Below the pieces are notes generated by a model. That model searched no databases, was not told the DNA's origin, and saw nothing but the letters and a program-made list of their open reading frames with translations. Made by a program: the position numbers and the translations under genes. A stretch of 41,404 bases of DNA, from assembly GCA_016199125.1 (NCBI GenBank), contig JACQHH010000181.1, positions 1 to 41,404 on the forward strand, in the 5' to 3' direction. The stretch comes from Candidatus Lambdaproteobacteria bacterium (GTDB lineage: Bacteria > SAR324 > JACQKK01). Every line of letters begins with the position of its first letter. Within the stretch, counting starts at the first letter, position 1. This document shows, piece by piece, positions 1 through 41,404 of this stretch.

Positions 1-227
1 GGTTGCGGCCTGCACGGCTTTTCTGGCCGCCATCTTAAAATCCATCGGTGCTTGCACCGTGCTGGTTCGACCCCCCGCCCTGGGCATGGGCTACATTGGT
101 GCTCTGCACGGTGGGCCGGTGTACACCGGCCTGTATCGGGTGAGCAATTGCGGTGTGCCGGTGCGCATGCCGCACGATCCGCCTTGAGTCGAGGCTGGCG
201 GCTTGCACGACAATGTCCGTCAGCGAC

Positions 228-2009
228 TCAGGTCGCGGCTGGTGTGCCGCCGTCAGGCTCCGCCAGGGGATGCACAGGCAGGTCGAGGCGGGCGACGCGT
301 TCCGCCACACGCTGCCGGCGCGCGTTCATGAGCGGTGTCAGCTCGCCGCTTTCGTTGCTCAACTCCTGGTCGAGCACGACATAGCCGCTGATGCCGTGGG
401 CGGCGGGCAGGGAGCGGGCCCCACGTTGCAGGCGCTGGCCGATCAGGGCCGTGGCCGCGGGCAAGGACACCAGGCTGCGGAAACCGGCGAAGGGCAACTG
501 GTGTTGGGTCGCCCAGGCCCCCAGCAGCCCCGCGTCGGCCTGCACCGCGGCGACGAGGCCCTGCCGGCCGTTGCTCAGCAGCACCGCCTCGCGGATGAGC
601 GCATCGGTCTTCAGCCCGGCTTCCATACGCTGCACGGCGGCGCCGCACTCCGCGGCGTCGTGCGGCCCTGGCGCCCTGCCGCGCAGAAGCAGTCCGCGCC
701 GAGTCGTTTCGCCCACATCCCCGCTGAGGGCCCATCCGTCCTCCTGCAGGGCTTGCGCCGAGACTTGTGCGCCCTGGAAGTGCAGCAGGCCCTGGGGCGA
801 GGCGCGCACCAGCAGCCGATCGAGCGGGAGCAGCTCGCCGGAGCGGTCGTGCTCCGCGGCCACCGCCACGATGCCCGCCGCCGCGCCGACGCTGTAGGCG
901 TCGCGAATGTTCGTGCCGACGGAACGGAAAAAGTCCGCGACGGCAGGCGGCAACATGCCGCCCGTGGACAGGGCGCAACGCAGGCTGTTGAGTCCGAAGT
1001 GCCGCTTGAGCGGCCGGAACAGGAGCAGCGACTGCCACGCGGCGGGCCGCGCATCTCCGCCGGTTTCCCCGGGCGCCTCCCGGCGGGCCGACGGGGCGCT
1101 CCCCAGCGCGCGGTTGAGCAGGTTCTGGCGCAGCCTCCCCGTCTGTTGTATCCGCAGCAGCAGATCGGCCCGCAGCTTCTGCCACATGCGCGGCGGGCCC
1201 GCCAGAATGGTCGGCGCGATTTCGCGGATGTCTCCCTGCATGGTACGCGGCGACTCGCTGAAATTGACGGACATTCCGGTCAGCAGCGGCAGCACGACGG
1301 ACAGGGCCTGCTCGGCCGGATGACCAAGCGGCAGCACGGACACCGTGCGGTCCGTGGCGCGCACCGCGAGGCGGTCGCCCAGGGCTCGCGCGGCGGCAAT
1401 CAGGTTCCCGTGGGACAGAAAGATCAACCGCGGATCGCCGGTGGTGCCCGCCGTCGTCGCGATCAGGGCAAGGTCGTCCGGGCCGGGTTCCGGCCCTTGC
1501 GCGTCGGCACCCGCCTGGAGTTCCATGAGCCGGTCCAGGCTGGTGATGCGTGCATCCGACTGGCCGTGCAGGGCGCGCTCCTCGACGGCCACGTAATGTT
1601 GCAGATCGGGCAAGGCCGCCACGTGGGGCAGCACCTTGTCCAGCCGCGCCAGCGTATCGAAAATCACCGCGCGCGCGTGGGTACGCGCCAGCACGTCCGC
1701 GATCTCCGCACCGGTCAGGCTGGGATAAATGCCGACGGGGATCCCGCCCGCCAGGCCAATGGCGTGTTGTGCCGCCATCCATTCGATGGAATTCGCCGCC
1801 AGAATGGCCACATGCTCGCCGTGGCCCAGCCCCAGCGCCCGCAGCCCCCGTGCCACCTGCCGGGCTTTGTCTTCCAGCTCACGCCAGGTCAGCGGCTGCC
1901 AGATGCCATAGCGCTTCTGCCGCGCGGCGGTGGCGCCGCCGTGCAGCGCCGCCCGCTGCCGCAGCAGCGCGCTCAAGGTGCTTGCGTGCAGGTCCGTGGA
2001 CGCACTCAT
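228..2009 (-). CDS. Long-chain acyl-CoA synthetase-like (AMP-binding) protein with degenerate catalytic motifs
   Basis: N-terminal 'ARQKRYGIWQPLTW', P-loop-like TTAGTTGDPR, 'LPLGHPAE', 'DIREIAPT...GPPRMWQK', 'GELTP'. ATG at 2009 overlaps the TGA of the upstream ATPase (ATGA). Confidence 0.85.
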   Translation of the reverse strand: MSASTDLHASTLSALLRQRAALHGGATAARQKRYGIWQPLTWRELEDKARQVARGLRALGLGHGEHVAILAANSIEWMAAQHAIGLAGGIPVGIYPSLTGAEIADVLARTHARAVIFDTLARLDKVLPHVAALPDLQHYVAVEERALHGQSDARITSLDRLMELQAGADAQGPEPGPDDLALIATTAGTTGDPRLIFLSHGNLIAAARALGDRLAVRATDRTVSVLPLGHPAEQALSVVLPLLTGMSVNFSESPRTMQGDIREIAPTILAGPPRMWQKLRADLLLRIQQTGRLRQNLLNRALGSAPSARREAPGETGGDARPAAWQSLLLFRPLKRHFGLNSLRCALSTGGMLPPAVADFFRSVGTNIRDAYSVGAAAGIVAVAAEHDRSGELLPLDRLLVRASPQGLLHFQGAQVSAQALQEDGWALSGDVGETTRRGLLLRGRAPGPHDAAECGAAVQRMEAGLKTDALIREAVLLSNGRQGLVAAVQADAGLLGAWATQHQLPFAGFRSLVSLPAATALIGQRLQRGARSLPAAHGISGYVVLDQELSNESGELTPLMNARRQRVAERVARLDLPVHPLAEPDGGTPAAT

Positions 2010-2815
2010 GCCAGCCACTCCGGTACGGGCTTGCGCCGTTGCGCCTCGCGGAAGTCCTGCCGGTCGGCGCCGTGTTCGCTGATGCCGAGGTAGAATTCGC
2101 GGATGTCCTTGTTCTGCACCAGATCCTCGGCCCTGCCGTCGATGACCGCGCGGCCATTTTCGATCACGTATCCATAGGAGGCAGTGCGCAGGGCCGCGGT
2201 GGCGTTCTGTTCGACGATGAGCATGGACACCTCTTTCTCGCGGCTGATCTTGCGGATGATCTCGAAGATCTCGGCCACGATCATGGGCGCCAGGCCCAGC
2301 GAAGGTTCATCGAACAGAATCAGACGCGGTTGTGCCACCAGCGCCCGGCCGATCACCAGCATCTGCTGTTCACCGCCGGAAAGGTAGCCGGCGTTCTGCT
2401 TGCGGCGTTCGGCCAGGATGGGAAAGTACGAGTAGACTTCGTCAAAGGCGTGACGGCGCGCAGCGGGCCGCCCCACCGTGGCATAGGTGGCGGCGACCAG
2501 ATTGTCCTCCACGGTCATGTCCGCGAAGACATGCCTGCCTTCCCGCACCTGCACGATGCCGCTGCGCACCAGCAGGTGCGGTGCGGTGCCGAGAATGTCC
2601 GCGCCGCCCACCTGGATGGTCCCGTGGGTCACTTTTCCGCCTTCCAGCGGAAGAAATCCGGAGATGGCCTTCAGGGTCGTGGATTTGCCGGCGCCGTTTG
2701 CGCCGAGCAGAGCCACGATCTCGCCTTCAGGCACCTGCAACGAGAGTCCGTTGAGGGCCTGAATGGCGCCATGGTAGACGACCTCCAGATTGTTGATTTC
2801 CAGTGCCACGGTCAT
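2006..2815 (-). CDS. livF: Liv-type ABC transporter ATP-binding protein (LivF family)
   Basis: Walker A GANGAGKST, signature LSGGEQQM, Walker B ILFDEPSLGLAP, VEQN, IREFYLG. Family-level symbol. Confidence 0.93.
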   Translation of the reverse strand: MTVALEINNLEVVYHGAIQALNGLSLQVPEGEIVALLGANGAGKSTTLKAISGFLPLEGGKVTHGTIQVGGADILGTAPHLLVRSGIVQVREGRHVFADMTVEDNLVAATYATVGRPAARRHAFDEVYSYFPILAERRKQNAGYLSGGEQQMLVIGRALVAQPRLILFDEPSLGLAPMIVAEIFEIIRKISREKEVSMLIVEQNATAALRTASYGYVIENGRAVIDGRAEDLVQNKDIREFYLGISEHGADRQDFREAQRRKPVPEWLA

Positions 2816-2819
2816 GGGA

Positions 2820-4031
2820 TCAATCCGTCGTAATCCAGTCGGAGACCGGTTCCGGAGTCCAGTCCTTTTTGGCATTCCAGCGATAGATGCGGCCCACGCC
2901 GATCTTCTGCCCGCTGATGTTGACCTTGGTTCCGAACATGCCGCCGGTATCCCAATCCGTGACCGTGCGCAGGTTGTTGGCCAGGTTCGTGCCGGTGAGC
3001 GGCTGACCCTTGTCGATGGTCATCTCGATGGCCTTCGTGGCCAGCAGGGCATTGGCCCAGGAGTGGAAGTAGCCGATCTGCGCCTGCCCGTCGTATTTGG
3101 GGTTCTTGTCGCGCATGATCTTGTCGATCACTTTCAGGATCGGCTCGGAGCGGCCCGTGGTGGAATACGGATAGGGCTGCACGCCCATATAGCCGTCGGC
3201 GGCGGGCCCGATCTCCATCACCTTGATGCGGTCCATGGCCCAGATGGTGCCGAGAAATTTCGTGTCCAGTCCGTATTCTTTCACCTGCCGCATGATCTCC
3301 GGCCAGACGGAGAAGGCGTAGCCGTGAAAGACCACGAAATCCGGACGTGCCTGCCGGATGGCCAGGGCGAACGAGCCGACGTCCGTTTCAACGAATTTGG
3401 TCTGCTGGATCAGGGCGACGTCGATTTTCAGGCGCTTGGCAACCTGCTCCAGGCGTTCGACCGGGTCGCGGCCGAAGGCGATGTTGCTGTGCACCATGGC
3501 CACCTTGGGCGTGCCGGAGCCGGTGTACTGGGCGCGGACGTACTTCAGGGCGATTTCGATCATGTCGCCGTAGCTCGGTCCGGCCATGAAATGCAGCGGA
3601 TAGGTTTTGGTGTCGTCGAATTCCGTCGCGAACGACCCGCTGGTCATCAGGATGTCGTACGTGGAGTTGTTTTCCGCGTTGAGCGCCTTGGTCATGGCGG
3701 TGCCGTCGCCGGAGACATAGACCGGCTTGTAATTGGACAGCACGCGCTTGAAGCCCGCCACCGCCTCCGCCGGCTGGAACGTGGTGTCGGTCATCAACAG
3801 CTTGATCGTCCGTCCACGGATGCCGCCGTTGGCGTTCTTCCAGGCCACGTAGTCCTGAAAGCCTTCCGCCTGTTTTGAGCCGGAAAATGCGGCGGGGCCC
3901 GTAATGCCCACGTGGACGCTCCACACGATCTCCTCCGCCGCGGCGGCCGCACCCGAGGTGCCGATGACCAGCAGGGCCAGCGCACCGAGCGCCAACAATC
4001 GTCGAATCCAGCTCCTACGAATCGAGTTCAT
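2820..4031 (-). CDS. Liv-type ABC transporter substrate-binding protein (type 1 PBP)
   Basis: Signal peptide ending AAAA-EE, 'ITGPAA...NANGGIRGRTIKL...DT.FQP', 'AFGRDP'. AGGAG RBS; position inside the operon. Confidence 0.9.
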   Translation of the reverse strand: MNSIRRSWIRRLLALGALALLVIGTSGAAAAAEEIVWSVHVGITGPAAFSGSKQAEGFQDYVAWKNANGGIRGRTIKLLMTDTTFQPAEAVAGFKRVLSNYKPVYVSGDGTAMTKALNAENNSTYDILMTSGSFATEFDDTKTYPLHFMAGPSYGDMIEIALKYVRAQYTGSGTPKVAMVHSNIAFGRDPVERLEQVAKRLKIDVALIQQTKFVETDVGSFALAIRQARPDFVVFHGYAFSVWPEIMRQVKEYGLDTKFLGTIWAMDRIKVMEIGPAADGYMGVQPYPYSTTGRSEPILKVIDKIMRDKNPKYDGQAQIGYFHSWANALLATKAIEMTIDKGQPLTGTNLANNLRTVTDWDTGGMFGTKVNISGQKIGVGRIYRWNAKKDWTPEPVSDWITTD

Positions 4032-4249
4032 CGAGTTGCTCCTTCAATTCTGCTTGATGATTGAACCGCCTGAAATATGAATGGGCAGCAGCCGGGCTGC
4101 CGTCCCCGTCCTGTGTTGCCGGCCCGCATTGGCGCGGCAGCTCGTACCGGCATGGTCCGCGTGTGCTGGAGGTGCGCCACGCACACGGCTTCCGGCGGCA
4201 TCGTTCCCCTTCGCCCCGATCTGTGCCGAGACCTCCGGCACGGTTGCTT

Positions 4250-5287
4250 TCAACCCTTCAACGGCCACGTGGCAACAGCAAGCCGGATGCGCTCCCAGAT
4301 CTGCACCAGGCCGTGCGGTGCGAAGATCAGAAACAACACGATCAGCAATCCGAACACCGTCTCCCGCAACGGAACAAGGACCTTCGTTACGTCCACCCCG
4401 TATGTGTCGCCGAACAACTGCACGATCAGACGCAGCACCTCGGGCAGGATGGTCATGAACAGCGCCCCCAGGATGGAGCCGAGGGTCGAGCCCATGCCGC
4501 CCACGATCACGCTGGCCAGAAAGAACACCGACAGCAGCAGCCCGTACTGCTCGGGAATCACGAAGCGGAAAAAATAGGCCATCAGGCCGCCGGCCACGCC
4601 GGCATAGAAAGAGCCGATGGCAAAGGACATCAGCTTGTACTTCACCAGGTGCACGCCCAGAACCTCGGCGGTCAGATCGCGCTCGCGGATGGCCACAAAT
4701 GCACGCCCTACCCGGGAGCGGAAGAGATTGTGCGCGAACAGCAGCATGACGATCGCCACCGGCGTGACCAGGAAGAACATGTGCCGCTCGGTGTTCAGCG
4801 TGATGCCGAAGATGCGCGCCGGTTCCAGCACCAGCCCGACGTCTCCCTTGGTCAGACTGTCCCATTCCACGAACACAAAATGCAGGATGAATTGCGCCGC
4901 CAGGGTGGCGATGACCAGATACAACCCGCGAATCCGCAGCGAGGGCAGACCGAAGGCCACGCCCACGAGTGCCGTCAGCGCCCCGGCCGCGGGCAGCGTC
5001 AGGTAGAACGGCATGTTGAAATGCACCGCGAGCAATGCCGCCGTGTAGGCTCCCACGCCCATGAAGGCCGCGTGCCCCAGGGACAGCAGGCCCGTGTACC
5101 CAGTGATGATGTTGAGCCCGGTCGTGGCGATGATGTTGATCGCCAGCAACCCGCAGAAATACACCCAGTGGCCCGGGCCGAAAATGGGGAAGAGCACCAG
5201 CACCGCCCCGAGCAGCACGGCCCAGACGATCTGTCCGCGGGTGCGGAACAGGGCCTCGTCCTGAATGTAGCTGGTCGTGATCTGCAT
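4250..5287 (-). CDS. livM: Liv-type ABC permease (LivM family)
   Basis: GLNIITGYTGLLSLGHAAFMGVGAY, LRIRGLYLVIATLA, GRAFVAIRE. ATG at 5287 overlaps the livH stop (TGATG). Confidence 0.92.
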   Translation of the reverse strand: MQITTSYIQDEALFRTRGQIVWAVLLGAVLVLFPIFGPGHWVYFCGLLAINIIATTGLNIITGYTGLLSLGHAAFMGVGAYTAALLAVHFNMPFYLTLPAAGALTALVGVAFGLPSLRIRGLYLVIATLAAQFILHFVFVEWDSLTKGDVGLVLEPARIFGITLNTERHMFFLVTPVAIVMLLFAHNLFRSRVGRAFVAIRERDLTAEVLGVHLVKYKLMSFAIGSFYAGVAGGLMAYFFRFVIPEQYGLLLSVFFLASVIVGGMGSTLGSILGALFMTILPEVLRLIVQLFGDTYGVDVTKVLVPLRETVFGLLIVLFLIFAPHGLVQIWERIRLAVATWPLKG

Positions 5288-6159
5288 CAGATGCGCTCGA
5301 TGGGCTTGGTTCCGAACAACCCGTGCGGCCGCGTGAGCAGCACCAGCAGCGCGGCGATGTACGGCGTGATGTCGCGCCATTCGCTGCCCAGCAGGTAGCC
5401 CGTCACGGCTTCGAGCCAGCCGACGATCAACCCGGCCACCAGCACGCCCCCGATGCTGTCCATCCCGCCCAGAATCACCACGGCCAGCACGTTCAGCGCC
5501 ACCAGTCCCAGCGAGGGCGAAAGAGAGTTGATGGACGCCATCAGAATCCCGCTGATGGCGCCGGAGATGGCGGCGATGACCCAGGTCATGGCAAAGATGC
5601 GGTGTACATTGATGCCCATGGCGAACGAGGTGGTCTGGTCGGCCGCGGTGGCACGCAGGGCCACGCCGGCCCGCGAATAGCGAAAGTACAACACCAGCCC
5701 CACCACGACCGCCACCGCCACGGCGAAGGCACGCGCCGTCTTGCCCGGAATGAACAGCTCGCCGAGCATCACGGGGTCCCGCGAAAGAAACGAGGGCATC
5801 TGGTCGGTGTCCGACCCCCAGATGATCGATGCGATGCCGCGCATCATGATGCCCGCGCCGAACGTCACCATCACCAGGGAGATGATGGGCCGGCCCAGCA
5901 TGGGCCGCAGGATCAGCCGTTCCATCACCAGCGCGATGAGGACGGACACGGCGATGGTGACCGCCAGGCCCACCATCCAGTTCCAGCCCATCAGCACGAC
6001 GCACATGAAATACACGTAGGCCGAGACCATCATCATCTCGCCCATGGCGAAATTGAAGGTCTGGCTGGCCTTGAAGATCACGACGAAGCCCAGCGCGATG
6101 AGGGCGTAGACGCCTCCGGCCGCGATGCCCAGCGCTGAATATTCGAGGAAAATCTGCAT
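5287..6159 (-). CDS. livH: Liv-type ABC permease (LivH family)
   Basis: YALIALGFVVIFKASQTFNFAMGE, VILGGMDSIGG, RPHGLFG. Confidence 0.92.
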   Translation of the reverse strand: MQIFLEYSALGIAAGGVYALIALGFVVIFKASQTFNFAMGEMMMVSAYVYFMCVVLMGWNWMVGLAVTIAVSVLIALVMERLILRPMLGRPIISLVMVTFGAGIMMRGIASIIWGSDTDQMPSFLSRDPVMLGELFIPGKTARAFAVAVAVVVGLVLYFRYSRAGVALRATAADQTTSFAMGINVHRIFAMTWVIAAISGAISGILMASINSLSPSLGLVALNVLAVVILGGMDSIGGVLVAGLIVGWLEAVTGYLLGSEWRDITPYIAALLVLLTRPHGLFGTKPIERI

Positions 6160-6198
6160 GGTCCCCGCTTCTGTCGTTCTAGGGGCGGCGTACCGCGT

Positions 6199-6972
6199 TC
6201 ACGATGCTTCGGCGCGGCCCAGGTACGCGCTGATCACTTCCGGATTGTGCTTGACCTCGTACGAAGTGCCCGCGGCGATGTTGCGGCCGAAGTTGAGCAC
6301 CACGACGCGGTCGGAGAGGTCCATCACCATGCCCATGTCGTGTTCGATCAGCAGCACGGTCGTCTGCCAGCGTTCCCGCGCTTCGAGGATGAAATGGGAC
6401 AGTTCGCCCTTTTCCTCCCGGTTCATGCCGGCCACCGGCTCGTCCAACAGGAGCAGCTTGGGACGCATCACCAGGGCCCGCGCCAGCTCCACCCGCTTCT
6501 GCAGGCCATAGGAAAGCTCCTGCACCGGCTTGTGGCGAATGTGGTCCAGCTCCAGCAGGCTGATCACCTCCCGCTCGATCTGCTCGCGCAGGGCGGATTC
6601 CTCGCGTCTGGTGCGGCCCAGGAACACGCCGGCGGCCAGCGGCCCCGAACGCAGGGTGGTGTGGGCGCCGAGCTTGATGTTGTCCAGTACGGTCATGCCC
6701 CGGAACAGCGCGACGTTCTGAAAGGTGCGCGCGATCCCCAGGAAGGCGCGGCGGTGCGGGCGCACCGCCGTAATATCCACGCCCGCCATGCGCACGGCAC
6801 CGTGGTTGGGCTTGTAGAATCCGGAAACCACGTTGAACAGGCTGGTCTTGCCCGCCCCGTTGGGGCCGATCACTGCGGTGATTTTGCCCGCCGCGGCGCT
6901 CATGGACACGTCCGTCAGGGCATTCACGCCTCCGAACGATAGACTGATGTTATCGATTTCCAGGACGTCCAT
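6199..6972 (-). CDS. livG: Liv-type ABC ATP-binding protein (LivG family)
   Basis: FGGVNAL, GPNGAGKTS, ARTFQN, LSYGLQKRVELARAL, LLLDEP, IEHDM. GAGG RBS before ATG 6972. Confidence 0.92.
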   Translation of the reverse strand: MDVLEIDNISLSFGGVNALTDVSMSAAAGKITAVIGPNGAGKTSLFNVVSGFYKPNHGAVRMAGVDITAVRPHRRAFLGIARTFQNVALFRGMTVLDNIKLGAHTTLRSGPLAAGVFLGRTRREESALREQIEREVISLLELDHIRHKPVQELSYGLQKRVELARALVMRPKLLLLDEPVAGMNREEKGELSHFILEARERWQTTVLLIEHDMGMVMDLSDRVVVLNFGRNIAAGTSYEVKHNPEVISAYLGRAEAS

Positions 6973-7135
6973 CCTCACATCCACTTCACGAGATTGCCGT
7001 AAGAACGAGCTGCACGGGAATTGCGGAAGATTGCCGGGGAAAGGTTCCAGGACCGCTGTGTTCGGCGCCGCCTGCTGGCGGTGGCGCAATACTCAGTAGC
7101 ATGTTGCATACGCCGGCACAACACCCACGGCAAGT

Positions 7136-7268
7136 CGGTAGTGGGTCAGTTTGAACAGAACAGCAGATTTCTCCCCGCGCTCGAAATGACACGTGCTTGT
7201 CACCCCAAGCGCAGAGAGGGGTCTGCTGTTCCTGTTCCGGCGGGAAAATTGAAACTGAGTCACTACCG
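7136..7268. repeat. Palindromic MITE/REPIN-like element with 20-bp terminal inverted repeats and an inner REP-like hairpin
   Basis: CGGTAGTGGGTCAGTTTGAA (7136-7155) vs reverse complement of 7249-7268, CGGTAGTGACTCAGTTTCAA (17/20). Inner arms AACAGCAGATTTCT..GAAATGACA and TGTCACCCC..GGTCTGCTGTT resemble the GTCATTCC/GGAATGAC repeat at 34567 and 38329. Confidence 0.7.
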
Positions 7269-7327
7269 GCAGTTCGCTGCGGGCGGCGTGCCGGCGCGCT
7301 GCGGCGACGGCCGCCCCATTCCCGCGT

Positions 7328-8371
7328 TCAGAAGGACAGGCGGGCCAGCTCGACCGGCGCAGCCTTGCGCAGCGCGGGCAGCAGCTCGCGGGAGATCATG
7401 CGCATGGAATGCAAGGCATGGTCGATGGGCATGCCGATGAAATGGGTGCGCAACACGAACGTCGTCACGCCCAGCTCCTCCCAGCAGGGCCGGAGCTGCT
7501 CGTAGCAATCCTCCGGGGTGCCGATCACGAAGCGCTCCCGCAGCAGCTCCGCGAAGGGCAGGTCCAGCCGCTCATCGGCGGGCATGGCCCGCGCCTGCCC
7601 CCAGCGCGAGTAGATGCGGTACTTCTCCCCCAGGTAGGGCGCCACCATCTCCAGCGCCTTGGCGCGGGTTTCCGCGCAGAAGATTTCCCGGCGGCAGGGC
7701 ACCTCGGCAGGCAGGGGCAGCCCCGCGGCGCGCCGCTCGGCCACGTAGAGCGCCATCTGCCGCCGGTTCGTGGCATGGGTGGCGTGGGGATTGATGTACC
7801 AGCAGTCGCCCAGGCGGGCCGCCCGGCGCACGGCGCGATCATGATTGGCCGCCATCCAGATGGGCGGATGGGGCTGCTGAACGGGCCGCAGGTTGAGCCG
7901 CACGCCCGCCAGCCGGCACTGGGGCGCGTCATGGCTCACCGTCTCGCCGGCCCACAGCCGCTTGACGATGTCCAGGTGGTCTTCCAGCCGGCGCACGCGC
8001 TGGCCCTTGGGCACGCCGAAGGCATCGAACTCCACGTCGCGGTAACCCAGACCGATGCCGAACACGAGCCGCCCGCGGGCGATCACGTCCAAGGTGGCCA
8101 TGGTTTCGGCGGTGTAGACCGGGTTGTGCAGGTTGAGCAGGAAGATGGCCACGCCCATGCTCATCTCCCCCGCCTCGGCTTGCAGGCGCGCCAGCAGGGG
8201 CACTTGCTGCATGGCCACCACGTCGCCGTCGTGGAGATAGTGCATGGAGGCCATGAAGCCGTCCCAGCCCTCGTCCCGCGCCAGGCGCACCATGGCGATC
8301 TGCTCGTCCAGCGAACGCACCAGGTCCGCCGGCAGATGATGTTGATTGTTGACGATGATCGCGATCTTCAA
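7328..8371 (-). CDS. Luciferase-like (LLM class) flavin-dependent oxidoreductase
   Basis: 'HNPVYTAETMATLDVIARGRLVFGIGLGYRDVEF', 'PVQQPHPPIWMAA', 'AARLGD', 'IGTPEDC'. TTG start at 8371 with GAGGAG RBS. Confidence 0.9.
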   Translation of the reverse strand: MKIAIIVNNQHHLPADLVRSLDEQIAMVRLARDEGWDGFMASMHYLHDGDVVAMQQVPLLARLQAEAGEMSMGVAIFLLNLHNPVYTAETMATLDVIARGRLVFGIGLGYRDVEFDAFGVPKGQRVRRLEDHLDIVKRLWAGETVSHDAPQCRLAGVRLNLRPVQQPHPPIWMAANHDRAVRRAARLGDCWYINPHATHATNRRQMALYVAERRAAGLPLPAEVPCRREIFCAETRAKALEMVAPYLGEKYRIYSRWGQARAMPADERLDLPFAELLRERFVIGTPEDCYEQLRPCWEELGVTTFVLRTHFIGMPIDHALHSMRMISRELLPALRKAAPVELARLSF

Positions 8372-8546
8372 GTGGCGCTCCTCTGGCCCCCTGCACGGCA
8401 CGCGCGGTCGCCGGCCAGGTTGGTGCAGTACGGCCCCGGCCGGCCGGGCCGGTCCCCGCCGGCTGCTCGGACCGGCGCCCAGGGGCTCCCGCACCGATGT
8501 TGCGCCCGAGCGCCAGTCCGGCGACGTCGCCCGCGGGGGCCACCGC

Positions 8547-9248
8547 CTACGGGGCGTAAAGTGCGATTTCCAGCCAGAACGACTCAGCCCCCAGATTCCT
8601 GCGCCGGGCCAGCTTGGCGGCGCCGCCGGGGAGCCCCGCTTCCGCCGCCTGCCACGCGGGCTCCTGCGCCGTGTGGGGGCAGGCGGTCTCGCACAGCGCC
8701 AGGTACTTTTGCGCGCCGGGGCCGCCGCCGTAGATCTTGCGTTCCGCGGTCATGATGGCCGAGATGCCCTCGTCCGCCTGGTAGAGCCGGCTGCGGAACA
8801 CCTGGGGCACGGCCGCCAGCGCGGGCAGCCAGCGGTCGACGAGCCAGTCGCGCAGCTCGTCCTCCGTGGCCGCTTCCAGGTTGAAGCGCTGCAGGAACAG
8901 GTAGGGCGCTTCCAGGGGCGCGGGCGCGCCGGCGGTTCCCAGCAGCGCGTAGATGTTGCGCTGGGTATTGCGGAAGTGCGTCAGGGATTCGGTGGTCCAC
9001 GGCGAGGGATGGTTCAGCGCAGCGAGATACGGCGCGCTGGACAGCACGGCGGGGCTGTCCGTCTCGTAAAACATGAAGTACAGGGGCGCCGGCGGCACGC
9101 CGCGGTAGCGGCGCCCCACGTTGAAGCCCGGAATGTTCACGCGCTCGGGGATGTGCTCGCAGTTGTGCCACTCCTGGAAGCGCGGCAGGTAGTCTCCGTC
9201 GATGTCCGCCCAGATGCCGAGCAGGCCTTGCGAGCCCGTGCGCTGCAT
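8547..9248 (-). CDS. DUF4286/EthD-like dimeric alpha-beta barrel protein (two repeats)
   Basis: 'F.EWHNCEHIPERVNIPGF..GRRY...YFMFYE' and a second repeat 'DWL...LAAVPQVFRSRLY...YLALCE'. GAGG RBS. Confidence 0.65.
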   Translation of the reverse strand: MQRTGSQGLLGIWADIDGDYLPRFQEWHNCEHIPERVNIPGFNVGRRYRGVPPAPLYFMFYETDSPAVLSSAPYLAALNHPSPWTTESLTHFRNTQRNIYALLGTAGAPAPLEAPYLFLQRFNLEAATEDELRDWLVDRWLPALAAVPQVFRSRLYQADEGISAIMTAERKIYGGGPGAQKYLALCETACPHTAQEPAWQAAEAGLPGGAAKLARRRNLGAESFWLEIALYAP

Positions 9249-9299
9249 ATCCTCGCCTCGCCGTGAGGGATTTCCGCCGCGGTGGGACCGCCGGTGAGC

Positions 9300-9713
9300 T
9301 CAGCGGGAACCGGCGCGCACCCCTTCCATTTCCTTGATGGCCACCAGCATGCGCAGGCCCTGCTCCTCATCGGCGAACCGGCAGCGCACGCGGTAGCGCG
9401 CGGGATCGTGCAGCACCTGCAACGGCACTTCCTGGCACGCCAGCACGTCGGCTTGCGCTTCCACCAGGTTGCCCAAGGCGATCGTGATGGGCTGTCCGGC
9501 GGCAGGGCGCTCGTCGGCGTAGAATGAAATGCCGTTCGCCGAAATATCGACGGCGACCCGCCAAGGGGAAAGCGGCTGAGCCAACCGGTCCGGGTGCACC
9601 CGCACGCGCGGATTGCTCCGCCGCTCATGGCCCAGGGGCTCGTCCAGCACCTCCCCCCGTTTTTGGCATTCCGCCAGCAGACGCTGGTACGCTTCAACGA
9701 GCTTCGCATTCAT
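9300..9713 (-). CDS. Stand-alone PilZ-domain protein (putative c-di-GMP receptor)
   Basis: RxxxR motif ERRSNPR and DxSxxG motif DISANG, 137 aa. The upstream part of the 646-aa ORF is off-frame shadow of dppB/dppC. Confidence 0.8.
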   Translation of the reverse strand: MNAKLVEAYQRLLAECQKRGEVLDEPLGHERRSNPRVRVHPDRLAQPLSPWRVAVDISANGISFYADERPAAGQPITIALGNLVEAQADVLACQEVPLQVLHDPARYRVRCRFADEEQGLRMLVAIKEMEGVRAGSR

Positions 9714-9865
9714 CGCAAGAGTTCTCTCTCTGGTCTGCTGGTCCTCCGCCGCGCCACGGGAGATGGCCCGCGTGCCGACCATCATTCTACCACTTCGCGA
9801 GCGGGCCGCGACGGCCCCCCCTGGAATCGTCGTTCCGCTCCGCTGGGCGTGGGAATTCCACGCCG

Positions 9866-10759
9866 CTACACGCGCAGCTTGGGGTCCAACACGTCGCGCA
9901 GGGCATCGCCGAACAGATTGAAGGCGAACACGGAAGCCGTGATCGCCAGCCCCGGGAAAATTGGCATCCAGGGCGCGCTTTCCGCGTACTGCTCGGCGCC
10001 GCCCTGCAGCATGAGGCCCCAGGCCGGGGTGGGTTCCTGCACCCCCAGCCCGAGAAACGAGAGCGACGCCTCCAGCAGGATCGCCTGCCCCATGAAGGAG
10101 GTGAGCATGATCAGGTAGGGCGCCACCACATTGGGCAGCATGTGGCGGAAGACGATGCGCGAGTGACTGAAGCCCAGCGCCCGGGCCGCGTCCACGTAGG
10201 GCACCTCGCGCAGCACCAGGGCGCTGGAGCGCACCACGCGCGCGCAGCGCGGCACCATGGGGATCGTGATGGCGACGATCACGTTGTTCACCCCCGAGCC
10301 GAACACCGAGACGATGGCCAGGGCCAGCACGATCAGCGGAAAGGACATGAACACGTCCAGCAGCCGCTGGATGGTACTGTCCACCCAGCCTTTGAAATAG
10401 GCGCTGGCCACGCCGATCACGAGCCCGAGCGTGGCCCCGGCGAACGAGGCCACGAAGCCCACCAGCATGGCGGTGCGGGCGCCGAAGATGATGCGCGAAA
10501 GGATGTCCCGGCCGAAATCGTCCGTTCCGAACCAGTGGGACAGCGAAGGGGGCGTCATCATCGCGGCGTAATCCGGCGTCAACGGATCGAAGGGCGCGAT
10601 GAAACGCGCCCCCGCCGCCGCCAGGATGAACAGCAGCACGATCAGCATGCCGGCCGCGCCCAGCGGCTGGCCGCGCGCGAACCGCAGCAGGGCGCCGCCG
10701 CCGCGCTGCAGCCGGCCGGCCAGCACGATCCCGCTCCACGGGGCAGCGACTTCGGTCAT
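9866..10759 (-). CDS. dppC: Dipeptide/oligopeptide/nickel-family ABC permease (DppC/OppC)
   Basis: HWFGTDDFGRDILSRIIFGAR, EAA loop YVDAARALG, LEASLSFLGLG, NLFGDALRD. Confidence 0.93.
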   Translation of the reverse strand: MTEVAAPWSGIVLAGRLQRGGGALLRFARGQPLGAAGMLIVLLFILAAAGARFIAPFDPLTPDYAAMMTPPSLSHWFGTDDFGRDILSRIIFGARTAMLVGFVASFAGATLGLVIGVASAYFKGWVDSTIQRLLDVFMSFPLIVLALAIVSVFGSGVNNVIVAITIPMVPRCARVVRSSALVLREVPYVDAARALGFSHSRIVFRHMLPNVVAPYLIMLTSFMGQAILLEASLSFLGLGVQEPTPAWGLMLQGGAEQYAESAPWMPIFPGLAITASVFAFNLFGDALRDVLDPKLRV

Positions 10760-10774
10760 AGGCCCTCCGCTCGA

Positions 10775-11728
10775 TTACCGGTAGTACACGCGCGGATCGA
10801 TCCAGGCGTAGAGGATGTCCACGACCAGATTCGTCACGATGAAGACCATCGCCACCAGCATCACCAGCGCCTGCACCATCGTGTAGTCGTGGTTGCCCAC
10901 GGCCTTGACGAACAGCAGGCCGATGCCGTTGAGATTGAACACCTGCTCGGTGACCACCAGGCCCCCCAGCAGAAAGGCGAACTCGAGCCCGATCACGGTG
11001 ATGATGGGCAGCAGGGCGTTCTTCACGGCGTGCCGCACGAGCACGATGCGCTCGCGCAGGCCCTTGGCGCGCGCCGTGCGCACGTGATCCTCGCGCAGCA
11101 CCTCCAGCACCGCGGAGCGCGTCATGCGCGTGGCGACCGCGGAATAGCGGTAGCCGGTCGCCAGCGCCGGCCAGATCAGTTGCGTCAGGTTCGCCACCGG
11201 ATCCACCCAGATCGGCGTGTAGCGGATGGGCGGCATCCACTGGAAGAAGATCAGGAAGCCCAGGATCATGAGGATGCCCAGCCAGAACGACGGCGTGGCC
11301 AGCCCCGCGATGGAAAACACGCGCACCGCATAGTCGATCAGCGTGTCCTGCTTCAACGCCGACAACGTGCCCAGGGGAATCGCCAGCAGCGTGGCCAGCA
11401 GCGTGGCCATGATGGCGATCTGCAGCGACAGGCCGAAGCGCAGTCCGATTTCATAGGAAATCGGCTGCCCGGTCCACATGGAGATGCCGAAGTCGAAGCG
11501 CGCGATGCCCACGATCCAGTGCACGAATTGCCAGACCAGGGACTGGTCCAGCCCCAGCCGGGACCGCTCCTGGGCCATCATCTCTTCGGTCACTCCGCCC
11601 CCCTCGCCGGCGAAGCGGATTTCCACGATGTCGCCCGGAATCAGGCGCATGAGGATGAAGATCAGCACGGCCACCCCCAGCAGGGTGGGAATCATGAGCA
11701 GCACGCGCCGGATCACATAGCGCAACAT
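10775..11728 (-). CDS. dppB: Dipeptide/oligopeptide-family ABC permease (DppB/OppB)
   Basis: IPGD, FDFGIS, PSFWLG, RTARAKGL, TEQVFNLNGIG, DILYAWIDPR. Confidence 0.93.
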   Translation of the reverse strand: MLRYVIRRVLLMIPTLLGVAVLIFILMRLIPGDIVEIRFAGEGGGVTEEMMAQERSRLGLDQSLVWQFVHWIVGIARFDFGISMWTGQPISYEIGLRFGLSLQIAIMATLLATLLAIPLGTLSALKQDTLIDYAVRVFSIAGLATPSFWLGILMILGFLIFFQWMPPIRYTPIWVDPVANLTQLIWPALATGYRYSAVATRMTRSAVLEVLREDHVRTARAKGLRERIVLVRHAVKNALLPIITVIGLEFAFLLGGLVVTEQVFNLNGIGLLFVKAVGNHDYTMVQALVMLVAMVFIVTNLVVDILYAWIDPRVYYR

Positions 11729-11807
11729 GAGTCACCGCAAGACGGCCCGGACGGACGGCCGCAAGGCGCCGGCCGTCCGGGCGGATGGGCGGGTGACGCG
11801 GGCCGGC

Positions 11808-13418
11808 CTACTCCTCCAGCCACACGTTTCCCAGGTCCTGGTTGAGGTAGTGGCTGGGGGTGATCTTCCAGCCCTTCACCTTGCTGCTGTGGGGGATGAT
11901 GCGGTGCCACCACAGCGTGGGGATGTAATGGCCCTGGTCGATGAGGCGCTGCTGCATCTGCATCAGCAGGGCCTTCTGCCTGGCCGGGTCGGATTCGCGC
12001 ATCTGCCGCTCGTACAGGTCGTCCAGCACGCGGTCGATGTATTTGCCGTTGTTGGACTTGCCGATGTCCGCCGAGATGAACAGGCTCACGTCCAAGGTGG
12101 GGTTGATCAGCGTCTGGCAGTTGAAGTCGATGGAGACGTCGAATTCCTGGGGCGCCGGGCTGCGCAGCACCTTGAAGAAGGGTCCGGTGGGCTGCACCCA
12201 TTGCTCCACGTCCAGGCCGATCTGCCGCCACTGGTCGACCAGCCAGGTGCCGACGATCTTGTAGGGCTGGTCCACGTCGCGGTTGTGCAGCTTGAACTTG
12301 AAGCCCTGCGGCACGCCGGCCTCGGCCAGCAGCTTGCGGGCCTTGGCCCGGTTGGCTGCGATGTCCTTGCCAAAGCCCTCGAGCTGTTCCAGCTCGGCCT
12401 CGGTCGGGGCCAGCGCATGCCCGGGAAACACGATGCCGCCCACGGTCTTCACGATGGCGATGCGGGACAGGAACTGCGAGCCGCCCCTGCGGTCCATGGC
12501 CAGGCTGAGCGCGCGCCGCACGCGGGCATCGTCGAAGGGCTTCTTGTGCGGATTGGGCACCACGTACAGGCCGCAGTTCCAGGTGCTCTCCTGCACGGTG
12601 ATCTTGTCGCCCAGGGCACGCACCAGGTCGTCGCGGGCCGCGGGCGAAAAGCCGCGGAACTCGATGTGCGCGCGCTCGCCGCGAATGGCCTGCACGCGCA
12701 CACTCTCCTTGCTGGCGAAGATGGCCTCGTACCCGTCCAGGGAGGGCTGGCCCGCACGGTAATAGCTCTCGTTGCGCTCACCGACCCAGTTGGCGCCCGG
12801 CGAGCGGGATTTGAACTTGAAGGGCCCGGAGCCCAGCACGTTCTTCTCGTACCAGTGAATGTCCTGGGCCAGCTTGTCGGCGCTGTAGAGGAAATTGAAC
12901 GGCACCGCCAGGGCGGGCATGAACGCCGGGCTGGCGAACTTGAGCTTGAACACCACGGTGTACTCGTCGGGATTCTCCACCGCATCGACCATCAGGTAAT
13001 ACGCCTGGCGCGCGCTGAGCACGCCCTCGGGCGGGAAGATGATCTTGCGGTACGTGGCCACGACGTCGCGGGCCGTCAGCGGCGTGCCGTCCCAGAACTT
13101 CACATCGCGGCGCAGCTTGAAGGTGTAGGTCTTCTTGTCGCCGCTGACCGTCCAGCTTTGCGCCACGTCGCCCACGATGTCGCCGCTGGCGGGCTCCTGC
13201 GGATCGACGCGCACCAGCACGCTGTAATGCGGTGCGATGGGGTGGATCAGGGCAAAGGTGGTCTCGCGGTGCCCGTCAAAGCTGGGGGGCTCGTCGGGCA
13301 CCACCATCACCAGCGTTCCGCCGCGCTTCTGCGCCAGCACGTCCATGGCCCCCACGCTCGTCAGGCCCAGCGCGACCAGGGCACCCAGCAGCCCGTTCAG
13401 GATTCGATGCCAGTTCAT
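11808..13418 (-). CDS. Family 5 ABC substrate-binding protein (DppA/OppA-like)
   Basis: Signal peptide, KRGGTL, 'WTVSGDKKTYTFKLRRDVKFWDGTPLTARDV', GSGPFK, PFDDARVRRALSLA. GGAG RBS before ATG 13418. Confidence 0.92.
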   Translation of the reverse strand: MNWHRILNGLLGALVALGLTSVGAMDVLAQKRGGTLVMVVPDEPPSFDGHRETTFALIHPIAPHYSVLVRVDPQEPASGDIVGDVAQSWTVSGDKKTYTFKLRRDVKFWDGTPLTARDVVATYRKIIFPPEGVLSARQAYYLMVDAVENPDEYTVVFKLKFASPAFMPALAVPFNFLYSADKLAQDIHWYEKNVLGSGPFKFKSRSPGANWVGERNESYYRAGQPSLDGYEAIFASKESVRVQAIRGERAHIEFRGFSPAARDDLVRALGDKITVQESTWNCGLYVVPNPHKKPFDDARVRRALSLAMDRRGGSQFLSRIAIVKTVGGIVFPGHALAPTEAELEQLEGFGKDIAANRAKARKLLAEAGVPQGFKFKLHNRDVDQPYKIVGTWLVDQWRQIGLDVEQWVQPTGPFFKVLRSPAPQEFDVSIDFNCQTLINPTLDVSLFISADIGKSNNGKYIDRVLDDLYERQMRESDPARQKALLMQMQQRLIDQGHYIPTLWWHRIIPHSSKVKGWKITPSHYLNQDLGNVWLEE

Positions 13419-13686
13419 CTCGAGCACTCCTCTGCAGAAATTAACCTCGTGGGCCACGCCAACTCGAGCGCCACCGCTGACTGCCGGTCGATCGTCGCGT
13501 GTGCTCGCCCCCCTTAATGCCGCGGCTCCCGCGGATGCGGTGGAGCCGCGCGCGCCCCGCACCGCGGCGCGACGAACGTTTCCGCCGTGGCCCGGCGGCC
13601 CTGCCCTGGCCGCGACACCGGCCCGCGCAACCCCGCCCCGGCGATGCGGGCGCTCCCGCGCCCCGCCGGTTCCCCCGCCGCGCGGC

Positions 13687-14697
13687 CTACACGTGATGGC
13701 AGGCCACCTGGTGGCCCGCGGCGATGTCCCGAAACACGGGCACCACGCGCCGGCAGATGTCGGTCGCCAGCGGGCAGCGCGGATGGAACACGCAGCCGCC
13801 CGGCGGGTTCAGCGGCGAGGGCACTTCGCCCTGCAGCAGCAGCGGCTCCCGCCGCGACTCCACGTCCGGGTCCGGAATGGGCACCACGGACAGCAGCGCC
13901 TGCGTGTAAGGATGCCGCGGATGGTCGTACAGCTCGCCGGAGCCGGCCAGTTCCATGATCTTGCCCAGGTACATCACGGCCACCCGGTCGCTGATGTGCC
14001 GCACCACCGCCAGGTCGTGGGAGATGAACAGATACGTCAGCCCGAACTCCCGCTGCAGCGTCTCCAGCAGGTTGATGATCTGCGCCTGGATGGACACATC
14101 GAGGGCCGAGACGGCCTCGTCGCACACGATAAACATGGGATTCATGGACAGCGCCCGCGCGATGCCCACCCGCTGCCGCTGTCCCCCGCTCAACTCGTGA
14201 GGATAGCGGCCGTAGACGTCGTCCGCGAGCCCGGTGAGGCCCAGCAGCTCGCGCACCCGCGCCTCGGTCTGCCGGGCGTTGCGGGTCAGCCGGTGCACGG
14301 CCGGCCCCTCGCCGACGATCTGCCCGATCGTCATGCGCGGATTGAGGGAGCTGTAAGGATCCTGGAAGATGACCTGGATCTTGCGGCGCACGGCGATCAG
14401 CGCGCGGTGCGAGAGGGCGCCCAGCTCCCGGCCTTCGAAGCGGATGCTGCCGGCGCTGGAGGGCGTCAGACGCAGAATGCAACGGCCCGTGGTGGTCTTG
14501 CCGCACCCCGACTCGCCCACCAGGCCCAGCGTTTCGCCGCGCCGGATGGAAAAGCTGATGCCGTCCACGGCCTTCACCGTGCCGGTGCGGCGCCGGAAGA
14601 CGATGCCCTGGGACACGGGAAAATGCACCCGCAGGTCCGCCACGTCCAGCAACACGGGCTGCGCCTGCGCCGGAGATGCCATTTGCGTCGCGTTCAT
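13687..14697 (-). CDS. dppF: Oligopeptide ABC ATP-binding protein (DppF/OppF)
   Basis: [41 protein letters not shown]-terminal Cys motif [12 protein letters not shown]. Confidence 0.93.
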
Positions 14698-14755
14698 GGG
14701 CTTGCCTGTCCATGGGCCCTTGCGCCGCCGGAGCGGAGGCGGCGCCGAGCCCGCA

Positions 14756-15754
<999 letters not shown>

Positions 15755-16059
15755 GCTTCCTCACCAGGCGTACAGGTGCGCGCACGCGGTCGCCGAATCG
15801 CGCACGGTGCACCGTCCCGTGGGGGCGGCGATCGCGGGCGAACCGGCGGCATCGTCAAAACCAGGGTCATGCTGCGTTGGCAGTCCCGCCGCGTGGGCGG
15901 GCACAAGGCGTCGACATGGAACACCCCCCCAACCTGCCGTCGTCCATCGTGAAGAATCCCTCTGCCGGATTCAAGCACAAATCCAGTGGGGAGGAAATCC
16001 GCCGGGATGCGCCCCCGCGCGCTGCCTTGTCCGTAGCCCGCGGCATGCGCCGTGCCGGA

Positions 16060-17277
16060 TCAGCGACGGGCGAACGCCAGCATCAGCAGGGGCCCCACCG
16101 CGGCGCCGGCGCCCATGGTCAGGAAGCCCGCGCCCCAGGATGGGCCGCCCGCTCCGCCGGCGACATCCAACGCGGCGCCCACCGCCAGAGGTCCGCAGAA
16201 CGCGCCCAGGAACCCGATGGCGGAGTGCACCGCCATGGTGGTGCCGCGCTTGTCCGGCCGCGCCTCGGCGATGGCCCCGCTGGTGAGTGACGCCGAATCG
16301 CCCGCGACCGTCAGCCCGTAGACCAGGCACATGGCCGCCACGGCCGAGCCCGGCAGCCAGGGCAGGAAGCCGACCGCCGCGGCCAGCAGCGCCGAGGCGC
16401 CCATCACCGCCGAGATCACCCGTTGCCGCCCGCAGCGGATGGACAGTTCGTTGCCGCCCACGCTGGCGGGCAGGCCCATCAGGTTCACCAGCGCGGCCAG
16501 CGTGGGCGGCGCGGCCAGCGCCCAGGAGGCGGGGTGGAGGCCCCGCGCGAACGTGAGATAGGCCACGATCCAGGCGCGCATGCCGAACAGTTCCCAGTTG
16601 TGCGCCGCATAGGCCAGGATATAGCCCATCGCGCTGCGGTTGCGCAGGACGTCGAGAAAATCGCGCAGCCGCAGTCCCCCGCCGCCGGCGCGTGCCTGGG
16701 GCGAAGGGGCGACGCGCCGCCACACCAGCAGGGTGGCCAGCAGGGGCCCTATCGCGGCCACTCCGAAGGCCCAATGCCAATCCCGCCACGCGGCCACCTG
16801 GCCCGCGAGATAATAGGAGGCGCTGGAGCCGATGCCGAAGCTGGCGGTGTAGAACGAGACGGCGCGCGCCTGGGTCTGTCCGGCGATGCGGTCGCTGAGG
16901 ATCTTCAGGCCGGGCATGTACGTGCCGGCCAACGCGATGCCGCCCGCGACCCGCAGGGCCGAGGCCGTCCAGAAGCCCTGCGCGAACAGCGCAAAGCCCG
17001 CCGTCGCGCCCAGGCTGAGCAGCATGCAGAACAGATAGATGCGCCGCGGGTCGATGCTGTCGGTCAGGCTCACCAGGATCAGCACGGCGGTCAGATAGCC
17101 GGCGAAGTACAGGCTGCTGATCCAGCCCGCGGCCACGTGGGTGAGCTGCCACTCGTCGATGAACGTGGGCAGCAGCGCGGGGAACGTGGCGATGGCGGAC
17201 ATGCTGGCGATTTCCGCGACGCACAGGGTCGCGATGAGAGCGACATCCCGCCGCCGCGCCCCCTCCTCTCCGCTCAT
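16060..17277 (-). CDS. MFS transporter
   Basis: About 12 hydrophobic segments, motif A-like 'SLTDSIDPRR', 'GTYMPGLKILSDR', 'HNWELFG'. Confidence 0.88.
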   Translation of the reverse strand: MSGEEGARRRDVALIATLCVAEIASMSAIATFPALLPTFIDEWQLTHVAAGWISSLYFAGYLTAVLILVSLTDSIDPRRIYLFCMLLSLGATAGFALFAQGFWTASALRVAGGIALAGTYMPGLKILSDRIAGQTQARAVSFYTASFGIGSSASYYLAGQVAAWRDWHWAFGVAAIGPLLATLLVWRRVAPSPQARAGGGGLRLRDFLDVLRNRSAMGYILAYAAHNWELFGMRAWIVAYLTFARGLHPASWALAAPPTLAALVNLMGLPASVGGNELSIRCGRQRVISAVMGASALLAAAVGFLPWLPGSAVAAMCLVYGLTVAGDSASLTSGAIAEARPDKRGTTMAVHSAIGFLGAFCGPLAVGAALDVAGGAGGPSWGAGFLTMGAGAAVGPLLMLAFARR

Positions 17278-17382
17278 GCCCCCTGCGCTCCCCGTTCCGC
17301 CGCGCCGGCCGTTGTCCGGGACGCCGCGCCGGCCGGTTCCCGCGCGCCGGGCCCAGGCACCGCACCGCGCCGACGCCGCACC

Positions 17383-17784
17383 CTAGAGCTGCACCGTGAC
17401 CGTGACGGTGCAGAAGGCCGTGGAACAGGTCTGCCGGCTCTTGCTCACGCCGTCCAGGTATATTTGTGCGGAAATGTCGCCCCAGGCGCAGCGATTCGTC
17501 ACGCCGAGCGCCAGCACCACGCCGCTCAGTTCGTCAGGATCGTAGGTGAACGCGGAAGACCAGGGCACGACTTGCTCGACACGCTGCTCCGTGCGGCCAT
17601 GGGCGTCCGTGGATTGGATGTCCGCCGCGCAGGCCGTGCCGGTGACCCAGTACTGGGCATCGCTGACGCTGCGCGTGTCGGCGCAGGCGCCCGCCAGCCA
17701 TCCACCCGCCAGCACGAGCGCCAGGCACAGTCCGTTGCGTGCCGCAAGTCCACCCGCTGCAAGCCTGACGCGGTGCATCAGCAT
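17383..17784 (-). CDS. Small putative lipoprotein with an MmpS-like beta domain
   Basis: Basic N-terminus, hydrophobic stretch, lipobox-like LAGAC. Mature region Y.VTG..ADI..D..G..Q....PWS...I.LDG. Start could be 17784 or 17778. Confidence 0.55.
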   Translation of the reverse strand: MLMHRVRLAAGGLAARNGLCLALVLAGGWLAGACADTRSVSDAQYWVTGTACAADIQSTDAHGRTEQRVEQVVPWSSAFTYDPDELSGVVLALGVTNRCAWGDISAQIYLDGVSKSRQTCSTAFCTVTVTVQL

Positions 17785-18043
17785 ATCGGTTTGCCGCCTG
17801 CTCGCTCCCGGCCAGCCCTGCCGCGCCGGGCCACGTATGACTGTGCAACGTCCGTCCGACCGGCGGCGCCGCGCTGGCGCATCGCCGCGCGCGCGCCGTC
17901 AACCCGGCGGGAAGCGCCATTGCGCGCCCGATCGACATCAGCCCCGGCCGGCGCGCGGGCGCGGGTCGATTCGCTCATGACAGGCTGGCGGGGGTGTTCG
18001 AGCGCAACGGAGCCGGCAGGGCGATCTGCCTGCCCCAGGACGT

Positions 18044-19225
18044 TCAGGCGAACGGATGCTGGGCCACCGCGGACTCGGCGCCGTACGCCACGCTCAGCGC
18101 CGCGCGATACGCCGCGATGGTCTGGTCCACGCAGCGCTTCCACGTATACTCGCGGGCCAGCTCAAATCCCGCCTGCTTCGCCGTCTGGCGAAAATCGTGA
18201 TCGTAGAGCAGCCGTTGCAGGCCGCGCGCAATGTCGTCCACGTCCAAGGGGTCGATCATGGCGGCGGCCCGGCCCACCACCTCGGGCATGGCGGAAACGT
18301 TGGAGGTCAGCACGGGCACGCCGCAGGCCATGGCTTCCAGCGGCGGCAGCCCAAACCCCTCGTAGAACGAGGGATAGGTGAATCCATAGGCGCCGGCATA
18401 AAGCATCGGCAGGGTCGCGGAGGGCACATAGCCCAGCCACAGCAGCTCCCCCTGGTCCTGCAGGGGCCGCATCCTGCTCTCGATCGACTCGGTCAGCCAG
18501 CCCTTGTGGCCGACCAGCACCAGCGGATGGGTGCGGCGCACGCTCTTGGGCAGGCTTGCAAAGGCCTGGATCAGTCCGGACAGGTTCTTTCTCGGCTCCA
18601 GCGTGCACACCGAAAGCAGGTAGGGCACGCCCGCCAACCCGTGTGGCTCCAGCACCGGCGTCAGCTCCGCTTCGCTGCGGGGGCGAAACTCTTCGCTGAC
18701 CCCCAGCGACACGATGGAGATGCGCTCCGGGGGCACGCCCATCATCCCCACCAGCTCCTGCCGAATGAACTCGGAGTGCGTGATCACCTGCGCCGCCTCG
18801 GCGACGGAACGCCCCAGGTGCTTCTCAAGCCGCTTCACGTTGACGCGCGGGTGAAAATGCGGATAGCGCAGGTGAGACAGGTCGGACACGGTGACCACGC
18901 TGGGTCCCGCGAAGCGCACGGCGATATAGTTGGGCTCGTGATAGAGGAAATCTTGTCCGGCCGTGGACTGGCGCAGCACGACTTCCGCGAGCTTGTCGCG
19001 TGCCTCGTAGGCGTAGGGCAGGCGCCGCACCGCATGGCGCACCCGGGCAGGGATCAAGGTCCTGATCGCGCTGCGATTCCTGGTCGGCACGCTGTGCATG
19101 CGCGAGAAGAATTGCAGCGAGGCCACTTCCGCTCGACTGGGCAGCGCTTCCGAAAGATGCAGGGTGTAGTTGCCGATGCCGGTGATCGGGGGCTTCAGTG
19201 AATCGATGTTCAGTATTACCTTCAC
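18044..19225 (-). CDS. Glycosyltransferase family 4 (MtfB/WbaZ-like)
   Basis: [35 protein letters not shown] (EX7E). GTG start. Confidence 0.92.
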
Positions 19226-19307
19226 GTAAGACCCTGAATCAATTAGGTGCCGCGGCCGAAGTCGCCATACCCAAGCCCCGTTACCGGGTCAGCAAAAGAA
19301 GAGTTTC

Positions 19308-19336
19308 AACTAACAGTTCACGCCGCGGCATGTCAA
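19308..19336 (-). promoter_or_regulatory. Possible sigma70 promoter for the GT4 gene
   Basis: Perfect TTGACA (19336-19331), then a 17-bp spacer and a weak -10 (TTAGTT) in an AT-richer intergenic stretch. Confidence 0.35.
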
Positions 19337-19765
19337 TGCGGAAAACGCCACTGCGACAGCGGAGTGTGGTGACGTCGGCCCAGTTGGCCGAAACCGGCAT
19401 GGCCTGCGTCCCTGGCTCGTGTTCGTTGCGCGATTGTCGCAAGTGCCGGTTTGTTGCGCTGGATGCCGATCCCTGTAAAAGCAAGGACCGATGCTAGCAC
19501 GAAAGGGGCGCTATTCCTAGCGGCTTTTTCGCCCCCGCCGGCACGGGTCGTGGGTGCGAGCCGCGGGAAATCCTGGGATTTGCCGGGAGCAGCTTCCACC
19601 GGAGGAAAAAGGCGCTACAGTGGGAACAGGCGGTCTGCCGCGCGGCGCTCGTTGCCGGGGATCTGCCGGGAACGCGGCACTCCCGCCCGGCGTGCGCAGG
19701 GAGTCGCGGGTGCCGCGCAAGCCCCCACGCCGGGATCGGGCGCGGCCCCAGGCAGCCACCGTCGC

Positions 19766-19794
19766 TTGACGCTCCGCATGGCCTCGGTTAAACG
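19766..19794 (+). promoter_or_regulatory. Probable sigma70 promoter for tRNA-Val
   Basis: TTGACG-N17-TAAACG, ending 17 bp before the tRNA 5' end. Confidence 0.5.
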
Positions 19795-19811
19795 TACAGA
19801 CATTGGAAATC

Positions 19812-19883
<72 letters not shown>

Positions 19884-19888
19884 TGCCG

Positions 19889-19912
19889 GATTGGCGGCTG
19901 GCCCCGCCCAAT
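19889..19912 (+). terminator. Stem-loop after the tRNA (terminator or processing hairpin)
   Basis: GATTGGCGG-ctggcc-CCGCCAATC, perfect 9-bp stem, but no U-tract. Confidence 0.4.
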
Positions 19913-20437
19913 CAGTCTCCAGGATGCCGGAGCAGGACGATCGGCAGGCGAGCGGGGCGCCGCCCCGGGACCGTTCACGCTCACGATCCCATCCCGTTGA
20001 AAGCGTCGCTGCATTGCGTCACGGCACGGCTCATGAGGAGGCTGCTGCGCCGGCGCCGCGGCAATCGCTGCAAACAGGTCTACGGCAGGACGCCCAAGGG
20101 CCTCGCGTTCCACGCTCATTCTGGAAGAGGACTCGCAGCCGTGCGGCGCTCATGAAGACCCTGGTTCAGGCTGTGCGCTTTTGCACCGTGTTGCGCATGA
20201 CAGTGACCGGACGATTTCGCCGGTTTTGGGCCAGGTGAGCCGCGCGCGCCGGAATTGTCTCCCTGCGCAAGGCACAGGTCGATCCGAGCGCCGGAATACG
20301 GGAACGGATTCCGCGCGCGCCAGGTGCGGTCGGCGGCGGCGTGCAGGGGCGGAATCCTGTGCATGAAATGTTGCAGCAGAGTGTGGCGATCAACTTCCCG
20401 CGTAAAAGCCGATACTCCATGGGATCATTATTGCGCG

Positions 20438-21460
20438 ATGAGCATTAACCATAGGTTGCTGCGCAGTGCCCGGGAGTTCTATCGGCGCCTTCCTGTTCCC
20501 TTGCGCTGGAAACAGCACTACTTGTTACCGACTATCTTTCGTTTGACGGGCGGATACTTCCGGGGCACCGGAGCCTATCAGAAATGGATCAGCGAGCGAA
20601 ATACCCCGCAATTCGATCACCTTGCCGATACGTATTATCGGCAGCTCATGTCCAACGGAAATCTTGCATTCAAGCTACAGGATCATACACCAAAAATATC
20701 GATTATCATCCTATCGTTTGGGCAGAGCAAATACACGTTGGCCTGCCTGCAATCGGTCAGTGTACATACCGCACCGGCACCGCCTTTTGAGGTCCTGGTA
20801 TTCGACAATGGCAGCAGCGCGGAGCATCTGGAGCGCATCGAAAAATATTCCTCGTCCCTGTGCCTGCTGCGCTCCGAAGAGAATCTTGGCTTCGCCAAGG
20901 GTTGCAATGCCGCGGCGGCACACGCACGGGGCGAATATCTTCTGTTCCTCAACAACGATACGCTCGTCACGCCGGGCTGGCTCACCGCCCTGCTGCACGT
21001 CATGCAGGCCCACGCCGATGCGGGCATTGTCGGTCCGAAGCTGATGTATGCCGATGGGACGTTGCAGGAGGCCGGGGCAAAGGTCCTGCAGGACGGCCAT
21101 GTGGAGCAGCGGGGCAAAGCCGACGATGCGCACCGGCCAATCTACAATCGCTGCGAAGCGGTACCGTATTGTACCGGCGCGGCGATACTCGTGCGCCGGG
21201 ACATCTTCCGGGCGGTTGACGGATTTGACGAATCGTATGCTCCCGCGTACTACGAGGACGCGGACTTGTGCTTCAAATTCCGCCAGGCCGGATATGAGAC
21301 GTACTATAGTCCCGATGCACTGGTGATTCACCGGGAAGGTGGCACGAGCCAGTCCATGTGGGGGGACAGCGGTGTCGCGGCGGTGGTGGAGCGGAATCGT
21401 CTGCGCTTTCTCGGCAAGTGGAAAGGCGAGCTCCAGCAGCACGCAAAGAAGTCGCGCTAG
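20438..21460 (+). CDS. Glycosyltransferase family 2
   Basis: ISIIILSF, VFDNGS, NLGFAKGCN, FLNNDT, GIVGPKL, YYEDADLC, HREG. The 5' part is AT-rich; start uncertain. Confidence 0.9.
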   Translation: MSINHRLLRSAREFYRRLPVPLRWKQHYLLPTIFRLTGGYFRGTGAYQKWISERNTPQFDHLADTYYRQLMSNGNLAFKLQDHTPKISIIILSFGQSKYTLACLQSVSVHTAPAPPFEVLVFDNGSSAEHLERIEKYSSSLCLLRSEENLGFAKGCNAAAAHARGEYLLFLNNDTLVTPGWLTALLHVMQAHADAGIVGPKLMYADGTLQEAGAKVLQDGHVEQRGKADDAHRPIYNRCEAVPYCTGAAILVRRDIFRAVDGFDESYAPAYYEDADLCFKFRQAGYETYYSPDALVIHREGGTSQSMWGDSGVAAVVERNRLRFLGKWKGELQQHAKKSR

Positions 21461-21609
21461 GCTTTGTCTGAAAAGGCAACCGCCGCCCTTGTATGTCTGT
21501 ACCAGCCCGTCTCGAAGGGCGCGAACCCGCATTGCTGGCGCCGTGGCCTTCGAGACAGCCGCCATTGGCGGCTTCCTCAGGCACACGGTATTTATTCCCA
21601 AACAGAGCT
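21460..21609. mobile_element. MITE-like element (TIR family A) carrying CTTCGAGAC-type REP arms
   Basis: TA|GGCTTTGTCTGAAAA ... TTCCCAAACAGAGCT|TA (10/15 inverted match). Begins on the GT2 stop codon. Internal GTCTCGAAGG / CCTTCGAGAC..CCTCAGG. Confidence 0.65.
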
Positions 21610-21845
21610 TAGCCGGCCTTGCGCCACATTCCCCTGCGGCACGTTCCCCCGCGGCCGGATTCGCCCCCCTCCCCTCCCCCCGAAAAGAGCACATCCTCCA
21701 GCCTGCCCGACGCCTTGCCCGCCGCCGCGGCCGCCTGGGGCGCCCGGCCGCCGTTCCCTTCCACGGCCCCTGACGGTTTCTGTTGAAGACGCCTTCCAAG
21801 CGCGATAGGAGTGTCCAACCGGCCATCCGCCGAGCGGGCCGCAAT

Positions 21846-21859
21846 TTGACCTAGGTCAA
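21846..21859. promoter_or_regulatory. Perfect palindromic operator TTGAC-CTAG-GTCAA upstream of the second Liv operon
   Basis: 14-bp perfect palindrome in the intergenic region, about 165 bp before livG. Confidence 0.55.
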
Positions 21860-22022
21860 GCGCGGGCCGCGCAATTCGGATAGGGATGGCTGGTGCGAAT
21901 CCGCGATGGGGCCGGCCGTACGACGACCCGCCGGTCGGGATTCGCGCGGGAAATGGCCGCAGCGGGCGGTACTCCGCCGTCTGCCGCGCGGCAAATCAGG
22001 AACCAGCACCGGGGCCTGCCCG

Positions 22023-22826
22023 ATGACTCTTGCCGCCACGACCACCGCCCCGGGCACCGCGCCGCCCGTGCTCGGCGCCGAGCACATGACCCTGCGCTTT
22101 GGCGGGGTCACGGCGCTGCACGACGTGAGCCTGGACGTGCGTGCGGACGAGACGCTGGCCGTGATCGGGCCCAACGGGGCCGGCAAGACCTCGCTGCTCA
22201 ACGTGTTCAGCGGATTCTACCATCCGCAGCAGGGGCGCTGCTTTTTCACGGGCACGGAGATCACCGGCAAGCCCACGCACGAGATTGCGCAGATGGGCGT
22301 CGCGCGCACTTTCCAGGGCACGCACATCTTCGCCGGCATGACCGTGCTGGACAACATCCTGGTCGGCCGGCACTTCCACATGCGCACCACCATTCCCCAG
22401 TCGTTCCTGTACTTCCCCTGGGCGCACCGCGAGGAGCTGCGCCACCGCGAGGTGGTGGAGGACATCATCGACCTGCTGGAGATCGAGTCCATCCGTTCGG
22501 CGCTGGTGGGCGCCCTGGGCTACGGGCTGCGCAAGCGGGTCGATCTGGCCCGGGCGCTGGCCATGGAGCCGCGCGTGCTGCTGATGGACGAGCCCATGGC
22601 CGGCATGAACACCGAGGAGAAGGAAGACCTGGCGCGCTTCATCCTGGACATCCGCGAGGCCCGGCACATCCCCGTGGTGCTGGTGGAGCACGACATGTCC
22701 GTGGTGATGGACCTCGCCGACCGCGTGGCCGTGTTCGACTTCGGACGCAAGATCGCCGAGGGCACGCCGCAGCAGATCCAACGGAATCCGGCCGTGATCA
22801 ACGCCTACCTGGGCGCCTCCGCCTGA
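22023..22826 (+). CDS. livG: Liv-type ABC ATP-binding protein (LivG family)
   Basis: FGGVTAL, GPNGAGKTS, ARTFQG, LGYGLRKRVDLARAL, LLMDEP, VEHDM. Confidence 0.92.
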   Translation: MTLAATTTAPGTAPPVLGAEHMTLRFGGVTALHDVSLDVRADETLAVIGPNGAGKTSLLNVFSGFYHPQQGRCFFTGTEITGKPTHEIAQMGVARTFQGTHIFAGMTVLDNILVGRHFHMRTTIPQSFLYFPWAHREELRHREVVEDIIDLLEIESIRSALVGALGYGLRKRVDLARALAMEPRVLLMDEPMAGMNTEEKEDLARFILDIREARHIPVVLVEHDMSVVMDLADRVAVFDFGRKIAEGTPQQIQRNPAVINAYLGASA

Positions 22827-22858
22827 GCCACGCACCGCACCACCGGGACGAACACCCT

Positions 22859-24856
22859 ATGCACCAGCCCCACACCCTTCCGCAGCTCCTGCTGGCCCGG
22901 GCCGGGCAGCAGCCCCAGAGCATCTGCCAGCGGCACAAGGACCGCGGCATCTGGCAGACCTATACCTTCGGCCAGGTGCAGGCCATCGTGCGCGAGCTGG
23001 CGCTGGGCTTCGCGGCCATGGGCCTGCGCCGGGGGGAATCGGTGATCCTGGTGGGCGAGAACGAGCCGGAGATTTTCTGGGGCGAATTCGCCGTGCTGGC
23101 CCTGGGCGCCAAGTGCATCGCGCTGTATCCCGACCTCACCGTCGACGAGCTGCACTACATGGGCGAGGACAGCGAGGCGGTGTTCATCGTCGCCCACGAC
23201 CAGGAGCAGGTGGACAAGGCCCTGGCCGCGCTGGAGCGCCTGCCGAAGATCCGCGCCGTGGTGTACTGGGACGAGAAGGGCCTGTGGTCCTACACCCATC
23301 CCCTGCTGCACACGTTTGCCCAGGTGCGTGCGCTGGGCCGCGAGCATGCCCAAGCGCATCCCGGGCTGTTCGAGCGCGAGGTGGCCGCGGGCCGGGACGA
23401 TGAGATCGCCATCCTCACCTATACCTCCGGCACCACCGGGCGCCCCAAGGGCGTGGTGACCACCCACCGCAATCTGTTCGACAGCGCCTACCGCTTCCTG
23501 GACGCGGTGCCGGTGCGCCCGCACGCCGAGTACCTGTCCTACATTCCCCTGGCCTGGGCCACGGAGCAGTACTACGGCATCGCCATCGGCCTGCTGGCCC
23601 CGCTGGTGGTCAACTTCCCGGAAAAGCCCGAGGAAGTGCTGAACAACATCCGCGAGCTGGCGGTGGAGGTGCTGGTCTTCGGCCCGCGGCAGTGGGAAAG
23701 CCTGGCCGCCACGGTGCAGGCACGCATGCTGGATGCCGGGCGCCTGCGCCAGGCGCTCTATCGCTTTGGCGTGCGCATCGGCCATGCCGTCCACGTGGCA
23801 CGCCTGGAGGGCCGCCGCCCCGGCTGGCTGGCGCGCCTGCTGTTTCCCCTGGCCGATGCCCTGGTGCTGCATCCCCTGCGCGACAAGCTGGGGCTGGTGC
23901 GGGCCAAGGTGGTGGTCTCCGGCGGCTCGGCCATGGCCCCGGACGTGTTCCGCCTGTTCCACGCCATGGGCGTCCCCCTGCGCAACATCTACGGGGCCAG
24001 CGAGATCGGCCTGCTCACCGCCCACCGGGGCACGCAGTACAACCTGGAAACGGTGGGCCATTGGATGACGGTGCGCCCGGAATTCGGCGCGGCGCTGGAG
24101 TGGAAGATCGGCCCCGACGGGGGGCTGCTGGTGCGCGGCGGCTCGGGCTTCAACGGCTACTACAACAAGGCCGAAAAATCCGCGGAGAAGATCAAGGACG
24201 GCTGGTTCGATACTGGCGATGCCGTGTCCGTCACGGAGTCCAACGAGCTGGTGTTCCTGGAGCGCGTGGACGACATGCGCACCCTGGCCAGCAACGAGAA
24301 GTACCCGCCGCAATTCATCGAGACCCGGCTGCGCTTCAGCCCCTTCATCAAGGACGTGATGACCGTCGGCGACCGGCGCCACCCCTTTGTCACGGCCCTG
24401 GTGAACATCGATCCGGAGGTCGTGGGCCGCTGGGCCGAGGAGCGGCGCATCGGCTTTTCCACCTACCAGGACCTCTCCCAGAACGCCGAGGTGCGCGCCA
24501 TGATCCAGCGCGAAATCGCGCGCATCAACGACCTGCTGCCCCCCCACGCGCGCGTGGTGCGCTTCGCCAACTTCCCCAAGGAGCTGGACCCCGACGAGGG
24601 CGAACTCACGCGAACGCGCAAGCTGCGCCGCGAGTTCCTGGAAGCGCGTTACCGGCCGCTCATCGACGGCCTCTACGGCGGGGAGCGGCACGTGGACGCC
24701 GTGATTCCCGTCACCTACCAGGACGGCCGCAAGGGCGAGCTGCGCGCCCGGGTGATCATCAACGACCTGGCTCCGGCTCCGGTGGAAGCCGGCGCGCCGG
24801 GTGCCGGCGGCGCCGCGCGGGCGGCGCGTCTGCAGGTGCAGGAGGTGGCGCCGTGA
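22859..24856 (+). CDS. Long-chain acyl-CoA synthetase (AMP-forming)
   Basis: Intact YTSGTTGRPKG, YGASE, WFDTGD and C-terminal GELTRTRKLRR. Confidence 0.92.
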   Translation: MHQPHTLPQLLLARAGQQPQSICQRHKDRGIWQTYTFGQVQAIVRELALGFAAMGLRRGESVILVGENEPEIFWGEFAVLALGAKCIALYPDLTVDELHYMGEDSEAVFIVAHDQEQVDKALAALERLPKIRAVVYWDEKGLWSYTHPLLHTFAQVRALGREHAQAHPGLFEREVAAGRDDEIAILTYTSGTTGRPKGVVTTHRNLFDSAYRFLDAVPVRPHAEYLSYIPLAWATEQYYGIAIGLLAPLVVNFPEKPEEVLNNIRELAVEVLVFGPRQWESLAATVQARMLDAGRLRQALYRFGVRIGHAVHVARLEGRRPGWLARLLFPLADALVLHPLRDKLGLVRAKVVVSGGSAMAPDVFRLFHAMGVPLRNIYGASEIGLLTAHRGTQYNLETVGHWMTVRPEFGAALEWKIGPDGGLLVRGGSGFNGYYNKAEKSAEKIKDGWFDTGDAVSVTESNELVFLERVDDMRTLASNEKYPPQFIETRLRFSPFIKDVMTVGDRRHPFVTALVNIDPEVVGRWAEERRIGFSTYQDLSQNAEVRAMIQREIARINDLLPPHARVVRFANFPKELDPDEGELTRTRKLRREFLEARYRPLIDGLYGGERHVDAVIPVTYQDGRKGELRARVIINDLAPAPVEAGAPGAGGAARAARLQVQEVAP

Positions 24857-25737
24857 CCGACTTTCTCATCTATCTCATCGAGGGGGCGCTGATCGGCCAG
24901 GTCTATGCGCTGATCGCCATGGGCTTCGTGGTCATCTACCGCGCCAGCAAGGTGTTCAACTTCGCCCAGGGCGAGCTGGTGGTGCTGGGCGGCTACCTGG
25001 TGTGGTGGATGGTGCTGGGCAGCGGGCTGCCGGCCTGGGTGGGCATTCCCCTGGCCTTCGCCCTGGCCGCGCTGACCGGCATCGTCATCGAGCGCATCTT
25101 CTTCTCCAGGCTGGTGGGCGAATCGCTGTTCTCCATGGTCATGGTCACGGTGGGGCTGCTGGTGCTGCTGCGGGGCGTGTTCCTGGTGATCTGGGGGGCG
25201 CACGTGCGCCCATTCCCCATGATCGTGCCCATGCGCCCGCTGATCCTGGGCGAGCTGTTCATCAGCCGCTCCCTGCTCATCGGCGGGGCGGTCACCGTGG
25301 TGGCGGCGGTGGGGCTGTCGTGGTTCTTCAACCGCACCACCGCCGGGCTGCGCATGACGGCCGTGGCGGAGGACCACCAGATCGCCATGTCCCTGGGCAT
25401 CTCGGTGAAGCGCTCGGTGGCCTTCGCCTGGATGCTGGGCGCCGTGCTCTCCACGGTGGGGGCCATCGTGTTCCTCAACGGCAAGTCGCTGAGCTTCCTG
25501 GCTTCGGACATCGGGTTCGCGGCGCTGCCCGTGGCCATGCTGGCCGGGCTGGAATCCATCGGCGGGCTGATCCTGGCCGGGCTGGTGGTGGGCATTGCCC
25601 AGGGCATGGCGGCGGCCTACCTGGATCCGCTGCTGGGCGGTGGCGTGAGCACGGTGCTGCCCTTCGTCGTAATGATCCTCATCCTCTTCTTCCGTCCGAA
25701 CGGGCTGTTCGGCTGGAAGCTGATCGAACGGGTGTAA
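24853..25737 (+). CDS. livH: Liv-type ABC permease (LivH family)
   Basis: GTG start overlapping the upstream TGA; GGAGG RBS. YALIAMGFVVIYRASKVFNFAQGE, RPNGLFG. Confidence 0.92.
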   Translation: MTDFLIYLIEGALIGQVYALIAMGFVVIYRASKVFNFAQGELVVLGGYLVWWMVLGSGLPAWVGIPLAFALAALTGIVIERIFFSRLVGESLFSMVMVTVGLLVLLRGVFLVIWGAHVRPFPMIVPMRPLILGELFISRSLLIGGAVTVVAAVGLSWFFNRTTAGLRMTAVAEDHQIAMSLGISVKRSVAFAWMLGAVLSTVGAIVFLNGKSLSFLASDIGFAALPVAMLAGLESIGGLILAGLVVGIAQGMAAAYLDPLLGGGVSTVLPFVVMILILFFRPNGLFGWKLIERV

Positions 25738-25740
25738 GCC

Positions 25741-26799
25741 ATGGCCATGCTGCCTTCGGGCGTCTTTGCGGTCCGCTATGCGCAGGACCGCGCGCTGCTG
25801 CGCACCCGGCCGCAATGGGTCTCGCTGGCGCTGTTCATGCTGCTGCTCGCGCTGCTGCCGCACCTGGTCACGCCGCGGCTGCTGGCCATCGCCAACCTGA
25901 TGCTGGTCACGGCCATCGTCGTGGTGGGGTTGCAGATCACGCTGGGCTACGCGGGCCAGGTGAACCTGGGCCAGTCGGCGTTCATGGGCGTGGGCGCCTA
26001 TGCCGCGGGCGTGCTTTCCACCAAGTGGTCCCTGCCGTTCCTGGTGACGATCCCGCTGGGCGGCGTCGCGGCAGCCCTGTTCGGCTTCGTGTTCGGTCTC
26101 TCCGCGGTGCGCATCAAGGGCTTCTACCTGGCGCTGACCACGATCGCCGCGCAATTCATCTTCCATTTCGCCGTGCTCAACCTGCCCGTCTCGTGGCTGG
26201 GCGGCTCCAACGGGATTTCCATGCACCCGGCCCGCCTGGGCGGCATCGAGTTCAGCACGGACGTGAGCATCTACTACCTGTTCCTGGTGTCCTGCACGCT
26301 CATGGTGGCCGGGGCCTTCGGCATGATGCGCAGCCGCACGGGCCGGGCGTTCATCGCCGTGCGGGACGACGACGTGGCTGCCGGCATGACGGGCATTCCG
26401 GTCGTGCGCACCAAGGCCATGGCCTTCCTGGTGGGGGCCTTCTATGCGGGCATCGGCGGCGGGCTGTATGCGTATTACATCCGCTTCATCTCGGTGGACC
26501 AGTTCAATCTGTTCAATTCCGTGTGGTACCTGGGCATGATCATCGTGGGCGGCACCGGCTCCATCGTGGGCGCCCTGCTGGGCACCTTTCTCATCCGCGC
26601 CTTCCAGGAGGTGGTCACGTCCATCGGCCCCCTGCTGGCCGAGCTGGTGCCGTGGCTGGGCGGAGACATCGTGTTTGCCAGCATGAACATCCTGCTGGGC
26701 GGATTGATCGCGTTCTTTGTGATTGTCGAACCGGACGGCCTCATGCACCGCTGGAACATCCTCAAGGCCAGCTACCGCCTGTGGCCCTTCCGCTATTAG
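25741..26799 (+). CDS. livM: Liv-type ABC permease (LivM family)
   Basis: GYAGQVNLGQSAFMGVGAY, RIKGFYLALTT, GRAFIAVRD, EPDGL. Confidence 0.92.
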   Translation: MAMLPSGVFAVRYAQDRALLRTRPQWVSLALFMLLLALLPHLVTPRLLAIANLMLVTAIVVVGLQITLGYAGQVNLGQSAFMGVGAYAAGVLSTKWSLPFLVTIPLGGVAAALFGFVFGLSAVRIKGFYLALTTIAAQFIFHFAVLNLPVSWLGGSNGISMHPARLGGIEFSTDVSIYYLFLVSCTLMVAGAFGMMRSRTGRAFIAVRDDDVAAGMTGIPVVRTKAMAFLVGAFYAGIGGGLYAYYIRFISVDQFNLFNSVWYLGMIIVGGTGSIVGALLGTFLIRAFQEVVTSIGPLLAELVPWLGGDIVFASMNILLGGLIAFFVIVEPDGLMHRWNILKASYRLWPFRY

Positions 26800-26968
26800 G
26801 CGCGGCGCGGTCCGCCGCACCGCTGCGGGCAGAAGCACCGCGACCTGGGGGCCGCGGTCAGACGAACTGGGGGGTGCAGAGCGTTGGGGCGGCGCCGTGC
26901 GCTGCGGTGGCCCTTGGGGGCCCCGGCGCGGCGCTTCACGTGGCACCACTTCGATAGGGAGACGCAAA

Positions 26969-28204
26969 ATGAAGAGCTTTGGACGTACCGTGTTGGCGGT
27001 CCTGCTGGCGGGGGCCGCGGTGTTCGCGTGGGCGCTGCCGGCATCGCTGCGGGCCGCGCCGGTGGAATACAACGTGGCCGGGTTGGCCGACTATTCCGGT
27101 CCTTATGCCGATGTGATGCCCCTCATTTCCGACGGCCGCAAGGCGGTGTTCACCTGGTGGAACAAGGAAGTGGGTGCCAAGCTGGGCGTGCAGCTCAACT
27201 TCAAGGAATTCGACACGCGCTACGACACGGCCCAGACCGCCAGCCTGTGGCCCGGCGTGCTGGCCGACCTCAAGCCCATCATGATCATGGGCCTGGGTGG
27301 CCCGGACGTGGCGGCCCTGCGCCAGCGCCTGCCCGACGACAAGGTGCCGCTGTTGATGAGCACCGCCGCCTATGGCTTTGCGTGGCAGCCGGAGACGTGG
27401 TTCTTCAACCCGCGGCCCACCTACGCGCACGAGGCCGTGGCCTTCGCGGAGTGGTATCGCGGGCAGAAGGGCGCCAAGACCCTCAAGGTGGCCGTGATCA
27501 GCTCCGAGGCGTCGCCGGCCTATATCGACATCGCGAAAGGCATCGAGAAGTACGCCTCCATGAACCCGACGGTGGAAGTGGTGGAAACGGTGTACACGGC
27601 CGTGCAGCCCACCGACCTCTCCAGCCAGATCCGCCGCGTCGTGCGCAAGGGCGCCGAGGCGCTGCTGATCCAGACCAACACCGCCGTGGTGGTGGCCTCC
27701 AAGCGCGGCCTGGAAGCCGCGGGGCAGGGCGGCATTCCCCTCATGATGAGCTCCCACAACGGCCTGGCGGCTTCGGGCAAGGCCCTGGGCGGCCTGGAGC
27801 AGCTTGAAGGCTCCTTCGAGGTCTACGGCATCGCCAGCCCGGCCGACACCTCGGGCTCGGCCTACAAGTTCTACGAGATGCTGCGCAACGACTTTGGGGT
27901 GAAGGCGCCCTGGAACATCCTGGCCATCCAGGGCACGGAACAAGCCCTGTATTCGGTGCGGGCCGTGGAACAGGCCGTGAAGAAGGTGGGCGCGGCCAAT
28001 CTCACCGGCTCCGCGGTGCGCGAGGGGCTGTATGCGGGCAAGATCCCCAGCGAGGCAACCTTCGGCTTCCTGCCGGATCTGACGTTCACGCGCGAGGGGC
28101 CGTTCCCGGTGCGCGGGCTGACGGCCAACATCACCACCGTGAAGGGCGGCAAGTACACCCTGGCCGCGGCCAACGTGCCCGTGCCGGTCGTGGAAAAATG
28201 GTAG
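26969..28204 (+). CDS. Liv-type ABC substrate-binding protein
   Basis: Signal peptide, 'LADYSGPYAD', 'DTRYD'. GGGAG RBS; position inside the operon. Confidence 0.88.
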   Translation: MKSFGRTVLAVLLAGAAVFAWALPASLRAAPVEYNVAGLADYSGPYADVMPLISDGRKAVFTWWNKEVGAKLGVQLNFKEFDTRYDTAQTASLWPGVLADLKPIMIMGLGGPDVAALRQRLPDDKVPLLMSTAAYGFAWQPETWFFNPRPTYAHEAVAFAEWYRGQKGAKTLKVAVISSEASPAYIDIAKGIEKYASMNPTVEVVETVYTAVQPTDLSSQIRRVVRKGAEALLIQTNTAVVVASKRGLEAAGQGGIPLMMSSHNGLAASGKALGGLEQLEGSFEVYGIASPADTSGSAYKFYEMLRNDFGVKAPWNILAIQGTEQALYSVRAVEQAVKKVGAANLTGSAVREGLYAGKIPSEATFGFLPDLTFTREGPFPVRGLTANITTVKGGKYTLAAANVPVPVVEKW

Positions 28205-28297
28205 GCCCACGGCGCCCCGGCGTGCCGTCTCCGCGGCGCGCCGGGGTCTCCGGCGCGGCCCCGCGCCCTGGCCCCGCCCCATCGCAAGGAATCTCCC

Positions 28298-29089
28298 GTG
28301 CTTGAGCTCAACAACGTCGAGGCCATCTACAGCGAGGTGATCCTGGTGCTCAAAGGGATCAGCCTGCACGTCCCCGAGGGCGGCTGCGTGGCCCTGCTGG
28401 GCAGCAACGGCGCCGGCAAGAGCACGACGCTCAAGTGCATCTCCGGGCTGATCCGCCCGGAGGACGGCGCCGTCACCGGCGGCAACATCACCTTCCTGGG
28501 CAAGCGCATCGACGCGCTGCCCGCCGAGGCGGTGGTGCGCCGGGGTCTGGTGCACGTCATGGAAGGGCGCAAGGTGCTGGAGCACATGACCACCCAGCAG
28601 AACCTGATGGTCGGCGGGCACATGCACCGCGACGCGGCCCGGCGGCGCCAGAACCTGGAGCGCGTCTACGCCCTCATGCCGCCCCTGGCCAACCTGCGCC
28701 AGCGCACGGCGGGCTACCTGTCCGGCGGCGAGCAGCAGATGCTGGTCATCGGGCGCGCGCTGATGGCCGAGCCCACCATGATGCTCATCGACGAGCCGTC
28801 GCTGGGCCTGGCCCCCATGCTGGTCGAGGAAATCTACGCCATCCTGGCCGAGCTGCGGGCCCACGGGCTGACCTTGCTGCTCGTGGAGCAGAACACCCGC
28901 GCGGCGCTGGAGATCGCCGACCACGGCTACGTGATGGAAAACGGCCGCATCGTCATGGAAGGCAGCGCCGCGCAGCTCAAGAGCAACGAGGACATTCGCG
29001 AATTCTACCTGGGTCTGGACCAGTCGGGCGAGCGCAAGAGCTACCGCGACATCAAGCACTACAAGCGGCGCAAGCGCTGGCTGGGCTGA
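28298..29089 (+). CDS. livF: Liv-type ABC ATP-binding protein (LivF family)
   Basis: GSNGAGKST, LSGGEQQM, DEPSLGLAP, IREFYLG, YKRRKRW tail. Confidence 0.93.
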   Translation: MLELNNVEAIYSEVILVLKGISLHVPEGGCVALLGSNGAGKSTTLKCISGLIRPEDGAVTGGNITFLGKRIDALPAEAVVRRGLVHVMEGRKVLEHMTTQQNLMVGGHMHRDAARRRQNLERVYALMPPLANLRQRTAGYLSGGEQQMLVIGRALMAEPTMMLIDEPSLGLAPMLVEEIYAILAELRAHGLTLLLVEQNTRAALEIADHGYVMENGRIVMEGSAAQLKSNEDIREFYLGLDQSGERKSYRDIKHYKRRKRWLG

Positions 29090-29116
29090 CCCTCACCCGC
29101 CTCTGGAGGACCTGCC

Positions 29117-30310
29117 ATGAGACCCGTCGTGATAGCCGGCGCGGGCATGACCCCGTTCGGAAAATTCCTGGAACGCAACGTGCGCGACCTGGCCGAGCAG
29201 GCCACCCGCGCGGCCCTGGACGATGCCCACCTGACCCCCGCGGAGGTGGGCATGGTGGCCTTCGGCAACTCCAGTTCCGGGCTCATCACCGGGCAGGAGA
29301 ACATCCGCGGCCAGGCGGCCCTGCGCAACACGGGCCTGCTGGGTTGCCCCGTGGTCAACGTGGAAAATGCCTGCGCCTCCGGCTCCAGCGCCTTTCACCT
29401 GGCTTGGCTCTACGTGGCCTCGGGGATGTGCGACGTGGCGCTGGCCGTGGGGGCGGAAAAGCTGGCCCACCGGGACAAGGCCGTGCCCTTCGCGGCCATG
29501 GAGGCGGCCCTGGACCTGGAGGAGCGCGAGCAGCTCAAGGCGTCGCTGCACCAGAGCGCCGGCGCCGGCGCCACGCAGTCCATCTTCATGGACGTCTACG
29601 CCAACCTGACCCGGCAATACATGCGGCAATCCGGGGCCACGGCCGAGAACTTCGCCGACGTGGCCGTCAAGAGCCACTTCGCCGGCGCGCGCAATCCGCG
29701 CGCGCAGTTCCGCGAGGAGGTGAGCCGCGAGGCCGTGCTGGCCAGCCGCATGATCTCCGAGCCGCTGACCCTGATGATGTGCTCGCCCATCGGCGACGGA
29801 GCGGCGGCCCTGGTGCTGTGCAGCGAGGAGGCGGCCCGCCGCGGGGGCGCCGACGCCGTGAGCGTGCGCGCCTCGGTGCTGGTTTCCGGCAGCGCCCGCG
29901 GCGAGCTGGAGCCCCCGCCCACGCGCGCCTCGCGCCAGGCCTACGCGCTGGCCGGCATCGGCCCTGAGGACGTGGACGTGGTGGAGCTGCACGACGCGGC
30001 CGCGCCCGCAGAGCTGATGCTCTACGAGGAGCTGGGCCTGGCCGGCCGGGGCGAAGGGCCGGCGCTGCTGGCCTCGGGCAGGACCCGCGTCGGCGGCAAG
30101 ATGCCGGTCAATCCCAGCGGCGGTCTGCTGAGCAAGGGGCATCCGGTGGGTGCCACGGGCTGCGCGCAGCTCTTCGAGCTCACCGAGCAGTTGCGCGGGC
30201 GGGCCGGAGCGCGCCAGCGCGAGGGGGCCCGGGTGGCCCTGGCCGAAAACGGCGGGGGCTTCCTCAACCCCGACCCGGCGGCCTGCACCATCACCATTCT
30301 CGCCCGCTAG
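29117..30310 (+). CDS. Thiolase family protein (SCP2/SCP-x type)
   Basis: VENACASGS (catalytic Cys), CSPIGDGAAA, VELHDA, NPSGGLLSKGHPVGATG, ENGGG. GGAGG RBS. Confidence 0.92.
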   Translation: MRPVVIAGAGMTPFGKFLERNVRDLAEQATRAALDDAHLTPAEVGMVAFGNSSSGLITGQENIRGQAALRNTGLLGCPVVNVENACASGSSAFHLAWLYVASGMCDVALAVGAEKLAHRDKAVPFAAMEAALDLEEREQLKASLHQSAGAGATQSIFMDVYANLTRQYMRQSGATAENFADVAVKSHFAGARNPRAQFREEVSREAVLASRMISEPLTLMMCSPIGDGAAALVLCSEEAARRGGADAVSVRASVLVSGSARGELEPPPTRASRQAYALAGIGPEDVDVVELHDAAAPAELMLYEELGLAGRGEGPALLASGRTRVGGKMPVNPSGGLLSKGHPVGATGCAQLFELTEQLRGRAGARQREGARVALAENGGGFLNPDPAACTITILAR

Positions 30311-30469
30311 GCTTTGTTCGAGAATAGTTGCCATACCCTTCGAGACGCCGCGCATGGCGCGGCTCCTCAGGGATGCGGCTTTGAAATCACGAGTGAAACT
30401 GAATACCGCGTGGCTGAGGAGTGCCCGCAGGGCGCGTCTCGAAGCCCGCTTTTTTTCTCAAACAGAGCC
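30310..30469. mobile_element. MITE-like element (TIR family A), best-preserved copy, CTTCGAGAC-type REP cargo
   Basis: CTA|GGCTTTGTTCGAGAA ... TTCTCAAACAGAGCC|TAG (13/15 inverted match, TA on both sides). The 116-bp core 30334-30449 differs from 38543-38658 at 5 positions. Confidence 0.8.
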
Positions 30470-30507
30470 TAGGCCCGCGGGCCACGCGGCGACAGCAGGA
30501 GCAACCC

Positions 30508-31659
30508 ATGAACGCACCGTTGGCCGGCCTGCGCGTGCTGAGCCTGGCCGAGCAATACCCCGGCCCCTACGCCACGCTGATCCTGTCCGACCTGGGCGCC
30601 GACGTGGTGCTGGTGGAACGGCCGGGGGGCGATCCGGCGCGCATCTATCCCCAGTTCTTCGAGGCGCTCAACCGCAACAAGCGCAGCGCCACGCTGAACT
30701 TCAAGCTGCCCGCCGGCCGCGAAGCGTTCAAGCGCCTGGTGCGGGGGGCCGATGTGCTGCTGGAAGGCTACCGACCCGGCACCATGGCGCGCCTGGGGCT
30801 GGATTACGAGACGCTGAGCGCCATCAATCCGCGCCTGGTCTATGCCTCCATCTCGGGCTATGGCCAGGACGGGCCCTATCGCGACCGCACGGGGCACGAC
30901 ATTTCCTATGCGTCCACGGCGGGGCTGTTCTTCCCCCAGGCGCGGGACCCGGCCATCCCCGTTTCGCCCGTGGCGGTGGGCGACCTCTCCTCGGGCATGT
31001 TCGCCGTGATCGGCGTGCAGACCGCCCTGCTGGCGCGCGAGCGCACGGACCGCGGCACGTACATCGACGTCTCCATGTTCGACGGGCTGGTGTCCTGGAT
31101 GAGCGTGTTCGTGGTGCCGCCCATGAACGGCGATCCGCCGCCGCCCCTGGGCAGCGACCCGGGCTACGGCATCTACGCCTGCAAGGACGGCAAGGCCATC
31201 AGCCTCAGCGTGGCCCACGAGGACTGGTTCTGGCAGCCGCTCTGCGAGCGCATGGGCCTGACCGACCTGGCCGCCATTCCCCGCGACGAGCGCGCCGCGC
31301 GCGAAACCGAGCTGCGCGGGCGCCTGGGCCAGGCGTTCGCCACGCGCGAACGCGCCCACTGGGAGCAACTCTTCCAGGGCAGCGAGGTGCCCTTCGGCCC
31401 GGTGCACGACCTGGGCGACGTGGGGCACGATCCGCACGTCAAGGCGCGCGGACTGTTCACACGCGTGCCCACGCCCGCCGGCGAACGCTGGTTCACGCGC
31501 CAGCCCCTGGGCCTGCGCGGCTACGAGACGGCGCCCACGCGCGGCTGCCCGGCGCTGGGCGAGCACACGCGCGAGGTGCTGCGCGAGGGCGGCTTCACCC
31601 CCGCCGAGGTGGACGCCCTGTTGGCCGACGGCGCGGCCAGCGGAGCCGCCCCGGCCTGA
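30508..31659 (+). CDS. CoA-transferase family III (CaiB/BaiF)
   Basis: PLAGLRVL, PGPYATLILSDLGADV, NRNKRS, ISGYGQDGP, GHDISY, catalytic Asp in VGDLSSG, PALGEHT. AGGAG RBS. Confidence 0.93.
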   Translation: MNAPLAGLRVLSLAEQYPGPYATLILSDLGADVVLVERPGGDPARIYPQFFEALNRNKRSATLNFKLPAGREAFKRLVRGADVLLEGYRPGTMARLGLDYETLSAINPRLVYASISGYGQDGPYRDRTGHDISYASTAGLFFPQARDPAIPVSPVAVGDLSSGMFAVIGVQTALLARERTDRGTYIDVSMFDGLVSWMSVFVVPPMNGDPPPPLGSDPGYGIYACKDGKAISLSVAHEDWFWQPLCERMGLTDLAAIPRDERAARETELRGRLGQAFATRERAHWEQLFQGSEVPFGPVHDLGDVGHDPHVKARGLFTRVPTPAGERWFTRQPLGLRGYETAPTRGCPALGEHTREVLREGGFTPAEVDALLADGAASGAAPA

Positions 31660-31834
31660 GACGCGCCGGCCCGACCGACCGGCGCATCGCGGGGGCACTT
31701 TCTGCCGCCCGCGCGGTCTGAGCCGGCACCTGCTTCCCGCCGCTCGCTGTCCGCGTTGCCGTGCTGCCTTGCGTCGGGGCGCCGCGGCAATTCCTCACTC
31801 CCTGTTCTCTCATGTCACTCGCTGGAGGTCGCGC

Positions 31835-32623
31835 ATGGATAATCTTTTGGATCTGAAAGGCCGCATCGGGCTGGTCACCGGCGCCGGCCAGGGCGTGGGG
31901 CGCCAGATCGCCCTGCACTTCGCCGCGCACCGCGCGGGCGGCGTGGTGGTCAACGACTTCTACCGCGAGCGCGCCGAAGCCGTGGTGCGCGAGGTGCAGG
32001 CCGCCGGCGTCAAGGCGCTGGCGGTGGTGGGCGACATTTCCGATTACCAGGCCGTGCAGCAGATGGCGCGGCAGGCCGAGCAGACCTTCGGGCGCGTGGA
32101 CATCCTGGTCAACAACGCGGGCAATGCCGGCCCGGTCACCGACATTTCCAGCATCCCGCCCTTCCTGGAAAGCGACCCGGCATCCTGGCAGACCTGGTTC
32201 GGCACGAACCTCTTCGGCGTGCTCAACCTGTCGCGGGCGCTGGTGGGGGGCATGGTGCAGCGGGGCTACGGGCGGGTGATCACCGTCATTTCCGATGCCG
32301 GGCGCGTGGGCGAGCCGCACCTGGCGGTGTACTCGGCCGCCAAGGCGGGTGCCGCCGGGTTCATGCGGGCCCTGGCCAAGGGCGTGGGCCGCGCCAACGT
32401 CACGGTCAACTGCGTGGCGCCCGGCACCATCCAGACCCCCGCCACGGCCGGCCTGCTGGAGGATCAGGAAACCCTGAGGAAGATCCTGCGCCTGTACATG
32501 ATCCGCCGCCTGGGCGAGCCCAGCGACATCGCCAACATGGTGCTGTTCCTGGCCTCCGACGCGGCCGGCTGGGTCACCGGACAGACGTTTCCCGTCAACG
32601 GCGGCTATTCGGTGTCGGTCTAG
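31835..32623 (+). CDS. Short-chain dehydrogenase/reductase (hydroxyacyl-CoA dehydrogenase-like, BadH/FabG-related)
   Basis: TGAGQGVG, VVND (acidic residue suggests NAD), NNAG, ISDAGR, YSAAK. GGAGG RBS. Confidence 0.92.
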   Translation: MDNLLDLKGRIGLVTGAGQGVGRQIALHFAAHRAGGVVVNDFYRERAEAVVREVQAAGVKALAVVGDISDYQAVQQMARQAEQTFGRVDILVNNAGNAGPVTDISSIPPFLESDPASWQTWFGTNLFGVLNLSRALVGGMVQRGYGRVITVISDAGRVGEPHLAVYSAAKAGAAGFMRALAKGVGRANVTVNCVAPGTIQTPATAGLLEDQETLRKILRLYMIRRLGEPSDIANMVLFLASDAAGWVTGQTFPVNGGYSVSV

Positions 32624-32634
32624 GCCGCGGGCCT

Positions 32635-33822
32635 CTACTTCTGACCTGCCGCCGCCGCGCGCGGCGCCTCGCCGAAGGCGGACAGGCCCCCCAGCAGATT
32701 GCGCGCGATGACCAGCTTCTGGATCTGGCTCGTGCCGTCCGGGATGGTCATCATGCGCGCGTCGCGGAACAGGCCCTCCAGCGGATATTCCTGGCTCAGC
32801 CCGTAGGCCCCGTGAATCTGGATGGCGCGCGAGGTGATGCGCACGGCGGCCTCGGTGGCGTAGTACTTGGCCATGGAGGTCTGCGTGTCGCAGCGCGCGC
32901 CCTTGTCCACCAGCGACATGGCGCGGTAGGTCAGCAGGCGCGCGCAGTCCAGCTCGGTGGCCATGTCGGCGATCATGTCCTGGATGAGCTGGTGCTGCCC
33001 GATGCGCTTGCCCCACTGCTCCCGCTCCTGGGCATAGGCCAGGGAATGATCCAGCGCCGACTGCGCGATGCCCACCGAGGTGATGGCCACGAAGCAGCGC
33101 GCCCACTCGAACAGTTGCAGCGTGCGCTTGAGCCCCGTGCCCCATGCGCCCACCTGGGCCGAGGCCGGCACGCGGGCGTTGTCGAAGAACACCTCGGCCG
33201 TGGACCAGGCGTTGAGCCCCAGCTTGTGCAGCTCCCGCGTGGTGTAGCCGTGCGGCTCGCGGTCCACCACGAAGCGGTTCAGCCCCTTGGCCGCATCCTC
33301 GTGCCGCACCACGACGATGCACGCGTCCGAGATGCCGCCATTGGAGATCCAGTTCTTCTGCCCGTTGATCACGTAGCCGTCGCCCGCCGGCGTGGCCTTG
33401 GTGCTGACGTTGCGCACGTTGGAGCCCACGTTGGGCTCGGTGATCGCCGAGCAGCCGATCAGGTCGCCCGACATCAGCCCGGGCAGGTAGCGCGCGCGTT
33501 GCTCCGGCGTGCCGTCGTGATACAGCGTGAGCAGGAAGCCCTCGTTGATGAACGCCGTGCCCGCCAGCCCCGGAAACACGCGGAACAACTGCTCGTACAG
33601 CAGCCCCGAGGTCAGCACGGGCAGGCCCATGCCCCCGTCCCGTTCCGGAATGCTGCCTACGATGTAGCCGAAGGGGACGATCTTGCGCAGCAGCTCGTGC
33701 ATCACGGGCTTGGGCACGACGGTGTCGCGGTATTGTTCGGCATAGGGACGAATGTCCTGCTCCAGGAAGCGCCGGGCCGCATCGACGGCCAAGCGCTGCT
33801 CTTCGCTCAAGTCGAAATCCAC
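32635..33822 (-). CDS. Acyl-CoA dehydrogenase family protein
   Basis: DFDLSEEQ, AITEPNVGSN, INGQKNWISNG, KLG, REQWGKRIG, AIQIHGAYG, RDAR..TIPDGT. GTG start with GGAG RBS. Confidence 0.92.
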   Translation of the reverse strand: MDFDLSEEQRLAVDAARRFLEQDIRPYAEQYRDTVVPKPVMHELLRKIVPFGYIVGSIPERDGGMGLPVLTSGLLYEQLFRVFPGLAGTAFINEGFLLTLYHDGTPEQRARYLPGLMSGDLIGCSAITEPNVGSNVRNVSTKATPAGDGYVINGQKNWISNGGISDACIVVVRHEDAAKGLNRFVVDREPHGYTTRELHKLGLNAWSTAEVFFDNARVPASAQVGAWGTGLKRTLQLFEWARCFVAITSVGIAQSALDHSLAYAQEREQWGKRIGQHQLIQDMIADMATELDCARLLTYRAMSLVDKGARCDTQTSMAKYYATEAAVRITSRAIQIHGAYGLSQEYPLEGLFRDARMMTIPDGTSQIQKLVIARNLLGGLSAFGEAPRAAAAGQK

Positions 33823-33952
33823 GGTCTTTCTCCACGCTGAGATGGAAGGTTCGGGTGCCTGGTGCGGCGGATGCCCCACGCGGGGGGCGTGCGCGGTCCG
33901 GGCCTGAAGCCCAGGCATTGTACGAGGGTGCGCCAGGCGCGGATGTGCCTTA

Positions 33953-33993
33953 TGTCACTATTCCGGTGTCACTGTTCCAGTGTCACGTTCCGG
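33953..33993. repeat. Three tandem ~14-bp direct repeats
   Basis: TGTCACTATTCCGG / TGTCACTGTTCCAG / TGTCAC-GTTCCGG. Confidence 0.7.
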
Positions 33994-34064
33994 CCCGCGC
34001 CGTTCCGGTCAGCGCCGGGCATCCCGGCAGGGCCGTGGTCGCCGCGACCCACTTGCGCCCGGAG

Positions 34065-34106
34065 ATGATGTTTGTCATAGGAGAGCCGGCCACGAATCGC
34101 TAGTCT
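34065..34106 (+). promoter_or_regulatory. Crp/Fnr-type box plus -10 element for the DUF2249 gene
   Basis: ATGAT-GTTT-GTCAT (34065-34078), 22-bp gap, TAGTCT (34101-34106). Confidence 0.6.
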
Positions 34107-34252
34107 GAGCGAACCCAGGCGCAACCCGGACGTGGCGCGGCGCCGTTGCGCCGCCCCGCCGCTTGCGCCGAGCTGGGCCCCGGCGCCGGCCCGCCGCATG
34201 GCGCGGACCCCCGGCGCCCGCCACTTCCGCCGTCCCCACCCGTGGGCCGCCC

Positions 34253-34525
34253 ATGATCGCGTTCGAGCAGATCGATCCCTTCGTGAAGTTCTGGCAGGAA
34301 GACCGCACCTATCACCTGGACGTGCGCGAGCTGCTGGACAACGGCGGCGAGCCCTACGAGGTGATCATGTCCTGCGTGCTGCAGATCGACGCGGACGATC
34401 GGCTGGTGCTGCACGCCCCCTTCGAGCCCAAACCCCTCATCCGCCAGTTGCGCGGCATGGGCCTGCAGGCCCACAGCGCGCGGGTGGACGTGGATCATTG
34501 GACATTGGCCGTCAGTCGCGACTAG
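34253..34525 (+). CDS. DUF2249-domain (TusA/SirA-like fold) protein
   Basis: 'LDVRELLDNGGEPYEVIM...L.LHAPFEPKPL...L..MG......W' matches the DUF2249 pattern. Confidence 0.8.
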   Translation: MIAFEQIDPFVKFWQEDRTYHLDVRELLDNGGEPYEVIMSCVLQIDADDRLVLHAPFEPKPLIRQLRGMGLQAHSARVDVDHWTLAVSRD

Positions 34526-34695
34526 GCATTGTGTTGGAATGGCGGATCGCGTGAATCCGGCCGCGTTTGTCATTCCGAGGCCCGCAGTTTGGGCCGAGGA
34601 ATCTCATTGCTATAGCACGATGAGATTCCTCGCTGTGCTCGGAATGACAACAGGCGGGTAATTTTGAAGTTGCCATCGCATTGCCGAACAGAACC
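34525..34695. mobile_element. MITE-like element (TIR family A) carrying a GTCATTCCG-type REP hairpin
   Basis: CTA|GGCATTGTGTTGGAA ... TTGCCGAACAGAACC|TAG. Both flanking CTAGs are stop codons of convergent genes. Internal perfect 13-bp inverted repeat TTGTCATTCCGAG/CTCGGAATGACAA (34567-34650). Confidence 0.65.
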
Positions 34696-35084
34696 TAGTC
34701 CCGCGTCCAAAGCAGGGCGCGCAGCCTGGGGTGGCGCAGCGCCAGCCCGACCCACAACAGCGCCGCCACGTAGCACGGAAACAGCGTGTGGCTGAACAGC
34801 GGGCTGCCGATGCGCACGTGCGTGGCCACCGCACCCCCGAGATAGCCCGTCAGCCAGATCGAGCCGTAGAGCGCCGTCCACGGGATGACATAGAGCACCA
34901 GGCCCGCCAGCAGGAGTGCGCCGATGACCGGCACCGCGCCGGGCGGATAGCCGAGCTGGACGGTCCACTGGACGACGGCTTCCATGCGCAGCGCATGGGT
35001 CACTCCGTCGAAGAGGAGAAAAGCCACCGCGAGGCCGCTGAGCACGCGGCCGCTCCAGAGCTGTTTTCGTGTCACCTGATTCAT
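34695..35084 (-). CDS. DoxX-family membrane protein
   Basis: Four TM segments, 'LGYP', 'LYVIP.T...G...LTGYLGGAVATHVR'. GGAGG RBS before ATG 35084. Confidence 0.85.
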   Translation of the reverse strand: MNQVTRKQLWSGRVLSGLAVAFLLFDGVTHALRMEAVVQWTVQLGYPPGAVPVIGALLLAGLVLYVIPWTALYGSIWLTGYLGGAVATHVRIGSPLFSHTLFPCYVAALLWVGLALRHPRLRALLWTRD

Positions 35085-35230
35085 TGGCGTCGACCTCCCG
35101 TCCAGTCGGTTGGGCTGCGTGATGCGCTTGAACATCCCGTGGGTGCCGCGGGCGTCGCCCGGGATGCCGCAGGTCCATCCCCTTGCCGCCCGATGCGGCA
35201 AGGCCCGCGAATCCGCGCGCCACGGCGGGA

Positions 35231-35998
35231 TCAGGGTGAAGAGTCCTGGGACATCAGCTCCCGCAGCGCGTCCAGGTCGGGAATGAGAAATCCCTCCGGC
35301 GCCGAGTGCACCACGTTGTCCTTGTTCCAGCGGCTCATGATGCGGATCACGGTTTCCACCCGGGCGCCCACCATGCCGGCCACTTCGTTGCGGCTCAGGT
35401 GCACCGGCACCAGCACCCCGCCGTCCTGCTCCCGCCCCATCTCCCGCGCGTAGGTGAGCAGCAACTGGGCGATGCGCGACTGCACGCCGGCCTCCCCCAG
35501 CACCTCCAGCCGATGCCGCAGCGAGCGCACGCGCAGGTTGAGGTCGCGGATGATGGAGCGCGAAACCTCGGGAAAGCGCTCCAGCAGCTCCAGGTACTCC
35601 TTGCGCGCCAGCAGCATCACGCCGGCGTCCGTGCGGGCCACGGCATTGGCCGGGAAATCGTCGCCATTGATCAGCGCCACTTCGCCGAACGCTTCGCCGG
35701 GGCGGATGATGTCCATGATCATCTCACGCCCGGATTCCAGCGCCTTGAACACGGTCACCTCGCCCCTGAGCACGAAATAGAAATGCGTGCACGGATCGCC
35801 CTCGAAGAAGATCGCCTCGCCCTTGCGGTATTCGCGCAGGCTGCTCTGCTGGTGCAGCAGGGCGCGTGCCTTCTCGGAAATCCCTGAAAAGCGGGCGATT
35901 TTCTGGATGATGGCGGGGTCGATCAAGAGCGATCCTGATGCGGGGGCGGTCCCGGGCGCGGCGGGCGCTGGCGCAGGCGCCGTCCTACCCGCTACCAT
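35231..35998 (-). CDS. Crp/Fnr family transcriptional regulator (no FNR Cys cluster; DNR/NnrR/HcpR-like)
   Basis: cNMP-binding domain (IFFEGD, GEV, GEAFGEVA) and HTH 'SRNEVAGMVGARVETVIR'. Only one Cys. The true start may lie downstream of 35998. Confidence 0.9.
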   Translation of the reverse strand: MVAGRTAPAPAPAAPGTAPASGSLLIDPAIIQKIARFSGISEKARALLHQQSSLREYRKGEAIFFEGDPCTHFYFVLRGEVTVFKALESGREMIMDIIRPGEAFGEVALINGDDFPANAVARTDAGVMLLARKEYLELLERFPEVSRSIIRDLNLRVRSLRHRLEVLGEAGVQSRIAQLLLTYAREMGREQDGGVLVPVHLSRNEVAGMVGARVETVIRIMSRWNKDNVVHSAPEGFLIPDLDALRELMSQDSSP

Positions 35999-36040
35999 AT
36001 GACCGATGTCATAGTCGCGGCAACATGGCTATGGCAGAAT
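35999..36040 (+). promoter_or_regulatory. Crp/Fnr-type box plus extended -10 for the cytochrome b/Fe-S gene
   Basis: ATGAC-CGAT-GTCAT (35999-36012), 22-bp gap, TGG-CAGAAT (hexamer 36035-36040). Confidence 0.65.
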
Positions 36041-36112
36041 AGAATACCGATCAGAATTCAAATCCGCTGCCCCTGCCCGGGAGCCGCCTTCGCTTGAGCA
36101 CGGAGTTTCGTC

Positions 36113-37714
36113 TTGCAGACGCCCCACACCTATTTCCCCACACGCCCGCCGGCCGCACGGCTGGTGGAGCGGATTTTCAATCCGCTGGACACGCTGTGCA
36201 ACCGTCTCTACGGCTCGCGCTACAATCCGCTCTACCAGAGCGGCACCATCGCCGTGCTGAGCCTGCTGGTGCTGCTGGTGACGGGGCTCTACCTGCTGTG
36301 GTTCTACAAGATCGGAGCCCCCTACGAGTCCGTGACCAACATCGAAGCGCAGTGGTGGGGCGGCCGTTTGATCCGCGCGGTGCACGTGTATGCCGGTGAC
36401 GTCATGATGGTCGCCGTGGCGGTGCACGCGCTGCGCATGGCCCTGCGCGGGCGCACCTGGGGACCGCGGGTGCTGGCCTGGATCAGCGGCGTGGTGCTGG
36501 TGTCCATCGTCATGATGAGCAGCATCACGGGCATGGTGCTGGTGTGGGATGTGCAGGGCCAGTTGCTGGCCATCGAGGGCGCGCGCATGGCGGACACGCT
36601 GCCCATCTTCTCCGAGCCCATCCAGCGCACGTTCATCAGCAGCCAGGGGGTGCCGGCCTCGTTCTTCTTCCTCAACCTGATCCTGCACATGGTGTTTCCC
36701 TTCGCCATCCTGATCGGGCTGTGGGTGCACACGCTGCGCGTGTCGCGGCCGGCGCTGCTGCCGCCGCGCAAGCTGTCGGCGTGGCTGCTGGTGGCCCTGT
36801 TGGGGGTGTCGCTGGCCTATCCGGCGGGCATGCTGCCGCCTGCGGACTACCTGACCATCCTGGGCCGGGTGCCCGTGGACTGGATCAACACGTTCTGGCT
36901 GCTCGTCTCGCGCAACGTGCCGCCGCCGGTGACGCTGCTCAGCGGGCTGGCGCTGTTCCTGTTCCTGGTGAGCGTGCCCTGGTGGTGGAAGCCGCGCCTG
37001 GCGGCGCACCCGGAGCCCGCGCGGGCCAACCCCAACCTGTGTACGGGCTGCACCCAGTGCTACAAGGACTGCCCCTACGGGGCCATCAGCATGGTGCCGG
37101 CGCCGCCCAGCAACCATGCCACGGACATCGTGGCGCTGATCAATCCGGCGCTGTGCGTGAGCTGCGGCATCTGCGCCGGGTCCTGCGGCCCCATGGTCGT
37201 GGGTCCGCCGGGGCGCGTGGGGCGCGACCACCTGCTGGCGGCCCAGCGCCTGATGACCGCCGCGGCCCCCGGCGCCGAGGACATCGTGCTCATGGCCTGC
37301 GAGCAGGGGCTGGGGCTGGAGCCGGTGCTGGCCGGGCTGCCGCACGTGACCGTGCACCGCCTGCACTGCGCCGCCGCCGTGCACACCTCGGCCATGGAAT
37401 ACCTGCTGCGGCGCGGCTGCGGCGGGGTGTACGTGCTGGCCTGTCCGGAGCGCGACTGCGCCTATCGCGAAGGCCCCAGGTGGCTCCGTGAGCGGCTCTA
37501 CGAGGACCGCGAGGCCGAGCTGCAGCCGCGCGTGGACAAGCGCCGCGTGAAGATGGGCGGTTTCGGCCCGGCCGACCTGCCCCAGGCCCTGGCCGACATC
37601 GGCGCGTTCCAGGCGGACATCGCCGCCCTGGCCCACGAGGCCCGTGACGAAGGGGACGTGCAGCTCGAACCCGATTGCGAGCCCATGCCGCTGGCGGAGG
37701 TGGCCCATGGTTAG
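36113..37714 (+). CDS. Fusion protein: di-heme cytochrome b/b6 domain + 2x[4Fe-4S] ferredoxin + MvhD/FlpD-like [2Fe-2S] domain
   Basis: Heme His pairs RAVHVY..AVHALR and ILHMV..WVHTLR; 'LVTGLYL..FY..GAPYESV'; CTGCTQCYKDCP; CVSCGICAGSCG; MAC..LHCAAAV..ACPERDCAYREG. TTG start with GGAG RBS. Confidence 0.88.
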   Translation: MQTPHTYFPTRPPAARLVERIFNPLDTLCNRLYGSRYNPLYQSGTIAVLSLLVLLVTGLYLLWFYKIGAPYESVTNIEAQWWGGRLIRAVHVYAGDVMMVAVAVHALRMALRGRTWGPRVLAWISGVVLVSIVMMSSITGMVLVWDVQGQLLAIEGARMADTLPIFSEPIQRTFISSQGVPASFFFLNLILHMVFPFAILIGLWVHTLRVSRPALLPPRKLSAWLLVALLGVSLAYPAGMLPPADYLTILGRVPVDWINTFWLLVSRNVPPPVTLLSGLALFLFLVSVPWWWKPRLAAHPEPARANPNLCTGCTQCYKDCPYGAISMVPAPPSNHATDIVALINPALCVSCGICAGSCGPMVVGPPGRVGRDHLLAAQRLMTAAAPGAEDIVLMACEQGLGLEPVLAGLPHVTVHRLHCAAAVHTSAMEYLLRRGCGGVYVLACPERDCAYREGPRWLRERLYEDREAELQPRVDKRRVKMGGFGPADLPQALADIGAFQADIAALAHEARDEGDVQLEPDCEPMPLAEVAHG

Positions 37715-38339
37715 GCGCGCGGGACTGTGGGTGCTGCGCTTCGCGGTGCCCGTGCTGGCGCTGCTGGCGCTGGTCTGGGTGGCGCGGCTGCCCATGGGCA
37801 GCGATCCGCGGGATGGCCTGCTGCGCCTGGCCTGGCGCACCGTGGGCGCGCGCATCAAGGTGTGCCGCGACTACACGCCCGCAGAGCTGCAACGCGTTCC
37901 CGCGCACATGCGCGCCCAGCGCATCTGCGCGCAATCGCTGCTGCCCTATCGCGTGCGCGCCAGCGTGGACGGCGTGCCCGTGGTGGATCAGCTCGTGCAA
38001 CCGGCCGGCGTGCGCGGCGACAGGCCGCTGTTCGTGCATCGCGACCTGACCCTGGCGCCGGGCACCCATCGGCTGGCGTTGCACTGGGACCCGGAGCCGG
38101 CCGAGGGCATCGAGGACGCCGCCTTGCGCGACGCCACCCGCGACGCCACCGCCGACGCGTCCCGCTACGCCCTGGAGCGCGAGGTGCGCATCGCCGCGGG
38201 GCGCATCGTCATGATCGAGCTGGACGAAGCGGCGCGCGGATTCCGCGTGATCGGCGAGGGCCAGACCGCCTCCCGCGGCAACCAGGCTCTGTCCGGGAAA
38301 GACGAATCGTCGATTCTTCGGGCCCTGGTGTCATTCTGA
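37707..38339 (+). CDS. Hypothetical N-terminally anchored exported protein, translationally coupled to the cytochrome b/Fe-S fusion
   Basis: GGAGG RBS and 8-bp overlap with the upstream gene. One TM, then 'LRLAWR...C...PAHMR..C..', beta-rich 'LAPGTHRL'. The last 18 codons lie inside a MITE. Confidence 0.75.
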   Translation: MVRRAGLWVLRFAVPVLALLALVWVARLPMGSDPRDGLLRLAWRTVGARIKVCRDYTPAELQRVPAHMRAQRICAQSLLPYRVRASVDGVPVVDQLVQPAGVRGDRPLFVHRDLTLAPGTHRLALHWDPEPAEGIEDAALRDATRDATADASRYALEREVRIAAGRIVMIELDEAARGFRVIGEGQTASRGNQALSGKDESSILRALVSF

Positions 38340-38457
38340 GGCCCGCCCCGCGGGCCGAAGCATCTGTCGATCGCAGGCACATTGGATTCCCCGCTGTGCC
38401 CGGAATGACATCCCTTCGCCGGCGTTCGGAACTTCCCCCGCATTCCCAGACACAGCC
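38285..38457. mobile_element. MITE-like element (TIR family A) carrying a GTCATTC-type REP hairpin, overlapping a CDS end
   Basis: GGCTCTGTCCGGGAA ... TTCCCAGACACAGCC (13/15 inverted match). Internal TGTCATTCTGAGGCCCGC..GGGCCGA..CGGAATGACA (38329-38410) resembles 34567-34650. Confidence 0.7.
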
Positions 38458-38518
38458 GGGCCCCCCAGGGGGAGCCGGGCAGCCTTGCCCGGCGTGGGCT
38501 GCATCCTGACCCCCCCAA

Positions 38519-38681
38519 GGTTCTATCCGGGAATGGTTGCCGTACCCTTCGAGACGCCGCGCCTGGCGCGGCTCCTCGGGGATACGGCTTTGAAATCACG
38601 AGTGAAACTGAACACCGCGTGGCTGAGGAGAGCCCGCAGGGCGCGTCTCGAAGCCCGCATTTCACATTCTCGGACAGAGCT
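38519..38681. mobile_element. MITE-like element (TIR family A), near-identical sister of 30310-30469
   Basis: GGTTCTATCCGGGAA ... TTCTCGGACAGAGCT|TA (11/15). The right end coincides with the TAA stop of the Sco gene. 111/116 core identity with the 30334 copy. Confidence 0.8.
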
Positions 38682-39607
38682 TAGCTGCCGGCGCCGTCCG
38701 CGCGGCGCACCGCCTCCACGATCCAGGAGACTGGCGGATTGTTGAGCGCGTAGACGATCCGCAGGTCGCGGTCCAGCACGAAGACCAGCGGCACGTGGTC
38801 GATGACGCCCGTCCGCTCGTCTCGCCGACGCGCCACGCCGAACTGGTCCAGCACGCGGTTCACCCGCTCCACGTCTCCCGAAAGCATGAGCGTGCGCTCC
38901 GGCAGCTCCCAGTTCCGGCGCAGACCTTCCAACGCCGAGGGCGTGTCGCGCCAGGGATCCATGGTGATCACCACCAGCGCCGGGTTGACCGTGGCGGCCA
39001 GCTCCTTGGCACTGCGCGCCACCGTGCGCAGCACCAGCGGGCACACCGTTTCGCAGTGCCCGAAGCCGAAGGAGACGATCGCCGGGCGCCCGCGCAGGTG
39101 CGCCAGGGACAGCTTGGCCCCGTGCTGATCCACCAGCACAAAGTCCGGGGCCGGACGCTCCAACCGGGGATATCCCGCCGGCAGGGGCGCGATGGACTGG
39201 TTCACCTGCGGACCGCCGGCGCCCAACAGTCCCTGCCCCAGGCGCATGGCCACCCAGCCCGTTTCCAGCACCAGGGCCAGGGCCACCAGCCACATCAGCC
39301 CCATGCCCAGCGGCCGGCGGCCCAGTGCCCGCAGCCCGGCCAGCAGCTCCTGGGTCCAGCCCAGCCACAGCAGCGCCAGCATGCCCAGCGGGCCGGCGAT
39401 CAGCGCGCCCCATCCGTATGGCGCGGGCAGGCCATTGGCCTGGGTGCCGAAGCACACGCTCTGCAGCCGGGCCAGCCACACCGGCGCGGTACCTCCCTGC
39501 GGGGCGAAGGCCAGCCCCCACCAGCTCATGGTCGCGGCCAGCCACAACAGCAGCATCAGCAGCGACAGGTTCGCCCCTGGTGAACTTTTGGCCAAACTAG
39601 CGTTCAA
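38681..39607 (-). CDS. sco: Sco/SenC copper chaperone with an N-terminal multi-TM extension
   Basis: PDFVLVDQHG, FGFGHCETVCP (CxxxC), ITMDPWRDTP, IDH. About three N-terminal TM helices with 'VCFGT..NGLP'. Start approximate. Confidence 0.88.
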   Translation of the reverse strand: MNASLAKSSPGANLSLLMLLLWLAATMSWWGLAFAPQGGTAPVWLARLQSVCFGTQANGLPAPYGWGALIAGPLGMLALLWLGWTQELLAGLRALGRRPLGMGLMWLVALALVLETGWVAMRLGQGLLGAGGPQVNQSIAPLPAGYPRLERPAPDFVLVDQHGAKLSLAHLRGRPAIVSFGFGHCETVCPLVLRTVARSAKELAATVNPALVVITMDPWRDTPSALEGLRRNWELPERTLMLSGDVERVNRVLDQFGVARRRDERTGVIDHVPLVFVLDRDLRIVYALNNPPVSWIVEAVRRADGAGS

Positions 39608-39729
39608 TTCTTACTCGCGGTATGGATGAGCAGCCGAGGCGGCGTGAGGGCGCGGTGGCGACAACGGGTCGCACGGCCACGGTTCCATCGTTCCACATCT
39701 GCATTACGAATGGTGCGCGCCCAGGGGTA

Positions 39730-39772
39730 CATGACAATTGTCATGGCGCCCCCCCTGGCCGCACCGCATGAT
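39730..39772 (+). promoter_or_regulatory. Crp/Fnr-type box plus -10 element for the heme-copper oxidoreductase operon
   Basis: Perfect 16-bp palindrome CATGACAATTGTCATG (core ATGAC-AATT-GTCAT, 39731-39744), 22-bp gap, CATGAT (39767-39772). Confidence 0.7.
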
Positions 39773-39843
39773 GCACCTGACCGCTGTGCCGCGCCAGGCG
39801 GCAGGTGTTCGACAATGTCAACCCGCGAATCAAAGGGATAGCC

Positions 39844-40008
39844 ATGAGCGCAAGCCCTGACTCCAGAAACGAGCGAGTGCCGTTCATGCAGCAACTGTTC
39901 GACAGCCCGTTCCTGCTGCTCATTGCCGGGCTGGTGGTGATGTTCATCTTCTTTACGGGCTGGGGATTGGTGGAAATCTTCTCCCTGCCGCCCGCCACAT
40001 TGCCCTGA
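39844..40008 (+). CDS. Small single-TM subunit of the heme-copper oxidoreductase (subunit IIa-like)
   Basis: 54 aa, 'PFMQQLFDSPFLLLIAGLVVMFIFFTGWGLVEI', immediately before a one-TM subunit II as in B-family operons. Confidence 0.7.
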   Translation: MSASPDSRNERVPFMQQLFDSPFLLLIAGLVVMFIFFTGWGLVEIFSLPPATLP

Positions 40009-40028
40009 CCGTAAACTAGGAGGCACCA

Positions 40029-40568
40029 ATGCCGATGCATTCGGGTATCGTCTCACCCCAGGGCGTCTGGTGGAAGCCCGTGGGCAAGCAGGAAAAAATC
40101 TGGGTCACCGTGGCCTTCATCTGGTGCATGGTGCTCTTTGCCATGATGCCCTTCTGGCACTTCAAGGGCGGCCAGAACCCCTCCGGCACCCGCAGCCGCG
40201 TGGAGCCGGCAGCCTATTTCGAGCGCGTCAACCGCTTCGTCGAAGACTACAAGGTCGGCGAGGAGAATGGCGTGCCCATCGTGGAACCGCCGCCGGGCAG
40301 CGAGGTGTACCTGTTGGCGCGCATGTGGCAATGGTATCCCATCCTCAAGCTCAAGCAGGGAGCCACCTACACGTTGCACCTCTCGTCGCTGGACCTGAAC
40401 CACGGCTTCAGCCTGTACCCGGTCAACATCAACTTCCAGGTCATCCCGGGCTACGACTATGGGCTGCAGATGACACCCAACCGTTCAGGTGATTTTCGCA
40501 TCGTCTGCAACGAATTCTGTGGGATTGGCCACCACTTGATGGTGGGCAAAGTCCTCGTCGAACCGTAG
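40029..40568 (+). CDS. Heme-copper oxidoreductase subunit II with CuA site (B-family type, single TM)
   Basis: DLNHGF and CNEFCGIGHHLM (H...CxExCxxxHxxM). AGGAGG RBS. Confidence 0.93.
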   Translation: MPMHSGIVSPQGVWWKPVGKQEKIWVTVAFIWCMVLFAMMPFWHFKGGQNPSGTRSRVEPAAYFERVNRFVEDYKVGEENGVPIVEPPPGSEVYLLARMWQWYPILKLKQGATYTLHLSSLDLNHGFSLYPVNINFQVIPGYDYGLQMTPNRSGDFRIVCNEFCGIGHHLMVGKVLVEP

Positions 40569-40613
40569 TCAACCCTTGCTCCGCAACGGAGCCCCCATTT
40601 CAGGAGGCATTCG

Positions 40614-41404
40614 ATGAGCGTTGCCCAAAGCGCAGCCGCACCAGGCCTGTTCCGCACATGCCCGGTGACGACGCTCAAGATTCACCGCAGCGCCGAAACG
40701 CTGATCAAGGTCAATGCGGTGGTGGCAGTGGTCGCGTTTCTGATCGGCGTCTCTGCCGCCATTCTGCTCGTTTTGACCCGCTGGCAGGTCGTGCACCTGC
40801 TGCCGGCCGACTGGTATTACCGCATCTTGACGGCCCACGGCCTCAACATGCTGATTTTCTTCATCCTGTTCTTCGAGATGGCGGTGCTCTACTTTGCCGG
40901 GCCCGTCCTGCTCAACAGCCGTCTGCCCGCGCCCTGGGCCGGCTGGCTGGCCTTCGGGCTGATGGTGGTGGGGGCCGCGATGGTGGAGGTGATGGTCTTC
41001 ACCGGGCGCGCCGACGTGCTGTTCACCTCATACGTGCCGTTGAAGGCCCATCCCAACTACTACCTGGGGATCATCCTCTTCGCCGTGGGCGCGCTGATCG
41101 TCACGATCCTGTTCCTGGCCACGCTGGTCGTGGCCAAGCGCGAGAAAACCTACACGGGCTCCATGCCGCTGGTGACCTTCGGCGCTCTCACGGCCGATAT
41201 CATCGCGATCGTCACGCTGCTGCACGGCGCGGCCATCTACATCCCCACCTGGCTGTGGTCCATGGGGCTGATGAACGTGGACCCGGAGGTCTACCGCATG
41301 GTGTGGTGGGCCCTGGGTCACGCCTCGCAGCAGATCAACGTGGCCGCCATGGTCTCCATCTGGTACCTCATGGCCGGGTTCACGGTGGGCGGCGTGGTGC
41401 TCAA
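40614..41404 (+). CDS. Heme-copper oxidoreductase subunit I, B-family derived, eNOR-like nitric oxide reductase (truncated by the window end)
   Basis: Missing from the ORF track because it has no stop. AGGAGG RBS, ATG 40614, open to the end. YYRILTAHG (low-spin heme His), LFTSYVPL, helix VI WWALGHASQQ (His codon 41319, Gln at the H+4 Tyr position). Confidence 0.88.
   Translation, partial: MSVAQSAAAPGLFRTCPVTTLKIHRSAETLIKVNAVVAVVAFLIGVSAAILLVLTRWQVVHLLPADWYYRILTAHGLNMLIFFILFFEMAVLYFAGPVLLNSRLPAPWAGWLAFGLMVVGAAMVEVMVFTGRADVLFTSYVPLKAHPNYYLGIILFAVGALIVTILFLATLVVAKREKTYTGSMPLVTFGALTADIIAIVTLLHGAAIYIPTWLWSMGLMNVDPEVYRMVWWALGHASQQINVAAMVSIWYLMAGFTVGGVVL

Follow-up and report, generated by a model that had tools for sequence, protein, structure and literature searches.

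The window, by which we mean the whole 41,404-nt stretch of DNA that was analysed, carries five short elements that we read, with a probability of roughly 0.8, as MITEs derived from an IS5-family insertion sequence, with REP doublets as their cores, inserted at CTAG and lying on stop codons because CTAG is largely found there. The first-pass annotation had proposed a composite non-autonomous element that combines DDE-type ends with varying REP doublets and sets hairpins at gene 3' ends; the present analysis supports that proposal. MITEs of this kind are already known and the elements are ordinary as such; their chimeric build is the only part that goes beyond the routine.

Elements, ends and gene contacts

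All five elements with terminal inverted repeats (TIRs) of about 15 bp, as claimed by the first-pass annotation, were recovered, and their ends align:

21460..21609, no strand assigned: E1, 150-bp MITE of subtype A', TA on both flanks; TIRs GGCTTTGTCTGAAAA and AGCTCTGTTTGGGAA (reverse complement)
21506-21519 and 21547-21581: core of E1, half REP1(-) and REP1(+)
30310..30469, no strand assigned: E2, 160-bp MITE of subtype A, TA on both flanks, CTAG target reconstructed
30336-30372 and 30412-30446: core of E2, REP1(+) and REP1(-)
34525..34695, no strand assigned: E3, 171-bp MITE of subtype B, TA on both flanks
34568-34649: cargo of E3, REP2 doublet
38283..38339, plus strand: stretch by which gene 37644..38339 is probably extended at its C-terminus into E4, with CAG in the expected place of TAG, then 17 codons and TGA
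38285..38457, no strand assigned: E4, 173-bp MITE, flanked by CA (left) and GG (right) rather than TA
38329-38410: cargo of E4, REP2b
38519..38681, no strand assigned: E5, 163-bp MITE of subtype A, flanked by AA (left) and TA (right)
38545-38581 and 38621-38655: core of E5, REP1(+) and REP1(-)

The left ends and the reverse-complemented right ends aligned as GGCTYTGTYYGRGAA-like 15-mers with the consensus GGCTCTGTYYGRGAA (about 15 bp). TA adjoined seven of the ten ends, which agrees with the earlier count, the exceptions being both ends of E4 and the left end of E5. The elements are 150-175 bp long and non-coding, and the ORFs inside them were either spurious or due to read-through only.

Contacts with stop codons were established from the ORF list and the Pfam identification of the flanking genes, and these confirmed that four elements lie on stops and that the fifth starts on an in-frame CAG. 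The first base of E1 is the last base of the stop TAG (21458-21460) of a GT2 gene, the first base of E2 completes the TAG (30308-30310) of a thiolase gene, and the last base of E5 (the T of AGCT) completes the minus-strand TAA (38681-38683) of a SCO1/SenC gene. E3 is located between the convergent genes for DUF2249 (stop TAG 34523-34525) and DoxX_2 (minus-strand stop TAG 34695-34697), and in the CTAG reconstructed there the two stops would have overlapped by TA. At E4, the ORF 37644..38339 continues through the in-frame CAG (38283-38285) for 18 codons into the element. Orthologues of this gene in four relatives could be aligned only up to residues 198-209 of 231, and the orthologue in the family genome G016 has a TGA stop 8 residues ahead of the CAG. 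A later mutation of the stop T could have caused the gene to read on into the element. The E4 region (38255-38514) was spanned by one 297-nt contig of the sequencing run X4.

In the 2.98-Mb assembly to which the window belongs, G000 (73.5% complete, 68% GC), BLAST and end searches found 11 TIR-bounded copies, dispersed beside unrelated genes, and a single unpaired TIR at C136:19472, which lies on a stop codon. E1 showed 88-92% identity over 102-103 nt to the C97, C30 and C194 copies by BLAST, and derives from the E6-E8 type by deletion; E2 was 90% identical to E5 and 89% to the C174 copy, to which E5 was 92% identical. The genome-wide search for TIR pairs that had been suggested in the first-pass annotation showed the pairs to be enriched and piled up at 140-180 bp, where nine inverted pairs with at most 4 mismatches to the consensus were found, versus 1-6 per 20-bp bin elsewhere. 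The combined CTAG+TIR pattern had nine matches in G000 versus none for the reversed control, and was present in 10 of 19 genomes of the same family (9 of 18 when G000 is left aside), with 0-1 control matches per genome. Five of the 11 copies are clustered within 17 kb. No TIR match was found at the contig ends of G000, where 1.9 were expected, so hidden copies at contig breaks are not the reason for this local cluster. A "pair" of PWM matches 797 bp apart on C9 was discarded as a chance match in a coding island of 43% GC.

Parent transposon and REP cores

In two relatives, a two-ORF IS5-family transposase (NF033580, the IS427-group build) lies some 100 bp downstream of the TIR of the elements. 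At locus L058 the TIR, at position 1387, is followed by orfA and orfB, with the Pfam domains DUF4096 and DDE_Tnp_1; at L025/L091, TA and GGCTCTGTTCGGAAA are followed by a DUF4096 orfA. The NF033580 scores were 122 bits for orfA of L058 (cut-off 110), 93.5 bits for its orfB and 96 bits for the L091 fragment. The nearest named elements are ISPst8 and ISPs1, both 910 bp long. ISPst8 begins with GGTTCTGTACGAAAAGT after CTA and ends with ACTTTTCGTACAGAACC before TAG, and ISPs1 begins with GGTTTTGTACG after CTA and ends with AACC before TAA. The GGTTCTGTTCGGAAA ends of E8 and E11 are identical to these ends at 13 of 15 bases.

The elements thus share with the IS427 group (ISPst8 and ISPs1, and IS1248 and ISPpa2 of Paracoccus) a TIR of about 15 bp that starts with GG. 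The TA flanks are in keeping with the 2-bp duplication of that group, and its two-ORF transposase with DUF4096 and a DDE domain is matched by the copies in relatives that carry the element TIR. The window elements differ in being without a transposase, in having a length of 150-175 bp rather than about 830-910 bp, and in an interior made of REP doublets instead of IS sequence. According to the part of the Paracoccus survey available to us, elements of this group are 832-865 bp long with inverted repeats of 13-21 bp, have direct repeats of 2 bp in 11 of the 12 listed and 4 bp in one, and mostly contain two overlapping ORFs with a frameshift (PMC3281130). The inverted-repeat length and the TA flanks of the window elements fit this group, and the length of about 910 bp was seen only in ISPst8 and ISPs1. 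OrfA of L058 was only 52-57% identical to the plasmid-borne copies listed, including those of the ISPst8 and ISPs1 families. Searching the DUF4096 and DUF772 loci of the 19 family genomes yielded only truncated copies with the element TIR and no full IS bounded by it on both sides: the L058 copy is cut by another repeat and the L091 copy is truncated. A pattern scan of the genome contigs gave five loci, three of them the already known IS left end and two that look like chance. In G000 itself, at its 73.5% completeness, no DUF4096, DDE_3 or full DDE_Tnp_1 transposase of matching type was found; the transposase with the same ends that the first-pass annotation had hoped for thus adjoins the TIR in relatives and not in G000. 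As the cognate transposase was not seen in G000, the copies there probably date from long ago and can no longer move.

Two classes of inverted REP doublet make up the cores. The two types of palindromic cargo reported earlier, one in three elements and the other in two, were found as described: E1, E2 and E5 have CCTTCGAGAC..CTCCTCAGG (REP1), and E3 and E4 have TGTCATTC[CT]GAG..CGGAATGACA (REP2). The REP2 units have the form TGTC+ATTCC..GGAAT and are arranged as inverted dimers. Folding was strong, with z values of -5.4 (E2), -6.5 (E3) and -3.3 (E1), and compensatory stem changes were present at 12 of the 45 predicted pairs. Both classes also occur apart from the elements, since 24 of the 35 exact CCTTCGAGAC matches and 41 of the 49 GTCATTCCGAG matches (at most one mismatch) lay outside the 11 copies. 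The same classes turned up in four or more distinct inverted-repeat frames, of which two have proven IS5-family ends, and at L091 an IS copy has its orfA split by a REP1 doublet. Across genera the TIR and REP blocks are conserved, and the linkers between them diverge. The cargo had been called interchangeable; what we observed is a few old TIR-plus-cargo lineages, kept vertically across genera, and a recurrence of these REP classes in further frames; free swapping was not observed.

Two other sources of mobility were considered for these elements. The first-pass annotation had left the DDE-type parent as either IS5 or IS630, and of these the IS5 part, in an IS427-group-like form, is retained. 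IS630 elements also insert at the TA of CTAG, so that derivation from the IS630/Tc1-mariner group would agree with the TA flanks and the reconstructed CTAG targets. We nevertheless consider it very improbable and rejected it, because no DDE_3 (PF13358) match exists in G000 and because the TIR adjoins IS5-family (NF033580, DUF4096) genes in two relatives and, among the ends compared, those of ISPst8 and ISPs1 match at 13 of 15 bases. It also appears improbable, if somewhat less so, that the units are REPIN- or BIME-like mosaics moved by a tyrosine (RAYT-type) or other REP-specific system, with the TIRs merely as outer motifs. The inverted doublets with their compensatory changes and the occurrence of the same REP classes without the element TIR speak for such mosaics, and REP dimers in palindromic frames are described for other bacteria in the accessible part of one report (PMC3733652). 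Yet the outer motif is a real IS5-family end flanked by TA, and no RAYT gene or Y1_Tnp (PF01797) match was found in the 73.5% complete G000. Nor did Y1_Tnp track the REP1 doublet in the family: the doublet was present in 11 of 19 genomes and Y1_Tnp in five of 19, with the doublet without Y1_Tnp in G004, G016, G017 and G001 and the reverse in G007 and G013. A RAYT linkage was rejected on these grounds.

As to known REPs, the cores resemble REPINs in consisting of two inverted REP-like palindromes, and REP2 resembles the CGTC-tagged REPs of Alphaproteobacteria, starting with TGTC and having a stem that begins with AT. In the sections of the source at hand, CGTC-type REPs pair head to head and lack a transposase of their own, and in a few species REP dimers lie inside palindromic frames (PMC3733652). 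The stems and loops of REP2 exceed the lengths given there, 8-9 bp for stems and 4-5 nt for loops, and REP1 fits neither tag class. Unlike in REPINs and CGTC dimers, the frame in the window is a demonstrable IS5-family TIR with TA flanks, and no RAYT was found.

Target site and stop codons

Ends abutting TA numbered 14 of 22 in G000 and 21 of 26 in relatives (35 of 48 overall), and TA was present at both ends in five of 11 and eight of 13 elements, respectively. C lay outside the TA at 13 of the 14 TA ends of G000, and a CTAG target could be reconstructed for all five G000 elements with TA at both ends. At eight of the 22 G000 ends TA is missing; E7 is flanked by TG left and right. E5 and E9, located at different loci, have the same variant first base A, which indicates that this base belongs to the element and that a duplication would be of TA and not of CTAG. 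From the flanks and the published relatives we infer a 2-bp target-site duplication.

CTAG is rare in G000, being 14-fold under-represented (644 observed versus 8795 expected), and 267 of these sites (41%) lie on called stops, with 214 intergenic and 163 coding; among all TA sites, 942 of 33133 lie on stops. Gene calls for these counts came from a crude GC3-based caller covering 80% of the genome. Eight of the 11 elements in G000, and eight of the 13 in relatives, abut a real stop. For G000 this share has P=0.20 under a null of non-coding CTAG sites and P=2e-6 under a null of non-coding TA sites. The elements are therefore on stop codons because their rare target lies largely there, and the stop-codon targeting named in the first-pass annotation is not a separate mechanism. 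Its second suggestion, that stops are among the few TA sites tolerated in high-GC DNA, is borne out once CTAG specificity and selection are taken together. Our literature search, which covered its sources in part, found no published account of CTAG-targeting IS or MITEs accumulating at the stop codons of GC-rich genomes.

On the preferred IS5-derived reading, a DDE transposase acting in trans would bind the TIRs and insert the element at the TA of CTAG (more rarely CTAA or TTAG), duplicating the TA. Insertions inside genes would be purged by selection, leaving the surviving copies on or beside stop codons. As the first base of the element is G (A in one lineage), TA+G or TA+A would restore TAG or TAA after insertion and leave the gene intact. 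REP-like palindromes of the host lineage probably entered the IS or MITE frame by nested insertion and would have been carried along since. MITEPsy1 of Pseudomonas syringae is likewise a short non-coding element with IS5-type TIRs which, in the portion of its description available, inserts at CTAG or YTAA, is mobilised in trans and has given rise to a new allele by insertion at a gene 3' end (PMC3189936). The same portion sets it apart from the window elements by its length of 100 nt, a 4-nt duplication, an origin from ISPsy2 of a different group and an interior without a REP core; its mobility is experimental, whereas that of the window elements is deduced from sequence (PMC3189936).

Comparison of orthologous loci gave partial support to insertion. 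In G016 the orthologous gene pair is convergent with a 7-bp gap and carries neither E4 nor E5, and for three copies in the family genome G003 similarity to G016 or G006 begins or breaks off precisely at the stop codon, with no element there. No precise empty site, with both flanks alignable and a single CTAG, was found in these comparisons, which were cross-genus, cross-species or one-sided, or had differing stops; the family genomes compared included none from the genus of G000. Contigs of four sequencing runs on 21000-39700 had no element boundary among the 15 joints listed (208 further joints exist), the 24-nt left flank of E1 had no match in a metagenome scan, and thiolase relatives in metagenomes were at most 65% identical and had no TIR pairs. 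Of the observations by which the first-pass annotation wished to be judged, enriched TIR pairs and TA flanks were thus obtained, and empty sites were obtained only in one-sided or cross-genus form.

The position of the elements could in principle reflect homing to gene ends or a function there. True homing to stop codons or to the 3' ends of genes, for instance through recognition of a termination-linked structure, would mean a preference beyond CTAG specificity. The shares on real stops in G000 and in relatives are indeed somewhat above the 55% of the null, other IS427-type ends in relatives also adjoin apparent stops, and the local cluster points the same way. The excess over the CTAG null is, however, not significant, E7 and E11 are intergenic, and the crude caller overlooks at least about a tenth of the genes, which puts the true share of stops under the null higher; we regard homing as improbable. 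Least probable of all is that the elements are not mobile DNA but regulatory modules which selection conserves at 3' ends, as terminators or mRNA stabilisers. Their 3'-end position and strong folding, and a run of seven T residues 3' of the second E2 hairpin, are what such modules would show. Against this, the elements adjoin genes unrelated to one another, relatives lack them at the orthologous loci, no Rfam match was found, terminator-like sites were not enriched (six found versus 7.5 in shuffles), and the TIR is common to insertion sequences. A secondary effect of the elements on the host may nevertheless be conceived.

Meaning for annotation and for REP mobility

For annotation, IS5-type MITEs explain many of the palindromes that supply stop codons in high-GC genomes, and also some C-terminal extensions by read-through, as at E4, and contig breaks. 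On a tentative and rather doubtful reading, IS5-family TIR frames serve in this lineage as a vehicle spreading REP dimers without a transposase of their own, including those of the CGTC type. The conservation of TIR and REP blocks with diverged linkers would then suggest that the hairpin core is needed for propagation or retention of the chimera and is not passive filler. IS5-family ends around REP doublets, with the same classes in several frames, give a hint of how REPs without a RAYT might move.

Ends, junctions and copies of the elements

The five elements delimited by the first-pass annotation were recovered at the same coordinates, with an alignment of the ten ends giving the shared terminal inverted repeat (TIR) of about 15 bp, near GGCTCTGTYYGRGAA, and with TA adjoining seven of the ten ends. 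Junctions were taken from ORF coordinates and neighbouring gene identities from Pfam, which bore out the claimed stop-codon contacts of four elements and the in-frame CAG at the edge of the other. The division into two palindrome types, carried by three and two elements, also held:

E1, 21460-21609: starts on the G of the TAG of the GT2 gene; REP1 palindromes
E2, 30310-30469: starts on the G of the thiolase TAG; REP1
E3, 34525-34695: starts on the DUF2249 TAG and ends on the DoxX_2 TAG, minus strand; REP2 palindromes
E4, 38285-38457: starts on an in-frame CAG within ORF 37644..38339; REP2
E5, 38519-38681: ends on the SCO1/SenC TAA, minus strand; REP1

The REP1 palindromes have the form CCTTCGAGAC..CTCCTCAGG and the REP2 palindromes the form TGTCATTC[CT]GAG..GGAATGACA.

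A BLAST search with the five elements, together with a check of the ends, gave 11 TIR-bounded copies in the source assembly, G000 (2.98 Mb, 238 contigs, 68% GC, 73.5% completeness; the window is contig C155). Three subfamilies were distinguished: A (E2, E5 and the C174 copy, 89-92% mutual identity), A' (E1 and one copy each on C97, C30 and C194) and B (E3, E4 and one copy each on C186 and C102). The inverted pairing of the TIRs held genome-wide, pairs accumulating at 140-180 bp spacing by fuzzy consensus matching, and a solo TIR lies on a stop codon at C136:19472. The pattern CTAGGYTCTGTYYGRGAA, with at most one mismatch, had nine matches in G000 versus none for the reversed control and was present in 10 of 19 same-family genomes (7 of 15 genera).

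Five of the 11 copies lie in one 17-kb part of the window, 21460-38681 (Poisson P about 8e-9). The CTAG count of the window is ordinary (14 vs 8.9 expected; 5 of the 14 at element ends), and TIR matches were not found at G000 contig ends. This cluster could stem from local hopping or from assembly bias. A 43%-GC island within the 68%-GC genome, C9:16440-17340, with two ORFs of 209 and 93 aa, is probably foreign DNA, and the TIR-matrix matches in it were dismissed as chance matches.

Parent transposon family

No match to DDE_3, DUF4096, DUF772 or Y1_Tnp was found in the 73.5% complete G000, and the only IS5-family transposase trace is a C-terminal relic on C54. A transposase next to this TIR was found only in relatives, where the TIR forms the left end of IS copies. 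At locus L058 the order is TA/GGCTGTGTCTGAAAA (slashes mark element edges), about 100 bp, then orfA and orfB, and at loci L025/L091 it is TA/GGCTCTGTTCGGAAA, then orfA. The ORFs at these loci match the NCBIfam model NF033580 (IS5 family, 258-aa type), L058 orfA with 122 bits at a cut-off of 110, and relatives' IS ORFs carry the Pfam domains DUF4096 and DDE_Tnp_1. Among the closest named relatives by tblastn against plasmids were ISPst8- and ISPs1-family transposases (54-57% identity), which we take to belong to the IS427 group. The ends of ISPst8 (910 bp), CTA/GGTTCTGTACGAAAAGT...ACTTTTCGTACAGAACC/TAG, and of ISPs1, CTA/GGTTTTGTACGAAAAGT...AACC/TAA, are identical at 13 of 15 positions to the GGTTCTGTTCGGAAA ends of the C194 and C102 copies. 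Paracoccus IS427-group elements, as described in sections of PMC3281130, measure 832-865 bp with inverted repeats of 13-21 bp, duplicate 2 bp in 11 of 12 listed cases and 4 bp in one, and mostly have two ORFs that overlap and a frameshift motif. Taken with the TIR-bearing IS copies and the ISPst8/ISPs1 ends, these traits identify the window elements, at the level of sequence, as IS5-family (IS427-group-like) MITEs.

At L058 2246-2303 (G006:C73) the IS copy is interrupted at TA by another repeat beginning GGAGTTGTCCCGATC, which occurs at three further G006 sites with 95-98% identity. IS427-type copies with different TIRs at L055 (G003:C97), L059 (G016:C52) and L053 (G002:C85) also start directly 3' of TA, and two of them come immediately after what appears to be the stop of the ORF upstream (..TTCGATTAG/ and ..AACTTCTAA/).

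Target site and orthologous loci

TA adjoined 14 of the 22 G000 ends and, for 13 elements of relatives, 21 of 26. C stood outside TA at 13 of the 14 TA ends in G000, and a CTAG target was reconstructed for all five G000 elements with TA on both sides. Since E5 and the C174 copy share the variant first base A at different loci, this base is the element's own and the duplication would be TA, not CTAG.

A genuine stop codon adjoins 8 of the 11 G000 elements, the others being E4 with its CAG and the intergenic C30 and C102 copies; the same heuristic, with a few false calls on second flanks, gave 8 of 13 in relatives. The annotation had explained this siting by survival at stop codons, as being among the few TA sites where insertion is tolerated. 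With genes from a crude GC3-based caller (2191 genes covering 80% of the genome), stop codons account for only 942 of the 33133 TA dinucleotides. CTAG itself occurs 644 times in G000 (8795 expected from base composition), with its TA in a called stop codon at 267 sites (41%), 214 sites being intergenic and 163 coding. If insertion requires CTAG and only non-coding insertions survive, the expected share on stops is 55% and the observed number fits (P(8 or more of 11) = 0.20), whereas a TA-only null does not (P = 2e-6). The stop-codon position therefore follows from CTAG specificity and selection: survival at tolerated sites stands, but the available target is CTAG and not any TA. Because the TIR begins with G (or A), insertion would restore a stop on either strand as TA+G or TA+A, and within the CTAG reconstructed for E3 the stops of the two convergent genes would have overlapped.

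In comparisons with genomes of other genera, elements were absent from some orthologous sites, but the single-CTAG empty site expected by the annotation was not found in precise form among the relatives compared, the second flank being unalignable or the stop different in every case. The G016 orthologues of gene 37644..38339 and SCO1 are convergent genes 7 bp apart that end in TGA, with neither E4 nor E5 present. For three G003 copies (L022, L031, L045), homology with G016 or G006, which lack the element, begins or stops exactly at the stop codon; G016 carries CTAG or TTAG at two of the three sites. Among the joints listed for contigs of four public runs, none fell at an element edge; E4 is covered from end to end by a 297-nt contig of a different study. 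Two metagenome scans yielded no usable empty site. Since alignments of the gene 37644..38339 orthologues from four relatives end at residues 198-209 of 231, the CAG at the E4 edge looks like a mutated TAG with an 18-codon read-through.

In G016 and G014 (L108/L119, L103/L121) about 140-150 bp separate the DUF2249 gene from the Crp-family gene, and neither DoxX_2 nor E3 is present, so that DoxX_2 (34695-35201) is, from this gene order, lineage-specific here. E3 sits exactly at the DoxX_2/DUF2249 junction.

REP cargo and its other frames

Every element core consists of two REP-like palindromes in inverted orientation. The elements folded far better than shuffles (z -5.4 for E2, -6.5 for E3, -3.3 for E1). 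Across nine subtype-A-like elements from five genera the TIRs and REP flanks were conserved in alignment and the linkers divergent, while the REP stems were variable but compensated (12 of 45 predicted pairs). The cargo of 24 TIR-bounded elements, 11 from G000 and 13 from relatives with one duplicate locus omitted, formed four clusters: a REP1-type with 14 elements in 5 genomes, a REP2-type with 6 in 3 genomes, another type with 3, all in G003, and a singleton. Further types were seen by eye in relatives' one-ended copies.

Both REP classes also occur elsewhere: 24 of 35 exact CCTTCGAGAC matches (reversed control 8) and 41 of 49 GTCATTCCGAG matches with at most one mismatch (control 3) lie outside the 11 elements. 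Flanking inverted repeats reached by at most 2 of 100 shuffles were present at 4 of 11 other REP-doublet loci, and three further frames were grouped by eye:

GGTCTCAARAA (end of the C54 IS5-family relic): C215, C228
GCAGGGCAAYCGCA: C119, C200, C60
ATTTCGCATTCAAG: C79, C94, C64

The relic, C54:12685-12910 (L090 1474-1710, minus strand), has a second TIR type, CTA/GAGCTGGTCTCAAGAATG, which is also the frame around the C215 and C228 REP2 doublets; the relic is inserted at CTAG, 3 bp past the TAG that ends the adjacent gene. C94:1110-1280, C79:425-600 and C64:1550-1660 form a small repeat family of REP1 doublets framed by ATTTCGYATTCAARATGATGC ... TTGAATGCAAATTGGTACGA, each beginning 1-8 bp past a TGA stop.

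At L091 a REP1 doublet, which has short flanks of its own, interrupts the IS orfA. Given this and the occurrence of the REP classes in other frames, the best-supported origin of the chimeras would be a nested one, in which REP units inserted into IS/MITE frames. Y1_Tnp is present in 5 of 19 family genomes, a distribution that does not follow the REP1 doublet. The REP2 units, with a TGTC tag, an AT-starting stem and an arrangement as inverted dimers, are similar to the CGTC-tagged alphaproteobacterial REPs, which PMC3733652 reports to be without a dedicated transposase and, in a few species, to lie inside palindromic frames.

The element family itself appears unnamed, and no published statement of the CTAG/stop-codon argument was found in the portions of the literature searched. 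IS5-derived MITEs with CTAG/YTAA targets are already known as a kind, MITEPsy1 being one as outlined in PMC3189936. The only feature of wider interest is the chimeric build, an IS5 frame carrying a REP doublet.

Follow-up and report, generated by a model that had tools for sequence, protein, structure and literature searches.

Described Crp/Fnr-Type Regulators of Denitrification

The described systems with which the locus studied here is best compared are the regulators DNR of Pseudomonas and NnrR of alpha-proteobacteria, which activate nir/nor/nos in response to NO (in DNR by way of heme). We analyzed a 41,404-nt contig of a Candidatus Lambdaproteobacteria bacterium (SAR324 lineage; JACQHH010000181.1), referred to as the window, which encodes a Crp/Fnr-family regulator. 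Like DNR and NnrR, this regulator has a two-domain Crp/Fnr build without a Cys cluster, and the palindromes assigned to it have a TGA-N6-TCA core, lie at a predicted class II distance and, in silico, precede nirK, an NO-reductase-type oxidase, nnrS and nosZ. It differs from them in probably belonging to another clade, in the outer base of its box (A instead of T), in its recognition helix (ETVIR instead of E..SR) and in a predicted regulon which adds a cytochrome b-Fe-S-FlpD module and a conserved DUF2249 neighbor.

A comparable arrangement is described for Thermus thermophilus, where a Crp-family activator of denitrification genes, DnrT, also drives a DUF2249 gene (drpA) and where the DUF2249 proteins DrpA and DrpB feed back on DnrT output, according to the account in PMC6282519. 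DnrT differs in its helix (PEAVSR), in the boxes of the Thermus locus (TGACC-N2-GGTCA), in its pairing with DnrS, a GAF protein for which no counterpart is present here, and in that DrpA is reported to be periplasmic. Orthology to DnrT was ruled out: the two regulators share 31% identity over 222 residues, which is the level of many other family members, and the DnrT helix is of the Ser type.

With E. coli FNR the regulator shares the helix V-E-T-x-x-R apart from one position (Ser to Ile), the width and symmetry of the site and the predicted class II distance of -41.5, but it lacks the N-terminal Cys cluster, and its half-sites have A in place of T as their outer base. HcpR of the delta-proteobacterial type is assigned the box wyTTGACnnnnGTCAArw and Ser or Pro at position 180 by Rodionov (2005). 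Outside its own clade, the regulator is closest in sequence to Desulfobulbaceae-labelled proteins with the helix PETLSR (30-35% identity); the genes of these proteins are preceded at 50-100 bp by TTGAC-N4-GTCAA boxes, a motif by which they can be likened to HcpR. Different from HcpR, the regulator studied here goes with A-type boxes, has no box assigned to its own gene and has denitrification genes instead of hcp/frdX as predicted targets. HcpR identity was ruled out, as TTGAC-N4-GTCAA, TGTGA-N6-TCACA and GTAAC-N4-GTTAC boxes were found in 0 of 21 loci with an Ile-type helix (0 T-type and 0 G-type sites).

A Probable Separate Branch of the Crp/Fnr Superfamily

The regulator gene (35231..35926, minus strand) encodes 231 amino acids from its probable TTG start. 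PF00027 (86 bits, cut-off 27.5) and PF13545 (51.2 bits, cut-off 27) place the protein in the Crp/Fnr superfamily, whereas none of the NCBIfam models reaches its cut-off with it. Among solved chains it scores 83 bits with CRP of M. tuberculosis, 73 with NtcA and 57 with DNR of P. aeruginosa (3dkw). The label DNR/NnrR-like, given in the first-pass annotation of this DNA, is apt for the predicted targets (nirK, NOR-like oxidase, nnrS, nosZ and nap) but probably not for the family, since DNR scores below both CRP and NtcA. The regulator probably belongs to a separate clade of the superfamily and would represent an undescribed branch.

Identity with the oxygen sensor FNR was ruled out: NF008365 reaches 37.9 bits (cut-off 228), and the Cys cluster is missing, as the annotation had noted; the single Cys is not conserved among six orthologues. 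CRP was ruled out as well (NF008732 75 bits, cut-off 266). Arg82 of CRP is the Arg of the phosphate-binding cassette that holds cAMP; its position corresponds to the invariant Pro92 of the regulator, given a 10-residue offset to the E. coli CRP chains and assuming few gaps. The signal would be neither a cyclic nucleotide nor an FNR-type Fe-S cluster. This genome encodes four Crp/Fnr paralogues, of which only this regulator has Ile at the helix position; the other three have Ser-, Ala- or Tyr-type helices.

The longest open reading frame of the regulator starts with ATG at 35998 and abuts the box at 35999. All five orthologues, however, start with M[LIP][DEN]..[ILE][IL][QKR][KR][ILV].RF[SA], a beginning that is matched in the window at TTG 35926; AGGA lies 7 nt upstream of this TTG, which is probably the true start. 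The box would then end 73 bp before the gene, and the proposal that it abuts the regulator start holds for the longest reading frame only. The suggested autoregulation is not conserved: a box before the regulator gene is present in 0 of 11 loci of relatives, and on the regulator side of the box in the window no -10-like hexamer lies at class II distance (score -9.8).

Boxes and Genes in the Window

Three ATGAY-N4-GTCAT boxes had been reported at 34065, 35999 and 39731, and all were recovered: box 1 (ATGATGTTTGTCAT, 34065-34078) before the DUF2249 gene, box 2 (ATGACCGATGTCAT, 35999-36012) between the divergent regulator and cytochrome b-Fe-S genes and box 3 (ATGACAATTGTCAT, 39731-39744) between SCO and the oxidase operon. 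The pattern ATGAYNNNNGTCAT has four distinct sites in the whole window, with seven strand-wise matches, against a mean of 0.04 in shuffled windows (n = 100), none of which reached seven or more. The three boxes are not explained by chance. The fourth site, at 5576, lies inside a branched-chain permease gene and is probably non-functional.

The gene names given previously (DUF2249, Crp/Fnr regulator, cytochrome b/Fe-S fusion, divergent SCO and heme-copper operon) proved correct. The DUF2249 gene (34253..34525, plus strand) encodes a DrpA-like protein of 90 amino acids (PF10006, 40.7 bits; model pLDDT 94), which was aligned with its orthologues; in-frame starts further upstream are possible at 34199 and 34163. 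Between this gene and the regulator lies a DoxX_2 membrane protein gene (34695..35201, minus strand) without a box, which is not counted in the predicted regulon; relatives lack it at the corresponding place, and their DUF2249 gene comes straight after that of the regulator. Box 2 precedes a fusion of 533 amino acids (36113..37714, plus strand) which combines an N-terminal cytochrome b with two [4Fe-4S] motifs and an FlpD-like domain. The next gene (37707..38339, plus strand) always follows the fusion and encodes a conserved protein of 210 amino acids with one N-terminal hydrophobic stretch and without a family match in Pfam or NCBIfam. Orthologues of the fusion stand behind a box in five loci of relatives; an orthologue of the 210-aa protein (44% identity) is present in one of them (L141), and a partner of 170-186 amino acids takes its place in the other four (L043, L045, L046 and L047).

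The SCO1/SenC copper chaperone gene (38681..39607, minus strand; PF02630, 84 bits) encodes a membrane N-terminus of about 150 residues and is divergent from the oxidase operon, as it is in the relatives G016 and G014; in the loci L040 and L042 SCO lies within the oxidase operon. The operon would run from a small membrane protein of 54 amino acids (39844..40008, plus strand; orthologues in G016 and G014) to subunit II of the oxidase, whose CuA-type site reads C-x-E-x-C-G-x2-H-x2-M (40029..40568, plus strand), and a heme-copper subunit I related to the B family, of which the N-terminal half is encoded (40614..41404, plus strand) before the contig ends. The C-terminal half of subunit I and an NnrS gene, predicted to be next in the operon, were found on contig C200.

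The best solved match of subunit I is a ba3 B-family oxidase (E 4e-43). The cross-linked Tyr is missing (GHASQQ compared with GHPIVY in ba3), with Tyr237 aligned to Gln. Kinship to B-family oxidases, lack of the cross-linked Tyr and a CuA subunit II are the features by which B-family-derived NO reductases (sNOR/eNOR/bNOR) are recognized in the description of PMC11214002, and all three were found. A CuA subunit, senC/SCO linkage and the missing cross-linked Tyr are also shared with sNOR (norSY-senC), an assignment that holds at the level of the group. Whether sNOR itself acts as an NO reductase is still a matter of debate, as stated in 10.1101/765727.

Promoter Geometry

Each box is followed after exactly 22 nt by a -10-like hexamer on the plus strand, as had been proposed: TAGTCT (34101..34106), CAGAAT (36035..36040) and CATGAT (39767..39772), with predicted transcription starts near 34113, 36047 and 39779, respectively. 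A TAGAAT at 36040 follows the CAGAAT of box 2. Across genomes, 13 of 26 box-direction pairs have a.A...T hexamer starting at offset 23, compared with 0-3 pairs for any other offset (31 offsets, 8 to 39); the remaining 13 pairs are without such a hexamer at offset 23. In a second set (n = 10), three pairs had it at offset 23, three at offset 24 and at most one at any other. The spacing is thus exactly 22 nt in 13/26 and 22-23 nt in 6/10, and the Binatia-labelled loci and the nirK promoter of this genome fit only at 21-24 nt. With predicted starts as reference, this spacing fits class II activation with the box centered at -41.5, as first suggested. A box centered about 41.5 bp before the start would overlap the -35 region, and the boxed promoters have no recognizable -35 of their own.

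The Predicted Regulon in This Genome and in Relatives

A matrix was built from 15 sites, all of other genomes, and scanned over the 2,984,672 bases of this genome. Its four best matches are box 2 (26.3), a box at 5957 of contig C45 (25.5), box 3 (23.4) and box 1 (22.0); the fifth scores just 19.7 and is intragenic. The C45 box stands before a gene for a Cu-oxidase and cytochrome c protein (NirK-cyt c), followed by SCO. The genome-wide scan that the annotation had proposed thus returned a nirK box, and the idea that the boxes form one regulon was borne out by this ranking and by targets kept in orthologous loci; hcp was not among the annotated genes flanking the boxes. The regulon of this genome would comprise four promoters, those of DUF2249, of the cytochrome b-Fe-S-FlpD fusion with its 210-aa partner, of the sNOR-like oxidase operon with divergent SCO and of nirK-cyt c. 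Because the genome is only 73.5% complete, this list is a lower bound.

Orthologues of the regulator (47-59% identity) are present in 5 of the 18 same-family genomes searched, and YATGAY-N4-RTCATR sites occur in all five, where a reversed control pattern gives 0-1. Ten further regulator loci (41-57% identity) have a box in nine cases. Among the relatives, boxes precede DUF2249, cytochrome b-Fe-S-FlpD, COX1 with SCO, NirK-cyt c with an FGE-sulfatase (NirV-like) and HiPIP genes; further targets are napDAB (nap in G016), nosZ-nosR, nirK-nirV-SCO, oxidase/SCO, cytochrome b-Fe-S and nosZ, and G014 has a box before a nitrate/nitrite-sensing chemoreceptor (NIT-MCP). A box near the regulator was absent from L033 of G003 (10.1 kb), L037 of G001 (5.7 kb) and the short contig L041. 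Since boxes before napDAB, nosZ and the chemoreceptor in sister genomes add to the local targets, the regulator would be the master denitrification activator of this lineage, and it probably switches on respiration from nitrate to nitrogen gas.

Covariation of Recognition Helix and Box

The recognition helix of the regulator is ARVETVIRIMSRW, of the ETVIR type. Its Ile stands at position 184 (CRP numbering), which we take to be that of FNR Ser212, the reader of the outer T in work on the interconversion of CRP and FNR. Among 21 loci with Ile-type helices (250 kb), ATGAY-N4-RTCAT boxes occur in 14 (25 sites) and TTGAY-N4-RTCAA boxes in none; among 61 loci with Ser-type helices (725 kb), the A-type box occurs in 3 and the T-type in 24. 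Over these 82 loci, many of them from related genomes and hence standing for only a small number of independent lineages, Ile at the position held by Ser in FNR goes with A-type boxes and Ser with TTGA boxes, which agrees with the variant box noted at first. Replacement of the Ser that reads the outer T by Ile would accompany the shift from TTGA to ATGA. Co-evolution of helix and box in the Crp/Fnr family is documented in the survey of Rodionov (2005).

Predicted Mechanism, Signal and the DUF2249 Partner

From sequence comparison, we consider it likely that this separate-clade regulator binds the boxes and activates denitrification promoters in a class II manner. A dimer would most likely bind the 14-16-bp palindrome (T/C)ATGAY-N4-RTCAT(A/G) and activate sigma-70-type promoters from boxes overlapping the -35 region. 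The signal is probably NO, another N-oxide or a low-oxygen cue, NO being put forward on the content of the regulon; it may be sensed directly or via the DUF2249 protein, itself presumably induced by the regulator.

The regulator might instead be blind to the signal and driven by its concentration, as reported for DnrT of Thermus, with the cue entering through DUF2249 docking on the sensory domain and switching it off or on; we hold this possibility tentatively. Of 13 near-clade loci, 10 have the DUF2249 gene beside that of the regulator, as does the window (11/14), compared with 0 of 70 other loci, and a box precedes it in all 11 cases. The regulator itself has no invariant His or Cys in the orthologue alignment. 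A model of the regulator-DUF2249 complex reached a median score of 0.64 (runs 0.65, 0.00 and 0.64), where the best of three controls reached 0.04; the partner had a pLDDT of 79 or more, and the runs agreed by at least 0%. Of solved complexes, 116 of 157 pass the mark used, as do 2 of 215 mismatched pairs, counts which apply only roughly, as our model used its own alignments and a 2+1 chain set-up. A sequence search found no solved relative of the DUF2249 protein, so that a memorized structure is an unlikely reason for the good score. The model supports binding of the two proteins, although one of the three runs gave no interface and a score does not equal binding. In Thermus, DrpA depends on DnrT, and both DnrS/DnrT and nitrate reductase increase when DrpA or DrpB is lost (PMC6282519). 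Against this reading, the account in PMC6282519 places DrpA in the periplasm and proposes no direct contact with DnrT, and DnrT, with its Ser-type helix, is just 31% identical to the regulator.

Low oxygen, redox state or nitrate/nitrite, sensed by an anaerobic switch like FNR/ANR or NarR, is a realistic though not a probable substitute for NO as the signal. The predicted regulon spans the whole pathway beyond nir/nor, including nap (G016) and the nitrate/nitrite chemoreceptor (G014), and sNOR genes of Nitrosomonas europaea are reported in 10.1101/765727 to be induced 2.7-10.8-fold under oxygen limitation. The regulator, however, lacks the FNR-type Cys cluster, and the genome encodes another paralogue that is FNR-like and does carry an N-terminal Cys cluster (contig C226), and has seven classical TTGAC-N4-GTCAA sites elsewhere. 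At its core, moreover, the predicted regulon has nirK, NOR-like oxidase and nnrS, the targets of the NO-responsive NnrR/DNR regulons as listed by Rodionov (2005).

That the boxes are bound by another protein, either a Crp/Fnr paralogue or an Rrf2/NsrR-type factor, with the adjacent regulator unrelated, appears improbable. Three more Crp/Fnr paralogues are encoded in the genome, and in gel shifts described in PMC5748679 Thermus NsrR (Rrf2-type) shifted fragments with CTTGACCNNGGTCATGG, a palindrome similar to the boxes, and the Crp-family DnrT did not; yet across the loci compared the type of box goes with the helix of the neighboring regulator, box and regulator clade co-occur in all same-family genomes with an orthologue, and none of the remaining paralogues has an Ile-type helix. 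Repression from the boxes, for which one could cite that a site overlapping the -35 region may equally keep RNA polymerase away and that box 2 has no properly spaced -10 towards the regulator gene, is most improbable, as the promoters lack a recognizable -35, the fixed 22-nt distance is a signature of class II activation and the characterized denitrification regulators of the family covered by Rodionov (2005) are all activators.

Box 3 also faces the divergent SCO gene, as the annotation had observed, and on the opposite strand CGTAAT lies at equal distance towards SCO.

Boxes and promoter geometry in the window

The first-pass annotation had read the respiratory genes of the window as controlled by one Crp/Fnr-type regulator acting through a variant box, and our sequence analysis indicates that the essentials of this reading are correct, namely a single regulator, a variant box whose type tracks the type of the recognition helix, class II activation and a denitrification regulon. 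Corrections were needed for the start codon, the autoregulation and the family label of the regulator. When the sequence was re-read, the three proposed boxes were found in place, each exactly 22 nt from its proposed -10-like hexamer: box 1 (ATGATGTTTGTCAT, 34065-34078) before TAGTCT, box 2 (ATGACCGATGTCAT, 35999-36012) before CAGAAT and box 3 (ATGACAATTGTCAT, 39731-39744) before CATGAT. The gene identities also agreed (DUF2249, regulator, cytochrome b/Fe-S fusion, heme-copper operon and divergent sco). Box 1 lies upstream of the DUF2249 gene (34253-34525), and a DoxX_2 membrane protein is encoded at 34695-35201 on the minus strand. Box 2 precedes a cytochrome b/2x[4Fe-4S]/FlpD fusion (36113-37714) and the gene for a 210-aa protein without family (37707-38339). 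Box 3 separates the SCO1/SenC gene (38681-39607, minus strand) from an oxidase operon for a membrane protein of 54 aa, a cupredoxin subunit II and a subunit I of the COX1 type; the operon leaves the window at the contig end.

The ATGAYNNNNGTCAT pattern occurs at four places in the 41,404-base window, against a mean of 0.04 in dinucleotide-preserving shuffles, none of 100 of which reached the observed number; a chance origin of the boxes is ruled out by these shuffles and by the genome-wide matrix ranking presented in the next section. The site at 5576 was dropped as a regulon target because it lies within a branched-chain amino-acid permease gene.

In class II CRP/FNR promoters the box is centered at -41.5, and a -10 element at -12 to -7 combined with a 22-nt spacer places the box center at this position. 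The starts predicted in the first-pass annotation (34113, 36047 and 39779) follow from the same arithmetic. Across genomes, 26 box-direction pairs were compared, and a.A...T hexamer was found at offset 23 (22-nt spacer) in 13 of them, compared to 0-3 at each other offset between 8 and 39; for TA...T the count was six at offset 23 and no more than one at any other, and the mean -10 score was +0.3 at offset 23 and -5 to -11 elsewhere. Another 10 pairs, taken from sister genomes, had the hexamer at offset 23 in three cases, at offset 24 in three and at no other offset more than once. The spacing thus fits the class II geometry.

The proposed autoregulation of the regulator is not supported. The regulator side of box 2 has no -10-like hexamer at the class II distance (score -9.8), and a box before the regulator gene was found in none of the 11 near-clade loci (orthologue loci 41-60% identical to the window regulator). 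In the window autoregulation is possible only because the cytochrome b promoter happens to be divergent. On the SCO side of box 3, the hexamer at equal distance is CGTAAT, which is weak. Box 2 had been described as abutting the regulator start, which is true of the longest ORF only (ATG 35998). All five orthologues start with M-[LIP]-[DEN]-x-x-x-[IL]-x-[KR]-[ILV]-x-R-F, and because they begin at a point equivalent to TTG 35926, which has AGGA 7 nt upstream, the regulator gene most likely comprises 35231-35926 (231 aa, TTG start), leaving 73 bp between the end of box 2 and the probable start. In two sister genomes, at L139 (G003, contig C1) and L147 (G001, contig C177), a box is located immediately behind the gene for a second Crp/Fnr paralogue, which is shorter (201-210 aa), and before the next gene, which encodes a MacB/FtsX permease or an uncharacterized protein.

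Predicted genome-wide regulon and its conservation in relatives

The assembly consists of 2.98 Mb in 238 contigs (68% G+C, 73.5% complete), and contig C155 is the window. Genome-wide, the strict pattern occurs 19 times and ATGAY-N4-RTCAT 26 times, the majority being intragenic. The genome-wide motif scan that the first-pass annotation had suggested was run with a 20-column matrix built from 15 sites of other genomes only, which avoids circularity. The four highest scores of the whole assembly were box 2 (26.3), a site on contig C45 at position 5957 (25.5), box 3 (23.4) and box 1 (22.0), followed by an intragenic match (19.7). The C45 site (ATGACAAATGTCAT) lies before a nirK-type gene encoding a multicopper oxidase with cytochrome c (NirK-cytochrome c fusion), which is followed by a second SCO gene. 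The counterpart in the relative G016 is found behind TATGATTTCGGTCATA and comprises NirK (79% identity), an FGE-sulfatase/NirV-like gene and SCO (71%). Four sites scoring 15-19, with no conserved counterpart and unrelated functions, were not assigned to the regulon: C35:7291 (flanked by a Mo-hydroxylase gene and asd), C116:8608 (in front of a TetR gene), C32:318 and C3:15509 (before a HigB/HTH pair). At the last of these, C3:15440-15530 (L001) contains ATGACCACTGTCAT and a palindromic stretch rich in ATGAC...GTCAT before the HigB-like toxin/HTH_3 antitoxin pair, and these palindromes are more likely the operator of the antitoxin than a regulon site.

Of the 18 genomes of the same family that were searched, five have an orthologue of the regulator (47-59% identity); the remaining matches in the 61 genomes searched are at most 29% identical and are paralogues. 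A combined pattern and tblastn scan of one genome per species yielded 407 relatives. Among the best 80 loci of these, which were kept, ten are 41-57% identical (two of the ten duplicate loci already in the set and were counted once), and they are labelled as Pseudomonadota, Deltaproteobacteria, Binatia or Bacteriovoracaceae MAGs. The box (T/C)ATGAY-N4-RTCAT(A/G) is present in nine of these ten loci. The genes behind the boxes in relatives encode DUF2249; the cytochrome b-FeS-FlpD fusion with a 170-186-aa partner; a small protein with COX2-like, COX1 and SCO proteins; NirK-cytochrome c with a NirV-like protein; and HiPIP. A box also precedes napD-napA-napB in G016 and nosZ-nosR in the relative G006. 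Genome-wide pattern searches in five sister genomes gave 3-9 sites each, compared to 0-1 for a reversed control pattern, and located boxes before nosZ in G003, G014 and G001, at the oxidase/SCO pair and the cytochrome b-FeS operon in both G016 and G014, and before a NIT-domain chemoreceptor in G014. The architecture of the window is kept in G016, where one box lies between the divergent oxidase and SCO genes and another precedes the cytochrome b-FeS operon. No box adjoins the regulator in the orthologue loci L033 and L037 or on the short contig L041. A search of the window's own genome with PF18764 gave no nosZ, which carries no weight given the 73.5% completeness and a control search that was likewise empty. 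Taken from sequence alone, these sites would outline how a complete nap-nirK-sNOR-nosZ pathway is controlled in a lineage that is uncultured, and the box could be used to annotate denitrification regulons, and with them the probable sources and sinks of N2O, in metagenomes from the group.

Recognition helix and family of the regulator

Four Crp/Fnr paralogues above the Pfam cut-off are encoded in the genome. The recognition helix of the window regulator reads VETVIR, and those of the others RETVSY (C5), PETIAR (C226, FNR-like, with an N-terminal Cys cluster) and REVVSR (C184); all orthologues of the window regulator share R-[VIT]-E-T-V-I-R-[IV]-M-S. We sorted 83 loci according to which residue they have where FNR has Ser212 (CRP Gly184); as relatives are non-independent, the outcome is to be read as a pattern, and no statistical test is implied. 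ATGAY-N4-RTCAT (the A-type box) is found in 14 of the 21 loci with Ile (25 sites in 250 kb) and TTGAY-N4-RTCAA in none of them; for the 61 loci with Ser (725 kb) the numbers are three loci (three sites) and 24 loci (24 sites), respectively, and the single locus with Thr has neither box type. In FNR, it is Ser212 that distinguishes the outer T of TTGAT. A second lineage within the Ile group, labelled FCPU426, has the helix VETCIR. Its MAG loci L095, L104 and L113 encode distant homologues (29-33% identity) and contain 5, 4 and 2 ATGA-N6-TCAT boxes (5, 3 and 1 by strict ATGAY-N4-RTCAT), which precede genes for histidine kinases, a pair encoding hemerythrin and cytochrome c, a gene of the VIT family, acetyl-CoA-synthetase-like genes and the gene of the homologue itself. 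FCPU426 is a second lineage that pairs Ile with the A-type box, with another regulon. The covariation fits the known helix-box co-evolution of the family, described for positions 180 and 181 (Rodionov et al., 2005). The A-type box is absent from the motifs listed in the portion of that study covered here, and the literature searched contained TTGAC-type boxes only, so that its absence from print applies to the literature covered. Ile paired with ATGA would add a new helix-box pair to the recognition code of the family.

The regulator is a Crp/Fnr superfamily member according to Pfam and falls below every NCBIfam cut-off (CRP 75 of 266 bits, NtcA 70 of 245, FixK 67 of 300, Fnr 38 of 228). Against solved structures it scores 83 bits with M. 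tuberculosis CRP, 73 with NtcA, 57 with P. aeruginosa DNR and 45 with FixK2. As the first-pass annotation had noted, its sequence has no FNR Cys cluster. At a 10-residue offset relative to E. coli CRP, Arg82, a cAMP-binding residue, aligns with an invariant Pro. The description "DNR/NnrR-like" therefore holds in silico for function, given the denitrification targets, but probably not as a family label, with DNR scoring below CRP and NtcA; the regulator would act like DNR, NnrR and DnrT and probably falls in none of them. From its target genes we infer that NO may be the signal. DnrT of Thermus is 31% identical to the window regulator and has a Ser-type helix, whereas that of the window regulator is of the Ile type; its gene neighbors that of the GAF protein DnrS, together with the nar operon, on a plasmid of T. 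thermophilus. On this plasmid (L149), TGACCCAGGTCA is located between dnrT and a hemerythrin-domain gene (9675-9686), and sites of this type occur three times in 18.6 kb compared to 0.17 expected.

The oxidase and the cytochrome b-FeS-FlpD fusion as predicted targets

The nearest solved relative of the oxidase is the ba3 B-family oxidase (E 4e-43). The ba3 motif G-H-P-I-V-Y, which contains the cross-linked Tyr, is replaced by GHSSQQ in the orthologue and GHASQQ in the window, and subunit II of the window oxidase retains the CuA motif. Loss of the cross-linked Tyr is given as a criterion for NO reductases in the available part of Murali et al. (2024; PMC11214002), where eNOR, sNOR, nNOR and gNOR count as B-family relatives and eNOR, sNOR and nNOR have CuA subunits. 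The norSY-senC cluster of ammonia oxidizers is called sNOR, and its senC link is matched by the SCO link of the window oxidase; the NO-reductase function of sNOR is still debated, as far as the accessible text of 10.1101/765727 goes. Subunit I is split by the contig break (window 40614-41404 and C200:13185-15714). Its C-terminal half, which covers residues 250-575 and shares 68% identity with the L042 orthologue, is encoded at the end of C200 on the minus strand and is followed by an NnrS gene, and therefore the operon probably runs on into nnrS. The join of C155 and C200 is inferred from the protein alignment, the contig ends having no overlap.

The cytochrome b-FeS-FlpD fusion and its family-less partner of ~170-210 aa form a conserved two-gene module, which lies behind a box in all six loci and would be a candidate quinol-oxidizing electron entry for NirK and the oxidase. 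Predicted shared control links the sNOR-like oxidase and the fusion, whose role is unassigned, to nirK and nosZ, and supports a role of both in N-oxide respiration.

DUF2249 as a putative partner of the regulator

DUF2249 is the most constant member of the regulon. According to a profile of its orthologues, 10 of 13 near-clade loci have the gene directly beside the regulator, compared to 0 of the 70 other loci; with the window included it is next to the regulator in 11 of 14, and a box precedes it in 11 of 11. In Thermus, the DUF2249 protein DrpA is described as dependent on DnrT, and loss of DrpA or DrpB as raising DnrS, DnrT and nitrate reductase (sections available of PMC6282519). All four DUF2249 genes of Haloferax mediterranei are upregulated under denitrification, according to the part of PMC11218638 covered.

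A complex of two regulator chains and one DUF2249 chain was predicted using our own alignments. The scores were 0.65, 0.00 and 0.64 (median 0.64), compared to 0.04 for the best of three controls, with a partner pLDDT of at least 79 and a between-run agreement of at least 0%. Of 157 solved complexes 116 reached that mark, as did 2 of 215 mismatched pairs; these counts apply only roughly because of our own alignments and the three-chain set-up. The model supports binding of DUF2249 to the regulator and is not proof of it. In the predicted interface, DUF2249 contributes its invariant GGEPY loop and residues 56-70, and the regulator contributes residues 61-72 and 83-92 from one subunit and 8-15 and 131-142 from the second; among these contacts are the G31-E33-P34-Y35 loop of DUF2249 and K61-E68 and R132-R137 of the regulator. 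With the 10-residue offset, residues 61-72 and 83-92 correspond to CRP 51-62 and 73-82, which we take to be the beta4-beta5 flap with activating region 3, and the cAMP cassette.

We tentatively propose, while considering it somewhat less probable than its negation, that DUF2249 is a dedicated partner of this Crp/Fnr clade, docked across the dimer, so that both proteins would form a sensor-activator with built-in feedback. The regulator would induce DUF2249, which would then dock across the regulator dimer, on the beta4-beta5 flap and phosphate-binding-cassette region of one subunit and the long C-helix of the other, and would fill both the place of cAMP in CRP and the sigma-contact place of class II activators. 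The invariant residues of DUF2249 (His21, Asp23, Glu33 and His54) may carry out the sensing of a metal or N-oxide, which is missing from the regulator. The model points to DUF2249 as a physical partner of the regulator and opens the role of DUF2249/DrpA in denitrification to direct testing, both proteins being small and soluble; if true, this would be the first molecular role for DrpA-like proteins, which neighbor denitrification genes from Thermus to haloarchaea.

Sequence searches gave no solved relative of the window DUF2249. Its model is confident (pLDDT 94), and a fold search with it returned nothing at E <= 0.001; the best-fitting small domain was the SirA/TusA-like 3hz7 (TM 0.55/0.65, rmsd 2.9 A, E 0.16), and the resemblance to this fold is a weak lead.

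Other features of the window

A classical FNR-type box (TTGACCTAGGTCAA, 21846-21859), one of seven TTGAY-N4-GTCAA sites in the genome, is present 48 bp before a LivG-like ABC ATPase gene (21906-22826); its probable reader is a paralogue of the Ser/Ala type. Genes for acyl-CoA metabolism (thiolase-like, family III CoA-transferase, acyl-CoA dehydrogenase) are numerous in 25738-33918 and on contig C3, and branched-chain ABC transporters are abundant in the same surroundings. An element of ~82 bp with inverted ends (TGTCATTCYGAGG ... GGAATGACA) has two copies in the window (34568-34649 and 38329-38410), each just past the stop codon of a box-controlled operon (DUF2249 and the 210-aa gene, respectively). 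Genome-wide, 7 + 7 copies of its end motifs were counted, which form properly spaced pairs three times, and the element looks REP/MITE-like.

Follow-up and report, generated by a model that had tools for sequence, protein, structure and literature searches.

What is the role of a cytochrome b that carries ferredoxin and MvhD domains in one chain, has no Rieske protein beside it, and is encoded next to a heme-copper enzyme? The question is raised by a 41,404-nucleotide contig of Candidatus Lambdaproteobacteria bacterium (JACQHH010000181.1; here the window), where a gene for such a fusion and a downstream partner gene (together, the module) lie near the genes of a putative eNOR-type nitric oxide reductase (Table 1). 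eNOR was validated recently as an N2O source and is widely distributed.

Table 1. Positions of the module and of the features around it in the window
Feature	Position	Strand	Basis
Crp/FNR-family regulator, 255 aa, divergent from cytochrome b gene	35231..35998	-	Pfam
Palindrome ATGACCGATGTCAT (ATGAC-N4-GTCAT), regulator/cytochrome b intergenic region	35999..36012	.	
Cytochrome b/2x[4Fe-4S] ferredoxin/MvhD-FlpD fusion	36113..37714	+	533 aa, TTG start
Sub-domains of the fusion: cytochrome b; Fer4; FlpD	~36218-36739; ~37028-37186; ~37340-37630	+	Pfam
Partner, 210 aa, TM helix (residues 7-25) and outward-facing beta-sandwich	37707..38339	+	ATG 37707, AF2 model
151-nt intergenic repeat between partner gene and sco	38512..38662	+	Sequence copies
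Sco1/SenC copper chaperone homolog, 308 aa, CETVC motif	38681..39607	-	PF02630, 84.1 bits
Palindrome, second copy (ATGACAATTGTCAT), upstream of heme-copper operon	39731..39744	.	
Small one-TM protein ahead of subunit II, 67 aa (GTG 39805)	39805..40008	+	tblastn
Heme-copper subunit II, CuA motif CNEFCGIGHHLM	40029..40568	+	Sequence
Putative eNOR-type subunit I, N-terminal 263 aa, cut by contig end	40614..41404	+	PF00115, 93.3 bits

A domain search, proposed in the initial annotation of this DNA along with topology and multimer predictions, placed all three parts of the fusion over their curated Pfam cut-offs: Cytochrome_B (PF00033; 62.8 versus 27.2 bits, residues 37 to 209), Fer4_7 (32.1 versus 27 bits, residues 310 to 358), and FlpD (PF02662; 38.8 versus 22.3 bits, residues 410 to 506). 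Every NCBIfam match was far under its cut-off, including that of the ferredoxin and MvhD stretch (residues 296 to 505) to the C terminus of HdrA2 (NF040770). Residue conservation was read from a 30-sequence alignment, in which H91, H105, H192, and H206 are invariant and line up with the heme ligands of cytochrome b6, a pair of His on each of helices B and D. The eight ferredoxin Cys of the two CxxCxxCxxxC motifs (C310 to C320 and C348 to C358) are likewise invariant. The chain that the initial annotation had described, with four heme His, two ferredoxin motifs, and a PVDW sequence, is therefore real by both Pfam and alignment. Its claim of four MvhD cysteines held for three of them (C396, C419, and C444, invariant), whereas the fourth ligand is either C449 or H424, whose losses are complementary among the long forms of the family. 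Hydropathy and topology analysis gave six TM segments, with the K/R-rich loops and the Fe-S tail inside. The AF2 model of the fusion (pLDDT, 87.5; pTM, 0.83) superposed in Foldseek on bc1 cytochrome b over approximately 284 to 290 columns (rmsd, 4.1 to 4.8 Å), a match that runs through helix F and includes helix E and the ef loop.

These likenesses to bc1 and b6f cytochrome b extend to a conserved cd-loop motif (LPIFSEP..R.F) but stop at several functional positions. The outer loop joining helices E and F holds PVDW (residues 254 to 257) rather than a PEWY-type Qo motif, which is reduced across the alignment to a single Asp (D256, the only one of the four residues conserved at ≥90%). Q42 occupies the position aligned with the heme-cn Cys, which the fusion lacks. 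Alignment and Foldseek both put cytoplasmic Fe-S domains where bc1 helices G and H would be, an unrelated beta-sandwich is predicted over the outer face, and neither a Rieske protein nor cytochrome c1 accompanies the fusion. Judged from these sequence features, the fusion is a six-helix, Rieske-less cytochrome b of the bc1 type, predicted to bind two b hemes; its full cofactor complement would be two b hemes, two [4Fe-4S] clusters, and an MvhD-type [2Fe-2S] cluster.

One reading of such a protein is that it belongs to an ordinary complex III, as the cytochrome b of a Rieske complex encoded elsewhere, and lies near oxidase genes by chance. Consistent with this reading are the Pfam match to PF00033, the resemblance of the fold to bc1, and the single Rieske match in the window's genome, on another contig (C156). 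However, the window itself contains no match to Rieske PF00355, three of the five module genomes (those 91 to 97% complete) yielded no Rieske gene, and no cytochrome c1 was found in the window's genome (73.5% complete), in keeping with the initial annotation. The Fe-S domains in place of helices G and H and the strict co-occurrence with one eNOR clade (see below) also count against an ordinary complex III, a reading that is very improbable and close to refuted already. In all five genomes examined, the fusion is the sole PF00033 cytochrome b. NrfD-family genes, possibly of an alternative complex III, were present in five of five genomes checked, so that another quinol route to periplasmic carriers may exist. 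In the window's genome, NiFe hydrogenase was found on contig C49 only, and none was over the cut-off in one host genome. Homologs residing mainly in Rieske, Hdr, or hydrogenase operons would have spoken against the link to eNOR proposed in the initial annotation; the 35 loci from genomes and 80 from metagenomes that were probed with the window's own neighbor proteins showed none of these settings.

The start codon of the partner gene overlaps the stop of the fusion gene by 8 nt, and a partner homolog lies downstream of the fusion in 59/59 metagenome loci with at least 700 nt of downstream sequence. The partner yields a confident AF2 model (pLDDT, 89.8) but falls into no known family: no Pfam family matched even at E ≤ 10, no PDB entry matched in Foldseek at E ≤ 0.001 (TM at most 0.30), and its sequence contains no recognizable redox-cofactor motif. 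The two cysteines flanking PAHMR (C53 and C74), singled out in the initial annotation, are invariant in 20 split-form partners but are not a family-wide feature, since the fused forms of a second lineage lack the pair and keep P-x-H-M-R/Q alone. Complex prediction of the fusion with the partner scored 0.70, compared with 0.04 for the best of three controls; solved complexes attained this mark in 58/80 cases and mismatched pairs in 2/110, counts that are a rough calibration only, because our own alignments were used for the prediction. The prediction runs agreed in ≥95% of contacts (partner pLDDT, ≥79) and placed the partner over the outer-face loops of cytochrome b, with an interface on the fusion at residues 246 to 267, which include PVDW, and 167 to 177. 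The conserved His-Met of the partner lies outside the confident predicted interface. No solved complex of like kind was found among PDB sequence matches or by Foldseek. The 8-nt overlap, the fusion of the two genes in most relatives, and the passed complex prediction all indicate that fusion and partner are coupled, as first proposed. We conclude that the two genes form one membrane unit, which is a single gene in most relatives, and the models suggest that the beta-sandwich covers the outer side of the protein, at what were once the quinol-oxidation (Qo) loops.

The initial annotation knew of no characterized protein with this architecture. The family is indeed unstudied, but it is not small, comprising 664 clusters at 50% identity (E ≤ 1e-30), and similar genes appear in one 2026 preprint. 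Among the best 150 family representatives, 117 exceed 600 aa, and in those long forms that were inspected, the added tail corresponds to the partner: by tblastn, the partner lies in the same open reading frame in 8 of 18 long-form loci, and the remaining tails align with it. Two apparent members without FlpD (P0265 and P0169) were rejected as probably frameshifted, with Arg-rich garbage tails. Close homologs from Gemmatimonadota are named in the sources. Structural look-alikes of the partner in the Protein Atlas (TM, 0.49 to 0.56) hint at additional layouts, both split and fused, in Nitrospinota, Nitrospirota, and Chloroflexota (FlpD with partner, Fer4 with FlpD and partner, and cytochrome b with Fer4 clusters) and serve as leads only.

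The neighboring heme-copper enzyme was classified from its two main subunits. Subunit II scored just under the 22-bit cut-off of PF00116 (20.2 bits) and under that of TIGR02866 (45.3 bits). The remainder of subunit I was located on another contig (G000:C200:14755-15711, minus strand), followed there by NnrS. In subunit I, GH-A-S-Q-Q aligns with GH-P-I-V-Y of Thermus ba3, so that Gln replaces the active-site Tyr; replacement of this cross-linked Tyr by Gln is the published eNOR criterion (PMC8756737, section 2.7.1). Of 19 PDB sequence matches to subunit I, 18 were ba3-type subunit I, and the best match (7deg_A) is labeled just "cytochrome c oxidase subunit I." With its CNEFCGIGHHLM motif and ba3 matches, the enzyme has a CuA-type subunit II and a B-family relation, and we classify it as a putative eNOR-type NO reductase. 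In the part of the literature available to us, eNOR biochemistry (NO reductase activity, FeB, and heme As) is limited to R. marinus (PMC11214002). The small one-TM protein encoded ahead of subunit II more likely starts at ATG 39844 (54 aa); it has tblastn matches in most related loci and no Pfam family. The Sco homolog has an extended, hydrophobic N terminus by hydropathy.

The module and the heme-copper operon share a promoter element, as the initial annotation had noticed. ATGAC-N4-GTCAT occurs at 7 sites in the 2.98-Mb genome, compared with 0 for the reversed control, and this rare palindrome, common to both promoters, indicates that the module and eNOR are putatively co-regulated. A canonical FNR box (TTGA-N6-TCAA) was considered and rejected, being absent from both promoters, with its sole window match at 21846. 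The divergently encoded regulator matched cNMP_binding (86 bits) and HTH_Crp_2 (51.2 bits) in Pfam, and its sequence has no N-terminal Cys cluster.

Co-occurrence was profiled in two lineages with a genome-wide search, which was used instead of a locus search of genome contigs with the fusion protein alone (3 loci). The module and eNOR were found in the same 15 of 88 genomes of the window's phylum and in the same 12 of 201 genomes of a second lineage (Balneolaceae-type Bacteroidota), counts in which related genomes are non-independent samples. Among the loci fetched, the module adjoins eNOR genes in 11/14 (phylum) and 12/12 (second lineage). eNOR-like genes were also present in 58 of 80 metagenome module loci and in all 21 flanked by ≥3.5 kb on either side, and the GH[SA][SA]QQ signature was present in 40 of 50 subunit I matches from the metagenome loci. 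In contrast, a second eNOR clade, separated by an identity cut that was picked after the data were seen, has no module at the locus or in the genome (9 of 201 genomes of the second lineage). This clade has a GHGSQQ-type motif and CuA-type subunit II matches, and one of its proteins is identical to an entry that bears the name Rhodothermus marinus DSM 4252; eNOR was purified from this species, according to the available text of PMC11214002. eNOR in general therefore does not need the module, and the tie to an eNOR-type enzyme proposed in the initial annotation is strict for one clade and does not reach the other. These gene contents suggest that the module is a dedicated accessory of one eNOR clade, and very probably it acts as a transmembrane redox module dedicated to eNOR.

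As for what such a module does, we tentatively favor electron supply to eNOR through a transmembrane conduit, while giving this job slightly less than an even chance; the direction of flow, the donor, and the acceptor are proposed, as is any link to CuA or to Sco thiols, which the initial annotation had put forward. A cytoplasmic donor would dock on the MvhD domain and hand over electrons, which would pass from the [2Fe-2S] cluster through the [4Fe-4S] clusters to the inner heme, the outer heme, and the outer face, and from there to CuA of eNOR, directly or via a small carrier or quinone pocket. Cytochrome b and Fe-S proteins of an eNOR operon were detected in a denitrifying proteome, as reported in the accessible part of a preprint on Ferrigenium straubiae (bioRxiv 10.64898/2026.01.22.701106). 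Because the partner has no recognizable redox-cofactor motif, there is no obvious electron carrier from the outer heme to CuA. The position of His-Met outside the interface, the module-less eNOR clade, the possible NrfD route, and the lack of a conserved cytoplasmic donor gene in the loci also weigh against electron supply.

The main rival to the conduit is that the module is a maturation factor, a transmembrane metal/thiol reductase working with the adjacent Sco during eNOR assembly. Its outputs at the outer face would be Cu(I) from Cu(II), Fe(II) from Fe(III) for FeB, or re-reduced cysteines of Sco or CuA, by a logic like that of di-heme ferric/cupric reductases, CcoG, and CrpH. Sco, which lies beside the partner in the window as initially noted, is present in 21/21 metagenome loci with both flanks and in 12/12 second-lineage loci, and the module-less eNOR clade is also without Sco in its locus. 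The outward domain carries the conserved His-Met pair, and His and Met are typical Cu(I) ligands. Membrane heme reductases supporting heme-copper enzymes exist, CrpH and CcoG being described as such in the accounts available to us. However, one 97%-complete genome (locus L028) pairs module and eNOR with no Sco in the locus, and in 43/50 loci Sco shares a transcription unit with subunits II and I, with the module a separate, divergent unit. A three-cluster low-potential chain exceeds what Cu(II) reduction needs. The single apparent Sco-cytochrome b fusion (P0275) was dropped as probably two merged ORFs, because no TM helix lies between its Sco and cytochrome b domains, and the partner was rejected as a homolog of FixG_C, the Ig-like domain of CcoG (hhalign probability, 0.6%). 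A maturation role is a contender but somewhat unlikely.

A further alternative reverses the flow: quinol would be oxidized at the retained Qo-like pocket, and a cytoplasmic acceptor (for example, NAD(P)+ or ferredoxin) would receive at least one of the electrons, conducted inward by the hemes and Fe-S clusters. The scheme could be a redox loop like that of NarI; alternatively, transfer of the other electron to high-potential eNOR could drive the inward step, a bifurcation idea put forward in the accessible part of the Ferrigenium preprint (bioRxiv 10.64898/2026.01.22.701106). The conservation of D256 and of the cd-loop motif, together with a fold that matches quinol-oxidizing cytochrome b, is consistent with such a pocket, and the same source reports an eNOR-operon paralog that additionally bears FAD and NADH domains and is proposed to be a quinol:NAD+ oxidoreductase. 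Against inward flow, no Rieske or other high-potential first acceptor stands at the pocket, which is capped by a cofactor-less domain. An FAD/NADH-bearing variant was absent among the best 150 family representatives and no relative longer than 933 aa was found, both weak evidence. Flow toward low-potential clusters would in addition be opposed by both potential and membrane voltage. We regard inward flow as quite improbable.

A bolder reading, which we consider unlikely, is that this Rieske-less relative of complex III would be a new kind of respiratory entry complex, connecting low-potential Fe-S/MvhD chemistry of the cytoplasm directly to a proton-translocating NO reductase, with which it may form a supercomplex. 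If true, one version would be an NAD(P)H/ferredoxin:NO oxidoreductase chain that is independent of quinone; in the boldest, the very high potential of NO reduction would drive a bifurcation based on quinol, with low-potential reductant as its product.

NarI-NarH, HdrE-HdrD, DsrM-DsrK, and QmoC are familiar examples in which a heme-b membrane anchor is connected to Fe-S proteins of the cytoplasm. The fusion resembles these in its predicted combination of two membrane-spanning b hemes with cytoplasmic Fe-S clusters, but the anchors are of the NarI family rather than bc1 and serve nitrate and sulfur metabolism, not a heme-copper NO reductase. Its MvhD part resembles MvhD/FlpD, the Mvh-Hdr electron connector, in domain match and Cys ligands; unlike that connector, it is joined to a membrane cytochrome b, and among the loci as probed with the window's neighbor proteins, genes for hydrogenase, formate dehydrogenase, or an HdrA-like protein were not seen. 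CcoG, which acts as cupric reductase in cbb3 assembly, combines two [4Fe-4S] motifs with an Ig-like domain at its C terminus. Like the module, CcoG and CrpH (in the accounts available) are membrane redox proteins beside, or acting for, heme-copper enzymes; however, CcoG has no cytochrome b and CrpH, a PepSY_TM heme protein, is described without Fe-S domains. A published likeness, by description, is the eNOR operon of F. straubiae, with cytochrome b and Fe-S domain genes and sco1 (bioRxiv 10.64898/2026.01.22.701106, section 6.5.2). The accessible part of that preprint, the one place in print where we found such genes remarked upon, calls them "rather unusual," reports the proteins under denitrifying conditions, and proposes a supercomplex; it makes no mention there of an MvhD domain or a partner and describes the FAD/NADH-bearing paralog.

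One large eNOR clade, in the lineages profiled here, always carries a conserved, unstudied module of cytochrome b, Fe-S, MvhD, and cap, a concrete, testable candidate for the pathway, so far missing, by which eNOR receives electrons or is matured. As a genomic marker, the module would split eNOR into two physiological types, and it would be a case of a bc1-type cytochrome b put to new use in the absence of a Rieske protein.

Two minor observations concern the surrounding DNA. One metatranscriptome run contained short contigs (165 to 195 nt) that match the interior of the cytochrome b gene at ~98% identity, along with further ones that match subunit II at ~91%; as a sign of transcription these were set aside, the contigs being those of a relative in an RNA library. 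An Rfam scan of positions 33900 to 41404 returned no family, also for the 151-nt intergenic repeat. This repeat is probably not part of the module; a 90% identical copy lies at 30303-30453, and a third copy lies on contig C174.

The 533-aa fusion joins cytochrome b, ferredoxin, and MvhD domains in one chain, as the initial annotation had read from the sequence (see table). Every NCBIfam model scored far under its cut-off, so no curated protein name applies. Across an alignment of 30 family members, the four heme histidines (H91, H105, H192, and H206), which match the cytochrome b6 heme ligands, the eight ferredoxin cysteines, and MvhD cysteines C396, C419, and C444 were invariant; C449 or H424 serves as the fourth MvhD ligand, with complementary loss in divergent members. 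The claimed PEWY equivalent, PVDW, is present at residues 254 to 257, with Asp alone conserved. Hydropathy indicated six transmembrane (TM) segments, placing K/R-rich loops and the Fe-S tail inside and PVDW in the outer loop joining helices E and F. The AlphaFold2 model was confident (pLDDT 87.5, pTM 0.83), and its first ~285 residues superposed on long bc1-type cytochrome b at 4.1 to 4.8 Å. This fold would suit an ordinary complex III, membership in which we consider highly improbable. The fusion was the sole PF00033 cytochrome b in all five genomes checked; no Rieske protein was found in three of these, and no cytochrome c1 in the window's genome (a MAG, 73.5% complete, of which the window is one entire contig). 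NrfD-family genes occurred in all five, so a second quinol-oxidizing route may exist in hosts of the module (fusion plus partner).

Features of the locus and its genome background (G000, window's genome; C, its contigs; L, fetched loci; other positions in the window)
Feature	Location	Strand	Details
Fusion ORF	36113-37714	+	533 aa; three Pfam families above cut-offs
Cytochrome_B domain	fusion residues 37-209		62.8 vs cut-off 27.2 bits (Pfam)
Fer4_7, 4Fe-4S dicluster domain	fusion residues 310-358		32.1 vs cut-off 27 bits (Pfam)
FlpD/MvhD domain	fusion residues 410-506		38.8 vs cut-off 22.3 bits (Pfam)
ATGAC-N4-GTCAT	35999-36012		fusion promoter region
ATGAC-N4-GTCAT	39731-39744		heme-copper operon promoter region
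ATGAC-N4-GTCAT	5576-5589		distant from eNOR genes
One-mismatch copy, ATGATGTTTGTCAT	34065-34078		ahead of DUF2249 gene
DUF2249 gene	34163-34525	+	
DoxX-like gene	34695-35201	-	
Sco homolog	38681-39607	-	308 aa
NnrS-family gene	G000:C200, L069:9186-10568	-	PF05940, 191 bits
Divergent COX1-like gene	G000:C159:1384-2631 (L070); L055:14191-15603		~416-470 aa; PF00115, 26-42 bits
151-nt intergenic repeat	30303-30453; 38512-38662; G000:C174:3877-4010		window copies 90% identical

With its most likely start, ATG 37707, the partner gene overlaps the fusion stop by 8 nt and encodes a TM helix and then a beta-sandwich (model pLDDT 89.8). Pfam gave no family for it, even with the limit relaxed to E ≤ 10, and Foldseek no PDB entry at E ≤ 0.001. 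The Cys pair noted around PAHMR held as an invariant feature of 20 split-form (two-gene) partners but was missing from a second lineage's fused forms, where P-x-H-M-R/Q alone is retained. All 59 metagenome loci extending ≥700 nt downstream of the cytochrome b gene have a partner homolog there. Among 18 long-form loci (705 to 803 aa), tblastn detected partner homology within the same ORF in 8, and the remaining tails align with the partner by eye and in the alignment. Since 117 of the 150 best family representatives exceed 600 aa, the window's two-gene form is the minority. Complex prediction scored fusion plus partner at 0.70 versus 0.04 for the best of three controls, passing a mark that 58 of 80 solved complexes and 2 of 110 mismatched pairs had attained (with our own alignments, these counts apply only approximately); contact agreement between runs was at least 95%, with partner pLDDT at least 79. 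Because no similar complex was found among solved structures, this result is unlikely to reflect structures memorized by the predictor. The proposed coupling of the two proteins is thus borne out. The confident interface comprises the outer ef loop (residues 246 to 267, including PVDW) and cd loop (167 to 177) of the fusion, with helices B and E against the partner TM helix. In the model, the partner would thus occupy the equivalent of the docking site of the Rieske head in bc1.

The neighboring subunit I carries GH-A-S-Q-Q aligned with GH-P-I-V-Y of Thermus ba3, so Gln replaces the cross-link Tyr, the eNOR criterion given in section 2.7.1 of PMC8756737. By sequence, this heme-copper neighbor is an eNOR; subunit II has a CuA motif. 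The remainder of subunit I was found at the end of another contig (C200), which would continue the window and where an NnrS-family gene follows the presumed rest. The NnrS family is linked to NO stress.

The fusion family is large: 1,619 proteins at E ≤ 0.001 among 8,000 candidates scored in a 90%-identity collection, whose 120 best matches all carried PF00033 and PF02662, and 664 clusters at 50% identity (E ≤ 1e-30). Source records, such as those from Gemmatimonadota, called members only "hydrogenase iron-sulfur subunit" or "cytochrome b N-terminal domain-containing protein." The suggested tie to eNOR proved strict, in counts drawn from related, non-independent genomes and loci. In the window's phylum, the 15 of 88 genomes with the fusion are the same 15 with an eNOR-like subunit I (≥52% identity), and the genes lie no more than 4 kb apart in 11 of 14 fetched loci; the remaining 3 loci sit on short or one-sided contigs from genomes with subunit I elsewhere. 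In the second lineage, a class-level sample of 201 genomes around a Rhodothermales MAG, the same 12 hold the fusion and subunit I (≥64% identity to the query), ordered small protein-II-I-Sco-fusion in 12 of 12 loci. A metagenome scan yielded at least 562 relatives; among the best 80, those nearest to the query, 58 loci had eNOR genes. All 21 loci with flanks of ≥3.5 kb on each side were among these 58, and the 22 loci lacking eNOR genes each had a flank under 3.5 kb. Sco, the other claimed neighbor, was present in all 21. The commonest layout (43 of 50 loci) was Sco<-I<-II<-small protein, divergent from fusion->partner. The window's Sco has a ~140-aa N-terminal extension with two to three hydrophobic segments replacing the usual single anchor, conserved in size across related loci. 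In several second-lineage loci, a divergent COX1-like gene immediately precedes the eNOR genes, beside an Rrf2-family regulator.

The module is not a general requirement of eNOR, as nine further second-lineage genomes encode a GHGSQQ-type enzyme at 42 to 45% identity (the identity cut separating the clades was picked after the data were seen); the fetched ±8 to 10 kb around it contained no Sco, fusion, or partner, and the genomes no fusion at all at E ≤ 1e-20. One such subunit I is letter-for-letter identical to a record named Rhodothermus marinus DSM 4252, from which an eNOR was purified and NO reduction shown (PMC11214002). Loci of this clade (L062, L060-L068) run small protein, II, I, then a 259-aa protein of no family.

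The shared promoter box was confirmed: the palindrome occurs in both promoter regions, with 7 sites in 2.98 Mb versus 0 for the reversed control. A Crp/FNR-family gene (Pfam) adjoins the fusion promoter region, and this regulator is closely preceded by the DUF2249 and DoxX-like genes.

From its predicted cofactors, the module is anatomically a transmembrane wire. Electrons would pass between cytoplasmic [2Fe-2S] and two [4Fe-4S] clusters, the inner and then outer heme b, and a capped outer pocket. We tentatively favor outward flow to eNOR, at somewhat less than even likelihood, because the Fe-S chain is of low-potential type, membrane voltage favors electron export, the link to eNOR is strict, and the module is a separate, coregulated unit. 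The main rival, itself rather unlikely but in keeping with the usual Sco neighbor, is that the module acts together with Sco as a reductase for maturation, like CcoG and CrpH; this analogy is unsupported by any homology. Inward flow or bifurcation, as put forward for Ferrigenium, appears less probable still.

Literature searches turned up two mentions. A 2026 preprint on Ferrigenium describes cytochrome b and Fe-S genes inside an eNOR operon as "rather unusual," and PMC8756737 has an entry (Table A3) for a single protein that combines cytochrome c, cytochrome b6, DMSOR-beta-like, and FlpD domains; the module goes unmentioned in the main text of Murali et al. P0275, a 676-aa database protein joining Sco, cytochrome b, and Fer4, is probably two merged ORFs rather than a true fusion, since its Sco domain, which faces outward, has no TM helix between it and the inward-facing N terminus of cytochrome b. 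Shorter stretches matching the core of the 151-nt repeat occur on other contigs; the repeat belongs to no Rfam family, and in one metagenome run depth rises to a peak of ~245 inside it.

Follow-up and report, generated by a model that had tools for sequence, protein, structure and literature searches.

Results

Gene content of the locus

The window, that is, the whole stretch of DNA analyzed here, comprises 41,404 nucleotides and represents one entire contig (C155) of the host genome. Its right-hand end carries the following features (coordinates are positions in the window).

35231–35998, minus strand: Crp/Fnr-family transcription regulator, 255 aa (Pfam cNMP_binding and HTH_Crp_2)
35999–36012: palindromic box ATGACCGATGTCAT, in the intergenic stretch from which the regulator gene and the cytochrome b/Fe–S gene diverge
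36113–37714, plus strand: di-heme cytochrome b/[4Fe–4S]/FlpD-MvhD-like fusion (Pfam Cytochrome_B, Fer4_7, and FlpD)
37644–38339, plus strand: membrane-anchored partner protein of no known family, with one N-terminal transmembrane (TM) helix
38681–39607, minus strand: SCO1/SenC copper chaperone (Pfam SCO1-SenC, 84 bits)
39731–39744: palindromic box ATGACAATTGTCAT, between the SCO gene and the enzyme operon; core of a 16-nt palindrome at 39730–39745
39844–40008, plus strand: small one-helix subunit, positional analogue of ba3 subunit IIa (given by the ORF lister as 39805–40008, with a GTG start)
40029–40568, plus strand: subunit II, 179 aa, one TM helix and a cupredoxin domain (identified by its ligands and by comparison with named subunits II)
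40614–41404, plus strand: subunit I, N-terminal 263 residues (helices I–VI); the frame is open at the 3′ end, to 41402, and runs off the contig
41304–41333, plus strand: helix VI motif WWALGHASQQ, residues 231–240 of subunit I

Since the window ends where the contig ends, subunit I is cut short. The initial annotation had pointed out that this subunit was missing from the ORF track, and the frame at 40614–41402 would indeed be overlooked by a lister that leaves out ORFs with an open end. Both motifs that had drawn attention to the gene are present, namely YYRILTAHG (residues 68–76, nucleotides 40815–40841) and, in helix VI, WWALGHASQQ. The fragment scored 93.3 bits against Pfam COX1 (cut-off 34.8) and contains H75 (predicted low-spin heme ligand), H236 (predicted metal ligand, codon 41319–41321), Q239, Q240 (codon 41331–41333), and Y251. 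NCBIfam holds no model for an eNOR-type family of NO reductases, and none of its oxidase equivalogs fits subunit I, the scores being 32.7 bits for ccoN (TIGR00780, cut-off 583) and 66 bits for CtaD (cut-off 670). The database label for this type of gene is cbb3-type oxidase subunit I, yet the ccoN score does not bear out that label and the partner subunit is of the CuA type.

The C-terminal 320 aa of a matching subunit I are encoded at the end of another contig of the same genome, C200. The ends of C155 and C200 share a homologous stretch of 38 nt, 25 of which are identical, with no exact overlap. Because the ends overlap as homologs only, the two fragments were left unjoined and entered as two separate rows, and the C200 fragment may come from a variant strain or from a paralog rather than from the same gene copy. 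Public contigs of the two best-matching runs are short unitigs ending at 41352 (X1) and 41309 (X2), none of which bridges the gap. A riverine RNA-library run contains short near-identical contigs, for example one of 156 nt with zero differences at 40673–40828; these are not proof of transcription.

One could read the halt of the ORF at the contig end, the non-identical overlap with the sole candidate continuation, and the break of the public contigs at about 41352 as signs of a dead fragment or an assembly artefact. However, the fragment contains no stops and can be aligned along all of its 263 residues, at 91% identity, with a full-length homolog of 571 aa (P0001), its GC3 of 0.91 is similar to that of the neighboring genes, and every conserved position is intact, which makes such an origin barely credible. 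In metagenome assemblies, contigs commonly break at conserved genes that vary between strains.

The subunit II gene ends 45 nt upstream of the subunit I gene. Its product has a single predicted TM helix (residues 24–42) and a complete CuA site, consisting of the His in NHGFS followed by C-N-E-F-C-G-I-G-H-H-L-M (pattern H...C-x-E-x-C-x3-H-x2-M), and thus corresponds to the one-helix CuA subunit proposed initially. General profiles recognized this protein weakly (20.2 bits for Pfam COX2, just below the cut-off of 22, and 45 bits for NCBIfam CoxB, with a cut-off of 147.7); the gene is present at all 80 loci examined (best 80 of 588 related loci). As to the small ORF, the ATG at 39844 appears to be the more likely start than the GTG at 39805, because a Shine–Dalgarno-like AAGGGA lies 8 nt upstream of it. 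With its one TM helix and its detection by tblastn at 78 of the 80 MAG loci (best 80 of 588) and two of three named plasmid loci, this ORF also matches the IIa-like gene noticed at first; it has the motif ER(I/V)PFMQQ..D.PFLLL in common with its Defluviimonas and Thermomicrobium counterparts.

Active-site residues

In a phmmer alignment of P0001 with the ba3 oxidase from Thermus thermophilus (residues counted by hand), H236 corresponds to ba3 H233 and Q240 to ba3 Y237, the Tyr of the His–Tyr cross-link. The ba3-type motif GHP-x-V-Y is absent from the window, which reads GHASQQ, whereas named B-family genes read GHP(I/L/V)VY. In an alignment of 320 relatives, from which all conservation counts were derived, Q240 is invariant (320/320) and Q239 nearly so (319/320). 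The pairing with ba3 H233/Y237 and the invariance of Q240 show that the motif match is not a chance one. A Gln at the site of the cross-link Tyr is the published hallmark of eNORs; PMC8756737 gives it as “eNOR Q, 1 proton channel” (section 2.7.1, Table A4), which is the rule that the initial annotation had applied.

All six canonical His residues occur in the genome. H75 and H236 lie in the window, and the four downstream ligands, H285, H286, H390, and H392, were read from C200, which may carry a different gene copy. Among the relatives, H285, H286, H390, and H392, as well as H316, are found in 320 of 320 sequences, and H75 and H236 in 319 each. A putative K-channel analogue could also be traced, with S313 in place of ba3 S309 (318/320), Y251 in place of Y248 (319/320), T/S319 in place of T315, and H316 in addition; apart from Y251, which is in the window, these residues were read from C200 and the relatives. 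Section 8 of PMC11214002 describes ba3 S309 as kept in eNORs.

Such conservation would also suit an O2 reductase, that is, a divergent B-type enzyme that lacks the helix-VI Tyr and uses another one, for example, Y275 or Y251. The six His ligands, the CuA subunit, and the K-channel-like residues are all kept, and the closest solved structures are ba3-type oxidases (T. thermophilus, PDB 1EHK and 3S8F; Aquifex-type, 7DEG), with E about 1e-44. The site that we take to be equivalent to the compensating helix-VII Tyr of cbb3 oxidases, six residues ahead of the HH pair, holds no Tyr, and Ile279 stands there in 317 of the 320 relatives. The only conserved Tyr in helix VII is Y275 (308/320), which precedes H285 by 10 residues and would be located about 15 Å from it along the helix. 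Because Y275 also occurs in P0127 and P0130, two relatives that have retained the helix-VI Tyr, it is not a replacement that arose from Tyr loss; moreover, 11 of the 120 Thermomicrobium-like relatives have Ile there. The account of structural models for these NOR families in Murali et al. 2024 (PMC11214002) has no migrated tyrosine.

Phylogenetic placement

A careful IQ-TREE analysis was run on 41 rows, with support expressed as UFBoot/SH-aLRT. The subunit I fragment falls inside a 100/100 clade of 15 rows, all of which carry the Gln and which include named plasmid genes from Thermus thermophilus, Thermomicrobium roseum, and Defluviimonas. Within this clade, the fragment from the window, the C-terminal fragment from the same genome, and P0001 group at 100/95. 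The 17 Tyr-bearing B-family rows, among them a Haloarcula gene annotated as b(o/a)3, are separate from the Gln clade, and quick trees agree with the careful tree. Hence, the fragment does not group with the O2 reductases. The tree was built without the R. marinus sequence, and membership in the eNOR family rests on the published Gln hallmark. In the Thermus member of the clade, the second ligand of the low-spin heme is replaced by Lys (GHFK), a substitution that PMC11214002 ascribes to “some eNORs.”

Four relatives with the pattern GHxxQY (P0127, P0128, P0130, and P0146), all uncharacterized and 37 to 44% identical to P0001, branch just outside the Gln clade. They share Q239, H316, Y275, and a helix-II motif, HG.N.L, with its members but keep the Tyr at H+4, and may still be oxygen reductases. 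No biochemically tested eNOR was present among the best 80 of 588 genome matches, all of which are MAGs, and the named plasmid homologs are untested. A protein search started from the Thermomicrobium gene went no further than an Ardenticatenales MAG and gave no tested eNOR.

[quoted passage not shown] That enzyme, however, was unable to use O2 when supplied with a range of donors (PMC11214002). Taken with the nature and distribution of Y275, this makes an O2 reductase at this locus very improbable. An eNOR-family NO reductase, descended from B-type (ba3-like) heme–copper oxidases, is by far the best reading of the sequence, and we hold it with high confidence; it agrees with the Gln hallmark, the tree, and the operon content, and it was also the initial annotation's suggestion for this apparent oxidase.

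Regulator and shared palindromic box

The Crp/Fnr-family regulator contains a single Cys and thus lacks the motif for an FNR-type Fe–S cluster. Its scores against the NCBIfam models CRP, NtcA, FixK, and FnrL were all below the cut-offs, and it may be Dnr/NnrR-like. The sequence ATGAC-N4-GTCAT occurs upstream of the adjacent regulator gene, of the enzyme operon, and of nirK. There are seven matches genome-wide, compared with 0 to 4 (mean 0.9) in ten shuffles, and the box is not exclusive to these promoters, as three of the seven matches lie inside genes and one precedes a higBA pair. The stricter core TGACA-N2-TGTCA was found twice in the 2.98 Mb genome, the copy outside the window being located 213 bp upstream of nirK (C45:5958). 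The canonical FNR box is TTGAT-N4-ATCAA; this candidate gave 12 matches in the window at up to two mismatches, none of them upstream of the operon, and was dropped.

Neighboring genes

The genes around the enzyme operon form a conserved neighborhood. Among the best 80 of 588 related loci, the SCO gene is present at 75, the cytochrome b/Fe–S gene lies beside the enzyme genes at 75 (and in Defluviimonas), and the partner of the latter gene is conserved at 63. The SCO1/SenC protein presumably serves CuA assembly. The cytochrome b/Fe–S fusion has six predicted TM helices with the pairs His91/His105 and His192/His206 (13 residues between the members of each pair), and two CxxCxxCxxxC [4Fe–4S] motifs; its C-terminal part is predicted to be cytoplasmic. 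Its partner probably starts at 37707, which would yield a protein of 210 aa, and has no Pfam or NCBIfam match. In an Atlas structure search, the partner matched segments of larger cytochrome b/Fer4/FlpD proteins; we note this as a lead only.

The combination of SCO and cytochrome b/Fe–S genes matches the content of the eNOR operon reported for Ferrigenium (preprint 10.64898/2026.01.22.701106) and that of the Defluviimonas plasmid operon. The arrangement differs: in Defluviimonas, the SCO, cytochrome b/Fe–S, and partner genes are downstream, whereas here all are upstream, with SCO on the opposite strand. NnrS, the gene for which follows the subunit I fragment on C200, was considered as a conserved eNOR neighbor and rejected (0 of 80 loci, best 80 of 588).

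The cofactors of eNORs are of the heme A type (heme As in R. marinus), and CtaA is often encoded in the operon. The neighboring heme a synthase that one might look for beside the operon is not in the window, and CtaA and CtaB are instead encoded on contig C153. CtaB was detected near the enzyme genes at six of the 80 loci (best 80 of 588; one query used).

Nitrogen oxide metabolism in the genome

The genome encodes a NirK (353 bits, curated cut-off 296) with a cytochrome c domain fused to its C-terminus. No other NOR-like PF00115 match was found in the genome, and NarG, NapA, NirS, and NosZ gave no match over the cut-offs in the assembly, which is 73.5% complete.

The enzyme could serve NO detoxification only, consuming NO from neighboring organisms or from side reactions of NirK without conserving energy, or it could act on another small nitrogen oxide. 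The lack of detectable nitrate and N2O reductases would fit this, as would the NnrS gene behind the C200 fragment and the setting of the Thermus plasmid homolog, which sits among NO-stress-type genes (an Rrf2 regulator, DUF542, and cytochrome P460); a generalized or detoxifying role is discussed as possible in PMC8756737. Against this, at 73.5% completeness, missing steps prove little, the box common to nirK and the operon speaks for joint regulation of a route from nitrite to N2O, and the conserved K-channel residues suggest charge separation. We consider detoxification or another substrate unlikely. The broader proposal of the initial annotation, a hidden capacity for denitrification or NO detoxification, gains from the gene for the NirK–cytochrome c fusion and the box that it shares with the operon.

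Discussion

Proposed function of the eNOR-type enzyme

The enzyme encoded here would catalyze NO reduction, judged by homology to the enzyme from R. marinus, which turns over NO at 0.68 per second and is unable to reduce O2 (PMC11214002). In the mechanism that we propose, a periplasmic one-electron carrier, for which a cytochrome c and NirK's own cytochrome c domain are candidates, would reduce the CuA site of subunit II. Electrons would then pass from CuA to a low-spin heme (His75 and His392) and on to a binuclear site, in which His390 is predicted to bind a high-spin heme, and His236, His285, and His286 a non-heme metal. Two NO molecules would be converted there to N2O and water. With Gln240 replacing the His–Tyr cross-link, the site would lack the fourth electron that O2 reduction requires, which argues for a NO reductase rather than an oxidase. 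Protons would come from the cytoplasm, probably through the K-channel analogue (Y251, N264/E265, S313, H316, and T319), and the reaction would be electrogenic. SCO1 would load the copper. The operon and nirK are apparently switched on together by a Crp/Fnr-type regulator that would bind ATGAC-N4-GTCAT, and the organism would thus carry out the conversion of nitrite to N2O.

Comparison with known heme–copper enzymes

The eNOR family goes back to Hemp and Gennis 2008 (as cited), and the enzyme from R. marinus DSM 4252 was characterized by Murali et al. 2024 (PMC11214002). The present locus shares with this family the Gln at the Tyr site, the B-family ancestry, a one-helix CuA subunit II directly upstream, K-channel-like residues, nearby SCO and cytochrome b/Fe–S genes as in the Ferrigenium operon, and the mislabeling as cytochrome oxidase in databases. 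Judged by the published descriptions of the family, no tested feature of the locus differs from its definition; what differs is the genomic setting, as there is no adjacent heme o/a synthase gene. The locus is an ordinary member of an already described family, and its type of enzyme is no novelty.

The ba3-type enzymes of the B-family resemble the present one in the six His residues, the one-helix CuA subunit II, the small third subunit, and the single K-type channel (equivalents of S309, Y248, and T315). They differ from it in the helix VI motif (GHPxVYFW compared with GHxSQQ(I/V)N here), in belonging to a separate clade, and in overall sequence, the identity being about 30 to 33%. Individual replacements, from ba3 to the present enzyme, include Y237 to Q240, Y244 to V247, T312 to H316, and S261 to N264.

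Other Tyr-less NO reductases derived from the B-family are bNOR (qCuANOR, Bacillus azotoformans), sNOR, gNOR, and nNOR. Of these, bNOR is described by Murali et al. 2024 (PMC11214002) as electrogenic and as having a comparable K-channel. By their descriptions, sNOR is set apart by an Asn at the active site (PMC8756737, Table A4) and gNOR by an Asp for a His ligand (PMC11214002).

Implications

The least explained part of the locus is not the reductase but its companions, the cytochrome b/Fe–S fusion and the partner protein. In this genome, the promoter box of the reductase and of nirK recurs in the cytochrome b/Fe–S gene region. As a tentative idea, which we put forward as possible rather than probable, the two proteins could form a dedicated, uncharacterized module that either connects eNOR with the quinone pool or with a cytoplasmic reductant, which would be a new connection in NO respiration, or takes part in eNOR maturation, for example in providing the heme A-type cofactor at scarce oxygen. 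How this cofactor gets made under such conditions is a question raised in a 2026 preprint. Two points alone extend slightly beyond the published record, namely the promoter box shared with nirK and the conserved cytochrome b/Fe–S partner, and the enzyme itself raises no new question.

In this genome, what would be annotated as a cytochrome oxidase is reassigned as a NO reductase. In combination with NirK, this predicts an aerobe that would turn nitrite into the greenhouse gas N2O, with no N2O reductase found in the 73.5% complete genome. Mislabeling of NO reductases as oxidases is pointed out in PMC8756737, PMC11214002, and the Ferrigenium preprint (10.64898/2026.01.22.701106). The present locus adds one more case of this known problem, as a result of which genome surveys under-count NO reducers.

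The subunit I gene and its continuation

The source genome (G000) is 73.5% complete in 238 contigs, and the window is one complete contig (C155). Its right end carries three co-directional genes, described in the initial annotation as an apparent cytochrome c oxidase that is probably an eNOR-type nitric oxide reductase.

39844–40008, small one-helix ORF (listed from 39805 in the ORF listing; the ATG at 39844 is the likelier start)
40029–40568, subunit II, 179 aa, with one predicted helix and a complete CuA site
40614–41402, subunit I ORF, 263 aa, open at the contig end (Pfam COX1, 93 bits)

Subunit I is indeed absent from the ORF track because its frame runs open at the contig end, and the features seen at first reading are all accurate: YYRILTAHG (residues 68–76) and WWALGHASQQ (residues 231–240) in subunit I, the one-helix CuA subunit II, and the small gene.

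A full-length homolog of 571 aa, P0001, was found among thousands of relatives and is 91% identical across all 263 window residues. Searching the genome with P0001 revealed, right at the end of contig C200, a C-terminal part of 320 aa that shares 90% identity with P0001 residues 252–571. This piece carries the downstream His ligands that the initial annotation had wished to see, namely the HH pair and the GHFH heme ligands. The ends of C155 and C200 overlap at homologous positions, where 25/38 nt agree, and the public contigs of the best-matching runs break at the same place as the window; for these reasons, the C200 piece is regarded as the probable, not proven, continuation of the window subunit I, or a close variant, and the two fragments were kept as separate pieces and never joined.

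The region downstream of the C200 fragment, in C200:12029–14567, encodes NnrS (460 aa, Pfam 191 bits) together with a putative cyclase (PF04199); after these come two chemoreceptor genes, one of which includes a Tll0287-like sensor domain. The NnrS gene fits the NO theme, though it is not a conserved neighbor: tblastn found NnrS near the enzyme genes in 0/80 related metagenome-assembled genome (MAG) loci.

Active-site residues

Gln at the alignment position of the cross-linked Tyr is described as defining eNOR subunit I, the same position being occupied by Tyr in oxygen reductases, Glu in cNOR/qNOR, and Asn in sNOR, and cytochrome c oxidase is a frequent annotation for eNOR genes (PMC8756737). 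The purified R. marinus eNOR, which contains a modified heme a, is reported to reduce NO, O2 not being reducible; the same source describes the family as common in nature and as retaining the B-type K-channel, including the S309 equivalent, with a low-spin heme ligated by His and Lys in some eNORs (PMC11214002).

Residues were mapped using a phmmer alignment of P0001 with Thermus thermophilus cytochrome ba3, counted manually, with ba3 H233, H282/283, and S309 serving as checks. The ba3 cross-link Y237 corresponds to Q240 in subunit I; the other correspondences are H233 to H236, Y248 to Y251, S309 to S313, T315 to T319, Y244 to V247, T312 to H316, and S261 to N264. Conservation was assessed in 320 aligned relatives, comprising the best 120 matches of the window fragment, the best 120 of the Thermomicrobium gene, and the 80 MAG loci. 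All 320 have Q240, and 319/320 have Q239; the six His ligands are kept in 319 to 320, and S313 and H316 occur in 318/320 and 320/320, respectively.

A compensating Tyr on helix VII, as in cbb3 oxidases, had been named as evidence that would speak against an NO reductase. At the cbb3 tyrosine position, which we take to be six residues before the HH pair, 317/320 relatives have Ile. Another helix-VII Tyr, Y275, is conserved in 308/320, but it does not resemble a compensating cofactor, judged by its conservation pattern, because it is also found in relatives that retain the helix-VI Tyr and because its position is Ile in 11/120 Thermomicrobium-like sequences.

Phylogeny

The surroundings of the family were drawn from a library of 50%-identity representatives, which fall into four groups by helix VI motif (identities are to P0001):

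Gln-Gln group: P0121 (59%) and P0125 (42%)
Gln-Tyr group: P0127, P0128, P0130, and P0146 (37–44%)
Typical B-family group: GHPxVYFW (about 30–33%)
Odd group: P0175, P0189, P0201, and P0268, with FHxxHY and with LYH replacing HH

Partial representatives (P0122, P0123, P0226, and P0242) were omitted from the second sequence set. Named reference genes were taken from plasmids: Gln-Gln genes occur on plasmid sequences of Defluviimonas, T. thermophilus, and Thermomicrobium roseum, where they are annotated as "cbb3-type" or "b(o/a)3-type" oxidases, and Tyr-bearing B-type genes came from Haloarcula, Geobacillus, Brevibacillus, and Methylobacterium. The Thermus gene has GHFK, that is, Lys as the second low-spin heme ligand, matching the published His/Lys variant of some eNORs. 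On its plasmid (pTthSNM6-6b, 3875–9700), this gene is preceded by genes for a multicopper-oxidase-domain protein, a cytochrome c, and a cytochrome P460 and followed by an Rrf2 regulator and a DUF542 gene, surroundings that relate to NO stress or denitrification.

In the careful tree (41 rows, LG+C20 PMSF; support given as UFBoot/SH-aLRT), which was built without the R. marinus eNOR, the window fragment, the C200 fragment, and P0001 group at 100/95 within a single clade of all 15 Gln rows (100/100), apart from 17 B-family rows (92/74). The four Gln-Tyr rows fall just outside the Gln clade, their branching order unresolved, and the odd group is sister to the Gln plus Gln-Tyr rows, with 100/97 support for the union. 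Two quick trees were consistent with this result. Membership in eNOR thus rests, at the sequence level, on the published hallmark Gln, the His/Lys variant, the operon content, and the Gln clade, and not on co-clustering with R. marinus; on these grounds, the initial proposal of an eNOR-type enzyme mislabeled as an oxidase held up.

The Gln-Tyr proteins, the nearest relatives outside the Gln clade, keep the cross-link Tyr beside Gln (GH-x-x-QY) and have H316 and Y275 in common with eNOR; they may represent oxygen reductases from the stem lineage of eNOR. The odd group is a distinct heme-copper family (four rows, 100/100), with LYH where the HH metal ligands stand in all other families.

Conserved neighbors

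Upstream of the enzyme genes, the window encodes the following:

38681–39607, minus strand, SCO1/SenC
about 37707–38339, protein of no known family
36113–37714, di-heme cytochrome b fused to two [4Fe-4S] motifs and an FlpD/MvhD-like domain
35231–35998, minus strand, Crp/Fnr-family regulator without the FNR-type Cys cluster

The fusion protein has six predicted helices, His pairs 13 residues apart, and a C-terminus predicted to be cytoplasmic. According to tblastn searches of the 80 related MAG loci with proteins of the window region and others, subunit II (80/80), the small ORF (78/80), SCO (75/80), the cytochrome b/Fe-S fusion (75/80), and the partner of no known family (63/80) are conserved neighbors; CtaB (6/80) and the Crp/Fnr regulator (2/80) are seldom present. 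A Defluviimonas plasmid has the same gene set as one operon, with a heme o synthase in addition, and the gene list for a Ferrigenium eNOR comprises eNOR II, eNOR I, heme o synthase, sco1, a "scaffold protein of unknown function," and cytochrome b/Fe-S genes (preprint 10.64898/2026.01.22.701106).

An Atlas structure search aligned the partner protein with parts of 500–700 aa proteins from Nitrospinota, Nitrospirota, and Bacteroidota that have cytochrome b, Fer4, and FlpD domains (TM-scores about 0.5), which hints, as a lead only, that the partner is fused to its cytochrome b/Fe-S neighbor in other lineages. Next to the regulator are a DUF2249 gene (34163–34525) and a gene for a DoxX-like membrane protein (34695–35201), each found near the enzyme genes in 0/80 related loci.

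Genome context and shared promoter boxes

PF00115 matches the genome four times. One match is an aa3-type A-family oxidase on C193 (CtaD 718 bits, above cut-off), two are the window and C200 subunit I fragments, and the fourth is a weak, aberrant ORF on C159 resembling heme-copper oxidase subunit I. The C159 ORF (1240–2646, minus strand, 468 aa; 36 bits, 24% identity to P0001) retains the helix-II His, one helix-VI His (GGGHVFQF), and two heme His (PAHYHAT) and lacks the HH pair. It is flanked on the same strand by the N-terminal (2643–3431) and C-terminal (127–1086) halves of a FadD8-like acyl-CoA ligase, an arrangement that may stem from an insertion, from the splitting of a gene, or from a chimeric assembly. 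A neighboring heme a synthase was among the checks proposed in the initial annotation; CtaA and CtaB are side by side on C153.

Contig C45 encodes NirK with a fused cytochrome c domain. The C45 locus (2777–3406 and 4318–5745) comprises this 475-aa NirK, its cytochrome c domain being C-terminal, and a second SCO1/SenC gene about 0.9 kb downstream of nirK. Profile searches of the 73.5% complete genome gave no match above cut-off for NirS, NarG, NapA, or either NosZ type, which does not imply absence. The enzyme is patchily distributed, with a close homolog in 10/30 relatives (7/18 of the same family and 3/12 of the same order).

Between the SCO gene and the operon lies a perfect 16-nt palindrome (39730–39745), whose core, TGACA-N2-TGTCA, has two copies in the whole genome, the second being 213 bp upstream of nirK. 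The looser form ATGAC-N4-GTCAT, containing a TGA-N6-TCA core that we take to be typical of Crp/Fnr sites, occurs 7 times genome-wide versus 0 to 4 times (mean 0.9) in ten shuffles. Three of the seven copies are in promoter regions (nirK, SCO/operon, and regulator/cytochrome b-Fe-S), and three are inside genes. The copy at C3:15509–15522, just upstream of a HigB-like toxin/HTH antitoxin (higBA) pair, is probably that pair's own operator, with no relation to the nirK/eNOR boxes. The shared boxes suggest, but do not prove, a small regulon linking NO producer and NO consumer.

Judged from its sequence, the reading of the window enzyme as an eNOR-type NO reductase, which pipelines mislabel, in an aerobe equipped with NirK as well, holds. 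The enzyme is a typical member of a family already described and biochemically sampled, so that the enzyme type is not new; what is modestly new is only the conserved pair of cytochrome b/Fe-S fusion and partner protein, together with the shared promoter box.
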